DNA from: a virus
Length of the DNA stretch: 64,000 nucleotides
IMG/VR virus record: IMGVR_UViG_3300002144_000089
Coordinates: 1,098-65,097 of that record
Direction: 5' to 3' (one strand)
Shown: positions 1-64,000 of the stretch, piece after piece
Position numbering within the stretch: position 1 is the stretch's first letter
How the letters are laid out: each line of letters opens with the position of its first letter
Position numbers and translations under genes: made by a program
The notes under the pieces: model-generated
What the model was told of the DNA's origin: nothing
What the model saw: the letters and a program-made list of their open reading frames with translations, nothing else
Database searches by the model: none

Positions 1-7546: not shown

Positions 7547-9315
7547 TATTCTACTACCTCTAAGTCATTTGCGTAACTTGTAAAACCGTTTTCTTTTACA
7601 ACACGTAGTACATGATTGACTCTTCCAATCAACTCATCTTTGTGTGAGATAAGATAGATATTTTTATTACGTTCACGAGCCATCTTTTTAAGGATACCTA
7701 AGCTATTCTCAACACCAGCTGTGTCCATGCCGCTGTCGATCAGCTCGTCAATAAACAACAAGTTAATATTTTGATATAAACTTTCCCACACGTCACGGAA
7801 TGCAAAGCTCAATCCTAAGATAAGTCTATTACGCTCGCCTCGACTCAAGTTATCAAAGTCTAAGTCTTGACCAAGCTGAGTAATTTCAACGTTCAAATCG
7901 TTTTGGAACACAACTTGATGTGGCAAACCAATCTTATCAAGATAATATGTAAGTCTGTTGTTAAGGTATGCTAGGTTTTGATCAATAATCTTTTTACGAA
8001 TGAAACTATCTTTGTTTGTAAGCAGCTTTAGTAAGAACTCTTGATGCTCTTTATAACTTGTAAGTTCGTTTACAACTCCCCAATCAACTTTTTGGATAGC
8101 AGTTTCGTTCAATTCGTTAATTTGTACAGCATATGGATCGTCGTCTTGTTGTTTGTTAACAAGAGTCTGCTTCAAATTGTCTACATTGCTTCTATGTTCG
8201 TATGCTTCTTTAGCATTTTCATAGAACGTAGTTGGTTTGCCGTTGATGTCACCGATTTCCTTCAGTGCAGCCATTACATTGACTACTTTGCCTGCAATTT
8301 CTGTTTGATAAGCTATTGCATCAGCAAGTTCTTTGTCTTTACGCTCTGCAATTTCTTCTTTTTTATCTGCATGAAGTGCTTGCCCACATGTATAACATGT
8401 TGCATCTTCTAGTTCTGTAATATCTTTAGTGACTTTTTCAACAGTCCTATCAGCACGTTGTAGAGCCGGCTCAAGTGTACCTAGTTCTTTCCTAAGAGCT
8501 AAGATAGCATTGTTGTGTTCGGTCCAGTTTGCTAACTTTTCGTGCGACTTTAGTTCAGCTTCAATGTCTAGCTTCTCTAATTCTTCAATAGCTGCTGCAA
8601 GTTTGTCTTGATCTTGTTTGTGTTTAGCCTGCCAAGCACGTTGAGTGCGCTTTAGTCCTTCAATACTTGCTTCAATCTTCTCATTAGCAGTTTGAATAGC
8701 ATTAATCTTTAGAGTTTCTTCAGTGATTGCATCTTTAGTCTGGCGTGTCTGTTCTTTAAGTGCGTCTGCCTTCTCTGAAAGGATAGTAATACCCAACAAC
8801 TGCTCAATAATAGCACGTTGGTCGTTAACTCTCATGCTCAAGAACGGTTCTGTGTAGGTATTCAGTGCAACAATGTGTTTAAACATGTCATGACTCATAC
8901 CCAACAGTGTATTTACATCGTCCTGTGTCTGTCTACTGTCGCCTTGCGACTCATCTACTAGTGTTTCTTGGTCATTAATGTAGAATTTAAAGATATTAGG
9001 ACTGCGACCGCGTTCAATACGATAGTTATTATTATCTTTTTCAAATTGTAGCGTAACTAACATGCCTTTGCTGTTAGTTTTGTTAATTAGGTTGTTTCTT
9101 TTGATGTTTGTAAGTGCTTGCCCGTACAATGCATAGCTAAGTGCGTTAATGATAGTAGTTTTACCTGTACCATTGCGACTTCCGCTATCATCTCCGCCTT
9201 GATCTAAGTTTTCACCTAGCACAAGTGTCAATTGCTCGTGATCAAAGTCTACAGCTTGGGTTTGATTTCCCACACTCATGAAGTTTTTTACGGTTAAATC
9301 CTTAATACGGATCAT
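7546..9315 (-). CDS. gp46: Recombination endonuclease ATPase subunit, Rad50/SbcC-like
   Basis: Walker A NGTGKTT, zinc hook CYTC, ABC signature LSRGE, Walker B LLFIDE, ISH switch, central coiled coil. Confidence 0.95.
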   Translation of the reverse strand: MIRIKDLTVKNFMSVGNQTQAVDFDHEQLTLVLGENLDQGGDDSGSRNGTGKTTIINALSYALYGQALTNIKRNNLINKTNSKGMLVTLQFEKDNNNYRIERGRSPNIFKFYINDQETLVDESQGDSRQTQDDVNTLLGMSHDMFKHIVALNTYTEPFLSMRVNDQRAIIEQLLGITILSEKADALKEQTRQTKDAITEETLKINAIQTANEKIEASIEGLKRTQRAWQAKHKQDQDKLAAAIEELEKLDIEAELKSHEKLANWTEHNNAILALRKELGTLEPALQRADRTVEKVTKDITELEDATCYTCGQALHADKKEEIAERKDKELADAIAYQTEIAGKVVNVMAALKEIGDINGKPTTFYENAKEAYEHRSNVDNLKQTLVNKQQDDDPYAVQINELNETAIQKVDWGVVNELTSYKEHQEFLLKLLTNKDSFIRKKIIDQNLAYLNNRLTYYLDKIGLPHQVVFQNDLNVEITQLGQDLDFDNLSRGERNRLILGLSFAFRDVWESLYQNINLLFIDELIDSGMDTAGVENSLGILKKMARERNKNIYLISHKDELIGRVNHVLRVVKENGFTSYANDLEVVE

Positions 9316-9870
9316 TTAAAATTCCTTGTAATTAATTTGCAACGGATCGATGCTTATTTCGTTTATACTAATATTTTTAGGCTGATCAATTATCCATTTG
9401 ACATAAAGAGCAGCATCACTAATTTTTAAACATCTTCTATCCGGATGTTTTTCTTGATTATTAGAAAGTGTTCCAAAACTAATGTATGTTATTTTTGGAT
9501 TACTGCTCCAAACCCCGCCTAATGCTAGTGTGTTGCTGTAATCGCGCAATGCTTTTTTTTCAGCATTATATAACCATGCCTTTCCGTTTTTAACTCTATC
9601 AGTAGTACTGCCTATAGTAATAATATGAGGGCGTCTTTTGTATTCAACGCATTTTTTATAGACTTTATCGAGTAAAACTGTTTGATTAAATTTCCAAAGA
9701 GCGCTATTGATAATAATAACAGGTTGTACAAGACACTCTTCGGCAAATCTATCTTGATCTTCGCTATTTGTTAAATCGTATCCAGTAGATCGGCTACAAA
9801 ATTTAGCATCAGGGTATAGATTATACAACTCTTTTGCTAGATTAGTAGTTTTATTACCGGTTATAATCAT
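9316..9870 (-). CDS. Short-chain dehydrogenase/reductase-like Rossmann protein (degenerate)
   Basis: N-terminal IITG, INSA, TIGS, YxxxK (YNAEK) and a C-terminal INEISI pattern typical of SDRs; the glycine motif is degenerate. Confidence 0.55.
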   Translation of the reverse strand: MIITGNKTTNLAKELYNLYPDAKFCSRSTGYDLTNSEDQDRFAEECLVQPVIIINSALWKFNQTVLLDKVYKKCVEYKRRPHIITIGSTTDRVKNGKAWLYNAEKKALRDYSNTLALGGVWSSNPKITYISFGTLSNNQEKHPDRRCLKISDAALYVKWIIDQPKNISINEISIDPLQINYKEF

Positions 9871-9871
9871 A

Positions 9872-10888
9872 TTAGTGCTCTAATCCGTTATAAATCTGTA
9901 GTAACAGGCTTTTATCAAAGTTTGTAGTGTCTAATTCTGCAATTTCGTTACTTACAATCTGATCTACACTTTCGAACTGTGCAATATCAAGCTCTGTACT
10001 CATTTCCTCTAGTTGTTTTTGTGGAATGAGTGTAATTTCACGACAGTTATACTGATTAATAAATGTTTCTTTAATAAAACTTGCTTCTTCATAGCTGATT
10101 GGTAGGTCAAGTGTTACACGAAGGTACATTTTACTCTTAATAAATGTGTCTGCGTTATCAATCAAGTGGCTAAGCGTTACAGTACGATACTTAGGGCAGT
10201 TTGGCCAGTTAATAAACTCTGGTTCTGCGTTATTTTCCTTATCAAGTATCATCATACCACGATCATCATCGCCTACGTCAGCATAATTGTGCGGAAATGC
10301 ATTACCAATGTAATGAATAGCACCTTGTTTTTGCCTTTTGTGGAAGTGTCCACTAAAAACATAGTCTTGATGCTTAAAATGCTCAGGTTTTAAGTCGCCG
10401 TGATCAGGCATACGGACTAAAGCGTTCATATAGAAGCTAGGAAGTTCAAAGTGTCCAAACAAATACTTTGTTTTGATACTACCCATCTTCTTCCATTCGT
10501 CTCCGACAAGCCACGGTACAAGTGCAACGTCATCTTCAATAAGAATTTCGTCAACAAACGTAATACCTGGGATGTGCTTTGCAAATGCAGTGCTATTAAC
10601 AGTGCGTTTGTCTTTATAATATAAATCATGGTTACCATCAAAGAAGTAAAACTTCTCAAATGCAGCACCTAGCTTCTCCATGCATCTAATTGTTGCATCC
10701 ATAGTGGTAAGATTAAGCGAATTTCTGTTATGATGCCAGTCTCCGCAGAAGATGCCGGTCTCGCAACCGTTGGCTTTTGCAGTTTCAATAAACCAGTCAA
10801 TAAATTCTTCGCAATCATCGTTATGAACACGACTATTGCCCTTCAAACCAAAATGGATGTCTGTAAACACCGCAGCTTTTTTAAACAA
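9872..10888 (-). CDS. gp47: Recombination endonuclease nuclease subunit, Mre11/SbcD-like
   Basis: Metallophosphoesterase motifs DIHFG, GDWHH, GNHD, GHFE, SGHFH. Confidence 0.95.
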   Translation of the reverse strand: MFKKAAVFTDIHFGLKGNSRVHNDDCEEFIDWFIETAKANGCETGIFCGDWHHNRNSLNLTTMDATIRCMEKLGAAFEKFYFFDGNHDLYYKDKRTVNSTAFAKHIPGITFVDEILIEDDVALVPWLVGDEWKKMGSIKTKYLFGHFELPSFYMNALVRMPDHGDLKPEHFKHQDYVFSGHFHKRQKQGAIHYIGNAFPHNYADVGDDDRGMMILDKENNAEPEFINWPNCPKYRTVTLSHLIDNADTFIKSKMYLRVTLDLPISYEEASFIKETFINQYNCREITLIPQKQLEEMSTELDIAQFESVDQIVSNEIAELDTTNFDKSLLLQIYNGLEH

Positions 10889-10915
10889 GATTAGTTCTCC
10901 ATATGTACTTGTTAA

Positions 10916-10944
10916 AGTATATAGTAAATGTTAACACTTGTCAA
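10916..10944 (-). promoter_or_regulatory. sigma70-type promoter TTGACA-17-TATACT for gp47-gp46
   Basis: -35 at 10944-10939, -10 at 10921-10916, 17-nt spacer, intergenic. Confidence 0.75.
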
Positions 10945-10948
10945 CCAC

Positions 10949-11794
10949 TTATTTGGTATCTGTGTATTGTGTCGGCGGCGCCTCTTCATTACGCTTAACA
11001 GCAGCTTCCCATTCACCTGCATTTTGTCTTGTATAGCTGGGATCCAAGTCGTTCATCTCAAGAATGTCATCTCGAATATTTTGATTACGTTTTTCTATGT
11101 TGATAACACGGACAAAACTATTAGTAACTGCTGCTGTATAATAAGCAAACGGATTATCTGACTTAGATTCGTCAAACTGCAAACCAATCTGTGCAAGTTG
11201 TAGTATTGCTTGACCTTTCATTTCGTCGTTATATGTATAACCACGTACATTGCCACGGGTTGCATAACGGTCAACAAGTTTTAACCACATCATAGCAAGT
11301 TTATTAGTAGCTTTGCCGTGATCTAAGCTAAAATTCCCGTTGTCCATTCCACCTTGCCAGTGACTTTTACCAACTAACACAATTTCACCTTCGTCAGTGT
11401 ATTTGTAATGTTGAAACGGCGGAAACGGAAGCTTAACTTTTGTATCAGCAACGGTTTTCGGGTTCTTTTTACGCCCGGGTTCTTCGGGGATGTGTTCAAA
11501 CGTCATTACACGAAAAATTAATTCTTCTTTTGTAATTTCTGTGTGTAACGTTTCGCATTCTGCTTGTTTAACTTTTTCGCCAAGCGCCTTTCGACGCTCG
11601 TATTCTGCAGAACTAAGTTTTTTTGCTTTATTTCGTTTTGCTTCAGCAATAGTAAGACGGTTAATTTTATCTACACTTGGTAGGATAATGTCATAGTCTG
11701 CATATGCAGGGTCTATATAGCTATTAAACGTATTTTTTGATCTATGTATTTCTTTAAGTATATCTTTATTGTTAAGGTAATTCTTAGGTCGCAT
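10949..11794 (-). CDS. gp55: Late transcription sigma factor, T4 gp55-like
   Basis: NYLNNKDIL N-terminus and RGNVRGYTYNDEMKGQAILQLAQIGLQFDESKSDNPFAYYTAAVTNSFVRVINIEKR core; located next to gp47 as in T4; TAAATA motifs precede structural genes. Confidence 0.85.
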   Translation of the reverse strand: MRPKNYLNNKDILKEIHRSKNTFNSYIDPAYADYDIILPSVDKINRLTIAEAKRNKAKKLSSAEYERRKALGEKVKQAECETLHTEITKEELIFRVMTFEHIPEEPGRKKNPKTVADTKVKLPFPPFQHYKYTDEGEIVLVGKSHWQGGMDNGNFSLDHGKATNKLAMMWLKLVDRYATRGNVRGYTYNDEMKGQAILQLAQIGLQFDESKSDNPFAYYTAAVTNSFVRVINIEKRNQNIRDDILEMNDLDPSYTRQNAGEWEAAVKRNEEAPPTQYTDTK

Positions 11795-11817
11795 GAGGTT
11801 CTCCTGTAGTTATATAC

Positions 11818-11846
11818 ATTATAATACACATACATAATTTTGTCAA
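11818..11846 (-). promoter_or_regulatory. Consensus sigma70 promoter TTGACA-17-TATAAT for gp55
   Basis: -35 at 11846-11841, -10 at 11823-11818; AGGAG RBS before the ATG at 11794. Confidence 0.85.
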
Positions 11847-11853
11847 CTAAATA
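11846..11853 (+). promoter_or_regulatory. Late promoter variant ACTAAATA for the baseplate operon
   Basis: Core TAAATA 24 nt upstream of the ATG at 11877; GGAG RBS. Confidence 0.55.
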
Positions 11854-11876
11854 GTAGTAGTGGAGACAAAATAATT

Positions 11877-12728
11877 ATGGCCTTTAAAATCAATTTTAAT
11901 GCAAGCAACTTTGTTAGTAGTATTGTATCTGATGCAAAGAGCGCTGTTAAAGGCGCAATTGGCAGTACTATTAATCAAAAACTAGGTAGTCTTGGACCGT
12001 TAGGAAAACTTGCTGCAAATTTTATTAATCAAACAGGTGGTTTTGGATCTTCAATTAATAACAGAACAATATCAAGAGCAGTAATTTCGTCTAACAACGC
12101 TGTTTCTGATGCAAGTGACTGGAGAGTTAGTATCAGTGTACCTGACGTTATCTTAGACAACGGTGACATATTAGCACCATTGAGAGAAGCTAGCGGGTCA
12201 AGTGCATTTAATACTGGAAATAGAATGATATTTCCATTTAACCCTACAGTGTTATTAAGTCACAGTGCAAGTTATTCTACGGTACATCCTACGCATACAA
12301 ATTATCAATATAATGCATATGAAAACAGTCAAGTAGACGCAATTACAGTCACAGGCGAATTTTATCAAGAAAATGAAAATGATGCAAAGTACTGGATTGC
12401 ATGTTTGCACTTTTTAAGAAGTGCAACTAAAATGTTTTATGGCAACAGTTATCCTTTAGGTAATCCTCCTGTGGTATGTAGACTAAACGGATACGGAAAA
12501 CATGTCATGAATAATATTCCTGTTGTAATAACTAATTTTACAACAGACTTACCGGTAGACGTTGACTATCTCCAATGTACAATTAATGGCCACGTAAACT
12601 ATGTTCCTACACAAAGTTCAATTACAGTCACGCTACAACCACAATACGCAAGACGTTCACAATCGGGCTTTAGCTTAAATGAATATGCAAGCGGCGGCCA
12701 TATTAATGGTAAAGAAGGATTTGTATAA
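11877..12728 (+). CDS. Baseplate tail-tube initiator/cap-like protein (gp48/gp54-like)
   Basis: MIFPFNPTV...YENSQVDAITVTGEF...NPPVVCRLNGYG tube-fold pattern; first gene of the baseplate block. Confidence 0.6.
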   Translation: MAFKINFNASNFVSSIVSDAKSAVKGAIGSTINQKLGSLGPLGKLAANFINQTGGFGSSINNRTISRAVISSNNAVSDASDWRVSISVPDVILDNGDILAPLREASGSSAFNTGNRMIFPFNPTVLLSHSASYSTVHPTHTNYQYNAYENSQVDAITVTGEFYQENENDAKYWIACLHFLRSATKMFYGNSYPLGNPPVVCRLNGYGKHVMNNIPVVITNFTTDLPVDVDYLQCTINGHVNYVPTQSSITVTLQPQYARRSQSGFSLNEYASGGHINGKEGFV

Positions 12729-13027
12729 TGGCTGATAATAATTTAAGTCCGTATGGAAGAACAGCAATTACTGCAAGTGGGTATTTAGATATTTTAAAAC
12801 CGCGACCAGTTCCTATAAACAGAGATGATATATTATTTGAAATAACTTCTGAATATACATATCGCCCCGATTTGCTTGCACATATCACTTACGGAAAACG
12901 AGAGCTATGGTGGGTATTTGCACAGCGTAATTTAGACATTCTTAAAGATCCTGTATTTGATTTTGTTGCAGGTACTAAAATTTATCTACCTGATCCGTCA
13001 GCTTTAAAAAATACCTTAGGAGTATAA
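12728..13027 (+). CDS. gp53: Baseplate wedge protein gp53-like (LysM-like)
   Basis: YRPDLLAHITYGKRELWWVFAQRN...GTKIYLP motif. Confidence 0.75.
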   Translation: MADNNLSPYGRTAITASGYLDILKPRPVPINRDDILFEITSEYTYRPDLLAHITYGKRELWWVFAQRNLDILKDPVFDFVAGTKIYLPDPSALKNTLGV

Positions 13028-13028
13028 T

Positions 13029-16000
13029 ATGGCATTTAATCTAAGTGCATCTCTTAAAAGTAATTTAACATCAGCAGTGAATACTATAAAGACGTCAGTT
13101 AGTACTGTCAGTCAAAATATTAGCACGGCGACTGGAGTAAGCACTCAGAAAATAAATTCAGCACTTCTAGGAGGAGCAATAGGCGGACTAGTAAACGGCG
13201 GCAGAGGTGCAGCTCTCGGAGCATTAGCAGGCGGCATTCTTGGCGGCGGCGGAGCAGGCGATTTACTAGGTCAAGTTAAAAATAAACTCGGCGGCCTAAT
13301 TAGTGCTGCTGAAGAATTGCAAGGGTTAGCTAACAATCCGTTAAAACTTGTAGAAAGGGGTATGGCCGATCTTGCAGGAATAACTGGCGAAGAATACGGA
13401 TTAGTACAATCTCAATATCGTGAACTAAATGAAAGAAGTGCATTTAGTGATTTTGTTGACAGCGGATATAAGTCGCCTTATGAAGGCGACGATACTTCGG
13501 CAAGCAGAATTCCAAACCCGTTAAGAAACCATAATAGTTTTAATTATGTAGTTTCTTTAGGAGTTCTTGATGCAGCAGAATATAACAATCCAGAATCATA
13601 CAGAAGTGCTGGCGGATTTAAAAATTACGTAATACAAAGCAGCGGTGGGAATCTAGACAAACGTTATCAAGTATTTGACGAAACTGGTAGCGGCAAATCA
13701 GAACACGCTGAATATTATATTGATGATCTTGAAATAGAAGCAGTTGTTTCTCCTAACCCTAATACTAGAGTAACAGCAGGAACTGCATTAACATTTAATG
13801 TAACCGAACCATACAGCATGGGTAATTTTATTCAAGCAATTATTGGAGCAGCAGCTACCGCTGGATACAAAAGTTATACTCAAGCGCCGTTTTGTTTGAA
13901 AATTGATTTTAAAGGATGGAATTTAGATGGATCTACTGATGCAAACTTTTTAACTCGTCCTATTTTTATTCCGATAAAATTTATCAATATGGACTTTAAT
14001 GTTTCTGGCACTGGAAGTACCTATGCAGTTAAAGCAGTTCCGATGAGCGAATCCGGCTTAGCTGACAATATCAATAAACTCAAAACATCAATTAAAGCAA
14101 CAGGTTTATTTCTTCATCAAGTACTTGAAACTAATGACGCATCGATAACATCAGCAATTAATGGTCAAATTCAAGGTTTAGAAGAAGCCGGTGCGCTTGC
14201 ACCATATGATAGATATATTATAGCATTTCCGAAAGATAGAGATACGCTTCAATCAGCATTACAAACAGGCAATATTGATGACACTGCATTTACTACTTCG
14301 CCCGAAGAGCGCGAAGAACAGCGTAGAGGAACAGTTGCAGCAAATCCGGAGTTACGCGGAATATATCAATCTCAATCTATTATTATTAAACCTCCGTCGC
14401 GAACATATTCTATACTCAAGTCGTTTGCTGAAAACACCAGTCTAATGAATGAGATTGGGTTAAGCACTCTTAATGAAGATACTAATGCCCCAGGAAATTC
14501 TAGCGAAGCAGACACTGCCGCAGCGACTAATCCTGAAACCGGACTAGTTGACACTGCTTCAAAAGCTGTACAGCCTGCAGATAAAGCAAGAGATTTTCAA
14601 TTTAATCAAAACGAAAACATTACTAGTATTATTGAAAAAATAGTAGTACAGTCTACATTTTGTGCTGAAAATTCAACTATTAAAGCTAAAAATGGATTAC
14701 ACAAATGGTTTAAAATTCATACACATGTTTTCATAGATGAAAGCCCGGTAACAGAAGCACAAATGGGTCGCCGTCCAAAAGTTTATGTATACAGTATTAT
14801 GCCTTATGAAGTGCCTGAAACAGTTACTATGGCAAGTAATGCTAGAGCAAGTAATATTCAGGGATTAAAGCGTGTTTCAGTTAAAGAATACAACTATATC
14901 TACACAGGTAAAAACGAAGATGTATTAAACTTTGATATTAACTTTAATAACGCATTTATGCTGACAGCTAATTCAGACTTCGGAATGACATCGGGCTCCC
15001 AAAGTGATCCTGACTCAAGCAAAGTTGCCACCTCACAAACAAACTCAGATTCGGGTGCAACACCTGCAGAACCATCAGATACTACAACTACTGATGATGC
15101 TGCTGGAGGAACACAAATGGATACTGGCCCAACGGGAGCGTCAGGTACTCATAGTAACGATGTACGCCGTCAAATTGCTGAGATGTTTCATGACAGAATT
15201 ACAAACATGACAGTAGATATGGTTACAGCTGAAATGGAAATAATGGGAGATCCTTATTATCTTCCGCAAGACAGTGGAAATTATGTATCAAAGCGAGTCG
15301 CAGGCAAACCGGGTATAACAGAAGACGGCACCATGCCGTATTCAACTGGTCCTGTTTTGGTTGATGTTAATTTTAGAACCCCGTTTGATTATCAGGTAGA
15401 CGGAGCAACAATGGAAATGCCATTAGCTGTTCCAGGGTTTAGCGGGTTATTCCAAGTATGGGCTGTTACTAACATGTTTTCGGGAGGCAAATTTACACAG
15501 CGTCTTAAAATGATGCGACTTAGAGGACAAGATGATAGAGCAAGTACCGGAAATACTAACTTTATTCAAGTCAATAATAATGCAGCAATGGCTAACACGA
15601 CCACGCAATCAGATGGCACAGTTGGCGCTAGTGGAATGACTAGTACTAATTGTATGCCAGGACCAGTAGCAGACGATATTCGAAATTTAATGCCAGCAGT
15701 TGGTGATGATGTAGCAGCAGCCCTTACTGCACAAGTTAGAGCAATTGAGTCTTCGCTTGCGACTGGCTTTGCAGGAATAGCAGATGTAGTTCCAACAATT
15801 GGAGCAGTACCTGATTTAACTAAAGTTATTCCGCGTATTGCATCAATAGCTGCTGGCGGCCTGATAGGAAATGCACTAGGCGGAAGATTAGGAGCGGTAG
15901 CAGGCGCAGCACTTGGGTCCCAATTAGGATCACCTGGCGGATTAAATAGTTTAACAGGATCTCTTACTAGTGGATTAAGCGGATTAGAAGGCGGGCTTAA

Positions 16001-16166
16001 TTCAGCATTTAACTCTTTAGGAGATCCAAATGCCCCGCCTTATACCGGCGACGATCCCATTATCAGAGCAAGATTAGGACTGCCGGCTGTAAATACTGCT
16101 GCTGCTCAAGGAATTGCAGCAACATCAGGCGCAGCAACGTCTAGAGTTAGAAATTTGTTAGGATAA
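13029..16166 (+). CDS. Baseplate hub protein (gp27-like) with Gly-rich terminal extensions, 1045 aa
   Basis: Position between gp53 and gp5; NPLRNHNSFNY, AEMEIMGDPYYL and FSGLFQVWAVTNMFSGGKFTQRLKMMR hub-type motifs. Confidence 0.6.
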   Translation: MAFNLSASLKSNLTSAVNTIKTSVSTVSQNISTATGVSTQKINSALLGGAIGGLVNGGRGAALGALAGGILGGGGAGDLLGQVKNKLGGLISAAEELQGLANNPLKLVERGMADLAGITGEEYGLVQSQYRELNERSAFSDFVDSGYKSPYEGDDTSASRIPNPLRNHNSFNYVVSLGVLDAAEYNNPESYRSAGGFKNYVIQSSGGNLDKRYQVFDETGSGKSEHAEYYIDDLEIEAVVSPNPNTRVTAGTALTFNVTEPYSMGNFIQAIIGAAATAGYKSYTQAPFCLKIDFKGWNLDGSTDANFLTRPIFIPIKFINMDFNVSGTGSTYAVKAVPMSESGLADNINKLKTSIKATGLFLHQVLETNDASITSAINGQIQGLEEAGALAPYDRYIIAFPKDRDTLQSALQTGNIDDTAFTTSPEEREEQRRGTVAANPELRGIYQSQSIIIKPPSRTYSILKSFAENTSLMNEIGLSTLNEDTNAPGNSSEADTAAATNPETGLVDTASKAVQPADKARDFQFNQNENITSIIEKIVVQSTFCAENSTIKAKNGLHKWFKIHTHVFIDESPVTEAQMGRRPKVYVYSIMPYEVPETVTMASNARASNIQGLKRVSVKEYNYIYTGKNEDVLNFDINFNNAFMLTANSDFGMTSGSQSDPDSSKVATSQTNSDSGATPAEPSDTTTTDDAAGGTQMDTGPTGASGTHSNDVRRQIAEMFHDRITNMTVDMVTAEMEIMGDPYYLPQDSGNYVSKRVAGKPGITEDGTMPYSTGPVLVDVNFRTPFDYQVDGATMEMPLAVPGFSGLFQVWAVTNMFSGGKFTQRLKMMRLRGQDDRASTGNTNFIQVNNNAAMANTTTQSDGTVGASGMTSTNCMPGPVADDIRNLMPAVGDDVAAALTAQVRAIESSLATGFAGIADVVPTIGAVPDLTKVIPRIASIAAGGLIGNALGGRLGAVAGAALGSQLGSPGGLNSLTGSLTSGLSGLEGGLNSAFNSLGDPNAPPYTGDDPIIRARLGLPAVNTAAAQGIAATSGAATSRVRNLLG

Positions 16167-16169
16167 CCT

Positions 16170-17534
16170 ATGTCAGAAAACGATGGCGGCTTACCAGAAG
16201 AAAGCCAAGGAAAATTAGAACAATTAAACGCTGTTACCATTAATCCCCGCAGCCCTTGGAAAATTGACGGACGTTCAGTTGTTCAAAATTATGATGACTT
16301 AATAGAGTTTGGTCAGGATTTGTTTTCTGCTGCTAGAACTGAACGTCCAACTGCTAAAATAGCAACCGTAATAGTAATTGACAATGACTCAAATACTCAA
16401 CACTATCCAAATAATAAACAGTTTTGGATGGGTGCTTATACTAAAGGGCAAGAGGATGCTGGACTTATATGGAAACCTTTTACTGAATTTTTTATTGGAT
16501 TAAGAGACGCTGGAAATACAAAATATCTAACCACAATCCAAAACACATTTATTGGCAGATTTAAAGGTGTAGCAGTTGGTAGCTATCAAGGTATTCCAAT
16601 TGTAGTTCCTGATCCAAATATAGATCACACTAGACCAATTGTACAAGCTGAAGCTACAACAAGTACTACTACTGGAGTTACTGTTATAACCAAAACAACT
16701 GCGGATCCTCGAGCAGCAGGTGTTGTAACTGAAAGCGAAACTGTTCCGGCTGCTGTTACTACTCCAACAGAATTAACTGCTGAACAACGTAAATGGTTAG
16801 GCAATGCTGATCCTACAGATCCGTACATTCTTGCCCGTATGCGAGCTGCTACAGGTTCTAGATCTAGTCAAAGTGCAGGACCACTTGCATCACTTTTAGC
16901 ACAAGTTAAAGCAACTACAGGAGTAAATCCGTGTTTGCCAAATAATCCTCCTGCAAGCGCAGGAACAAGCGGCTCAGGAGCAACTCCGCCTCGGGCTGAA
17001 CCGTATCAAGATGCTATTTTAAGACAAGCTAGGGCATCTGCCGCTGCACCGGCATCAACAGTTCCTGCAACAACTGCCAGAGGAGGCAGAGGCAACGGCG
17101 CAGCAGAACTTGCACAACGCCGTGCAGACGCTGCTACAGCTACTGCTACTGCTACAGCGCCTACTACAGTTACACAAACATCGTCGACACCTACGAGTAC
17201 AAACCAGTCAGCCGCAGGAAATCCGCGCCCTCCGAGTATATACGTATACGAACCGTTAACGCCAGGATTTGATAGATATGATTTTAACACTGGTAAAAAA
17301 GTTTATACACCAGATGCAGGCCCAAGCAGAAACGCATCATCGCAACCAGTTGTTCCCCAACCCACACCACGAGTGCCTTCAAATGCAAACACTCCTGCGT
17401 ATACTAGCAGCACAGTGAACAATGCAACAACTTCTGCAATCGCAAAAGGACCTGATCAAACTATAGATTATTCCGACGGCACCGGGGCAAATACTGGTGG
17501 TTGGAAACCTCCAGCATATGCAATTACTAAGTAA
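16170..17534 (+). CDS. Hypothetical 454-aa protein with a Thr/Ala/Pro/Ser-rich C-terminal two thirds
   Basis: Long ORF filling the gap between hub and gp5; low complexity. Confidence 0.55.
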   Translation: MSENDGGLPEESQGKLEQLNAVTINPRSPWKIDGRSVVQNYDDLIEFGQDLFSAARTERPTAKIATVIVIDNDSNTQHYPNNKQFWMGAYTKGQEDAGLIWKPFTEFFIGLRDAGNTKYLTTIQNTFIGRFKGVAVGSYQGIPIVVPDPNIDHTRPIVQAEATTSTTTGVTVITKTTADPRAAGVVTESETVPAAVTTPTELTAEQRKWLGNADPTDPYILARMRAATGSRSSQSAGPLASLLAQVKATTGVNPCLPNNPPASAGTSGSGATPPRAEPYQDAILRQARASAAAPASTVPATTARGGRGNGAAELAQRRADAATATATATAPTTVTQTSSTPTSTNQSAAGNPRPPSIYVYEPLTPGFDRYDFNTGKKVYTPDAGPSRNASSQPVVPQPTPRVPSNANTPAYTSSTVNNATTSAIAKGPDQTIDYSDGTGANTGGWKPPAYAITK

Positions 17535-17572
17535 ATGATAAAATTTAAAAGAATAACAGGAACTAATTACTA

Positions 17573-20053
17573 ATGGCAAACGGAAATTATACAAGAACAA
17601 CGTCTAATAATAATGTTGATTTTAAAAATGCAGGACCGTATGAAGCTATTGTTGTTAACAATTTAGATACAAAATATATGGGCGGGCTTGTTGTTGAGTT
17701 GTTAAGATATACAAGTGCTGGCGGCACACCCGAGCGCAGCGGGCAGCTATTAAATGTAAGATATTTAAGTCCGTTTTACGGTGTTACTCCAAATGCTGCA
17801 CTTACGGCAAACGACGGTTATGAGCATACTCAAAAGTCATACGGCATGTGGATGGTTCCGCCTGATGTAGGTACTAAAGTTCTTGTAATATTTGCAGAAG
17901 GCAATGCAAACTTTGGCTATTGGATTGGATGTATTCCTGCAGACTATATGAATTTCATGGTGCCTGACGGCAGAGCATCAACTGAAAACACAACTGGAAT
18001 TACGCCACCGACACTAAGGGGAAGAAAACTTCCAGCAGGTGAATATAATAAAGCAATTGAAAGCGGATCTAAAGTTGATCCTACTTTGTTTGCTAAACCG
18101 TATAATAAAGACTTTGCAGAGTCTTTAGAAATTCAAGGACTGTTAAATGACGAAACTCGCGGCACAACTACAACTAGTGCAAGACGAGAAATTCCTAGTA
18201 TGGTATTTGGTATAAGCACACCTGGACCTAAAGATCGAAGAGACGGTTCGCCTACAGTAGAAATTGGCACAGCAGGAAATAAAGTTGCAGTTCCTTCAAA
18301 CAGATTAGGCGGTACTAGTTTTGTAATGGACGACGGCGACGAGAGATTTGTGCGTACCACACACGCAGAAGACGGTCCTCCAATTTATAAAAACAAAGGT
18401 GCTAATGAAACTGGCGGCGACAGAACTATTCCGCAAAATGAATTGATGCGTTTTAGAACTAGAACTGGCCATCAAATACTAATGCACAACAGTGAAGATT
18501 TAATCTATATTGGAAACGCTCGCGGAACTACTTGGATTGAAATGACCAGTGATGGTAAGATTGATATCCATGCACAAGATAGTGTTAGTATTATGACTGA
18601 AAATGATTTAAACATTACAGCAGAACGTGATATTAACATGGAAGCTGGTAGAAATGTTAACATTAAAGCAGCTGGTAGAGCACAAGGTGCTGACTCTGGT
18701 AGAGTTCAAATTGAATCTAAAACAGATTTTAATTTGCATGTTGGTGCAAACAGTAAAATTACGGTAGCAAAAAATCAACACATTACCGTAAAAGAAAGTC
18801 AGTACATTGATACGACTAAATCATTACACATTAAATCAGGACAAGACAATCGCCTTACAGCAACTGGTAACACGTTTATTAATAGTGGAAAAGAACATAG
18901 AGAAACAGCAAAGTATGTTCATATGAATGGACCAGTTGCTCCTATAGCAAATTCAGCACAACAAGTGACTCCACTAAGCACAAACACCTTGCCTCGTGTT
19001 AAGCCAGGCGGCGTAATAAGTGGTTATGACAGCATATTAACTAGATCTCCTCAACACGAACCATGGCCGCATCATGAAAATTTAGATCCTATAGCATTTA
19101 AGAAAATTCAAACAGATAGAGAAAGACCAGGAGCACTTCCTAGTGCAGATCGTGTTCTTACTCCTGACACTTTTGATAAAAACTTGCAAGGTAGAGTAAG
19201 TAGTGCATATGTAACAGGCAGTGGCGGAAACGTAACTACTGGAGTTCAAAGTCGTGCAGGAGGAAACGGACAACCGTCAGTGCCACCAGGTGATTACACT
19301 AGTAGTCATACGTTTGATTTTAATATCGGTGCATTAAGTGAAAAATACGAGTCACGCGGTGATCCTGCAACAATTGGTTGGGATAGTACTGGCGGCTGGA
19401 GTTATGGAAAATATCAACTTGCAGCAAATACAGGAGCAATGAACGAATTCCATACTTGGTTAGCTAGAGCGCATTCTAGTTTAGAATCTCAACTAAGTGC
19501 AGCAGGAGGTGCAGCAGGAGCAAGAGCAGGTACAGAAGCGTACAAAGCAGCTTGGGCACAAGTAATGGGTACTGATGCAGGCGGAAATGCACAAAGCGAA
19601 TATACAGCCCTTGCATACTTTACTCCAGCAAATAGACTGATTAACAATGCAATTGGTCTTGAATCTACACTACGAGCTAGAACAGTTCAGCAAATGGTAT
19701 TTTCAACCTCAATTCAACACGGTCCGGGCGGCGCAAGAAATGTTTTCCGTAGGGCATTAGAAGGGCTAGGTTATCCGCCTAACGCTATAACTGCAACTGA
19801 ACCTACTGACGCTGCATTAATTAGAGCAGTGTATGCAGAACGCCGTGCTGAAAATGGCGCTAGATATTTCCCTAGCAGTACTCAACAAGTTAGAAATAGC
19901 GTTGTTAATAGATTCCATAATGAAGAAGCTGACGCTCTTAGAAGTCTAGAACAAGAAATTGCAGCAGCACAAGCTAATCCGCCAACATCAGACCCAACAG
20001 ATAACAGTGCTGCAACAGCAACAGTAGCACCGCATCGTTCTAGCGCACAATAA
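17573..20053 (+). CDS. gp5: Baseplate spike gp5-like with a C-terminal lysozyme-like domain
   Basis: OB-fold YGMWMVPPDVGTKVLVIFAEG...YWIGC; RFRTRTGHQILMH and beta-helix repeats; C-terminal LSEKYES...GGWSYGKYQL...STSIQHGP. Confidence 0.8.
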   Translation: MANGNYTRTTSNNNVDFKNAGPYEAIVVNNLDTKYMGGLVVELLRYTSAGGTPERSGQLLNVRYLSPFYGVTPNAALTANDGYEHTQKSYGMWMVPPDVGTKVLVIFAEGNANFGYWIGCIPADYMNFMVPDGRASTENTTGITPPTLRGRKLPAGEYNKAIESGSKVDPTLFAKPYNKDFAESLEIQGLLNDETRGTTTTSARREIPSMVFGISTPGPKDRRDGSPTVEIGTAGNKVAVPSNRLGGTSFVMDDGDERFVRTTHAEDGPPIYKNKGANETGGDRTIPQNELMRFRTRTGHQILMHNSEDLIYIGNARGTTWIEMTSDGKIDIHAQDSVSIMTENDLNITAERDINMEAGRNVNIKAAGRAQGADSGRVQIESKTDFNLHVGANSKITVAKNQHITVKESQYIDTTKSLHIKSGQDNRLTATGNTFINSGKEHRETAKYVHMNGPVAPIANSAQQVTPLSTNTLPRVKPGGVISGYDSILTRSPQHEPWPHHENLDPIAFKKIQTDRERPGALPSADRVLTPDTFDKNLQGRVSSAYVTGSGGNVTTGVQSRAGGNGQPSVPPGDYTSSHTFDFNIGALSEKYESRGDPATIGWDSTGGWSYGKYQLAANTGAMNEFHTWLARAHSSLESQLSAAGGAAGARAGTEAYKAAWAQVMGTDAGGNAQSEYTALAYFTPANRLINNAIGLESTLRARTVQQMVFSTSIQHGPGGARNVFRRALEGLGYPPNAITATEPTDAALIRAVYAERRAENGARYFPSSTQQVRNSVVNRFHNEEADALRSLEQEIAAAQANPPTSDPTDNSAATATVAPHRSSAQ

Positions 20054-20055
20054 GG

Positions 20056-20062
20056 GTAAATA
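20056..20062 (+). promoter_or_regulatory. Late promoter-like GTAAATA
   Basis: TAAATA core just before gp25-like; very close to the ATG, so it would give a nearly leaderless transcript. Confidence 0.35.
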
Positions 20063-20066
20063 TAGT

Positions 20067-20501
20067 ATGAGCCAATTAGAAAAAAATCTGTATAAACGAG
20101 TAACTGTAAGTCAACCTGCACAAGTAGCTACCTCAGGTAGAAAGTATAGGGGATTTTCTACAGTTGCAGATGCTAAAAGTTTTAGTGTATACGATTTTGA
20201 ACTTATTAAACAAGACTTAATAAATCATTTTCATATACGTCAAACTGAAAAACTAAGTGATCCTACATTTGGGACTATTATCTGGGATATATTGTATGAG
20301 CCATTTACAATTGAAGTGCAAGAAGCAATAATTGAAGATGTTACTCGTATTATTAATTACGATCCTAGAATAAAAGCTGAAGACATTGTAATAGATACTT
20401 ACGAACAAGGTATACAAATCGATTGTACTATAACTGTACTTCCGTTTGGAGTAACCGACCAATTACGCTTTAAATTCGATAAAGAAAACGGGCTACTTTA
20501 A
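20067..20501 (+). CDS. gp25: Baseplate wedge subunit gp25-like
   Basis: DFELIKQDLINHFHIRQTEKLSDPTFGTIIWDILYEP...IINYDPRI GPW/gp25 family pattern. Confidence 0.85.
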   Translation: MSQLEKNLYKRVTVSQPAQVATSGRKYRGFSTVADAKSFSVYDFELIKQDLINHFHIRQTEKLSDPTFGTIIWDILYEPFTIEVQEAIIEDVTRIINYDPRIKAEDIVIDTYEQGIQIDCTITVLPFGVTDQLRFKFDKENGLL

Positions 20502-20534
20502 CGCTAAGAATTAAATACGCACTTTTTCTTATAA

Positions 20535-20542
20535 GATAAATA
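20535..20542 (+). promoter_or_regulatory. Late promoter variant GATAAATA
   Basis: 25 nt upstream of the gp6-like ATG; AAGGA RBS. Confidence 0.55.
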
Positions 20543-20566
20543 TTATCAGTAAACAAGGAAACGTAC

Positions 20567-23500
20567 ATGTCTTCAAGCGATAGACAGTCAAGGTTATTAG
20601 TAGCTGAAGACTGGAAAAGAATTTACCAATCATTTAGAAACGCTGATTTCCAGAGTTATGACTTTGATAATCTTCGTCGTACAATGATCAATTATCTGCG
20701 TCAAAATTACCCAGAGGATTTTAACGATTACATTGAGTCAAGCGAATATCTTGCACTGATTGATATGATTGCTTTCCTTGGGCAAAACTTATCATTTCGA
20801 ATTGATTTAAATGCTAGAGAAAACTTTCTCGAAACAGCAGAACGTAGAGAAAGCGTACTACGCCTTGCACGTATGTTGTCTTACAATCCTCGCAGAAATC
20901 AAGCAGCAAACGGTTTACTAAAATTTGATACAATTAAAACAACTGAAAATATTTTAGATAGTAATGGACTAAATTTAGCAGGTATTACTATTAAATGGAA
21001 TGACCAAACCAATTCAAGTTACTTTGAACAGTTTGTTAAAATTATGAATTCGGCATTACCTTTGGCTAATTCAATCGGTAATCCTTTGAAGTCTGCATTA
21101 ATTGCAGATGTACAAACACAAAAATATCGCATTAATGCAACAAACACCGGCCAAGCAATTTATCCTTTTACTAAGCGTATTGAAGGAGTAAGCACACGTT
21201 TTGAAATTGTAAGTACAGATATTACAACAGAAGATATTTTAGAAGAAGCGCCGCTGCCAGGCAATAGTCCTGCATTTTTATTCCGTGATGACGGACAAGG
21301 CGCCGGCAGTACTAATACTGGTTTCTTTATGCACTTTCGCCAAGGCAAACTTGAAACAGGAAACTTTGCAGTAACAAATCCTACACCGAATCAAGCAGTA
21401 CAAATTGATGCTGAAAATATTAACGATACTGATGTTTGGTTATTCTCTTTAAACAGTGCAGGTTTTGAAAACAATCAGTGGACAAAGATTGACTCAACCG
21501 AAGGCAACAATGTTATCTATAATAGTTTGTTTAATAAGACTAGAGACGTGTTTGCAGTAACTACTAGAATTGGTGATAGAATTAATCTAGTATTCAGCGA
21601 CGGTGTATTTGGAAATTTACCTGCAGGCAATTTTAGATCATATTATAGAACTAGCTCTAACATAAGAAGTGTAATTACACCTAGTGCAATTAACACAGTA
21701 AGTATTGAAATCCCCTACCAATCAAGAAACGGCTCGGCACAAACTCTTACTATTGGGCTTAAACTAAACTATACAGTTAGTAACGGTACTGCTACTGAAA
21801 CTAATGCAGAAATTAAACAAAATGCACCTACAACGTATTATACACAAAATCGTTTAATTACAGGTGAAGATTATAACATTGGCCCGCTGGCTATTAGTCA
21901 AGATATCATTAAAACTAAAAGCTCAAATAGAATATCAAGCGGTATTAGTAGATTCTTTGATTTAAAAGATGCTAGCGGAAAGTATTCAACTACTAGTTTG
22001 TTTGCAGACGACGGCGTAATTTATAAAGAAGAATTTGTTGAAAAACAGTCATTTACATTTGCTACACAAACAGATATTGAAGGTGTCATATATAATACTA
22101 TTGAAGGAATTTTAGGAAGTGTAAATACACAAAATTTCTATCTTGCAAAATATCCAAAAATTATTGTTAGTGATCTTAATGCCACATGGTCACAATCAAG
22201 TACAAGCACAAATCAGTCACTTGGATTATTTCAAGACATTGACAGTAATGCGTATTCGGTAGGTAGTTTTACTGCTAACAGTTTGCGTTTATTAGAAGCT
22301 GGAACAATGTTAAAATTTGTAGCACCGACTGGACAGCATTTTATGCCAGACGGCTCTTTGATGGTCGATGCGGGACCAGACCATCTAGGCATGACAACTT
22401 ACAAATGGGCTAAAATAGTATCTGTAACAGGCGACGGAACAACAATAGACGAAGACGGAATTGCACCTATTGCATTAAACGATACAATCCCAACTGGGGC
22501 AATATTGCAGCAAGTAGTTCCTAATTTTTCTAAAGTATTAATTAATGATATAAAAGTAGAACTAATCGATCAAGTATTTGAATACAAAGATTTTGCTTTA
22601 AGGTACGATCAATACGACAGACAGTGGAAAATTGTATTAGCAGAAGATATCAATACTCTTAATGCATTTGCTACAGGAAAAGCTGGCGACATTAGTGGTG
22701 AAAATCTTGATGCAAGTTGGATGTTGTATTTTAAAACAGATGGCGAAAAATATACAATTACATATCGCAATTTAAGATACGTAATGGAAAGTGCTGACGA
22801 AATTCGATTCTTCTTTGACGCAGCTGATAAAATTTACGATCCTTCAACCGGTCAAATTGTTAGAGACAAAATTGATATTCTAAATATTAATCGTAAGCCA
22901 GGTGAACTAACACCGTTTACAACAGACTTTAACTGGACAATCACTGATGCATACAGAGATGCTGAAGGCTACTTAGATAGCCGTAAAATACAAGTTCAAT
23001 TTATTGATCTTGATGATGACGGTGTAGTTGATGACCCAGATATTTTTGAGCAAATTGTTGGCGAAGAAAATACTAGCATTGCAACAGCAGCTAAACTAAT
23101 ATTTCAAAAGAAGTACACTACTACCGACGGAGTAGAAGATTTTAAATATTTTGCAAATGATACTGCTGAAATAATTGTAGTACAAAACGAAGCAGCAATT
23201 TCTCCGTATAGCGCACGTTTAGAAGGACAAATATTCTATCTAATTGACGAAGGCATTTTTAGAAAACTTAATAAGGCACTAAACAATACAGTAATTAATA
23301 CAGATTACAAAGCATATTTTGGCCGCGCAGATTTAAAATTCCACTATACACACGTTGCTGATAGTGGATATAGAATTGACCCAAGTGCAAGTAATATAAT
23401 TGATACACATATTTTGTCGAAGTCTTATGATATACAAGTAAAGCAATATATTGCTGGAACAATTCTAACAAAACCTAAGCCGCCGAGCAATGATGAATTG

Positions 23501-24046
23501 TTTAGAAGTTATGGTACTGAAATCAATAAAATAAAAAGTATAAGTGACGAAGTAATTTATCATCCTGCAAAATATAAGATATTATTTGGCGATAAAGCAG
23601 CGCCGGACTTACAAGTTAGATTTAAAATTGTTAAAAACACCAATATGGTTATTAATGACAATGAACTTAAATCAGATATTATTGATGCAATTAATAAGTT
23701 TTTTGATATTGAAAACTGGGACTTTGGAGAGACGTTTTACTTCCAAGAGCTTAGTGCTTATATTATAAATGAGCTATCTCCTAAACTGGTAAGTATATTA
23801 ATAGTTCCAAGGCAGACGACACAGTCATTTGGTAGCTTATTTGAAATTAAAAGTGAACCAGATGAGATATTTGCAAGTGCTGCTAAGGTAAGTGATATTG
23901 AAACAATTGACCAGATAACAGCTACAAATTTACAAGCTAGTGGTACAGTAATTAATAGTGTATCGACTAGCACAACCGCAGGAATAACAAGCAGTGCATC
24001 AACAGCAACAACAACTAATTCAACAGGTGGAGGCTATAGTTACTAA
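20567..24046 (+). CDS. gp6: Baseplate wedge subunit gp6-like (1159 aa)
   Basis: DFDNLRRTMINYL...LIDMIAF...ENFLETAERRESVLRLARMLSYNP and AP...TQNRLITGEDY motifs. Confidence 0.85.
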   Translation: MSSSDRQSRLLVAEDWKRIYQSFRNADFQSYDFDNLRRTMINYLRQNYPEDFNDYIESSEYLALIDMIAFLGQNLSFRIDLNARENFLETAERRESVLRLARMLSYNPRRNQAANGLLKFDTIKTTENILDSNGLNLAGITIKWNDQTNSSYFEQFVKIMNSALPLANSIGNPLKSALIADVQTQKYRINATNTGQAIYPFTKRIEGVSTRFEIVSTDITTEDILEEAPLPGNSPAFLFRDDGQGAGSTNTGFFMHFRQGKLETGNFAVTNPTPNQAVQIDAENINDTDVWLFSLNSAGFENNQWTKIDSTEGNNVIYNSLFNKTRDVFAVTTRIGDRINLVFSDGVFGNLPAGNFRSYYRTSSNIRSVITPSAINTVSIEIPYQSRNGSAQTLTIGLKLNYTVSNGTATETNAEIKQNAPTTYYTQNRLITGEDYNIGPLAISQDIIKTKSSNRISSGISRFFDLKDASGKYSTTSLFADDGVIYKEEFVEKQSFTFATQTDIEGVIYNTIEGILGSVNTQNFYLAKYPKIIVSDLNATWSQSSTSTNQSLGLFQDIDSNAYSVGSFTANSLRLLEAGTMLKFVAPTGQHFMPDGSLMVDAGPDHLGMTTYKWAKIVSVTGDGTTIDEDGIAPIALNDTIPTGAILQQVVPNFSKVLINDIKVELIDQVFEYKDFALRYDQYDRQWKIVLAEDINTLNAFATGKAGDISGENLDASWMLYFKTDGEKYTITYRNLRYVMESADEIRFFFDAADKIYDPSTGQIVRDKIDILNINRKPGELTPFTTDFNWTITDAYRDAEGYLDSRKIQVQFIDLDDDGVVDDPDIFEQIVGEENTSIATAAKLIFQKKYTTTDGVEDFKYFANDTAEIIVVQNEAAISPYSARLEGQIFYLIDEGIFRKLNKALNNTVINTDYKAYFGRADLKFHYTHVADSGYRIDPSASNIIDTHILSKSYDIQVKQYIAGTILTKPKPPSNDELFRSYGTEINKIKSISDEVIYHPAKYKILFGDKAAPDLQVRFKIVKNTNMVINDNELKSDIIDAINKFFDIENWDFGETFYFQELSAYIINELSPKLVSILIVPRQTTQSFGSLFEIKSEPDEIFASAAKVSDIETIDQITATNLQASGTVINSVSTSTTAGITSSASTATTTNSTGGGYSY

Positions 24047-27000
24047 TGGCTAAGAATGATCAAAACGAAAGCGCTCTACCTGTTCCGGGTCAGAATAACA
24101 AAATTACTGCGAGTGATTTTTTACCCAAGTTCTTTAGAACACAGGCAAACAAAAAGTTTTTACAAGGCACACTTGATCAACTTATACAGCCCGGCGTCGC
24201 TGAAAAGATTAATGGTTACTACGGTAGAACAACTGCTAAAGCATACAAAACTACAGACAACTATGTAGATGATGTAACTAATGATAGAACCAATTATCAA
24301 TTAGAACCTGCTACTGTTATCAAAGACAATTATGAAAATGTAACTTTTTACAAAGATTATAATGACTATATTGGTCAGCTAGGAGTTTTTGGTGCAAACA
24401 CTGCTAATCACAGTCGTTTAAACAGTCAAGAAACATATGCATGGAACCCAAATATTGATTGGGACAAATTTGTAAACTTCCGTGAATATTATTGGTTGCC
24501 AAACGGTCCTATTAGTATGCCTGTAAGAGGACAGAGTAGAGAAGTTGTTAGTACGTATGCTGTTACAATAGAAGATCAAGGTGACAACGTTGCTTATGTG
24601 TTTAATGACGGATTAACACGTAATCCTAAACTAAAGCTCTATCGCGGACAGACATACCGTTTTGAAATTGATACACCTGGCCATCCAATGGCAATTGCCA
24701 TCAGCAGAACATTTACTCCTGGTACTGCAATACTAACAGCAGGTACAGAAGGTCTTCGCGGTTCAGGACTGTTTGATGCAGTACTGTACGGTAATGAATA
24801 TGACCAAGGTGAATATATTATTCTTCCAAGCGGCGGCAGCGTAACATTTGCTGCTGATGATAACGTTTCAACATTATATCCAGACGGCATCCGTAAGCTA
24901 GGTGAAGAAGGCGAAGAAGTAGCCATTGCTTATGTCGAAAAAGGCACAATAGAATTTACTATTCCTTTTAATGCACCTGATAAACTATACTACATTAGTA
25001 AAAATGCAGTAGATACTAGCGGTATTTTTAAAATCTATGATATTGAAGAAAATGCGTTCTTAGATGTTGCTGAAGAAATACTAGGTAAGAAGACATATCT
25101 AAGTGCAAATGGTGTAGAACTATCAAACGGAATGAAAATTACATTCCAAGGCGATGTTACACCTGCAATGTACGAAACTAACGATTGGTATGTAGAAGGT
25201 GTTGGCACTAAAATAACTTTAATAAAAGATCAAGATTTAATTATCCCAGCAGCATATAGTGATACTAAGCGTATTCCGTTTGATAGCGATAATTTTGATA
25301 CCCTACCGTTTGGTGATGCAAGTGCATATGCAACCGAAAAAGATTATATTGTAGTTAATAGAGCATCTCTTGACAGAAATGCGTGGAGTCGTTATAATAG
25401 ATGGCACCACAAAGATGTAATCTTAAAAAGTTTTCAATTAAACAATCTTCCTAGAGACGTTGACGAAACTGCTCGTGCAAAACGACCTATTATAGAATTC
25501 GAAGCAGGATTAAAATTAAATAACTTTGGTGCATACGCTAAAACAGATGTTGACTTAATTGACACATACACTACAGATGTATTCAGTACAATTGAAGGAC
25601 AAATAGGTTATAATATTGACGGAGTTAATTTAGCTGATAACATGCGTATATTGTTTACAGCAGACACAGATATATTAGTAAGCGGAAAAATTTATCAAGT
25701 TAAGTTTGTTACAATTGGAAATGTTAGACAAATTAGTTTAGTTGAAACTGTTGATACAACACCAATTGATCTTGAAACAGTATTAGTTACACAAGGCGCA
25801 AAAAATGCTGGTAAGAGTTACCACTATCACGGCAACGCATGGGTAGCTGCACAGGAAAAAACAACACGCAATCAATCACCGTTATTTGAAGTGTTTGATG
25901 TAAATGGAAACAGTTTTAGTGACGGAACATATTACGGATCAACTACATTCAAAGGGTCTAAATTATTTTCATATGCAGTAGGTGAAGGCAATGTAGATAC
26001 CGAATTAGGATTTGCTTTAAGTTATAAATCAATTGAAAACTCGGGTGACATTGTTTTTGACTTTAATTTGTTAAACGATACATTTACATATCAAACTGAA
26101 ACTGATTTATTTTCACAGGCTATTAATAGCGGTTATTTAAAGAAGTTTAAATCACTTACTTTATTTAATTACGTAAATGGGTTTAGTAGTACTCCAGCTG
26201 TTAGTAAACAGTATGTCATAAGAGAATATGTAGCAACAGATATTCAAGTTAACAACTTTAAAATCGATGTTTATAACAACTCAAGTAGTCTAACAGACCT
26301 AAAAATAGTAGTATTTGTAAACAATAAATTAAAATTAGCTAACACCGACTATACAATTGATAAAACTTCTGCTAATGCTGTTGTTGTTTTTAATAATGAT
26401 TTAACAGTTAATGATGTTATTAAAATTAAAACAGATAGTAAAACTATTAAAAATTCTAACGGTTACTATGAGTTTCCGTATAACCTAGAACGTAATCCGT
26501 TAAATGACGATGTTAGTCAATTTACACTAGGCGAGGTAATTGATCACGTTGACAGTATGTTAGAAGACATACCTAGATATTCGGGAGCATACCTTGGTTC
26601 AAGTAACTTACGTGATCTAGGCGACTTAGATCGATACGGCAAACGATTTGTTAAACATAGCGGCCCGATTAACTTACCATTATATCATGTAACTAATAAA
26701 AGTTATAATATTATAAAGGCACTAAAGTATTCTAAAAAAGAGTATTCAAGATTTAAGAAAACTTTCTTAGATACTGCTGCTAGTTTAGGATATGATGGTC
26801 CAATTAAAACTCATGTTGATCTTATTTTAAAAACGATTAACAGTGATAAATTAAAGTCGCAACCGTTTTACTTTTCGGACATGCTTGCATTAGGAGCATC
26901 TAATAAAATTGAATACAAAGTATTAGATTCAAGAGTAACAGATTATCCAATTACTACTAAGTATAATCTTTTAACTTTAAGTTCAAAAAGCATAACTATC

Positions 27001-30000
27001 TACCTAAACGGAGTTCAGCTAACAAATATTAAAGATTATAACTTTGATGTAGCTGGATACGTTTCGATTGCCGCTGGCCAAGTAGAAAATGACGTAATTG
27101 AAATTCACGAGTATGCAACTACAGACGGAAGTTTCGTTGCTCCAACTCCTACTAAATTAGGGTTGTATCCTAAGTACTATCCTGAGTTAACTATTGACGA
27201 TACTGTGCTTGCAGATGAACCGGTGTCAACAGGTCCGTTTAAAGTCTACGGTGAAGATAGTACTACTGGCACTAGAGGTTGGTTCTATCCTGTTTATACA
27301 ACTAAGAGTGCAGCTGGCGCAGGAGCAGCATCAAAATCTTATACGTTTGTTGGAATGAATAAAATATTCTATATGCCAACAGTTGGCGCAACTCTTGGAG
27401 CAAATGATAACATAGAAATCAATGAATACCCAGTGGGTGTTGCTTTTATTAGAGGACACGACGGTAGTTATGTTAAAGCTTATAAAGATTTTAGAGACGA
27501 ATTATTATTAGAATTAGAAAAAAGAATTTTTAATAATATCAAAGCAAAATATTCAACCGATAGACTAGATGTCAATACATTCATTGGCGGCGAATTTAGA
27601 ACTAATGAATTTACAAAAGTTGAAGTTGATAATACGCTTCTTGGAGATTTCCAAAAGTGGTTGCAAGAAAATTTAAACAATCAAACATATACTAATAATA
27701 CATTTTATAATAGAAACAACAACTGGACATTTAATTATTCAGACACTACGTCTCCAAACGGCATTGAAAACGCAGGCTTTTGGAGAGGTGTTTATATAAG
27801 AGCATTTGATACTGATCGTCCTCACAGTCATCCTTGGGAAATGTTGGGGTTAACAACTAAGCCGAGCTGGTGGAATACTGTTTACGGTCCTGCTCCTTAT
27901 ACAGGTGATAACCTAGTATTATGGAGAGATTTAGAACAAGGACGTATTGCAGATCCTGCAAATACTAGAATTGATCTAAACTATGCTCGTCCTGGACTAA
28001 CTAGTTTTATCCCAGTTGATAGTAACGGTAAATTATTATCACCGTTGAATAGTAAATATGCTAAGAATTTCCAAATTCAAAATGCTACTAGAAACTTTAA
28101 ATTTGGCGATTACGCTCCGATTGAAAATGCATGGCGCAGAAGTCCTGAGTATCCGTTTGCTATATTAACTGCAATGTTGTTAAACAAGCCTGCAAAAACA
28201 ATGGGCTTGGGATTTGATATTTCGAGAATATCGAAGAACTTGGCTAATCAGTGGGTTGATATAGATACAAATAAACCTATAGTTATTAAAGATTTAACAT
28301 TGCCAAATACATATGAGTCAGATGTTAGAACTAACACAGCAGGTTTAGTAAACTACATTTACAATCTTGTAGCAAGTGATATTTTAACAGTATACGAAGG
28401 ATATAGAACTGAATTAGCATCAATTACTAATCAATTAGGTATTAAGATTGCTGGATTTACAAGTAAAGAAAAATTTAATATAATTCTTGACAGTAGATCG
28501 CCTACGCAATCTCAGACACAAGATGGCATATTTGTTCCTCAAGAAAATTATCAAGTTTTCTTAAACACAAGTAGTCCTAGTGAACTAGCAGTGTTTAGTG
28601 GTATTATTGCAGAACGCACTGAGTTAGGATATGTAGTAAGAGGATACAATATTGAAAAACCGTATTTTGAATACTATACAGCTAGAGAAGGATCGTCTGC
28701 TAGTACAGTAACAGTTGGTGGAATTTCTGAAAAGGTATCTCCTTGGGATTCTAATACCTCTTATCTTAGCGGCGAAGTAATACAGCATAATAATGCATAT
28801 TATAGAGTAATTAATTCTTTTACTACTAGTTTAACATTTGATACTAATAATATAGTTAAACTTCCTACATTGCCACTAAAGGGTGGAAGAACAGCGCAGT
28901 TTAAGAAAGACTTTGATACTGCTGAAATTAAAACTCTACAATACGGCAGTCGTCTTAACACTGCACAAGAAGTAGTTGATTTTATTCTAGGATATAGTGT
29001 AAGACAAAAAGAAATTGGATTTAGTTTTGAAAATGTTATTGATGGTTCAAATTCAGTTGAAAATTGGAGTCAAAGTGCAAAAGAATTTTTATTCTGGACA
29101 ACACAAGGTTGGGCAAATAGTTCTTTAATTGCACTAAGTCCTGCTGCAAACTTGTTAGAATTCCAACGAGATTATTATGTAGTTGACAACATCAAAGACG
29201 AGTTCTACGGTTATAGTATTTTTAAAGCCGACGGGCAATTCTTAGCTTCAGAATTTAACAGCCTGTTAAGAGATCAAAATAGTTTTGGTATTGAAACAGT
29301 TGGGACCGATGAAGGATTGTATCACGTATCGCTACCGCTAGTCCAAAAAGAACATGTTGTACTATTAGACAATACAACAGATTTTAATGATACAATTTAC
29401 AACCCGAGAACTGGTTACAGACAAGAAAGAGTTCGTGTCAACGGTTATAGATCAGATAATTGGAATGGTGGACTCAACATTCCGGGATTTGTTTATGATG
29501 ATGCAAGATACACTGACTGGGCGCAATGGAAAGATTATGTTATTGGTGATATTGTAAAATATAAACAATACTATTATGTTGCAACTAGCAATGTAAGCGG
29601 ATCACAGAACTTTAATTCTACATTATGGTATCGCCTAAACGAAAAACCAGTATCACAACTAATGACTAACTTTGATTACAGAGTTACACAGTTTACTGAT
29701 TTTTACGATTTAGATTCAGATAGTTTTGATATCGAACAACAAAAAATGGCACAGCATTTGATAGGTTATCAAAAGCGCCAATACCTTGCAAATATAATCA
29801 ATGACGATGTAAGCCAGTTTAAATTCTACAGAGGCGCAATTGCTGACAAAGGCACAATGAATGTGTTTACTAAATTGTTTGATGCGCTAGGTAATACAAC
29901 TGACAACTTACAGTTCTATGAAGAATGGGCAATCCAAGTCGGCCGCTTTGGCGCAGTTGATGATGTTCAACAAATAGAATATAACTTAAAACAAGATAAA

Positions 30001-33000
30001 ATGCAAGAGTCGCCTCAAGCAGTTGAACTTGTAAGTTCGTTGCCTGCAACAAACTTTGATAAAATTTATAGAATTTTACCAAACGAAGTGTTTGACAAAC
30101 CTGCAGGATATACACATGCACCGTTTCCTACTAAAACAATAACTAGCGAATATATTAGAACTGCTGGTTATACAAACGAAGATGATGTTGATTTTGTTGT
30201 TAGCAACATGATAGATTTGTCAGCAGTAGATACTAATCAAATTAAACTAGGCGACACTATTTGGATAACTGACACAGATAATAAATCGTGGACAGTAATG
30301 CAATTGGTTCGAGCAAATGTAAACGCCCTCAAAGTAAACACACTTATTCGAGAAATAGCAGACAATGGTTTAAATCTAGTTGAAATAACATTAGACAAAT
30401 GGGCAGTTGGGATACTATCGGTAGGCGACTATATTGGCGTTCGCGGAGCAACTGCATATTCAATCAATGGATTGTATGAAATTGATAATATCAATCTTAA
30501 TACTATTCAAATAAGAGTTCCATCAGGTAATGACATTTCAAATTTTGAAGAAGAAAAATTTGCAATGTCTAAGTTAAGAACTGTAAGAGTTGAAGACGTT
30601 ACTGGAATTAATGCTGCAACTAATCAAGACATTTATAGCAAACAACGTCTATGGATTGATACATATAATAGTGAATGGGCAGTATTAGAAAATAATGCAG
30701 TTTATTTAAATTCTCAAGCAATCACAAACCCATCAGAATACGATAGTACTGATCAGGGATTTAGTAACAGTGTTGCAATAACAAAAAATAATACTAATGT
30801 TTTTGTGTCAGCACCTAATGATGCCAATGGCAAAGTATCAGTGTATAGAAGAACTAGAGAATCTTCAAATCTGTTATTAGATCAAGAAATTACTATAGAA
30901 AACGACAACTTGTTTACTCGTGCTAATAGTAATTTTGGAAGAAGTGTTGCAGTATCGCCTGACGGCGAATATCTTGTTGTAGGTATTCCGCAAGCTAGTG
31001 ATGTTAACACTCGCCTATCATATAAAACAGATGCTGCTACAGGATTAAGCACATTTGATTTCCAGCCAGATGCAAACTATATTAAAAATGATATTGTACG
31101 TTATAGAGAGAGCTTGTGGAAAACAAATAGAGCAATTCTTCCACAAATAGCCAACCAACCATTTAGTACGTTTGATACATATGTAAACATTGCTAGTGCA
31201 GCAGATGCTGACAGCACCACTCTAAACTTATTAGTTACTGGCGACCCGGGGTTACCAAACAACACAGTTAGTCATTTATTAGTACGTGCTCCTGAAGACA
31301 TGTATATTGGTACAACTGCAGGCGATACTGTAAACTTGTACTGGAATAGACGTAGTTTTGCATATCCAACACTAGATAACTACCTTCCATTTGCTGGAGT
31401 AATTCCTCAAATTACAATAGATTTTATAAGCCAAGATCATACCATTATTGAAAAAATTGACCATGTATTTTTTGTTGATACTTTTGTGACATTGCCAACT
31501 GTAGGTGCTACTGTAACAACCGATAGTGGCAGTGCAACAGTAGCATATGTTGGCAATCGCAGAGATAGTGCAGTAATTTATGTTAAAAATACTAATGGTG
31601 TTTTTGATATTACTGGAGAATTGTTTATTGAAGAGCTAGACTTTGTGGGATTTTATACCGAAGAGTCGACATACAGCACAACTGATGCAGTAGGCGGCTT
31701 TTGGATGATTGCTGCGCCTGCATATTTAAACAATAGCACCTATTATGATACAGCCCGCGGCTTAGTTTATGCAGACGTTAGATTACAAGGATCTGCAAGA
31801 AGTCTCAACGAATATTATAACATTCAAGACACTGTAGGTACAATTGGAATTTATGTAACTAACAAGAATCAAGCAAGCTATATTGAACAGTTATCATATC
31901 GCGGCGATCCAGCTAACCAAGATGCTGCTGACGGAGTTGAGAGAGATCTTCCTAGCAATAAATGGGTAGCACGAGCAGGAAAATTGTTTACTGATAATTT
32001 AACTATTGGAAATACTACTCAGTTTAGATTGTATGATCTTGACAATAGAACTATTGACGTTGCTAGTGCGGGATTTACTTACGATATTTTTAACAAACAA
32101 CAAACAATTGTTGATTTATGGGACGGATATATTGACTTTACACTAAGTGAATTTGACTTCCAAGGATTTGCATACGAACCACAAGTTGGCGACGTCCTTG
32201 AAGATGTACAAATTCCTAGAGACGGCCAAGGCGGCTTAGCTCTAACTACTATTACAACTAGTAGTGCTGAAGTAATGTTCATGCAACGTAACTTTACCAG
32301 CGTTAGAGTTTATGTAAAGATTGTTCCAAATTTAAACGGCACTACCGGTACTTGGACACAACAATCAAATATTGGCCGATTCCAGTTGCGCAGAAGAGCC
32401 AACCCAAGTTTAAGATCTGGCGATGTTGCTCGTACAATTGGTACAGTGACAGACATTAATAATAGTATTGTACTAGGTACATCTTTAATTGGTAAGCTAG
32501 TAGTATTTGAACACACTAGCACGTTTGATATTGTTTCTAATCCAACTATTGTTGACGAAGAATATTGGTTCTTTGACGAAACAATAGAGTCAGGAATTCA
32601 AAGATTACCAAATCCTCCGTACAGCTTAAATAAAGACTATACACAAATCTATAATATTCCTGCAGAAAAAACAGGATCTAGTTCTTCAATGGAAAACGAA
32701 GGTGCTATTGCTATCTATAGAAAATTGCGTGACGGTACTTATAGATTCCAAACTGTATTTGTATCAGAATATAGAGCAGCAAATAGAAACTTTGGTTCTA
32801 AAGTTGCAATAGTACAAACTGGCAACTACTACACACTACTAGTTGCTAGTGATAGTATTGCTAGTGCCGGCGAAACTGATAGTACTGGCAGAAGAGTACA
32901 ACCTGGTGCAATTGAAATATTCCGCCATGGAACAAAAGCAACTGACAGCTTTAAGGGTGAATATCAATTAATAGCATACTCAGTGGGCGACATTGTAATA

Positions 33001-36000
33001 TACAAAGACGATTATTATATTGCACTTAAAAATACAACTGCTGACCAAAATGTTATAATTGATCCGATTTATTGGAATAAAATTAGCTGGAAACACGGTA
33101 AAGATTCAAACTTCCGCGGCGCATTTGACAGCACTTACACCTATAAAAAGGATAACATTGTTGTACACGACAATGTATTGTGGAAAGCACTAACAAATAT
33201 TGCAGTAGGCGCAGCAATTCCTAGTGTTTTAAATAACTCTTGGATAGAAGTTACCACAGATGTAGATTATTTAGGATACTTGCCAAACTTAACTGCAAAT
33301 GCATTTTATGATGAAGCAGTATTTGATCCTATTGAAAACATATTAGAATTTAGCAAGAGCTTTGACATCAGCGATGATGCTCAAGTATTAGTTGTAACAA
33401 GTACACAGACTGATACGTCTAGTACAACAAATACAAAACTTGCAATCTATCGTGCAATTGAAGATAAATTTGTATTAGATCAAGTAATTGCTGCTCCTAC
33501 TGATGTAGACGCCTGGGGCGACAAAGTTAGCATGAATCCAGTAGGAACACAAATTGCTGTAAGTTCAATGCTAAACGATTCTAACAAAGTTAATCAAGGT
33601 GTTGTATATGTTTATACACAAACAGCTGGAACATTTACTTTAACACAGACACTAACGCCGCCAAATAATGAAGAAAGCGAAGGCTTTGGCTTTGGTCTAT
33701 CTTACGGCACTGATAACTTAGTAGTATCGAGCTTAAATGGTGATCAGACAATACCAACTACGTTTGACGTTACAGTGTTTAGTGCTACAGAAGATACTGC
33801 AACAACATTTGATAACGAGTTTACAAACTTTAGAAATATTAAACTTGACAAGGGTGTGGTATACGTTTATGAAAATATTAACAATAACTTAATATATTCA
33901 GAGCAATTTGTTTATCCATTAACACAAACTACGTTTGGTGAGAACATCTATACTAATAACAATCATGTATATATTGGTATGCCAGATCAAGTTGACGGCG
34001 ATAGCAAAGGTATGCTGCTTGACTTTAGAAAAAATGAACGCACATTTGCATGGGGTGTTATTAGCGAAGGTATTACTCCAGTAGACGTTGAGAACATGCG
34101 CGGCATGTTCTTGTATAACAAGCGTGAAAATCGTATTGTAAGTTATATCGATTACATTGACCCAGTACAGGGCAAAATTGCAGGACCAGCAGATCAAGAA
34201 ATTACATTTAAAACACCATTTGATCCAGCAGTATATAACACAGGAAATACTTCAGATAGCTCAGTTGATCCTAACAGAGCATGGACAGAAAAACACGTAG
34301 GACAAGTTTGGTGGAATATATCAAGTGCTAAATTTGAACACGCATACCAAGGATCGACAACATTCCAAAAAAATAACTGGAACAAGCTAGCCGCTGGCGC
34401 AAGAATTGATGTATTTGAGTGGGTTGAAAGTAACTTCATTCCAAGTATATGGGATAGTATTGCCGATACTCCTGACGGAATAGCTGCCGGAATTAGTGGT
34501 ATTAGTTTGTTCGGCGATGCTAGATACTCAACTAAAATAATATATGATAATATTAGTAAAACGTTTGCTAACAGATATTATTTCTGGGTAGTTAACAAAG
34601 TTACTGTTCCAGTAATGGAAAACAGAAAACTAAGCATTAGAGATATTGCAGCACTAATTGAAAATCCAAGAACACAAGGGTATCCATTTGTAAGCTTACT
34701 TTCTAATAGCAAGTTTGTTCTTAATAACTTTGATACACTTATCAATAGTGACGATTTAGTATTAAATATAAAATATTCTACAGGTCCTAAACGATCACAA
34801 AATGTACATAGCCAGTACAAATTAATATCAGATGGTTTAAGTACAAGTAGACCAGATCCTGATATTGAACGTAAATGGTTTGACAGTTTAATTGGTTTTG
34901 ACGACAATAATAGAATTGTTCCAGATCCTAGTATTACTATAAAAAATCGTTATGGTGTCCAAAATCGTCCAAGACAAAGTATGTTTGTTAATAGATTTGA
35001 AGCATTAAAACAAACTATTGAAAGAATAAACTTAAAGTTAGCAGAAAATCTTATAGTCGACGAATATGATATTTCGTCATTAACACAACAAGATACTAAG
35101 CCTACTTTAATATCTCAAGATTATGATTTAGCAGTAGATACTTTAGCTGAACTTGTATTTGTAAGTACAAATAAAATTACACCTGCGGTATTAACGCCAA
35201 TAATTACTAATGGTCGAATTTCTAGAATTAATATTACTAATGCAGGCAGAGGTTATAAAGTGGCCCCTAGCTTTAAAATTAATGGCAAAGGAACTGATGC
35301 AGAGTTTAATGTTACTATTAATAACTTAGGTCAAATTACTTCGGTTAAAATTACTAACGCCGGTAAGGGGTACGATGCAACCACTAACATTACAGTTAGA
35401 CCATTTACAGTTTTAGTTAATGCTGACGAAAGTATACAAGACAAATGGGCATTATATTCTTGGAACGGAAGTGCTTGGTACAGAAGAAAACTACAAAGTT
35501 ATAATGTTGATTTGTTTTGGGATTATATAGACTGGTATGCCCCTGGATTTAATCAGTTTACAAATATTAATAATACAATTTTAGGATCTTATCAGTTACC
35601 TAGTTTAGATAATAATATAGGTAACATTGTAAAAATTGAAACAGTTGGATCTGGCGGTTGGTTATTACTACAAAAAGTGGACGATCAGGATACTGAAGAT
35701 TATACAATTAACTATAATACTATTGGTCGCCAAAACGGCACAATACAGTTTAAAGATACGCTGTATGATTATGGCAAAAATACTGTAGGTTTTGACAATC
35801 GCAGTTTTGATAGTAATTTTTACGATAACAATCCGAGTGTTGAGTTAAGAATTATACTTGAAACTATTAGAGATAATATATTTGTAGGTGATTTAGAAAT
35901 TGAGTATAATCAATTGTTTATGGCTGCATTGCGTTATGTAATGTCAGAACAACAATCAGTTGATTGGATGTTTAAAACTAGTTTTATAAAAGCAAAGCAT

Positions 36001-39000
36001 AATAGAGAATCATTAAATACAAAAGATATAACATTTAATAATGAAAACTTAGCAAGCTATCAAGACTTTGTTGACGAATTTAAACCTTATTCAACAAAGG
36101 TACGAGAGTTTGTTAGCGAATATACATCATTAGAACCTACAAATAGTAGCATTAGCGACTTTGACTTGTCTCCTGTTTACAATAAAACTACAGGAACTAT
36201 TCAGCCAAGTAACGCAATTGTTGTCAACGGTGTAGTTACGAATGAAAATCTTGATACTACTACATATCCACGTAAAAATTGGAAGGATAATCACGGTTAT
36301 CAAGTAACTGAAATTAAGTTAGGCAGCAGCGGCAGCGGCTATACGTTCGAACCTATTGTTAAATTAGTAGGCGGCAACGGCACTGGCGCAACAGCAAAGG
36401 CGTATTTAGGTTACGGCAACATCACTAGTATTAAAGTTACTAATCCGGGAAATGGTTATACAAGTGCTCCTACAGTTGTTATAACAGGATCACAGTTAGA
36501 TACTGGAACAGCTCCGGCAGCAACAGCAGTACTAGGCAACGGCGTTGTAAGAACTCCGCGTGTTAAGATTAAGTTTGACAGAATTTCTGGAACATTTACA
36601 TTTACGTCTTTAGCTAAAACTGAAACATTTACAGGTACTGGATTTGAGTCACGTTTCTTCTTAGAATGGCCAATGGATCTTGATGTTAAGAAAGTAAAAG
36701 TATATGTAGATAATATTTTACAGTTGCGTAGTAAGTACACATTTGAAAATATTGAAAATACAGATAAGACTTATATTAGAGAACAAGGCAAGGTATTATT
36801 TACTACTCCGCCTAAGCCAAATGCAGTTCTCCGTATAGAATACAATATTCCGTTAAGCATGTTAAATGCGGCAGATAGAATCAATTTAGCGTACAATCCA
36901 ATTGCAGGAATGTATGGTAAAGAACTAGCGCAGCTAATGACAGGCATTGACTACGGCGGAGTTGAAGTCCGTAGCTTTGGCTTTACTGGCGCCGCGGGAT
37001 TTGATACTGCTCCTTGGTATACTGATAACTGGGATGAGTTTGATAACACATTTGAAGATGAAGTATTTACAGCAGACGGCTCAACAATTGCAGTACCGTT
37101 AAGTGCAGCTTTAGAAACTGGCGTTGTTTATAACCTTTATAAAAACGGTGTAAGAATTGATGATCCTAATTTTGATGCAGCTACTCCGACTAATGTAAAT
37201 GCTATTACAAACAGCATTACAGGTGACGGCACAACTGATATAATTTATGTACAAGATTTAGGCATAGAATTACTAGACGGCGATGTATTTGTTGTAAGAA
37301 AAACTACAAGTGATGGTAGTGTTATTCCTGACGCTACTAGCTATGACACTGCACTAAGCGGCGGCGACCTAGCTTATACATCAGCTCGCGGTATTGCAGC
37401 AGAAGAAATTATTGTAGACGGCGACGGATTTGTTACTCCTACAACTAGTGCCGGACCTGAAGAACTAGTACCCGGACAAATTCTTGACACACTTGATATT
37501 AAAGTTTACACAAGAGACAGTGCAGGCCAAGGCGTTATTAACAGTCAAAGCTATATTATGGATAGCACACTAACTTACAATTTAGGTGTTACTCCGAGCA
37601 GCAAAGATGCAGTTATTGTAAAAGTTGCTAACGTTATATTACCGCAAACTGATTATACCATTAACTGGGCAGCTAATACTGTAACATTAAACTCTGTAAC
37701 ACTAGGAGCAGAGCTTACTATTGTAACAGTTGCACAAGGAACTCAAAATATATTAGACTTTGGACAGCTTGTCGGTGATGGTTCAACTACTGAATTCGAA
37801 ACAACAGTTGATTGGATTGAAGGCGCAAGCGTATATGCAAGCATCAACGGTGTGCAACAAGCAGTCGTTGCATTTAAGTCAGAAACTACTACTAAAACAG
37901 TTATTAGATTTAACGAAGTAGTAGCTAACAATTCAGCAATTAATTATACTGTATTTGCAGCAGACACTGAAGTTAACTACAGTCAAATTACTAAAGATAC
38001 ATTTACTGGTAATGGAACTAATGCAGCGTTTACATTAGCAAATGCACCATTGTATGCTATTCCGTCAGAACATAATGTAATTGTTAAAGTAGACAACACT
38101 ATTCTAAATGCAGGATATAATATACAATATACAATTCCTGAAAATAATCAACGTGAATATCCATTAGAAATATTCCAGATGCCGCAAGGTAGTTTGGATG
38201 TTGAAGATGTTAAGGTATTCTTAAACGGAGTTGAAATTACAACTCCTACACAATGGCGTTTTGAAATTGCTAATAGTAGTATTACACTGTCGGACGAAAT
38301 TGGTGTACCGGGCGACTTAGTTGAAATGTATGTAATTACAGACGGCGATTATAGAATTTCTGGAACTACAGTTACTTTAGATACTGCACCTGTTAACGGA
38401 GCAGTTGTCGAAGTGATACAATTTACAAATCACGACTTGTTAGGTATTGAACGTATCAATTACGATGTAGTGTCAAGAACTACACTAATACCAGAAGATG
38501 TAGATTATATTACCTACAACAGACTAACAGTTGGAGAAATTACGCTACGTGCGCCAGCAGTTGATGCACAGTACGTTTGGGTAAGTGTAAACGGTGAGTT
38601 ACTATCACCTAGTGTAGATTACTATGTCACAGATGACAAGTTAAAAGTGCAATTAGTTAGACAGCCAGCAGCAAATGATGTTATAGATATTGTTCACTTT
38701 ACTGCACCTGTAATTACTCCTAAATTTGCATACAGACAGTTTAAAGATATGCTAAACAGAACACATTTTAAGAGACTTGATACTGCACCTGCTAAACTAG
38801 CACAAGCATTAAACTATTACGATTTAAGAATCGAGTTAGATAATGCAAGTAGTTTGTCAGAACCAAACAAGGGACAAAATTTACCAGGCGTAATTTTTAT
38901 CGAAGGCGAACGAATTGAATACTTTGTAAAAGAAGGCAATACTCTGCGCCAACTACGTAGAGGTACGCTAGGAACTGGCGTTAAAAACACATATGCAATT

Positions 39001-39420
39001 GATACTAAAGTATACGACCAAAACATAAGTAAAACTGTTCCGTACAAAGATCAAACTCTAGCGTCTAACGCCACAGCAGACGGTGCTACAAGCGTATTTG
39101 AAATTGGATACCCAGTAGCATCAATAAATGAAATTGAAGTGTTTGTAGGCGGTGTGCGTATGCGTAAGACAGCACTAGATGTGTTTAGCCCGCTAACTGC
39201 TCTAGACAGTCCAGAAGGTGATGCTACAGTTGCAGCAGACTTTACTTTTGATGCAGTTACTAATGCAATTACAATGCTTGCTACTCCATTAGCAGATACT
39301 AGAGTAACGGTTGTGAAAAAAGTGGGCCAAAGTTGGACAAATAATGGAACATCACTAGGTGATACAGAAAATAGCATTGCAAGATTCTTACGTGCCGGAA
39401 CATCTGCGCTACCTGAATAA
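24046..39420 (+). CDS. Giant 5124-aa virion structural protein (baseplate wedge/fibre, gp7 position)
   Basis: Uninterrupted ORF coupled to gp6. Contains CBM5/12-like repeats, FG-GAP-like propeller repeats (NFGRSVAVSPDGEYLVVGIP), GxGY...P.V...GG.G.GA repeats and many F.G.G beta-sandwich repeats. Confidence 0.8.
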   Translation: MAKNDQNESALPVPGQNNKITASDFLPKFFRTQANKKFLQGTLDQLIQPGVAEKINGYYGRTTAKAYKTTDNYVDDVTNDRTNYQLEPATVIKDNYENVTFYKDYNDYIGQLGVFGANTANHSRLNSQETYAWNPNIDWDKFVNFREYYWLPNGPISMPVRGQSREVVSTYAVTIEDQGDNVAYVFNDGLTRNPKLKLYRGQTYRFEIDTPGHPMAIAISRTFTPGTAILTAGTEGLRGSGLFDAVLYGNEYDQGEYIILPSGGSVTFAADDNVSTLYPDGIRKLGEEGEEVAIAYVEKGTIEFTIPFNAPDKLYYISKNAVDTSGIFKIYDIEENAFLDVAEEILGKKTYLSANGVELSNGMKITFQGDVTPAMYETNDWYVEGVGTKITLIKDQDLIIPAAYSDTKRIPFDSDNFDTLPFGDASAYATEKDYIVVNRASLDRNAWSRYNRWHHKDVILKSFQLNNLPRDVDETARAKRPIIEFEAGLKLNNFGAYAKTDVDLIDTYTTDVFSTIEGQIGYNIDGVNLADNMRILFTADTDILVSGKIYQVKFVTIGNVRQISLVETVDTTPIDLETVLVTQGAKNAGKSYHYHGNAWVAAQEKTTRNQSPLFEVFDVNGNSFSDGTYYGSTTFKGSKLFSYAVGEGNVDTELGFALSYKSIENSGDIVFDFNLLNDTFTYQTETDLFSQAINSGYLKKFKSLTLFNYVNGFSSTPAVSKQYVIREYVATDIQVNNFKIDVYNNSSSLTDLKIVVFVNNKLKLANTDYTIDKTSANAVVVFNNDLTVNDVIKIKTDSKTIKNSNGYYEFPYNLERNPLNDDVSQFTLGEVIDHVDSMLEDIPRYSGAYLGSSNLRDLGDLDRYGKRFVKHSGPINLPLYHVTNKSYNIIKALKYSKKEYSRFKKTFLDTAASLGYDGPIKTHVDLILKTINSDKLKSQPFYFSDMLALGASNKIEYKVLDSRVTDYPITTKYNLLTLSSKSITIYLNGVQLTNIKDYNFDVAGYVSIAAGQVENDVIEIHEYATTDGSFVAPTPTKLGLYPKYYPELTIDDTVLADEPVSTGPFKVYGEDSTTGTRGWFYPVYTTKSAAGAGAASKSYTFVGMNKIFYMPTVGATLGANDNIEINEYPVGVAFIRGHDGSYVKAYKDFRDELLLELEKRIFNNIKAKYSTDRLDVNTFIGGEFRTNEFTKVEVDNTLLGDFQKWLQENLNNQTYTNNTFYNRNNNWTFNYSDTTSPNGIENAGFWRGVYIRAFDTDRPHSHPWEMLGLTTKPSWWNTVYGPAPYTGDNLVLWRDLEQGRIADPANTRIDLNYARPGLTSFIPVDSNGKLLSPLNSKYAKNFQIQNATRNFKFGDYAPIENAWRRSPEYPFAILTAMLLNKPAKTMGLGFDISRISKNLANQWVDIDTNKPIVIKDLTLPNTYESDVRTNTAGLVNYIYNLVASDILTVYEGYRTELASITNQLGIKIAGFTSKEKFNIILDSRSPTQSQTQDGIFVPQENYQVFLNTSSPSELAVFSGIIAERTELGYVVRGYNIEKPYFEYYTAREGSSASTVTVGGISEKVSPWDSNTSYLSGEVIQHNNAYYRVINSFTTSLTFDTNNIVKLPTLPLKGGRTAQFKKDFDTAEIKTLQYGSRLNTAQEVVDFILGYSVRQKEIGFSFENVIDGSNSVENWSQSAKEFLFWTTQGWANSSLIALSPAANLLEFQRDYYVVDNIKDEFYGYSIFKADGQFLASEFNSLLRDQNSFGIETVGTDEGLYHVSLPLVQKEHVVLLDNTTDFNDTIYNPRTGYRQERVRVNGYRSDNWNGGLNIPGFVYDDARYTDWAQWKDYVIGDIVKYKQYYYVATSNVSGSQNFNSTLWYRLNEKPVSQLMTNFDYRVTQFTDFYDLDSDSFDIEQQKMAQHLIGYQKRQYLANIINDDVSQFKFYRGAIADKGTMNVFTKLFDALGNTTDNLQFYEEWAIQVGRFGAVDDVQQIEYNLKQDKMQESPQAVELVSSLPATNFDKIYRILPNEVFDKPAGYTHAPFPTKTITSEYIRTAGYTNEDDVDFVVSNMIDLSAVDTNQIKLGDTIWITDTDNKSWTVMQLVRANVNALKVNTLIREIADNGLNLVEITLDKWAVGILSVGDYIGVRGATAYSINGLYEIDNINLNTIQIRVPSGNDISNFEEEKFAMSKLRTVRVEDVTGINAATNQDIYSKQRLWIDTYNSEWAVLENNAVYLNSQAITNPSEYDSTDQGFSNSVAITKNNTNVFVSAPNDANGKVSVYRRTRESSNLLLDQEITIENDNLFTRANSNFGRSVAVSPDGEYLVVGIPQASDVNTRLSYKTDAATGLSTFDFQPDANYIKNDIVRYRESLWKTNRAILPQIANQPFSTFDTYVNIASAADADSTTLNLLVTGDPGLPNNTVSHLLVRAPEDMYIGTTAGDTVNLYWNRRSFAYPTLDNYLPFAGVIPQITIDFISQDHTIIEKIDHVFFVDTFVTLPTVGATVTTDSGSATVAYVGNRRDSAVIYVKNTNGVFDITGELFIEELDFVGFYTEESTYSTTDAVGGFWMIAAPAYLNNSTYYDTARGLVYADVRLQGSARSLNEYYNIQDTVGTIGIYVTNKNQASYIEQLSYRGDPANQDAADGVERDLPSNKWVARAGKLFTDNLTIGNTTQFRLYDLDNRTIDVASAGFTYDIFNKQQTIVDLWDGYIDFTLSEFDFQGFAYEPQVGDVLEDVQIPRDGQGGLALTTITTSSAEVMFMQRNFTSVRVYVKIVPNLNGTTGTWTQQSNIGRFQLRRRANPSLRSGDVARTIGTVTDINNSIVLGTSLIGKLVVFEHTSTFDIVSNPTIVDEEYWFFDETIESGIQRLPNPPYSLNKDYTQIYNIPAEKTGSSSSMENEGAIAIYRKLRDGTYRFQTVFVSEYRAANRNFGSKVAIVQTGNYYTLLVASDSIASAGETDSTGRRVQPGAIEIFRHGTKATDSFKGEYQLIAYSVGDIVIYKDDYYIALKNTTADQNVIIDPIYWNKISWKHGKDSNFRGAFDSTYTYKKDNIVVHDNVLWKALTNIAVGAAIPSVLNNSWIEVTTDVDYLGYLPNLTANAFYDEAVFDPIENILEFSKSFDISDDAQVLVVTSTQTDTSSTTNTKLAIYRAIEDKFVLDQVIAAPTDVDAWGDKVSMNPVGTQIAVSSMLNDSNKVNQGVVYVYTQTAGTFTLTQTLTPPNNEESEGFGFGLSYGTDNLVVSSLNGDQTIPTTFDVTVFSATEDTATTFDNEFTNFRNIKLDKGVVYVYENINNNLIYSEQFVYPLTQTTFGENIYTNNNHVYIGMPDQVDGDSKGMLLDFRKNERTFAWGVISEGITPVDVENMRGMFLYNKRENRIVSYIDYIDPVQGKIAGPADQEITFKTPFDPAVYNTGNTSDSSVDPNRAWTEKHVGQVWWNISSAKFEHAYQGSTTFQKNNWNKLAAGARIDVFEWVESNFIPSIWDSIADTPDGIAAGISGISLFGDARYSTKIIYDNISKTFANRYYFWVVNKVTVPVMENRKLSIRDIAALIENPRTQGYPFVSLLSNSKFVLNNFDTLINSDDLVLNIKYSTGPKRSQNVHSQYKLISDGLSTSRPDPDIERKWFDSLIGFDDNNRIVPDPSITIKNRYGVQNRPRQSMFVNRFEALKQTIERINLKLAENLIVDEYDISSLTQQDTKPTLISQDYDLAVDTLAELVFVSTNKITPAVLTPIITNGRISRINITNAGRGYKVAPSFKINGKGTDAEFNVTINNLGQITSVKITNAGKGYDATTNITVRPFTVLVNADESIQDKWALYSWNGSAWYRRKLQSYNVDLFWDYIDWYAPGFNQFTNINNTILGSYQLPSLDNNIGNIVKIETVGSGGWLLLQKVDDQDTEDYTINYNTIGRQNGTIQFKDTLYDYGKNTVGFDNRSFDSNFYDNNPSVELRIILETIRDNIFVGDLEIEYNQLFMAALRYVMSEQQSVDWMFKTSFIKAKHNRESLNTKDITFNNENLASYQDFVDEFKPYSTKVREFVSEYTSLEPTNSSISDFDLSPVYNKTTGTIQPSNAIVVNGVVTNENLDTTTYPRKNWKDNHGYQVTEIKLGSSGSGYTFEPIVKLVGGNGTGATAKAYLGYGNITSIKVTNPGNGYTSAPTVVITGSQLDTGTAPAATAVLGNGVVRTPRVKIKFDRISGTFTFTSLAKTETFTGTGFESRFFLEWPMDLDVKKVKVYVDNILQLRSKYTFENIENTDKTYIREQGKVLFTTPPKPNAVLRIEYNIPLSMLNAADRINLAYNPIAGMYGKELAQLMTGIDYGGVEVRSFGFTGAAGFDTAPWYTDNWDEFDNTFEDEVFTADGSTIAVPLSAALETGVVYNLYKNGVRIDDPNFDAATPTNVNAITNSITGDGTTDIIYVQDLGIELLDGDVFVVRKTTSDGSVIPDATSYDTALSGGDLAYTSARGIAAEEIIVDGDGFVTPTTSAGPEELVPGQILDTLDIKVYTRDSAGQGVINSQSYIMDSTLTYNLGVTPSSKDAVIVKVANVILPQTDYTINWAANTVTLNSVTLGAELTIVTVAQGTQNILDFGQLVGDGSTTEFETTVDWIEGASVYASINGVQQAVVAFKSETTTKTVIRFNEVVANNSAINYTVFAADTEVNYSQITKDTFTGNGTNAAFTLANAPLYAIPSEHNVIVKVDNTILNAGYNIQYTIPENNQREYPLEIFQMPQGSLDVEDVKVFLNGVEITTPTQWRFEIANSSITLSDEIGVPGDLVEMYVITDGDYRISGTTVTLDTAPVNGAVVEVIQFTNHDLLGIERINYDVVSRTTLIPEDVDYITYNRLTVGEITLRAPAVDAQYVWVSVNGELLSPSVDYYVTDDKLKVQLVRQPAANDVIDIVHFTAPVITPKFAYRQFKDMLNRTHFKRLDTAPAKLAQALNYYDLRIELDNASSLSEPNKGQNLPGVIFIEGERIEYFVKEGNTLRQLRRGTLGTGVKNTYAIDTKVYDQNISKTVPYKDQTLASNATADGATSVFEIGYPVASINEIEVFVGGVRMRKTALDVFSPLTALDSPEGDATVAADFTFDAVTNAITMLATPLADTRVTVVKKVGQSWTNNGTSLGDTENSIARFLRAGTSALPE

Positions 39421-39423
39421 ATA
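39416..39423 (+). promoter_or_regulatory. Late promoter variant AATAAATA
   Basis: Overlaps the stop of the giant ORF, 18 nt before the next ATG. Confidence 0.5.
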
Positions 39424-39440
39424 CAGTATAGGAAAAATAA

Positions 39441-40043
39441 ATGAGCGATAACATGCAAGACACAAACGGAGTACTAGTACAAGGGCATATCAAAATTTTT
39501 GATCCCGAGTCACAAAAAGTATATATTGACAAGCGCAATGCAATTCATTATGAGAATATGAGTCTTGCATTAGCCGAAAGTTTAAGTAATGCTGGACAAG
39601 GATTTATATATGAGATGAGCTTTGGCAACGGCGGCACAAGCGTTGATCCAACAGGCATTATTACATATCTAACACCTAACAGCACAGGAACAAATGCAAG
39701 TCTATACAACCAAACCTATACTAAAGTTGTTGATGATAGAAGTGTAAACAATACCGATCCTGCAAGAAACAAACTAGAAACTCGTCATGTAAGCGGCACT
39801 AACTATACTGATATTGTAGTAAGTTGTTTACTTGATTACGGCGAGCCTAATGGGCAAGATGCATTTGATACTGCAAGTGCAACTGACAGTCCGTATGTGT
39901 TTGACGAATTAGGTCTGCGCAGTTACAGTACTAGCGGTACTGGTAGATTAATTACGCATGTTATTTTTCATCCTGTACAAAAATCACTTAATAGATTAAT
40001 TCAAATTGACTATACAGTGCGTGTACAAAGTTTAGCAGGTTAA
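39441..40043 (+). CDS. Hypothetical virion structural protein (200 aa)
   Basis: Lies between the giant protein and the fibre genes; beta-rich; AGGA RBS. Confidence 0.6.
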   Translation: MSDNMQDTNGVLVQGHIKIFDPESQKVYIDKRNAIHYENMSLALAESLSNAGQGFIYEMSFGNGGTSVDPTGIITYLTPNSTGTNASLYNQTYTKVVDDRSVNNTDPARNKLETRHVSGTNYTDIVVSCLLDYGEPNGQDAFDTASATDSPYVFDELGLRSYSTSGTGRLITHVIFHPVQKSLNRLIQIDYTVRVQSLAG

Positions 40044-40053
40044 GGAGTAAATT

Positions 40054-42108
40054 ATGCCATATACAATAAGTTACACTGACACTGTTAACAAAGGTGTCAT
40101 AACAGTTGAAGATAACACACTTAATAGCGAAACTACTTTAAATTTTCCAGGTAGGGGCGAAACAGCATACGGTTCTTCTATAAACACCAATTTCTTACAT
40201 CTATTAGAAAATTTTGCAAATACAACAGCGCCACCACGCCCAGTTGAAGGACAACTTTGGTATGATACTACCTCGGGCGTTGACCAACTTAAGGTATATG
40301 ACGGAACTAATTGGGTAGCAAGTGGCGGACTTAAAAAAGCCAGTGCAGCTCCGGCAGTGGCAAATTCAAGCGCAGGCGACTTGTGGGTCAACACTGAAAG
40401 TCAACAACTTTATTTGTTTACTGGATCAGCTTGGGTACTTGTAGGCCCAGACTTTAGTGACGGTCTATTAACAGGCGCCCAAGCACAAGCAATTGTTGGC
40501 GTTGACGACGTAACTTACAATGTACTATCAATTAAAGTTGAAGATCAGCCAGTAATTATTATTAGTAGTCAAGGTTTTATACCAAAAACGTCGATTAAAG
40601 GATTTAGAACAGGTATTAACCCTGGTATGAATATTGCTAATGAAGCAATTGTAGGTACACAGGCATTAAAATATTACGGAACTGCCGAAAAAGCAGAAGC
40701 ACTAGTTGTAGGAAATGTATCGATTCCGGCAAGTAATTTCTTAAGAGGCAATGCTGCAAGTAGCACAGATTTTCAATTAAGTGTTAAAAGCAATGACGGT
40801 ATTAAAATAGGTACAGGCGGCCAACTAAGTTTAGGTATTGACGGCGAAACAGGCGTTATACAACATAACACAAGTGGATCGAGTATTGACATTAGAATGC
40901 GTAACGGTAACTTAACTCCTACAGTTATGAGCATTAACAGTGACGGCAATGTAGGATTCAATAACGGCGCACCCGAACAAGCAGTTGATATTAAAGGAAA
41001 TATTAAACTTTCTCCTAAAGTAGGCGAAGCTGAAACTGGAGTGCTACAACTTACAAGTATAATTAACTCTACATCAATCGGAACTGGTAGTATTATTACA
41101 ACAGGTGGTATCGGCGTTGCACTTAATGCATACATAGGCGGCGATGTTGACATCGGCGGCATATTACAAACTGGTAATATTGCACCTGATACTCCTAGTG
41201 CAAGAAATATCGGTACTACAAATAACAAATATGATCAAATATATGCTACAACATTCTTTGGCAACCTTCAAGGAAACGTAAGTGGTACAGTTAGCGGTAG
41301 AGCAGGCAGTGCCGACAGACTAGCAAGTGCTACAACTTTTGCACTAAGCGGCGACGTTAATCCTGCAAGTTTTGAATTTGACGGACAAACTGGCGGCAGT
41401 ACAAAAACATTCAATGTAAGTATTGCAAACAGTTTTATCTCAAATAAAACTGTAACATACGATGCAGGAAATGCAGACGAATTACTATTAAATGTAACTA
41501 CAGGCACAACTGGCGTATACAGAATTACAAAACGTAATTTCTTAAAATCTATTCCTCTTGTTCCAGCAGGCGCAATGATGCCATATGGAGGCGAAGAAGC
41601 ACCAACAGGTTGGTTGTTATGTGACGGTAGTGAAATTAAAAAATCTGACTACAATTTGCTATGGTTAGCAATACAACATAACTTTAAAGATCCTAGTTTA
41701 GTTAGTGATAACGGTGTTGCTTATTTTACGTTGCCAGACTTTAGAGGACGTTTTGCACTAGGTCTTGACAACATGGGCGGCCCAAGTGCAAACAGAGTGA
41801 CTGGTATTGCTGCTGATGCAATTGGCGGAAACGCAGGAACAGAAACAAAAACTATTGCAACTGATAATTTACCAGAACACGAACACGATTTAGAAGGCGA
41901 AAGCGGTACACAATTCTACGGAATTAGAGTAGGCGCCGGTGAACCTGTAGATGAAAATGCTATTACATTACCTATTGAGCCCGGATTAGGCGGTACACAA
42001 GGTATTGCTGCAAGCGGCGGCGTCAAAACAGATGCAACACTAGGAACACCATTAGATGTTATGAATCCTTTCTTAGCAGTCAATTACATTATCTATACTG
42101 GAGCATAA
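40054..42108 (+). CDS. Tail fibre protein with C-terminal tail-collar domain
   Basis: Shared N-terminal NF..LLENF...P..P..GQLW.D...LKVYDG..W motif; collar VPAGAMMPYGGEEAPTGWLLCDG...LPDFRGRF; ends MNPFLAVNYII. Confidence 0.8.
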   Translation: MPYTISYTDTVNKGVITVEDNTLNSETTLNFPGRGETAYGSSINTNFLHLLENFANTTAPPRPVEGQLWYDTTSGVDQLKVYDGTNWVASGGLKKASAAPAVANSSAGDLWVNTESQQLYLFTGSAWVLVGPDFSDGLLTGAQAQAIVGVDDVTYNVLSIKVEDQPVIIISSQGFIPKTSIKGFRTGINPGMNIANEAIVGTQALKYYGTAEKAEALVVGNVSIPASNFLRGNAASSTDFQLSVKSNDGIKIGTGGQLSLGIDGETGVIQHNTSGSSIDIRMRNGNLTPTVMSINSDGNVGFNNGAPEQAVDIKGNIKLSPKVGEAETGVLQLTSIINSTSIGTGSIITTGGIGVALNAYIGGDVDIGGILQTGNIAPDTPSARNIGTTNNKYDQIYATTFFGNLQGNVSGTVSGRAGSADRLASATTFALSGDVNPASFEFDGQTGGSTKTFNVSIANSFISNKTVTYDAGNADELLLNVTTGTTGVYRITKRNFLKSIPLVPAGAMMPYGGEEAPTGWLLCDGSEIKKSDYNLLWLAIQHNFKDPSLVSDNGVAYFTLPDFRGRFALGLDNMGGPSANRVTGIAADAIGGNAGTETKTIATDNLPEHEHDLEGESGTQFYGIRVGAGEPVDENAITLPIEPGLGGTQGIAASGGVKTDATLGTPLDVMNPFLAVNYIIYTGA

Positions 42109-42109
42109 C

Positions 42110-44020
42110 ATGAGTTATCAACTAAACAAAACAGACGGTACATTATTGCTAGATCTAATCGATGGTCAAATTGATACTGTTAGTACAAACCTTACATTAG
42201 TTGGTAGAAACTATTCAGGGTACGGCGAATATTTTAACGAAAACTTTATTAGACTATTAGAAAATTTTAATAATAGTGCTGCACCGAGTAATCCTTTAAC
42301 AGGACAACTTTGGTGGGACAGTAGTGATCAGCGATTAAAGGTGTATGATGGAACACAATGGAAGGCTAGTGGAGGCCCAATTGTACAAAATACTCGTCCA
42401 CAAATGGTTGCAGGCGATGTGTGGATTGATAATCTAAACAATCAAGTATATGCATTTGACGGTACTGACTTAATGCTTATGGGGCCGCAATATACAGTAA
42501 CTCAAGGCAAAAGTGGATTTGAAATAGGTAGTATTCTTGATTCACAAAGCCGTTCACGCACTGTTGCATATTTGTATGTAGGTGGAATATTATCGGCAGT
42601 AATTAGTAATATCGAATTTACTCCAATTTATGCACAGCGCATTTTAGGCCTTGTTACAGCATCAAATCCTAACGGTATTATTAGAGTTGGAATGAACATA
42701 ATTGATACTGCTAATTTTAAATTTAGAGGAATTGCAGATTCTGCAAACTCTCTTGTTACTGCTGGTGGCGTAGTTAGAGCTGCTGACAGTTTCCTTCCAT
42801 CAACTGCAAATGGTATTACAACAGGCACACTAACAATTCAAAACTCAGGCGGTTTAACAATTGGCCTATCACAAAACAACGTACAAAAAGTTGTAGGTCC
42901 TAGATTTTATATTGAAAACCAACTTACTGATCACGATTTAAGTTTACGGGTTAAGTCAAGTACGTTTGGTGCTATTTCAGTTGATGCAATTTATATTGAT
43001 GCAAGTACAGCTAGAGTTGGTATTTTTACAACTAATAGACTTCCGGAATACACCTTAGACGTTGCAGGCGATCTGCGTGTTACTGGCGATTTAATTGTTG
43101 AAGGCGCAAGAGTAGCATTAGATGTTCAAACACTAAGAGTTGAAGATAAAGTTATTGAAATTGGCGTACTAAATGATAGTACAGAACTTACAGATGCACA
43201 AGCAGATGCTTCGGGTATACAGGTTAATAGCAAAAACGGTAGCAAAGATATTCTTTGGAAGGTTGCTACTAATGCATTTACTTCAAATGTAAACTTTGAT
43301 TTATTAAACAGTACACAAAGTTACAAAATTGGCGGCGTTGATAAACTTACAAATACTAGCTTAGTAAATATTACTAAAGCACTAGACTTAGATCAAATCG
43401 GTACATTAACAGTATTGCAAGTTGATGAAATTAACATTAACGGTAAAGTTATTAGTTCTACTAATGATATGGCAATTACATCAACTAACGGTATTGCAAT
43501 TACTGCAGGCGCAGCTATTAATATAACTGATGCCCAAAAAATTACTGGTGTGGGAAAAGCAGTTAGTGCAAGAAAAGCAGCTGAATTATCTGCAACAGAA
43601 TCAACAGCTGGTACAGTCACAACAAAAGAATATGTAGATGAAGAAATAGTAACAGAAACTATTGTATTCAGTATGGATATTACTGGACTTGGAACTGATG
43701 CAACACTACAAAATGCAGTAGCAGGATATTTAGATGATTTATATCCAGCAGCAACTCTAAACACTAATAAAATTGCACGTATACATACAACATCTTATGC
43801 TGGAGCAACAGTGCAAGGTGTAGATGTTGAAAGTGCAAAAAATGTAAGTTATATTGCTGTCGATAGTAATGGAACTCAGAACGAATCAGTAGTTCAAGAC
43901 GTTAGCTTTGCTGCCGAAGGTGCAAGCGGACTAGTTGTTCTTACACCGGCTAGAACACTAATGACATATAAATCTAACGGAACTACTTGGGCATACCAGT
44001 CAATAACTGTGTATCCGTAA
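42110..44020 (+). CDS. Tail fibre-like protein, paralog 2
   Basis: GRNYSGYGEYFNENFIRLLENF...GQLWWD...LKVYDGTQW N-terminus; beta-rich repeats. Confidence 0.75.
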   Translation: MSYQLNKTDGTLLLDLIDGQIDTVSTNLTLVGRNYSGYGEYFNENFIRLLENFNNSAAPSNPLTGQLWWDSSDQRLKVYDGTQWKASGGPIVQNTRPQMVAGDVWIDNLNNQVYAFDGTDLMLMGPQYTVTQGKSGFEIGSILDSQSRSRTVAYLYVGGILSAVISNIEFTPIYAQRILGLVTASNPNGIIRVGMNIIDTANFKFRGIADSANSLVTAGGVVRAADSFLPSTANGITTGTLTIQNSGGLTIGLSQNNVQKVVGPRFYIENQLTDHDLSLRVKSSTFGAISVDAIYIDASTARVGIFTTNRLPEYTLDVAGDLRVTGDLIVEGARVALDVQTLRVEDKVIEIGVLNDSTELTDAQADASGIQVNSKNGSKDILWKVATNAFTSNVNFDLLNSTQSYKIGGVDKLTNTSLVNITKALDLDQIGTLTVLQVDEININGKVISSTNDMAITSTNGIAITAGAAINITDAQKITGVGKAVSARKAAELSATESTAGTVTTKEYVDEEIVTETIVFSMDITGLGTDATLQNAVAGYLDDLYPAATLNTNKIARIHTTSYAGATVQGVDVESAKNVSYIAVDSNGTQNESVVQDVSFAAEGASGLVVLTPARTLMTYKSNGTTWAYQSITVYP

Positions 44021-44024
44021 AAAC

Positions 44025-44032
44025 GATAAATA
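44025..44032 (+). promoter_or_regulatory. Late promoter variant GATAAATA
   Basis: Intergenic, 29 nt upstream of the ATG at 44061. Confidence 0.55.
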
Positions 44033-44060
44033 ATATAATAGCACTAGGGGTTACATAATA

Positions 44061-45542
44061 ATGGCATATGCAATAGACAGATATAACAACACACTGTTAA
44101 CTACAGTGGAAGATGGTACAGTTGACCAAACAACTGACCTTAAATTCATCGGTAAAAACTACGCAGGTTACGGCGAAATACAAAATGAAAACTTTTTGTT
44201 CTTGCTTGAAAACTTTAGCGGAGCAAATCAGCCAAGTAGACCAATTAGCGGTCAAGTTTGGTTCGACAGCGGCACAAGTAAATTAAAATTTTATGATGGC
44301 GCAAAGTGGCGCACTACAGGCGGCGCCGAAGTTGGCGCAACAGAGCCAACAGGATTAGCTACTGCTGATTTTTGGTGGGATACCGGTAATGATCAGTTAT
44401 ATGTGTACAACGGTACAAACTTTGTACTTATAGGGCCACAGAACGCAGGCGAAGGCGTAACCCAAATGCAAAGCCTTGAAGTTCTTGATACTACAAGTGC
44501 TACAAGAGGATTAATTGCCTCTGTTATTGAAGACGAAACTATATTTGTTATAAGCCCAACGCAATTTGATTTAAATGCAAGCCAAACAGCACTAATTGCA
44601 CAAGGATTCGACAGAATTTATAAAGGTATTACACTAAGAAATACTAAATTAGCAACAGCCGGTGTTACTAGTACTACTGATAGATTCCATGGCACTGCAA
44701 CAAATGCTGATAAATTAGGTGGTATTGCTGCTGCAAACTTTGTACAAACTGGTGTAGGTAACACAATATTTACAAGCTCAGTTGAAATACCAGACGATGG
44801 TATATTAATTGGCGATTCAAACGATTTCCAACTTATAGTTGATACAAATGGGTTTGATGGAGTTATTCAAAACGTTACTACTAACGGTGTAATTAAGTTT
44901 AAAGTTACTAGCGGCGCAGGCGCATTAACACATGTTGCAACAGTGCAATCAACTGGAATAGTTCCAGCTGCTGATAATACATTTACATTAGGATCTGCTA
45001 GTTTTGGATTTTCAAATGTGTATGCAGCGACCTTTACAGGCGAAGCAACTAAAGCAGCTACATTAAGAGTTGGTAGCGATTTCCGCAGTGCAAGTTCAAG
45101 TGCAACAAACAATACAGTTGCAGTTAGAGATGCAACAGGTAACATTGCTGCAAATCTATTCCAAGGTACTGCAACACAAGCACGTTATGCTGACTTAGCA
45201 GAAAAATATACTACAGCAGAAGAATTAGCACCTGGCACAGCAGTAGCAGTGTGTAAATGCGAAGATCATGAAGTAGAACCTGCAACATCAAGTAATCATT
45301 GCATTGGAGTTGTTTCAACAAATCCAGCAATTATGATGAATAGTGAAGCTGAAGGGCAATATATAGCACTTAAAGGACGAGTTCCTGTAAGAGTTAAGGG
45401 TGCAGTTGTTAAGGGTCAAGCAATATATGCAATGGCAGACGGCGTAGCCACTACACTTGCAACAACAGCATTAGTTGGAGTTGCTTTAGAAAGTAACAGC
45501 GATGAGGGTGAAAAATTAGTCGAATGCGTACTTAAGGTATAA
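44061..45542 (+). CDS. Tail fibre-like protein, paralog 3, with a C-terminal intramolecular-chaperone/peptidase G2-like domain
   Basis: Same N-terminal motif; YADLAEKY...GVVSTNPA..MN...IALKGRVPVRVKG C-terminus. Confidence 0.7.
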   Translation: MAYAIDRYNNTLLTTVEDGTVDQTTDLKFIGKNYAGYGEIQNENFLFLLENFSGANQPSRPISGQVWFDSGTSKLKFYDGAKWRTTGGAEVGATEPTGLATADFWWDTGNDQLYVYNGTNFVLIGPQNAGEGVTQMQSLEVLDTTSATRGLIASVIEDETIFVISPTQFDLNASQTALIAQGFDRIYKGITLRNTKLATAGVTSTTDRFHGTATNADKLGGIAAANFVQTGVGNTIFTSSVEIPDDGILIGDSNDFQLIVDTNGFDGVIQNVTTNGVIKFKVTSGAGALTHVATVQSTGIVPAADNTFTLGSASFGFSNVYAATFTGEATKAATLRVGSDFRSASSSATNNTVAVRDATGNIAANLFQGTATQARYADLAEKYTTAEELAPGTAVAVCKCEDHEVEPATSSNHCIGVVSTNPAIMMNSEAEGQYIALKGRVPVRVKGAVVKGQAIYAMADGVATTLATTALVGVALESNSDEGEKLVECVLKV

Positions 45543-45551
45543 GGATCCATC

Positions 45552-46475
45552 ATGGCAGATATTACAGCAGCACGAATTAACAATTTACAATCTAGTATTG
45601 CACTTATATTAGGCACAGGTTCTGGACAAAACGGTTACGGACAGCCTGTTACTAGTTTACCAGTTAACAACACCGGAGACGTAGTTGAAGCTGCGGATAT
45701 TAACACAATATATGCAGACATTCTTAAAGCAAGAGTTCACCAAGTAGGCGCAGGCGATATTGGCATTGCTGAAGTTGTACAAAATCTTAATACAGTTGCT
45801 GAGGCAACAAGTACATTTGTTAGTAATGCTGGTATCACTAGTATCGACCCAGATGGATTTAAGAAAGGCATTTTAGATTTTGAAGGCCTTATGGCACAAG
45901 TCCAAGCGGATAAAGCAGTAATGCATCCTACACAAGCTGCATTAGAACCTGCAATATCAAGTGCTAGATCTAGTACATGGAATGGTTTGATTTATCACGA
46001 AGTAACTGCTACATTTAGTTCAGCCAACGCCAGACGCTTTTTCTTTAATACAGGCGGCGAAATTAGAATAAGTGCTAATAATACTGGAGCAGTAACTCCT
46101 AAAGGATTAGACTGGAATCAATTATGTTCGCAAGTAGGAACAATTAAATTTAGTGCAGAAACAACAGTTTCAACTACTGGCGGTGGCTCGTCGATTGGCA
46201 ATTACGATTTAACAAGTGCGTATCAAGATATATACACAAAAGTAGGCAGCGGTACATATAGTGCAGTATACGCTGGTAATATTTATACTGTTAAAGCACG
46301 TTCTGATATTGATACACGTATTATTTTTAGAATTGAATTTAACGATGTAGTATTTGACAACAATATTGATAATAACGTTGACGGTAGACTTGAAAGTATA
46401 ATACAACATTATCGTGCAAATAGCGGAGTTACAGTAGCTGCTCCGTCATATTTTAATACACACACATTGGCATAA
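45552..46475 (+). CDS. Virion structural protein (307 aa), paralog of the next gene
   Basis: Shares ARxN.L...LG.G....GYGQ and ARRFFFNTGGEIR motifs with 46538..48775. Confidence 0.65.
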   Translation: MADITAARINNLQSSIALILGTGSGQNGYGQPVTSLPVNNTGDVVEAADINTIYADILKARVHQVGAGDIGIAEVVQNLNTVAEATSTFVSNAGITSIDPDGFKKGILDFEGLMAQVQADKAVMHPTQAALEPAISSARSSTWNGLIYHEVTATFSSANARRFFFNTGGEIRISANNTGAVTPKGLDWNQLCSQVGTIKFSAETTVSTTGGGSSIGNYDLTSAYQDIYTKVGSGTYSAVYAGNIYTVKARSDIDTRIIFRIEFNDVVFDNNIDNNVDGRLESIIQHYRANSGVTVAAPSYFNTHTLA

Positions 46476-46505
46476 TCAGACTCTTTTGTATATAGAATAT
46501 TTTTA

Positions 46506-46513
46506 AATAAATA
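46506..46513 (+). promoter_or_regulatory. Late promoter variant AATAAATA
   Basis: Intergenic, 25 nt upstream of the ATG at 46538. Confidence 0.55.
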
Positions 46514-46537
46514 CTTTGATAATAAAAGAGATGATGA

Positions 46538-48775
46538 ATGCCAACAACAATACTAGCAAGTAGATATAATACACTTCGTAATCAAGTAAATTTAGTACTT
46601 GGTACTTCTGCTGATATTAGTGCTACTTATGGCTACGGCCAACCTTTTAGCACAAGCAGTGTAGTTGGTACACGAACAGCACCGACTGTAGCAGATGCAG
46701 ATAAAATATCTGCACAAGATTACGAAGATTTATATATTGATTTAATTAGGACACGTTCACATCAAGTTGGCGCATCGGTTGCAATTGATGAATTTGTAAT
46801 CGGCGATTACGAGGTTAATACTGCAACTGCTGATAAAATTGAAGAAGCATATATTTTAGGATTAGAATCTTTAGCAACTAGTATTGCTACTGATAGATTA
46901 ACTGTTGCTCCTGCTAACTTAACTATAGCTAGTTTACCAGCAGCAAGCAGCACTCGTCCTGCAAGCGCAGGTACATGGAACGGAACACTTAGTCATATTT
47001 TTACTGTAACATTTCCGTCTGTTGTTGCTAGGAGACATTTTTTTAACGCTGGCGGTGAAATTCGATTTAGTGCGTCAGTTGATTATACAGGAAGTCAAGC
47101 TAAAACAGTAGATTGGCAATCAATTTTAAGCATCATGGGAACAACTAGTTTCAAAGCAGAATCAACAGTTAATAATGTAGGAATTGGCTCTGGATCTAGT
47201 ATAGGCAATTATGATCTTAATTCGACATATCAATTAGTTTATTCTACAACCGGCGGCGCAGCCTATTCTCGCAATAGTTATAATATATATGCTACTAATG
47301 AAACAACATTAGATGGTACATCTGCTATAAAATTTAAAGTAGAGTTTACAGACGGACTTCCTAATGATCTTACTTTTGGTATTGATGAAGCAGTATTTGG
47401 TACATTTAATAGTATTATATCAACAGCAACTCCTAGCAGTCAAATATCTATTAACGGAACAGTGCATGATGCAGTTATTATTGATTCTCCGCCAGTAGGA
47501 GCAACCATAAGAACATTATCAGGTGTTCTTACACCGAGTTATAATATTAGCGGACCTGCAAACGTTAACGAAGGTGCAAGTTCAGCATTTACAATTACAA
47601 CCACTAATGTTTCAAACTCTACAACGGTATATTGGTCAACAAATGCAGTATCCGGCGGCCAGCCAACTGGCACAGATTTTACCGATGGAGTAACATCTGG
47701 TACAGTTACTATTAATAACAACACCGGTACAATTGCACGAACACTTAGCAATGACTTGACAACAGAAGGAGTTGAAAGTTTTTCAATTAGCTTACGGTCG
47801 GGCTCAGTTTCTGGAACAATACTAGCAACTAGCGGCATTGTTGCTATTGGTGATACTAGCACAACACCGGCAGCGTCACCTCCTCCCCCAGATCCGAGTC
47901 CGCCTCCGGGTCCAACTCCTACAGAATTTACTTTCTCAGTCAGTCCTGCTTCTGACATGAACTTTAATATACCGATATCTCAAGGCACTGTTAGCTATGC
48001 ATATACAGTAACTTGCAGCAGTGGAAGCGGATCGATCACAGTTCAAGAAATAAGTAGACCTAGTCAGTGGAATGTATACGTAGACGGAGTAAGTAGTCCA
48101 GGAGCATCAACTACTTTCTCAATGAGCGCCGGCCAGAGTCGTTCGGTTATCCTTGGCATAGAACCATTAACTGTTGGCACAGGCACTGGCGGATTTGCCT
48201 TTTTAAAAGCTGAAGGTGACGGCCAGCGGTTTGATAGAAGTTGGTCAGGAACTGCAAGGCCGGCAGAACCGAGTATTAGCTTTACTCCGAGCTCTGGATA
48301 TATCAATGATACAACTTATACACTATCATGGGATGATGCTGATGCAGGAGCAAGGACAGTTACACTAAATTCTCCTGAAGGACCGACATATAATACTACT
48401 GATCCTAGCGGGTCTACATCAAGCACATTGGGTATAGTCGGTACATGGAGTGCAACAATTGATACTAGTGGCGGAAGCGCATCTGCATCAGTAACCGTAA
48501 GTTCTCCTCCTCCGCCTCCTCCTGTAATACCGGCACCTAGTATTAGCTTTACACCGAGCTCTGGAACTATTAATAGTACCGTATATACTATATCTTGGAA
48601 TGCTAATGGAGCATCATCAACAAGTGTAGTTATTACAGGGCCAGATGGCGGAACTATTCCTTTCAGCGAACCTTCTGGTAGTATATCAAGTACATTGGGT
48701 ATAGTTGGTACATGGAGTGCTAGTATATCAACCGCCGGCGGATCAGCAAGCGATAGTGTTCAAGTAAATCCATAA
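46538..48775 (+). CDS. Virion structural protein (745 aa) with Calx-beta/Ig-like C-terminal domains and polyproline linkers
   Basis: N-terminal domain paralogous to the previous gene (ARRHFFNAGGEIR); NVNEGASSAFTITT...TTEGVESF Calx-like module; SPPPP linkers; duplicated ~85-aa domains. Confidence 0.7.
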   Translation: MPTTILASRYNTLRNQVNLVLGTSADISATYGYGQPFSTSSVVGTRTAPTVADADKISAQDYEDLYIDLIRTRSHQVGASVAIDEFVIGDYEVNTATADKIEEAYILGLESLATSIATDRLTVAPANLTIASLPAASSTRPASAGTWNGTLSHIFTVTFPSVVARRHFFNAGGEIRFSASVDYTGSQAKTVDWQSILSIMGTTSFKAESTVNNVGIGSGSSIGNYDLNSTYQLVYSTTGGAAYSRNSYNIYATNETTLDGTSAIKFKVEFTDGLPNDLTFGIDEAVFGTFNSIISTATPSSQISINGTVHDAVIIDSPPVGATIRTLSGVLTPSYNISGPANVNEGASSAFTITTTNVSNSTTVYWSTNAVSGGQPTGTDFTDGVTSGTVTINNNTGTIARTLSNDLTTEGVESFSISLRSGSVSGTILATSGIVAIGDTSTTPAASPPPPDPSPPPGPTPTEFTFSVSPASDMNFNIPISQGTVSYAYTVTCSSGSGSITVQEISRPSQWNVYVDGVSSPGASTTFSMSAGQSRSVILGIEPLTVGTGTGGFAFLKAEGDGQRFDRSWSGTARPAEPSISFTPSSGYINDTTYTLSWDDADAGARTVTLNSPEGPTYNTTDPSGSTSSTLGIVGTWSATIDTSGGSASASVTVSSPPPPPPVIPAPSISFTPSSGTINSTVYTISWNANGASSTSVVITGPDGGTIPFSEPSGSISSTLGIVGTWSASISTAGGSASDSVQVNP
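48262..48772 (+). repeat. Two-copy ~270-bp internal duplication (PSISFTPSSG.IN.T.YT.SW...SSTLGIVGTWSA)
   Basis: Compare GAGTATTAGCTTTACTCCGAGCTCTGG (~48271) with TAGTATTAGCTTTACACCGAGCTCTGG (~48538); ACATTGGGTATAGT.GGTACATGGAGTGC occurs twice. Confidence 0.85.
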
Positions 48776-48786
48776 CCATTCTCTTC

Positions 48787-48815
48787 TTGACAAATTGTTA
48801 GTTTCAATATATACT
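48787..48815 (+). promoter_or_regulatory. sigma70-type promoter TTGACA-17-TATACT for the enzyme cluster
   Basis: -35 at 48787-48792, -10 at 48810-48815; AGGAG RBS before the ATG at 48842. Confidence 0.8.
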
Positions 48816-48841
48816 AGTAATAATAAACTAGGAGTTTAACT

Positions 48842-49192
48842 ATGGATGAACGATTAGAAAAAGCATTGAACTTTTCTAACTACATGCTAACACTTAATAA
48901 TCAAAAAAGATTGATAGCAGAAAAATATCAAGAAGAACTAATTTATTTTTACAACGGGTCTCAGTTTAGTGTTACACGAGAATTAATTACATTTGTAAAC
49001 TTAATGATAACTGCTGATCAAGACGATATTGTTATAACTGATGACAATAGTATTCCGTGTTTTATTGAAAATTTGTCAGAATTTTACGATGAAATTGTAA
49101 GTGTATACATGCTGGCATCTAATAGATATCATGCAGAATATTCAAAATTAAAAGCAAACCGTAGCGTAGAGAAATTAGTTGATTATGAGTAA
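48842..49192 (+). CDS. Hypothetical 116-aa protein, possibly tail-fibre-assembly-chaperone-like
   Basis: Strong RBS; helical; follows the fibre module. Function is a guess from position. Confidence 0.6.
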   Translation: MDERLEKALNFSNYMLTLNNQKRLIAEKYQEELIYFYNGSQFSVTRELITFVNLMITADQDDIVITDDNSIPCFIENLSEFYDEIVSVYMLASNRYHAEYSKLKANRSVEKLVDYE

Positions 49193-50036
49193 AGGTGCAT
49201 TTTTAATTGCACGAAATAACGGCCATATTGACTATGTAAAACAGGCAGTATTTCTTGCAAGGCGAATAAAAAAATATTTAGACGTTCCTGTAACTATTGC
49301 TACTGACAGTGTTGATTATTTAGAATCAACTTTTGGTGTAGCAGATTTTGATAGAGTCATTAGGCTAGAAAATACGCAAGATAGTAATTTACGTTATTAT
49401 TTTGACGGTACTTTATCTAAACAAACAGCTAGTTTTAAAAATAACAACCGTGCAAGTGTTTATGATCTTTCTCCGTACGACGAAACACTGTTATTAGATA
49501 CCGATTATATTATTTCAAACGAGTTATTAAAGTCAACTTTTGACTCAACATTTGACTTTATGTTATATAAGAAATCTAGTGACGTTGCAAACGTGCGCGA
49601 CAAAAGAGAATTTGATAAAGTAAGCAACACTGGGGTTGATTTTTATTGGGCTACTGTTGTATTTTTTAGAAAAACAGAAACTAATAAAATATTCTTTGAC
49701 CTTGTTGCGCATATAGAACAAGAATGGAATCATTATAGACGAGTTTACCAAATAACTTCTAGTTTATTTAGAAACGACTATGCTTTTAGTATTGCAATTC
49801 ATATAATGAATGGGTTTGTACCTGGAGATTTTGCACAGCAATTGCCAGGTAGTATGATGTATACCACTGATAAAGATGTATTATGGCAGCTTAATGACGA
49901 CGAAATGATGTTTTTAGTAGAAAAGAAAGAATACTTAGGCGAATATACTGCACTAAAGACGTCAGGACAAACTATTCATGTTATGAATAAATCTAGTCTC
50001 AATAGAATAATTGATCAGGAGTTTGCAAATGACTAA
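49185..50036 (+). CDS. Putative GT-A fold nucleotide-diphospho-sugar transferase
   Basis: DxD motif LLLDTDY after RASVYDLSPYDET; FRNDYAFSIA; start set to the ATG at 49185. Confidence 0.65.
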   Translation: MSKGAFLIARNNGHIDYVKQAVFLARRIKKYLDVPVTIATDSVDYLESTFGVADFDRVIRLENTQDSNLRYYFDGTLSKQTASFKNNNRASVYDLSPYDETLLLDTDYIISNELLKSTFDSTFDFMLYKKSSDVANVRDKREFDKVSNTGVDFYWATVVFFRKTETNKIFFDLVAHIEQEWNHYRRVYQITSSLFRNDYAFSIAIHIMNGFVPGDFAQQLPGSMMYTTDKDVLWQLNDDEMMFLVEKKEYLGEYTALKTSGQTIHVMNKSSLNRIIDQEFAND

Positions 50037-50871
50037 AGGAATTGTAGTTCTTGCACAAAATAACACAACTGACAATTATGTAGAACAGGCGTGTTTATTG
50101 GCAATGAGTTTGAAGCTGCACAACACCGTTCCTATTAGTATAGTTACTAATGATATAGTGCCGGACGAATATTGTCATTTGTTTGATCAGATTATTCCTA
50201 TTCCGTGGGGTGATTCTGCAGCCTCATCAGATTGGAAAATTGAAAATAGATGGAAGTTGTATTATGCTACTCCATATAGAGAAACAATTATAATGGATAC
50301 TGATATGTTAGTGTTACAAAACATTGACACTTGGTGGGATTTCTTATCAAAATACGAACTATTTTTTACAAGTAAGGTTTTAACTTATAGAGGCACGCCT
50401 GCTAATACTAGTTACTATAGAAGAACGTTTATTGATAATAATTTACCAAATTTATTCAGCGGATTACATTATTTTAAGAAGTGCGATTTTGCACATAAGT
50501 TTTATAACTTGTTAGATATAGTAGTAAAAAACTGGAAACCGTTTTATGAACAACATCTAGAAGCAACGCATCGACCTAAACATATGAGCATTGATGTGTG
50601 CGCAGCAATTGTTACACGTATATTAGATTGCGAATCTAAAATTACAAACACAGTGGTTACGTACCCTAGTTTTACTCATATGAAACCGCATTGTCAAGAC
50701 TGGCACGAAGTTTACATTAATTGGCAAGATCAAATTGGAGTTTATATTTCAAAAGACGGAAGTTTAAAAATTGGAAATTATGCACAAACAGGAATTTTAC
50801 ATTATACTGAAAACGACTTTTTGACAAAGACTCCTGTTGTAGAAATATATAGGAGTTTGTTAAATGTCTAA
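50029..50871 (+). CDS. Putative GT-A fold glycosyltransferase, paralog of the previous gene
   Basis: KIENRWKLYYATPYRETIIMDTDM (DxD), C-terminal ILHY; ATG at 50029 with AGGAG RBS overlapping the previous gene. Confidence 0.65.
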   Translation: MTKGIVVLAQNNTTDNYVEQACLLAMSLKLHNTVPISIVTNDIVPDEYCHLFDQIIPIPWGDSAASSDWKIENRWKLYYATPYRETIIMDTDMLVLQNIDTWWDFLSKYELFFTSKVLTYRGTPANTSYYRRTFIDNNLPNLFSGLHYFKKCDFAHKFYNLLDIVVKNWKPFYEQHLEATHRPKHMSIDVCAAIVTRILDCESKITNTVVTYPSFTHMKPHCQDWHEVYINWQDQIGVYISKDGSLKIGNYAQTGILHYTENDFLTKTPVVEIYRSLLNV

Positions 50872-51529
50872 TCTACACGATTTAATTAAAAATTTGCAAG
50901 TTGGTGTAATTAGTACTAATTCATATGTATACTACGATAAAGACTCTGGCAAAATACATAAGATTAGCTCAACAAATACACCTGATGAGAATTTTGAAAT
51001 TGTTGCAATCCCAAATAAAGAAGTAAATCCTATTCTTACAGGAGAAAAGCGTATAGACGAGTTTGTTATATTTTATGATGTTAGTTTAAAACAAATACGT
51101 CTAAAGCCTGTTACCTTTACTGGAATCCAATATACTGCATCTAATACATGTTATCAGTTACCTATTACAAATTCTGTTCTGTGTCACCAACTGCCTGTTG
51201 TTAGCACTAACAAGAATTCTGCTATTGACGATAATGATATTGTTGTGCAACAAGATATTGTTAAAAAACAATGGAATATTTTAATTAACCCGCATACTAA
51301 GAACTTCTTAATTAAAAATACTCACGGCTATGATGAGACATTAAATTTTAGTGTTACATCAAAGCACGATCCAAATATATTTTATAGAAGTTTAGAATGC
51401 ACAGTAGGAGATTTATTGTCTGACGATATTACAAGTATACCGTTCAAATATGAAACAGAAAGTAGTGTAGATGACGTAAGTATATATACAGCAAAATACT
51501 TTGACAACTATGTACACGAGGTTATTTAA
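50864..51529 (+). CDS. Hypothetical 221-aa protein
   Basis: Translationally coupled with an AGGAG RBS; no motif recognised. Confidence 0.6.
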   Translation: MSNLHDLIKNLQVGVISTNSYVYYDKDSGKIHKISSTNTPDENFEIVAIPNKEVNPILTGEKRIDEFVIFYDVSLKQIRLKPVTFTGIQYTASNTCYQLPITNSVLCHQLPVVSTNKNSAIDDNDIVVQQDIVKKQWNILINPHTKNFLIKNTHGYDETLNFSVTSKHDPNIFYRSLECTVGDLLSDDITSIPFKYETESSVDDVSIYTAKYFDNYVHEVI

Positions 51530-52443
51530 TGGCAAAATTTAAACCAATCGACTGCGATATCATCTACCTTAGTTACGATGAACCAAACGCAGAAAAAAAC
51601 TACGCAGACTTACTTACTAAAGTGCCGTGGGCAAAACGGGTACACGGCGTAGAAGGTAGTGATGCAGCGCACAAAGCATGTGCTAGACTAAGTGAAACAG
51701 ATCGATTTATTACTGTTGACGGTGACAATCGTATTAAGGAAGAGTTTTTAAATCAAGAAATTGATTTTGATGAGCATGCTGATTTAAGCAGTAGTGTAAT
51801 TAGTTGGGCTGGAAAAAATGTTATCAATGGATTGATCTACGGCAACGGTGGATTAAAATGTTGGCCTAAAGAATATGTACTCAAAATGAAAACACATGAG
51901 AATGCTGATCCGAATAATCAACATGCCCAAGTTGATTTTTGTTGGGATACAAAGTATATACAAATGGAAGGCACATACTGCGATGTGCATAACAACTCTA
52001 CTGCACAACAAGCATGGCGAGCAGGTTTCCGTGAAGGTGTCAAGATGGCACTGGACCGCGGCTTGCGTGTTACTAAAGAAGAATTTGTAAAACTGCATTG
52101 GAAGAATCTACACAGACTTTATATTTGGCTCATGGTAGGAGCAGATGCAGAAAACGGTAACTGGGCTATACTTGGATCAAGAGCTGGATTATACATGACA
52201 ATGTGTACAGACTGGGACTTTGTTAATGTTCGCGATTTTGAATATCTAAATGATTTATGGAAAGTTTCTTTTGAGTCAATTGAAGATGTTGAGTATGAAA
52301 TAGAAGAATATGGTATTAAATTAATTGATCAACTGGATATTCCTATTGCTGAAGTGCCGTTAAATGCGCAACAAAGTAAATTCTTTAAAACAATTTACCA
52401 AAATCCTATGCGCATGTCAAACAAGTTTATGGAAAAAGAATGA
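51529..52443 (+). CDS. Putative GT2-like glycosyltransferase
   Basis: IIYLSYDEPNAEKNY, RVHGVEG, FITVDGDN (DxD), YGNGGLK, AWRAGFREGVK. Confidence 0.6.
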   Translation: MAKFKPIDCDIIYLSYDEPNAEKNYADLLTKVPWAKRVHGVEGSDAAHKACARLSETDRFITVDGDNRIKEEFLNQEIDFDEHADLSSSVISWAGKNVINGLIYGNGGLKCWPKEYVLKMKTHENADPNNQHAQVDFCWDTKYIQMEGTYCDVHNNSTAQQAWRAGFREGVKMALDRGLRVTKEEFVKLHWKNLHRLYIWLMVGADAENGNWAILGSRAGLYMTMCTDWDFVNVRDFEYLNDLWKVSFESIEDVEYEIEEYGIKLIDQLDIPIAEVPLNAQQSKFFKTIYQNPMRMSNKFMEKE

Positions 52444-53699
52444 AAAAAGATACACTATGTACAATACCTTGGATGCATTTAAATTTTGAACCAAATGGCA
52501 AAGTTGTTCCGTGTTGCTTAACTTCTTCGCACAACTATTTTGCAGGAGATCTTAATACAGAAAGTATTCAAGAAATTTGGAATAGTGACAACATGAAAGC
52601 TCTTCGAAAAGAGATGCTTAATGGTGTTGAACCAAAGATATGTGACAAGTGTTTTAATAAAGAAAAAGTTACGCCTGAAAGTGGAAGATTTTTTAATAAC
52701 AGAGATTTTCCAGAAGTATTAGAAAAAATTCCAGAAATAACATTAGAAGATGGTACGTGTACTGAAATGGATTTAAAATATTGGGATTTTAGATTTAGTA
52801 ACTTGTGTAATTTTAAATGTCGTAGCTGCGGCCCTCGGTATAGCAGTGCTTGGGTACCTGATGCTAAAAAACTAGGTTACACAGATCAAGAAAAAGTATG
52901 GAGCATCGGATCAGTTGATGATCAAACTAATTTTGATTTCCTCAAAGACCAAATTGATGTTGTAAAGCGTATATATTTTGCAGGCGGCGAACCTTTATTG
53001 ATGCCCGAGCATTGGCAAATTTTAGACATGTTAGTCGAAAAAGAAAGATTTGATGTTAAGTTAAGTTACAACACTAATGCATCTGTTTTGTCTTACGGTA
53101 AGAAACATATTCTTGATTACTGGAGTAAATGGAAGTTTGGAAAATTAGAAGTGTGGCCAAGTATTGACGAGATAGGCGAAAGAGCAGAATTAATAAGATC
53201 AGGAACAGTATGGTCTAAGGTTGAAGAAAATTTAATAGAACTTACAAAGTATGAAAATATTATATTACGACCTGGTCTTACTATAGGTGCTTGGAATGTG
53301 CATCGATTGCCCGAAATTATCAATCATTTAATTTCTTTAGGAGTAATCAAAGGTCCTAATCCAAAAATAAAAGGTATTAAGTATAATAACTTCTTTATTA
53401 ATTTATTAGAACACCCTGTGCATTATCATGTAAGCATTTTATCTGATGAATATAGAGAACAAATATCTGCAAAGTTAAATGCATTTATTATAGAATATAA
53501 CGAAAAGTACAACACAGATATTGCACCGACGTTTGTACACATTTTATCTGAACTAAAGAAACCTTTTAATTTAAAAGCTGCAAAAAAATTCTTAGAATTA
53601 ACTAATCAGTTAGATAAGTTACGCAATGAAGATACTTTTAAAGTATTGCCAGAAATGGAAGATGTTAAACGTAGTGTAGAGAGGCACATAAATGTATGA
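52440..53699 (+). CDS. Radical SAM enzyme with N-terminal SPASM/twitch-like domain
   Basis: CNFKCRSC, YFAGGEP, YNTN; N-terminal CTIPW...PCC...CDKC. Confidence 0.9.
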   Translation: MKKDTLCTIPWMHLNFEPNGKVVPCCLTSSHNYFAGDLNTESIQEIWNSDNMKALRKEMLNGVEPKICDKCFNKEKVTPESGRFFNNRDFPEVLEKIPEITLEDGTCTEMDLKYWDFRFSNLCNFKCRSCGPRYSSAWVPDAKKLGYTDQEKVWSIGSVDDQTNFDFLKDQIDVVKRIYFAGGEPLLMPEHWQILDMLVEKERFDVKLSYNTNASVLSYGKKHILDYWSKWKFGKLEVWPSIDEIGERAELIRSGTVWSKVEENLIELTKYENIILRPGLTIGAWNVHRLPEIINHLISLGVIKGPNPKIKGIKYNNFFINLLEHPVHYHVSILSDEYREQISAKLNAFIIEYNEKYNTDIAPTFVHILSELKKPFNLKAAKKFLELTNQLDKLRNEDTFKVLPEMEDVKRSVERHINV

Positions 53700-54366
53700 T
53701 ATTGTTTTCATAAGCTATAATGAACCTACTGCTGATGCAAATTATGCAGCACTAAAGGAAAGATTTCCAATAGCTAAACGAGTTCACGGTGTAAAAGGCA
53801 TTCATCAAGCACACATTAAAGCAGCAAAAAAGTGCTTTACTAAAATGGTATGGATTGTTGATGCAGATGCAGTAATTAAAGAAGATTTTAACTTTGAATA
53901 TGAAGTGCCCGATCATCAATTAGATCACGTACACGTTTGGCGCAGTCAAAATCCGATTAATGATCTAGTCTACGGGTACGGCGGCATTAAGTTATTTCCA
54001 CGAAAAATGACAATTGATATGGATGTTAGTAAGCCTGACATGACTACAAGCATTAGTAATAATTTTGTATTAATGCCTTATATTGCAAATGTTACTGCGT
54101 TTAATACAGGCGAGTTTGAAACTTGGAAAAGTGCATTTAGAGAATGTTGTAAACTTGCAAGCAAAGTTATTGATAGACAAAAGTCAGAAGAAACTGATAA
54201 AAGATTGCACACATGGTGTACAATAGGAGAAGATCGTCCATTTGGTAGCTATGCTATTCAAGGTGCAAAAGCAGGCGCAGCATATGGCGCAAGAAATCGA
54301 GGCAATGCAGAAGCACTTAAACAAATTAACGACTTCGATTGGTTAAAGGAAAAGTTTAATGAGTAA
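53692..54366 (+). CDS. Putative GT2-like glycosyltransferase, paralog of 51529..52443
   Basis: IVFISYNEPTADANY, RVHGVKG, WIVDADA (DxD), YGYGGIK, WKSAFRECCK. Confidence 0.6.
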   Translation: MYDIVFISYNEPTADANYAALKERFPIAKRVHGVKGIHQAHIKAAKKCFTKMVWIVDADAVIKEDFNFEYEVPDHQLDHVHVWRSQNPINDLVYGYGGIKLFPRKMTIDMDVSKPDMTTSISNNFVLMPYIANVTAFNTGEFETWKSAFRECCKLASKVIDRQKSEETDKRLHTWCTIGEDRPFGSYAIQGAKAGAAYGARNRGNAEALKQINDFDWLKEKFNE

Positions 54367-55192
54367 TGAAAGTACTTTAAGCTGGGTAAGAGGTCTATCA
54401 GAATATTTAAGATTTGTTGATGATAAAGAAGCAAAAAAGTTTATTGATTTTTTAGAACAAGCTATGTATGCAGATTCGCCAGTAATTGATGATACTAATC
54501 AAGCAGGAATGATTGAATTTATAAGTGTATTAAGAAAGTTTACACCAAACCCAATTTTTGATATATTTCATAAGTATTACAGATTAGGTAATAACCCATT
54601 ATTGCTACAAGATGCATTTAGTAGAGGACAGGTATTAAGTAAAATCTGGTTAGCTGAAGAATTATTAAAAATTAAAAATAATTTTGAAATGATTCATGTA
54701 CATGCAGGATGGTTTGGACAGCTACGTCTTTACCTTGATGCAGCAAATATCTCTTATAATAAAATGAGAATTTTTGATATTGATCCAGCTGCACTAGAAG
54801 TGAGCGACAAAATTTTTAATAATGATAAAATTAAAGACTTTGAAGTAAAATCTGCAAGTTTAGATATTACAAATCCTACTTGGTTATTTAGAACAGGATG
54901 CGAATATAATATAACTGCTACATCTAAAGAAAAAACAATACCTGATCTTGTAGTTAATACTAGCGCAGAACACTTTAACGAAGATTGGTATACTAAATTT
55001 ACTATTAGAACTCAAAGCAGTGATCCTCTTTTTGTAATTCAAACAAACAATTTATTTGAGGTAGAAGAACACATAAACTGTGTACACAGTATAAATGAAA
55101 TGTTAATTAAATTTCCAATGACACGGATCGAATATGCAGGCGAAAAAGAACTATTTGGTTATAAAAGATTTATGTTGATTGGTAGACCATGA
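54359..55192 (+). CDS. Class I SAM-dependent methyltransferase-like protein
   Basis: AFSRGQVLSKIWL, HAGWFGQL (degenerate motif I), FDIDP, VVNTSAEH. Confidence 0.6.
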   Translation: MSNESTLSWVRGLSEYLRFVDDKEAKKFIDFLEQAMYADSPVIDDTNQAGMIEFISVLRKFTPNPIFDIFHKYYRLGNNPLLLQDAFSRGQVLSKIWLAEELLKIKNNFEMIHVHAGWFGQLRLYLDAANISYNKMRIFDIDPAALEVSDKIFNNDKIKDFEVKSASLDITNPTWLFRTGCEYNITATSKEKTIPDLVVNTSAEHFNEDWYTKFTIRTQSSDPLFVIQTNNLFEVEEHINCVHSINEMLIKFPMTRIEYAGEKELFGYKRFMLIGRP

Positions 55193-55410
55193 ATATAGAT
55201 GATTTAAGTTTAAGAGAATTGCAAAAGGAAAGCGCTCGTGCGCTAAGTACTATAGACGCAACAAATAATAACATATGGCAGTTTAACAAGCAAGCACATC
55301 ATAATAGCCAAAATTGGTATACAGCAGTTATTAAATGGTATGTAGAACAGTACGGCGACTTACCGAGTAAAGTTGGCCCAGGTAAGGATGTAAAATTAAT
55401 ATTGGAATGA
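55189..55410 (+). CDS. Hypothetical 73-aa protein
   Basis: ATGA overlap with the previous stop. Confidence 0.6.
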   Translation: MNIDDLSLRELQKESARALSTIDATNNNIWQFNKQAHHNSQNWYTAVIKWYVEQYGDLPSKVGPGKDVKLILE

Positions 55411-56357
55411 CAATGAACGTAATTGAAATTTTAAAAGAAAATAAAAAATCTATAATTGATCAAGCAGTAGAGTGGATTAAAAACTCTTATCCTAATCGTA
55501 CTACTGAATTTGAAAAGTGCTATAGAGATATTGGATATGTATATGATGCATGGATATATGATTTAGTAAATACTGGAACTGATAGAACACAAAATATTAC
55601 CAGTAGATTTTGGAACAGGGGAAAGTCTCAGTTAAAAACAACTGATGTCGAAGTAAAAACTTACAAAATAATTAATACTTTGATAAATGAAATTTGCCCG
55701 TCTAGTGACATTGATAATTTAATATCTATTACAATAGGCAATATTTTAAATGAACCAATTTATAAATTAGGTTCTTTTGAATACCTTAGAGACAAAAGAA
55801 TTAATACGTATAATTGGACAAATCAAATACCTGAACAGCATTTAATAGATGACATTGTAAGAGGCATACACAATTATGTGCCGAGTAAACAGCGTCGAGT
55901 TAGATACGATTTACGTATTATTCCTACACATGCAATGCCTGAGTTACAACAAAAAATGTATAGAGGTACAGAAGCAGATCTAGGTAATCCAAAATCAAGA
56001 TATAATCCTCAGGTTCTTGCTCCGTATGTGCTTGCATTTGGCATTAGAGGAACACCGCAAGACAATGTTGATAAAAACTACTATCTTTATGAAGCAGGAG
56101 TTGAAATAGGTCTTGCAGCAATGTACGTTAGTCTTGCTGCTCCTGCTGTTGGGTTGGCTGTTGGATTTTGCGCTTGTATACAAAATGACAACAACATGGT
56201 CGATGATATCGGAATACACCCTCAACTATATTTAGGAATTGGTTATAAATCCGACGATGTTACATATCATTGCCCGGTGTATAATGCCGAAGCTTACATA
56301 CCAAACAGCGACGACTACCAAAAACCTCCAATAGAAGAATATATAAAATATGTATAA
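55407..56357 (+). CDS. Nitroreductase-like protein with an N-terminal helical (CxRDIGY) domain
   Basis: C-terminal PSKQ motif and EAGVEIGLAAMYVSLAAPAVGLAVGFCACI...LYLGIGY nitroreductase-fold pattern. Confidence 0.5.
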   Translation: MTMNVIEILKENKKSIIDQAVEWIKNSYPNRTTEFEKCYRDIGYVYDAWIYDLVNTGTDRTQNITSRFWNRGKSQLKTTDVEVKTYKIINTLINEICPSSDIDNLISITIGNILNEPIYKLGSFEYLRDKRINTYNWTNQIPEQHLIDDIVRGIHNYVPSKQRRVRYDLRIIPTHAMPELQQKMYRGTEADLGNPKSRYNPQVLAPYVLAFGIRGTPQDNVDKNYYLYEAGVEIGLAAMYVSLAAPAVGLAVGFCACIQNDNNMVDDIGIHPQLYLGIGYKSDDVTYHCPVYNAEAYIPNSDDYQKPPIEEYIKYV

Positions 56358-57417
56358 GTATGAAGATATAAGATCAATTCATCTTGAAGTAACTCAAAAT
56401 TGTCAAGCCAGTTGTCCTATGTGTGATCGTAATATGAACGGTCAAGGTATCAATCCACACATTAATTTAGATGAACTTACACTAGAAGATTGCAAAAAGA
56501 TATTCCTTCCAGAGTTCATTGCACAGCTTAACACAATGTATATGTGCGGAAATTTAGGTGATCCTATTGTTGCAAAAGATACATTAGAAATATTCAAATA
56601 CTTCCGCGAACACAACACTAATATGTGGTTAAGCATGAACACAAATGCTGGAGCAAAAAGTGCAGATTGGTGGACTAAATTAGCCCATGTCTTTGGAAGA
56701 ATGGGCGCAGTTATTTTTAGTGTCGACGGCCTACGTGACACTAACCATATCTATCGTCAAGGCGTTGTATGGGATAATGTAGAACGTAATATGCAAGCAT
56801 TTATTGCAGCAGGCGGCAGAGCTCGTTGGGACTTTTTAATATTTGAACATAATCAACATCAAGTTGAGGAAGCAGAAGCACTTGCTAATGCCTGGGGCTG
56901 CGAGAAGTTTATGAAGAAAAAGACAGGCCGCTTTATCACGCAAGATTCAAAGAAAAAAGAATCGCACCAAGCAGTTGACAAAAAAGGAAAGGTAGCAGCA
57001 GAATTAAAAAAACCTGATATTAAATATCAAAATAATGCATTAAAGACTCAAGAAAAAGTAGAAAAGAAATATAATAGTATGGATGCATACTATGATAGAG
57101 CTCCTATTATTTGTAAAGTAAAGAAAGACAATAGCTTGTTCATTACAGCAGAAGGTCTAGCATTGCCTTGTTGTTGGACAGCTGGACGCATGTACAAATG
57201 GTGGCATAAAGATCCTAAGGTAGAACAAATATGGGATTTTATCCCTAATAAAAATGCATTAGATGCACGTAACGGATTAGCAGCAGTATTTGACACAGGT
57301 ATATTTGATACTATACAAGACAGTTGGAGCAAAGATAGTTGCTCAAATGGCAAATTAAAAGTATGCGCCATGAAGTGTGGCGCAGAGTTTGATCCTTTTG
57401 CTGAACAGTTTAAGTGA
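56350..57417 (+). CDS. Radical SAM enzyme with C-terminal twitch/SPASM-like domain
   Basis: HLEVTQNCQASCPMCDR, CGNLGDP, SMNTN, FSVDG; C-terminal ICK...ITAEGLALPCCW...CAMKC. Confidence 0.9.
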   Translation: MYKYEDIRSIHLEVTQNCQASCPMCDRNMNGQGINPHINLDELTLEDCKKIFLPEFIAQLNTMYMCGNLGDPIVAKDTLEIFKYFREHNTNMWLSMNTNAGAKSADWWTKLAHVFGRMGAVIFSVDGLRDTNHIYRQGVVWDNVERNMQAFIAAGGRARWDFLIFEHNQHQVEEAEALANAWGCEKFMKKKTGRFITQDSKKKESHQAVDKKGKVAAELKKPDIKYQNNALKTQEKVEKKYNSMDAYYDRAPIICKVKKDNSLFITAEGLALPCCWTAGRMYKWWHKDPKVEQIWDFIPNKNALDARNGLAAVFDTGIFDTIQDSWSKDSCSNGKLKVCAMKCGAEFDPFAEQFK

Positions 57418-58343
57418 GTACCAGTATGCCGTCATTACTAATAGAAGATAAATTATCAAAAAAACCTCGAATTCCAAAAAAAATTAACAAGTTTTTAAGG
57501 AATCATTATCTCTATTTCTTTCCTGAATACCCGCTAGCTAATCTAAGTCATATACCTGGTGCAGCCGAGGATTATCTGTCTGATAACAAACTTAGAAATT
57601 ATTATGTCAATTTAGACTATAAAATGATAGAGCACAGAGATCATCCTAAACGAATAGTAGGAGAGATGTGCAATTTATCAAATTTTTTAATTACTAGCAT
57701 GGACCAAACCGGCATTTCTTCTCCTTTAAATTTTTATGATAGTAACAGTATACATCCTGGAAATAAAAGATTGTTATGTGCAAGATATTTAAATTTAAAA
57801 TATGTTCCAGTAGTGTGGCAAAGTTTTATATATATTCCTGGTTTAACGCGAATAACAACTTTGGAAGATATCTATAATATATACGGAACAAATATAAGTA
57901 TTAATCTTGCACCTAAATCATATGGACCTTCTAGATTAGAAATATCATGGCACGGCGAAACACATCGTAGAGATCATAACGGATACGATGATTGGTATAC
58001 TACAAGTAGACTTCGTACTGAGTTTAGTATATTAGACTATCTATTAACACACGGATTAGAAATTGTTAACTCTACAATTGAAAAAGAAATTACAAATACA
58101 CAATATCCTATAAAATATACAAAAGCAAGAAAAAATAAAATATCTATTGAAATATTAGACAATTCCTTAATGGATGAAAACTTAGACTTTTGGGAATTGT
58201 ATTTTCACATTGATCCTATGGTTGCTTCAAAGTTATGTAAAACAAAAAGAATTAGAATTATAAATGACTATGCTACAGGTAACACATTAACAGAATGCAA
58301 TCTATACAACACGCTAATAAGAAGGAAGTATCATTTTGATTAA
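57414..58343 (+). CDS. Hypothetical 309-aa protein, possibly containing a ParB/Srx-like GNxR motif
   Basis: Coupled ORF; IHPGNKRLLCARYL resembles the ParB/sulfiredoxin GxxR motif. The start may be GTG 57414 or ATG 57426. Confidence 0.45.
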   Translation: MSTSMPSLLIEDKLSKKPRIPKKINKFLRNHYLYFFPEYPLANLSHIPGAAEDYLSDNKLRNYYVNLDYKMIEHRDHPKRIVGEMCNLSNFLITSMDQTGISSPLNFYDSNSIHPGNKRLLCARYLNLKYVPVVWQSFIYIPGLTRITTLEDIYNIYGTNISINLAPKSYGPSRLEISWHGETHRRDHNGYDDWYTTSRLRTEFSILDYLLTHGLEIVNSTIEKEITNTQYPIKYTKARKNKISIEILDNSLMDENLDFWELYFHIDPMVASKLCKTKRIRIINDYATGNTLTECNLYNTLIRRKYHFD

Positions 58344-58890
58344 CACTAATTTTATACCTACTAAAGTCGATGGACAATATTGTGTTTATTATTTTAATAA
58401 TTTAATAGAATCTACTGCATTTGAAAAATTAAAAAATGCTACAACAAATTATCCCTTTAATTTTATTAATGGAAAAAGAACAGATGCAGTAGAAAGAATA
58501 TGGCTGCATCAAACTACTGATAATAGTTTAAAACAACTAGCAGCTTCTTTTGACTCACTAGAAATAAAACAGTTATTCAGCAGATTTGTTAATACTGATT
58601 TAACTAGTATGTATACAAGAATTGAATTGTGTAATGACATAAAAGGTAGTTGGTTAGAAGATCATGTCGATGACCCTGCTAAAAAGTTTACACTGCAATT
58701 TTATCTAACTAATATAAAAAATAGTACTATACACAACGGAAAATCAAGAGACGCTGTTGAAAACAACGGCTGGTTTTTTTTGAATACTGGAACTGAATAC
58801 CACAGCTTGTCGCCATTAACAGCAGCAAGATCGAGTATTATAGTAAATTATGTAGATGATTTATGGTGCGACAAAACAGTATTAGTATAA
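58336..58890 (+). CDS. Putative 2OG-Fe(II) oxygenase
   Basis: HxD (LEDHVDD), FTLQFYL strand, distal His (EYHSL) and Arg (ARSSIIVNY). Confidence 0.6.
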   Translation: MINTNFIPTKVDGQYCVYYFNNLIESTAFEKLKNATTNYPFNFINGKRTDAVERIWLHQTTDNSLKQLAASFDSLEIKQLFSRFVNTDLTSMYTRIELCNDIKGSWLEDHVDDPAKKFTLQFYLTNIKNSTIHNGKSRDAVENNGWFFLNTGTEYHSLSPLTAARSSIIVNYVDDLWCDKTVLV

Positions 58891-58943
58891 AATAACGGCA
58901 CCGAATCTAACCCAATTATAACAAACTGGAAATAAGTAATAGT

Positions 58944-60353
58944 ATGACAGAGAAAAAAGCACCAAGCGAAACATTTTGCCTCCTTCCGTGGGTACATTTA
59001 AGTACAAGACCTGACGGAAGCATGCGAGTATGCTGTACTGCAAATGCAAGCAGTGTCGGCGCAACTAATGATAAAGAACACGGCGGACAAGTTGGTATTC
59101 TTAAAACAGATGACGGCAAGCCCAATAACTTAAACGTAAGTGACTTTGAAACAGCATGGAACAGCACATACATGAAAAATGTGCGTAAGCAAATGCTTGC
59201 CGGAGAAAAACCTCCTAGTTGTTTGAAGTGCTACAGAGAAGAAGCAGCAGGACATAATAGCAAACGTATGTGGGAAACTGCATATTGGAGTCAACGTACA
59301 GATGTTGATAAACTAATTGCTGATACTGCTGAAGATGGTAGTGTGCCTCCGCAACTAGCATACATTGACTTGCGCTTTGGCACAAAGTGTCAGCTTGCGT
59401 GTGTTATGTGCAGTCCGCATGATAGTAGTGGTTGGATTAAAGATTATAAAGCAATCTTTCCTGATGTTAAAAACGAGTCACTTAAAGAAACAATGCAGTG
59501 GCAAGACAAAGGCAGTACTAACGGCAGTAGCTACAACTGGCATAAACAAAATCCTACATTTTGGAAACAGTTTTATGAGCAAATGCCTAGTATGCAACAA
59601 ATTTACTTTGCCGGCGGCGAAAGTCTTATTATCGAAGAGCATTACGAAATACTTGAACACGCTATTAAAATGGGTTATGCAAAAGACTTAGAGTTACGTT
59701 ATAACTCAAATGGTGTAGAATGGCGCGAAGATTTGTTTGAGTTGTGGAAAGAATTTAAGCTAGTACGATTCCACTACTCGATTGACAGTATCGAACAGAT
59801 GAATGAATATATTCGTTATCCAAGTAAATGGAGTCGTCAAGCAGAAGTATTTCATATATTAGATAAGAAAACAAGTAATAATGTTGAAGTTACTGTAGCT
59901 TGTGCAGTACAAGCTCTAAATATATATTACATACCTGATCTTATCAAATGGAAACTTACACAAGGATTTAAAAAAATCAACATGTGGCCATTTGGCGCCG
60001 GCGGCGTAAACTATCATTTTGTTTACCATCCACCGCATCTTAATGTTAAAGTATTGCCAGCTTGGTTTAAAGCCGAAGTGCGTAAAAAGTACGAAGAGTT
60101 TTATCCATGGTGGGAAGCTAATTGGGAGTTAGGTGTTCCTAGTTGGCACAAAGGAAAGGTTGATTATGACAAATGGCGTAGTGCTAGTTACGGTATTAGT
60201 CGTCTTGAAGGCATGTTACAGTTTATGGAATCAGAAGACTGGAGTCAACGCTTACCTGAGATGAAAGAGTTTTTAAGTCTTTGTGATAAACAGCGAGGAA
60301 TGTTGTTTGAAGATACATTCCCAGAAATGAAGGATATATTTAATGTTAGCTAA
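58944..60353 (+). CDS. Radical SAM enzyme with N-terminal SPASM/twitch-like domain
   Basis: CQLACVMC, YFAGGES, YNSN; N-terminal CLLPW...VCC...CLKC. Confidence 0.9.
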   Translation: MTEKKAPSETFCLLPWVHLSTRPDGSMRVCCTANASSVGATNDKEHGGQVGILKTDDGKPNNLNVSDFETAWNSTYMKNVRKQMLAGEKPPSCLKCYREEAAGHNSKRMWETAYWSQRTDVDKLIADTAEDGSVPPQLAYIDLRFGTKCQLACVMCSPHDSSGWIKDYKAIFPDVKNESLKETMQWQDKGSTNGSSYNWHKQNPTFWKQFYEQMPSMQQIYFAGGESLIIEEHYEILEHAIKMGYAKDLELRYNSNGVEWREDLFELWKEFKLVRFHYSIDSIEQMNEYIRYPSKWSRQAEVFHILDKKTSNNVEVTVACAVQALNIYYIPDLIKWKLTQGFKKINMWPFGAGGVNYHFVYHPPHLNVKVLPAWFKAEVRKKYEEFYPWWEANWELGVPSWHKGKVDYDKWRSASYGISRLEGMLQFMESEDWSQRLPEMKEFLSLCDKQRGMLFEDTFPEMKDIFNVS

Positions 60354-61221
60354 GATTAACAGAGCAGAAGACATTGCGAATCATAAAACTTATAGACTAG
60401 ATTACGAACACTGGTTAGCAAATTTAAAAGACCCAACTGTACAACAAAATATAGCAGCAAACTTTCAAAAAGCAGAAGTATTTGATGAAGCATTTACTGA
60501 AGAAGAAATTAGTTGGATGTATGGATATGCATTTAGTCGTTGCGATACAGTAAGACATAATGATAACGGTACAATGTTTATAAGCGGCAACCTACAGGGA
60601 GTATATGAAAAATTTGCTGATCGCATAAATCAAATGGTACCGGGTGCAGAAAACTCACCTGTTGTTGGCGGCAATTTCTTTATCACTCCTAGTCAGTATG
60701 GATTACATAATGATAGTACTAGAGAATCGGATTGGAAAAATAGTTTAACTAAGACTTCTATAGATCACGAAGGTCGCAAATGGGCGCCTTGGAGAAATAT
60801 CATTATTCCGTTATTTACTGCGCCTAACAATATAGAAAGTCATGCTGTATTTTTTAGCCAGCGCCATGTTGATTTTGCTCACGTGTATCATCACGGTAAA
60901 AAACCAGAACAAACTGTTGCTACAACATATCCTATTGTTGATAATCATGTTGACATTGATTTTTATTTGTTAGATGGTACAATACAAGATAAAAAATTAA
61001 ATCTTGTAAAATATAACAAAGAACATTACGATGAGTATTTGTACTACACTCCTTATAGACGCTTAACAGGATTAACGCCTGAACTAACTTGCGAGTGGAA
61101 ACCTCGTGCTCCTATTGTGTTTGATGCTGTGCAATTGCATGCAACAAATAAAGGTCGTCCAGATAATCATTGGACAACTAAAATGGGGTTGTTACTAACA
61201 TTTCTTAGAGAGATAAAATGA
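60343..61221 (+). CDS. Putative 2OG-Fe(II) oxygenase-like protein
   Basis: YGLHND (HxD), NIIIPL, VFDAVQLHAT (distal His), terminal K-containing strand. Confidence 0.5.
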   Translation: MLAKINRAEDIANHKTYRLDYEHWLANLKDPTVQQNIAANFQKAEVFDEAFTEEEISWMYGYAFSRCDTVRHNDNGTMFISGNLQGVYEKFADRINQMVPGAENSPVVGGNFFITPSQYGLHNDSTRESDWKNSLTKTSIDHEGRKWAPWRNIIIPLFTAPNNIESHAVFFSQRHVDFAHVYHHGKKPEQTVATTYPIVDNHVDIDFYLLDGTIQDKKLNLVKYNKEHYDEYLYYTPYRRLTGLTPELTCEWKPRAPIVFDAVQLHATNKGRPDNHWTTKMGLLLTFLREIK

Positions 61222-62504
61222 ATTTAGATACCGTTTGTCCTGCTGTATGGGATCACCTATGCGTAAACACAATGGGGAAAAATCGTTTATGCTGTAATGC
61301 TGTTACACAAGACAAAGATAAATTTATTGGCAATCTTGACCAGCACTGGAATGCTCTAAGAGACAGTGTTAAGAAAGAAATGTTGTCCGGCAACCGCCCA
61401 GACATTTGCAAAAGTTGTTGGAAAAAAGAAGAATCTGGAATATCTAGTTTACGAGATCAATTTATTGAAAATTATAAAAATCAAGGTATCTGGGATAAAT
61501 TTGTAGATGACATTCCTACAACAAAAAAATATCCAGTAGAACTTGATCTTAAATTAGGAAATTACTGTAATCTAAGTTGTAGGATGTGCAGTAGCTATAG
61601 TAGCAGCGGCGTTGCAAATGAATTCCAAAAAATCCTTAAAGATACTGGTGTTGATTTAGGATTAGACGAGCACGAAAAGAACTTTGTTCAAAACAAATGG
61701 TATCTTCAAGAAGAGTTTGTAGATTCGATAAAAGACATGATTGCAAATGGATTGCGTCATTTAAAATTTACAGGCGGTGAACCTCTGATGGTTCCCAGCG
61801 TAAAGAAACTAATTGACTATTGTGTTGATAACGATTTTGCTAAAAATATTGATCTAATCATAATAACAAATGTAACACTAATAGATGACGAATGGATTGA
61901 ACGATTTAAAGCATTTAAATTTGTAAACATTATTTGTAGTATAGACGGCATAAGCGATACTTTCGAATATATAAGACATCCTGCAAATTGGAATGATGTA
62001 AACAGTAAGTTGCAAAAGTTATCTGATGTACAGACTGCGCAGCTGGTAACTTCGATTACGTTTACATTACAAATATATAATATTCTTGAAATTAGGAATA
62101 TGGTAGAGCTATCTAAAAAATATAACTTTCATATAACTGCTATTCCTTTAGACAAACCTGAATATCTAGATGTACGCAATGCTCCGCAGACTCTTAAAAA
62201 TACTGCATTAGAAATGATAGCAGATTTAGAAAATGAATTAAATCCAAAGACTACGCCTCGAACAGAAGATAACTGTCTATGTTTTCATGATTTAAAACCT
62301 AAAGACGTTCCGTGTGCTAGAACGTGCCCAATTGTACTTACTAATGTATTAGTCAAATTTGTTAATAATGTTAAAAAGAAAATTAATCAGCCCCAACAGC
62401 AAGACAATAGTAAGAAATTTTTAGAAATAACTAAATTAAAAGACACGTATAAAAAACAAAGTTTTGATACAATGGAGATAGCAAAGTACTATGACTCAAT
62501 CTAA
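61218..62504 (+). CDS. Radical SAM enzyme with N-terminal SPASM/twitch-like domain
   Basis: CNLSCRMC, FTGGEP, ITN, SIDG; N-terminal CPAVW...LCC...CKSC. Confidence 0.9.
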   Translation: MNLDTVCPAVWDHLCVNTMGKNRLCCNAVTQDKDKFIGNLDQHWNALRDSVKKEMLSGNRPDICKSCWKKEESGISSLRDQFIENYKNQGIWDKFVDDIPTTKKYPVELDLKLGNYCNLSCRMCSSYSSSGVANEFQKILKDTGVDLGLDEHEKNFVQNKWYLQEEFVDSIKDMIANGLRHLKFTGGEPLMVPSVKKLIDYCVDNDFAKNIDLIIITNVTLIDDEWIERFKAFKFVNIICSIDGISDTFEYIRHPANWNDVNSKLQKLSDVQTAQLVTSITFTLQIYNILEIRNMVELSKKYNFHITAIPLDKPEYLDVRNAPQTLKNTALEMIADLENELNPKTTPRTEDNCLCFHDLKPKDVPCARTCPIVLTNVLVKFVNNVKKKINQPQQQDNSKKFLEITKLKDTYKKQSFDTMEIAKYYDSI

Positions 62505-63645
62505 AACATTCTGTGCATTACCGTGGATGCATCTTGCTACTAATGCAAGCGGCAATCTTCGAGTGTGCTGTAACAGTACTCCGGGTAAAAACTTTATTAC
62601 TAAAAAAGACGGCACCCCTTACAAGCTACAAAAAGATGACTTACAAGAAGCATGGAATAGTGAAGTATATACTACTATTCGTAAGCAGTTACTTGCCGGC
62701 GAACGTCCTGAAATGTGTACACGTTGTTTTAGAGAAGAAGACGTTGGCATTAAAAGTGCTAGACAAAGTTGGAACAACAAGTGGGAAGAAGATAAAGAGT
62801 ATACAATAGATGCACCTTTTGACATTAAATATGTTGACTTACGGTTAGGCAACTTGTGTAATTTAAAATGTCGTATGTGCAATCCGTATGCAAGTAACAT
62901 GTGGGTTAAAGAATGGAACCTAGTTGAAACTGCACTTAGTGAAAGTGAATACAAGCGTCTTAGTAGTATGAACTGGCCTGAGCATGAAAAGACTTGGGAA
63001 AACTTGTTTAGTATTGCACACACAGTAGATGAAATATACCTAACAGGCGGCGAACCTACAGTTATTAAAGAACAACAAAAATTGTTAGATTACTTTATCG
63101 ACAACGGTACTGCAAAAGACATACGTTTAAAATACAATACTAATTTAGTTAAAGTACAACCTTGGCTACTTGAACGCTGGACTCATTTTAAACGAGTGCA
63201 ACTTAATTGCTCAATAGATGCTACTGGTGCATTAGATCATTATATTCGACATCCGAGTAAATGGGATACGATTGTAAAGAATTTTGAAACTATTAGACAG
63301 CTTCCTAATGCAGGAATTGAAATACACTGCACAGTACAAATGTACAATATATTAAGACTGCCTGAACTAATAGACTGGGCTACACCGTATGGACATAGAA
63401 TATATTTTAACATTCTTAATCATCCCGAAGAATTAAATATTAGAGTGTTGCCCAAACATCTAAAAGATCAAGCTGCAAAACAATTACAACCGTATTTGCA
63501 TTTAGATAAGGTGCAAGGTATTATTGATTATATGTATGCCGAAGATTGGAACAATAAATATAGTAAGTTTATAAAATACACAATTGCACTAGATGCAAGC
63601 AGAGGTGAAAACTTATTTGATCTAATACCGGAGTTTAATCAATGA
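62491..63645 (+). CDS. Radical SAM enzyme with N-terminal SPASM/twitch-like domain
   Basis: CNLKCRMC, LTGGEP, YNTN, SIDA; N-terminal CALPW...VCC...CTRC. Confidence 0.9.
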   Translation: MTQSKTFCALPWMHLATNASGNLRVCCNSTPGKNFITKKDGTPYKLQKDDLQEAWNSEVYTTIRKQLLAGERPEMCTRCFREEDVGIKSARQSWNNKWEEDKEYTIDAPFDIKYVDLRLGNLCNLKCRMCNPYASNMWVKEWNLVETALSESEYKRLSSMNWPEHEKTWENLFSIAHTVDEIYLTGGEPTVIKEQQKLLDYFIDNGTAKDIRLKYNTNLVKVQPWLLERWTHFKRVQLNCSIDATGALDHYIRHPSKWDTIVKNFETIRQLPNAGIEIHCTVQMYNILRLPELIDWATPYGHRIYFNILNHPEELNIRVLPKHLKDQAAKQLQPYLHLDKVQGIIDYMYAEDWNNKYSKFIKYTIALDASRGENLFDLIPEFNQ

Positions 63646-64000
63646 AAATAGGAGTATTCGGCGATAGTTATGCAGAGCATACAGCAGCTAATCCTGCACA
63701 TTTAGAATGGTGGCAGTATGTACAACAATGTCCTAATATAGAAATAGACAATTATGGATTTGGCGGATCTAGTTTATACTATACGTGGAAACAATTCCAT
63801 ACTCACCAACACAAGTACGATAAGGTTATTGTTTGCTTAACAAAACCTAATAGACTTTGGATGCCACATTTACCAAAAGATTGGCAATCAGAACACGTTC
63901 ATGCTCTAGATGCTTTAAAACACAGAACTTTTAAAAATCCTTATGCTGCTAGAATTATGAAGAATGCATTAACATCATATTACAAGTATATTGTTAATTT
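63642..64000 (+). CDS. SGNH/GDSL hydrolase-like protein, 5' part (runs off the window)
   Basis: Translated by hand: MKIGVFGDSYAEH...IDNYGFGGSS; GDS block I and N.G..G block II; ATGA overlap with the previous stop. Confidence 0.7.
   Translation, partial: MKIGVFGDSYAEHTAANPAHLEWWQYVQQCPNIEIDNYGFGGSSLYYTWKQFHTHQHKYDKVIVCLTKPNRLWMPHLPKDWQSEHVHALDALKHRTFKNPYAARIMKNALTSYYKYIVN

Follow-up and report, generated by a model that had tools for sequence, protein, structure and literature searches.

A mosaic gene island of glycosyltransferases and radical SAM enzymes behind the tail-fibre genes of a marine jumbo phage

Introduction

What is made by the long run of genes that sits behind the tail-fibre genes of an uncultured marine jumbo phage? 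A sequence-only reading of the window (the whole stretch of DNA analysed, 64,000 nucleotides) had described an operon of at least 15 kb in which glycosyltransferases are joined by radical SAM and tailoring enzymes, and had proposed an undescribed pathway that modifies virion-surface glycans or proteins, or the host envelope, rather than DNA.

Results

Layout and promoter

The island comprises 20 genes on one strand (+), running from 48842 to the end of the contig 1.4 kb beyond the window; by ORF calls, g01–g18 extend from 48842 to the window end and are followed by g19 and a truncated g20. Neighbouring genes overlap by 1–26 nt at 18/19 junctions, and the sole intergenic gap (53 nt) lies 5' of g14. 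The promoter precedes g01:

48787..48815, + strand: sigma70-type promoter TTGACA-17-TATACT, within the 66-nt gap that follows the last fibre gene

This element has the top sigma70-like score (11/12) in 46–64 kb, and the form TTGACx-17-TATAxT is kept upstream of g01 in 9/10 relatives, at a distance of 19–25 nt in eight of those nine. A search of the island for the late-type TAAATA motif gave none. The earlier description of coupled genes behind one sigma70 promoter is borne out by these data, and its length of at least 15 kb holds for the window genes but falls short of the island in relatives, which measures about 30–37 kb. All 20 proteins are predicted to be soluble, with no membrane or export proteins in the island. 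The fibre protein beside the island has Ser/Thr/Pro-rich linkers.

Glycosyltransferase-fold and tailoring genes

Four genes have a GT-A fold:

g02, 49179..50036, + strand: GT8-like GT-A transferase, paralog of g03
g03, 50011..50871, + strand: GT8-like GT-A transferase, sharing the g02 family profile
g05, 51529..52443, + strand: GT-A fold transferase, longer paralog of g07, in alignment A1
g07, 53692..54366, + strand: GT-A fold transferase, conserved core gene

They form two paralogous pairs, as had been proposed. Paralogy of g02 and g03 (E 1e-11) is accompanied by a match of their family profile A2 to glycogenin GT8 (E 2e-4) and by invariant D107 and D109 in the family alignment; g03 also has a weak Mannosyl_trans3 match (E 0.013). 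For the second pair, g05 and g07 are 34% identical (E 1e-27), and the AF2 model of g07 (pLDDT 90.7) resembles GT-A enzymes (Foldseek, VIA; Z up to 11.7), with GT2-like matches in AFDB and D57 and D59 invariant in the family. Among the structural matches of g07 are S-glycosyltransferases (SunS, ThuS), polypeptide GalNAc-transferases and the PBCV-1 capsid glycosyltransferase A64R; nucleotidyltransferases such as IspD also resemble its fold. Homologs of g07 occur in 70 loci at 49–75% identity.

The remaining genes, apart from the radical SAM genes, are as follows:

g01, 48842..49192, + strand: 116 aa, co-travels with g02–g04
g04, 50864..51529, + strand: 221 aa, fast-evolving
g08, 54359..55192, + strand: class I SAM-dependent methyltransferase with an N-terminal helical domain, core gene
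g09, 55189..55410, + strand: 73 aa, conserved, phage-only
g10, 55407..56357, + strand: helical N-terminal domain, nitroreductase-like C-terminal half
g12, 57414..58343, + strand: 309 aa, variable cassette
g13, 58336..58890, + strand: 2OG-Fe(II) oxygenase-like (lead only), variable cassette
g15, 60343..61221, + strand: DUF6445/2OG-oxygenase-like (lead only)
g18, 63642..64000, + strand: SGNH-like with GDS motif, cut at the window end (211 aa on the contig)
g19, directly after g18 and past the window, + strand: paralog of g18 (E 1e-6)

The methyltransferase and the nitroreductase-like protein that had been named from sequence both stand: the g08 model (pLDDT 89.1) has a class I fold with methyltransferases as its Foldseek matches (E 1e-8), and the profile of the C-terminal half of g10 (A6) matches PDB nitroreductases (best E 3e-4). 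The two HxD...H oxygenase-like proteins fared less evenly, being backed by motifs and language-model leads but not by Pfam or PDB sequence searches. For g13, which has HxD at residue 110, language-model Atlas features match viral PF13640 clusters (score 0.95) and the Pfam search gave no match; for g15, H122, D124 and H266 are invariant, Atlas matches are to DUF6445 and 2OG-FeII_Oxy_3 clusters, and the PDB sequence search gave no match. Likewise, the putative SGNH hydrolase (g18, with its paralog g19) keeps its N-terminal GDS motif, and otherwise leans on a weak Lipase_GDSL match of a 220-aa protein, possibly akin to it, in the island of a related contig. Pfam and PHROG searches gave no match for g01 (homologs in 13 loci, 35–50% identity), nor did family searches for g04 (15 loci, only 22–33%), and the only match of g12, which is missing in the closest relatives L044 and L090, is partial (phrog_4635).

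Radical SAM genes

Six genes encode radical SAM proteins:

g06, 52440..53699, + strand: N_Twi_rSAM, variable paralog (NF033640, 361 bits)
g11, 56350..57417, + strand: radical SAM, core gene, with a SPASM/twitch-like Cys domain at the C-terminus
g14, 58944..60353, + strand: N_Twi_rSAM (NF033640, 420 bits), the most conserved gene of the island
g16, 61218..62504, + strand: N_Twi_rSAM, variable paralog (NF033640, 283 bits)
g17, 62491..63645, + strand: N_Twi_rSAM (NF033640, 402 bits)
g20, past the window and truncated on the contig, + strand: N_Twi_rSAM (73 bits to NF033640)

All five proposed enzymes (g06, g11, g14, g16 and g17) have CX3CX2C, and g20 adds a sixth outside the window. The four N_Twi_rSAM members in the window score 283–420 bits against NCBIfam NF033640, for which the curated cut-off is 170 bits. 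This family has no characterised member and no known substrate, so membership gives no function. Its architecture is an N-terminal Cys-rich twitch/SPASM-like domain with a conserved pattern (C8...G21xxxxC26C27...C76xxC79) followed by the CX3CX2C core; in g06, Pfam places SPASM at residues 7–71 and Radical_SAM from residue 119. In g11, CX3CX2C is at residue 18, and the protein matches phrog_21308 (E 6e-19). The N_Twi proteins of the island are 24–32% identical to one another, and the array consists of old paralogs around one slowly evolving orthogroup, g14. Against PDB sequences, the N_Twi profile matches SkfB best (E 7e-10), and the nearest solved cores are a mixed set, from enzymes acting on peptides (SkfB), nucleotides (viperin, MoaA) and sugar nucleosides (BlsE).

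Arrays of SPASM/twitch radical SAM enzymes are typical of peptide maturases, and with SkfB as best PDB match the enzymes could modify a ribosomal product, RiPP-like or by cross-linking a structural protein, which the transferases would then glycosylate. The substrate might be g09, for instance, a small protein conserved at nearly all positions (65–86% identity across 71 loci) and directly 5' of g10/g11 in 71/80 loci, or a fibre protein such as the adjacent one with its Ser/Thr/Pro-rich linkers; SunS, ThuS and the GalNAc-transferases among the g07 matches would also fit. We consider this unlikely, as g09 does not occur in any of the Bdellovibrionota loci retaining g11 and g14, is free of Cys and shows conservation over its whole length, unlike a leader-plus-core peptide. 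Furthermore, the searches brought up no protease, exporter or RRE/PqqD domain, and the Bacteriovoracaceae neighbourhood described below is rich in glycosyltransferases.

A core conserved in phages and Bdellovibrionota

A core of g07, g08, g11 and g14 is shared by Bdellovibrionota chromosomes and at least 80 viral contigs. Across 80 loci, g14 is 84–91% identical, whereas the baseplate wedge of the relatives is only 51–56% identical; four-fold sites of g14 are only 44% identical, with synonymous sites near saturation. The median identity of g11 among relatives is 74%. The order baseplate, fibres, island is conserved in relatives, in which the island stays linked to the fibre genes, and the position of the island inside the fibre module is fixed. 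The lineage measures ~350 kb (CheckV estimates), and its baseplate is nearest to those of Atu_ph07 and Rak2-type jumbo phages. Relative G007 has a CTP_transf_3 gene (CMP-Kdo/CMP-nonulosonate synthetase family; 42.7 bits, cut-off 22.6) between its g11 and g14 orthologs; such cytidylyltransferases are present in 3/~80 loci. Flippase, GT-C, membrane GT2 and polymerase genes were found neither in the island nor in the 80 relatives, in which the sole multi-TM family is fatty-acid-desaturase-like. Asp/Arg-hydroxylase genes also occur in relatives.

Orthologs of g14 (52–61% identity) were identified in 15 bacterial-MAG loci, 14 of Bdellovibrionota and one labelled Parcubacteria. A g11 ortholog is present in 15/15, adjoining every Bdellovibrionota g14 ortholog (41–48% identity), and the pairing is strict. 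Bdellovibrionota orthologs of g17 (49–51%) and g07 (40–44%) and homologs of g08 (~30%) were also found. Bdellovibrionota chromosomes hold 10–14 copies, in several loci, and on a Bacteriovoracaceae chromosome g08-, g05- and g07-like genes and an N_Twi array flank four GT2 genes, one GT-C (PMT_2) and one FAD oxidase.

Known phage DNA-modification genes have early sigma70-type promoters, as does this island, and the GT-A enzymes could add sugars to nucleotides or DNA, tailored by radical chemistry, so as to evade host restriction. A universal substrate, for example a nucleotide, would agree with the extreme conservation of g14; viperin, MoaA and BlsE are among the N_Twi profile matches, and QueC-like PP-loop genes occur in one phage relative's island and in one Bdellovibrionia chromosomal cluster. 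Nevertheless, this is improbable in our view: TGT/DpdA was not found in four large relatives (30–71% complete), the only ThyA-family gene found sits 55 kb from the island, and a kinase, hydroxymethylase or DNA-binding protein could not be recognised among its genes, in agreement with the earlier remark that hallmarks of DNA modification are not visible. The 10–14 Bdellovibrionota copies, in one genome beside envelope-type GT2/GT-C genes, are also hard to square with it, and the fixed place within the fibre module counts against it.

That two kinds of predators of bacteria have the core in common raises a further alternative, a diffusible small molecule (aminocyclitol, aminoglycoside-like or nucleoside-like) used by phages and predatory bacteria in attacking Gram-negative cells. 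Twitch enzymes such as BtrN function in aminoglycoside pathways; relatives hold aminotransferase, APH-like kinase, nitroreductase and hydroxylase genes; every island product is soluble, with no acceptor visible; and one cyanophage combines genes for a sugar aminotransferase and an inosamine amidinotransferase with a radical SAM gene (ORFs 305, 306 and 309; PMC12801897). We regard it as quite unlikely, as no exporter, resistance gene or scaffold-forming enzyme (inositol-type cyclase) was recognised, four transferases with mosaic diversification look more like glycan decoration, and the link to fibre genes would be left unexplained.

Discussion

We favour, at about even chances, a cytoplasmic pathway of mosaic make-up by which a carbohydrate is assembled and then chemically edited. 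Unmodified host polymerase would transcribe the island from its own early-type promoter, and the four GT-A-fold transferases of two families would attach sugars, to be decorated by the methyltransferase, the flavin (nitroreductase-like) enzyme, the two probable 2OG oxygenases and esterases or acyltransferases of the SGNH type. The radical SAM enzymes, each probably with a single auxiliary [4Fe-4S] cluster in its twitch domain (at the N-terminus in the N_Twi family and at the C-terminus in g11), would abstract hydrogen from the sugar independently of oxygen; candidate steps are oxidation to a keto-sugar, epimerisation and C-C or C-N chemistry. The invariant core would yield a common product, diversified by the variable paralogs. 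The sugar substrate and the type of radical chemistry are our inference, and the acceptor may be virion fibre proteins, a cytoplasmic host-envelope precursor or a soluble sugar nucleotide.

This carbohydrate pathway is supported by the GT-A-fold genes together with the methyltransferase fold and the N_Twi array, and is favoured by the cytidylyltransferase of some relatives and the GT2/GT-C genes beside the Bacteriovoracaceae module. The conserved core, the baseplate-fibre-island order, the soluble products and the sigma70-type promoter also count for it. Against it, no sugar-nucleotide synthesis gene lies within the window and the cytidylyltransferase is rare in relatives; no acceptor was identified, the N_Twi substrate is not known and the nearest cores are mixed; and the g07 fold is also like that of nucleotidyltransferases. 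With g14 so strongly conserved, a small metabolite of universal occurrence would be a better fit than a glycan peculiar to the phage, and the desaturase-like and Asp/Arg-hydroxylase genes may be a sign that at least some cassettes act on lipids or proteins. The glycan and envelope proposal is partly supported: a carbohydrate is favoured, but the lack of flippase, GT-C and polymerase in 80 relatives argues against a Gtr-type periplasmic route; virion-surface modification is not favoured in particular, given the conserved early-type promoter and no late motifs.

The N_Twi enzymes are like BtrN, BlsE, MoaA and viperin in combining a radical SAM core with a single auxiliary-cluster domain and in their sugar-rich gene setting, but their auxiliary domain is N-terminal, unlike the C-terminal one of BtrN-type enzymes. 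Sequence matches of BlsE, viperin and MoaA to N_Twi are weak and limited to the core, and BtrN is not among the profile's matches. GtrABC seroconversion likewise uses phage genes to alter a surface glycan, and the Bacteriovoracaceae counterpart has GT2 and GT-C genes, whereas the flippase, membrane GT2 and GT-C of GtrABC are absent from the island and from 80 relatives. Freeman et al. 2023 reportedly described glycosylation of mycobacteriophage capsids and tails. Like the mycobacteriophage systems and chlorovirus PBCV-1 A64R, the island has soluble viral GT-A enzymes that would work in the cytoplasm without host membrane machinery; those systems, however, lack radical SAM enzymes. In mycobacteriophages the glycosyltransferase genes are part of the late structural operon, in contrast to the island with its own early-type promoter. 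Virus-encoded glycosylation of virions, both capsid and tail, is established (PMC11256854).

The closest likeness in setting is to the host recognition cluster of pelagimyophages and cyanomyophages, in which radical SAM cassettes accompany glycosyltransferases (Zaragoza-Solas et al. 2020, PMC7029224), a likeness that counts for a carbohydrate pathway, and to T4-like marine environmental genomes, in which the radical SAM genes number up to 12 (Nishimura et al. 2017, PMC5332604). As there, the region is hypervariable, lies in the structural module beside tail fibres, and has glycosyltransferases (GT8 commonest) and radical SAM cassettes that vary between relatives; the present phage differs in belonging to a jumbo lineage with an Atu_ph07/Rak2-type baseplate. 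The pathway proposed as undescribed indeed has no characterised counterpart, but the island type had been mentioned in these metagenomic surveys, which proposed modification of host O-chains and assigned no function to the radical SAM cassettes. New relative to both are the radical SAM analysis, the conserved core, the Bdellovibrionota link and the promoter.

Phage lineage and organisation of the island

The parent IMG/VR viral contig is 66,455 bp long and 19% complete (CheckV estimate). Its window also encodes a gp5-like hub, a 1159-aa baseplate wedge, a 5124-aa open reading frame and several fibre genes. The wedge is nearest to those of jumbo myoviruses at 35–38% identity (Sinorhizobium phage Phosso, Agrobacterium phage Atu_ph07, Salicola phage SCTP-2), with further matches in the same range to Salmonella and Klebsiella jumbo phages of 340–360 kb, and related contigs of 181–251 kb are rated 51–71% complete. 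From this kinship and these ratings, we therefore assigned the lineage to uncultured jumbo phages of ~350 kb. Querying the phage collection at the nucleotide level with the entire island gave no match, and tblastn with the radical SAM protein g14 gave distant matches only (~21% identity; Ralstonia phage RsoM2USA, Vibrio phages K566 and K567), so no close relative is available in culture. Gene order in the relatives is baseplate wedge, giant open reading frame, fibres and island; in one of them, G007, an Mtd_N fibre gene then follows.

In the window, the last fibre gene stops at 48775 and is followed by a 66-nt gap containing TTGACA-17-TATACT (48787–48815), the top-scoring sigma70-like site across 46–64 kb. 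Behind it, 20 plus-strand genes (g01–g20) run to the contig end, with 18 of 19 junctions overlapping by 1–26 nt and a sole intergenic gap of 53 nt ahead of g14. The hexamers and 17-nt spacer before g01 are kept in 9/10 relatives, although g01 itself is only 35–50% identical. TAAATA is the core of T4-type late promoters, and it was found at most 80 nt upstream of six of the structural gene starts checked.

TAAATA motifs upstream of baseplate and fibre gene starts (window positions)
11847, TAAATA, gene start at 11877
20057, TAAATA, gene start at 20067
20512 and 20537, TAAATA, gene start at 20567
39418, TAAATA, gene start at 39441
44027, TAAATA, gene start at 44061
46504 and 46508, TAAATA, gene start at 46538

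These sites look like late promoters of the phage itself, and none occurs within 80 nt upstream of any of the 18 island genes in the window. Given the motif before structural genes, its absence before the island and the conserved sigma70-type promoter, the island is probably transcribed early, as a unit set within a late region. The 3' part of the oxygenase-like gene g13 contains a terminator-like hairpin with a T run (58753–58770), and a further sigma70-like site, TTAACA-17-TATAGT (58816–58844), lies just before the 53-nt gap. In the fibre-like protein encoded directly upstream of the island (46538–48775, 745 aa), TSTTPAASPPPPDPSPPPGPTP and SSPPPPPPVIPAP are Pro-rich linkers, and two repeat domains at the C terminus resemble each other; this protein may be an acceptor for glycosylation or hydroxylation.

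Radical SAM enzymes with an N-terminal twitch domain

The sequence-only reading had counted five radical SAM genes, which was borne out by Pfam, NCBIfam and motifs (g06, g11, g14, g16 and g17); one more, g20, is found beyond the window's end. Four score above the curated whole-protein cut-off of 170 bits for NCBIfam NF033640, the N_Twi_rSAM family (g06, 361.5; g14, 420.2; g16, 283.0; g17, 401.9 bits), while truncated g20 (73 bits) and g11 (45 bits) are below it and are not members by score. The Pfam SPASM match in g06, g14 and g17 extends from residue 7, 8 or 12 to residue 71–97, and Pfam Radical_SAM begins at ~113–145 in g06, g14, g16 and g17, i.e., after the N-terminal Cys region. Across the N_Twi alignment, C26, C27, C76, C79, C123, C127 and C130 are invariant, and the pattern C8...G21xxxxC26C27...C76xxC79, followed by the core C123xxxC127xxC130, is invariant or nearly so. 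As the N-terminal cysteines suffice for one auxiliary cluster, the domain was classified as twitch. The domain order of g11 is the usual one, with the core first and then a C-terminal CX13GX4CC...CX7CX3C region.

The nearest solved proteins to N_Twi (SkfB, viperin, BlsE, MoaA) are core-only matches with mixed substrates, and no characterised member with a defined substrate or reaction was found in the literature searched or among solved structures. The literature searches also returned nothing on enzymes whose SPASM/twitch domain is N-terminal, on radical SAM paralogs of Bdellovibrio, on polysaccharide epimerases of the radical SAM type or on jumbo-phage islands of radical SAM and glycosyltransferase genes. 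In Vibrio phage K566 (160–170 kb of the record), five g17 matches lie inside a hypothetical-gene block, with a PagP-like lipid A acyltransferase gene and NAD-salvage genes a few kb downstream; the N_Twi gene of this phage is distantly related to genes of KVP40-type Vibrio phages.

Glycosyltransferase-like proteins and putative tailoring enzymes

Single-sequence searches of Pfam, PHROGs and NCBIfam left 13/18 genes unnamed. The two paralogous GT-A pairs proposed from sequence, g02/g03 and g05/g07, were confirmed as paralogs, as was a further pair, g18/g19. PDB profile searches with the g05/g07 family and with g08 found no sequence match, so structure prediction was needed for both. The model of g07 (pLDDT 90.7) shows a GT-A fold, the DxD motif (D57xD59) is invariant, and Foldseek matches of the model included WrtF, ppGalNAcT, RmlT, TarP and SunS (E ~1e-4; VIA Z 9–11.7), with IspD-type nucleotidyltransferases scoring similarly. 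Pfam matches to g05/g07 were sub-threshold only (Glyco_tranf_2_3, E 0.056), and an Atlas search with g07 returned unnamed viral clusters only. The g02/g03 profile matches glycogenin-1 and -2 (GT8, E 2e-4) at profile positions 13–101 only, and Pfam Glyco_transf_8 gave no match on either protein.

The predicted methyltransferase, g08, was modelled with a class I SAM-dependent fold (pLDDT 89.1); its Foldseek matches at E ≤ 1e-3 number at least 500, and the top ones listed are nearly all methyltransferases (PsoF, 1.8e-8; CalH; NNMT). For g10, the nitroreductase-like assignment is supported in the C-terminal half by a weak profile match (residues ~125–285) to PDB entry 2b67 (E 3e-4) and four weaker nitroreductase entries. 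Its first ~120 residues (55407–55770) are a separate helical domain that faintly resembles phycobilisome/globin-like proteins and parts of giant tail-fibre PHROGs.

Two further assignments are tentative. For the oxygenase-like proteins, the candidate triad H122, D124 and H266 is invariant in g15, and Atlas feature matches of g13 and g15 to 2OG-Fe(II)-type clusters are leads only; neither has a Pfam, PDB or profile match. The g15 profile showed no similarity to the PDB, to a Pfam-assigned Asp_Arg_Hydrox protein of the related contig L088 or to g13, nor was g13 similar to the second L088 hydroxylase. Both are only probable 2OG oxygenases. Of the features that mark SGNH/GDSL hydrolases (blocks I–V, with the catalytic Ser in GDS and a DxxH block), only a GDS at residue 7 of g18 was seen, Pfam being negative for the within-window part of that gene. 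The island of a related contig encodes a 220-aa protein with a weak Lipase_GDSL match, and g18 and g19 are likewise only probable SGNH enzymes.

A conserved four-gene core in a mosaic island

Relatives of g14 are encoded in 262 IMG/VR stretches, the best 80 of which are 84–91% identical to it. Across these best 80 of 262 loci, the glycosyltransferase-like g07, methyltransferase g08, small protein g09 and radical SAM proteins g11 and g14 are nearly always present and in the same order, with median identities of 64%, 34%, 77%, 74% and 87%, respectively; g01–g04, g10, g12, g13, g15, g18 and g19 are patchy. The closest relatives are without g12 and g13, an inserted cassette, and also differ downstream of g17. 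The G007 island spans ~30–37 kb with ~13 radical SAM genes, and the window therefore covers roughly the first half of the island. In some relatives g11 and g14 are separated by an inserted CMP-sugar cytidylyltransferase gene, and aminotransferase and kinase-like genes are also present in relatives. Membrane fatty-acid-desaturase-like genes recur (L180:10101-11626, L088:13047-13766), and the L088 island also has two Asp/Arg beta-hydroxylase genes; such gene content hints that some cassettes may act on lipids or proteins instead of sugars.

In four relatives (G004–G007), g14 is 84–89% identical, compared with 51–56% for the baseplate wedge of the same genomes. Its four-fold degenerate third positions are only 44% identical, so the high protein identity reflects long-term purifying selection and not recent transfer.

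Counterparts in Bdellovibrionota

A search of one genome per prokaryote species with the N_Twi profile returned 281 loci, mostly from Bdellovibrionota, and three Bdellovibrio-like genomes of ~3 Mb carry 10–14 full copies each at several loci. Orthologs of g14 (52–61% identity) occur in 15 bacterial loci (14 Bdellovibrionota and one labelled Parcubacteria), every one of which also has a g11 ortholog (41–48%), and many contain g07-like (40–44%) and g08-like (~30%) genes as well. On a Bacteriovoracaceae chromosome, four GT2 genes, one GT-C (PMT_2) and one FAD oxidase gene lie between the core-like genes and the N_Twi array. In the g14 orthogroup tree, the phages fall in a single, moderately supported clade next to Bacteriovoracaceae, and branches across the entire orthogroup are much shorter than in the g17-like group.

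A prophage origin of these clusters was set aside, as one genome has its cluster on a 0.9-Mb contig with housekeeping genes on either side and there are several loci per genome. Three MAG contigs with bacterial labels, L090, L150 and L164 (Crocinitomicaceae, Neisseriaceae and Rickettsiales), were also set aside, since they carry g09, a 73-aa protein that is phage-specific and missing from the bacterial counterparts. Their island genes are 56–95% identical to the window's, and by gene content they are probably phage contigs mis-binned into MAGs. The locus labelled Candidatus Parcubacteria (L119, 1.27 Mb) has nine N_Twi or g11-like radical SAM genes in ~14 kb, among them a g14 ortholog (52% identity). 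Such an array would not be expected under this label, which may be a taxonomic misassignment.

Likely function and its significance

We favour, at about an even chance, a cytoplasmic sugar-building and tailoring pathway, because of the four GT-A-fold genes, the methyltransferase and the SGNH-like pair, the CMP-sugar cytidylyltransferase in some relatives and the glycosyltransferase-rich Bacteriovoracaceae context, and because the literature notes GT8 and radical SAM cassettes in the corresponding pelagimyophage region (PMC7029224) and 12 radical SAM genes in T4-like marine genomes (PMC5332604). By analogy with twitch enzymes, the radical SAM proteins would act on sugars in an oxygen-independent way, by oxidation, epimerisation or carbon-bond steps, with the g11 and g14 pair performing a common step and the paralogs diversifying the product. 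Virion proteins as acceptor would fit the genomic position, a cytoplasmic host-envelope precursor the early promoter and a published proposal, and a soluble sugar nucleotide the extreme g14 conservation. A more specific version, which we put forward as doubtful, is that g11 and g14 with g07 and g08 perform an undescribed oxygen-independent radical transformation yielding a new sugar- or nucleotide-derived block needed by jumbo marine phages and predatory Bdellovibrionota and diversified by N_Twi paralogs. A diffusible small molecule as product would agree with the aminotransferase and kinase-like genes in relatives and with a cyanophage amidinotransferase gene (PMC12801897), but no scaffold-forming or export genes are visible, and we consider it quite unlikely.

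Islands of this kind have already been mentioned in metagenomic papers. New here are the strict pairing of g11 with g14 and the four-gene core (g07, g08, g11 and g14), the contrast in conservation of g14 with the baseplate wedge, the early-type promoter that relatives keep as against late motifs on neighbouring genes, the absence of membrane machinery, the cytidylyltransferase gene of some relatives and the GT2 and GT-C genes beside the Bacteriovoracaceae counterpart. N_Twi radical SAM arrays fill 15–35 kb in marine jumbo phages of a widespread group, a costly investment in iron-sulfur enzymes that is ecologically relevant in iron-poor seas, and as g14 is far more constant than the phage's own baseplate, it must serve something essential. 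The core is of a size that allows expression and assay, which would give a first function to a large uncharacterised enzyme family, could uncover new oxygen-independent carbohydrate chemistry and would tell what these phages modify early in infection (virions, host envelope or a metabolite). The more specific version with g11, g14, g07 and g08, if true, would be a multi-step "radical glycan editing" system without characterised precedent in any organism.

Comparison with known systems

RiPP clusters combine a precursor with RRE/PqqD and a protease or exporter. Among the window genes, Pfam and NCBIfam found no PqqD/RRE, peptidase or transporter, and the only small conserved open reading frame is g09. 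As a general substrate, g09 was rejected, being missing where bacteria keep g11 and g14; a complex prediction of g09 with g11 scored 0.00 and, as the partner's own fold is uncertain, counts neither way on binding. Peptide or protein maturation is thus unlikely, given that bacteria lack g09 and the island is without RRE, protease and exporter genes.

Dpd/7-deazaguanine and hmC/hmU-based systems have a hallmark gene in or beside the cluster. The earlier observation that no DNA-modification genes are visible was upheld: neither DpdA/TGT nor a ThyA-like hydroxymethylase with a kinase or transferase was recognised within the window, no TGT/DpdA was found in four relatives (records incomplete; genome-wide absence is not proven), and the single ThyA-family gene found lies 55 kb from the island, in G004. 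The early promoter and g14 conservation would suit DNA or nucleotide modification, but with none of the hallmark genes found in or beside the island and a poor fit to the Bdellovibrionota clusters, we regard it as distinctly improbable.

GtrABC seroconversion relies on a flippase, a polyprenyl-phosphate GT2 and a GT-C at the membrane, whereas membrane helices were predicted in 0/20 of the g01–g20 proteins. No flippase, polymerase or GT-C was found in the island or in relatives' islands, where the sole multi-TM family (80 relatives) is fatty-acid-desaturase-like. The island does resemble the "host recognition cluster" of T4-like phages (PMC7029224): it is similarly a mosaic in the structural module, adjacent to fibre genes and built of glycosyltransferase and radical SAM cassettes, and these cassettes differ between close relatives of the window phage.
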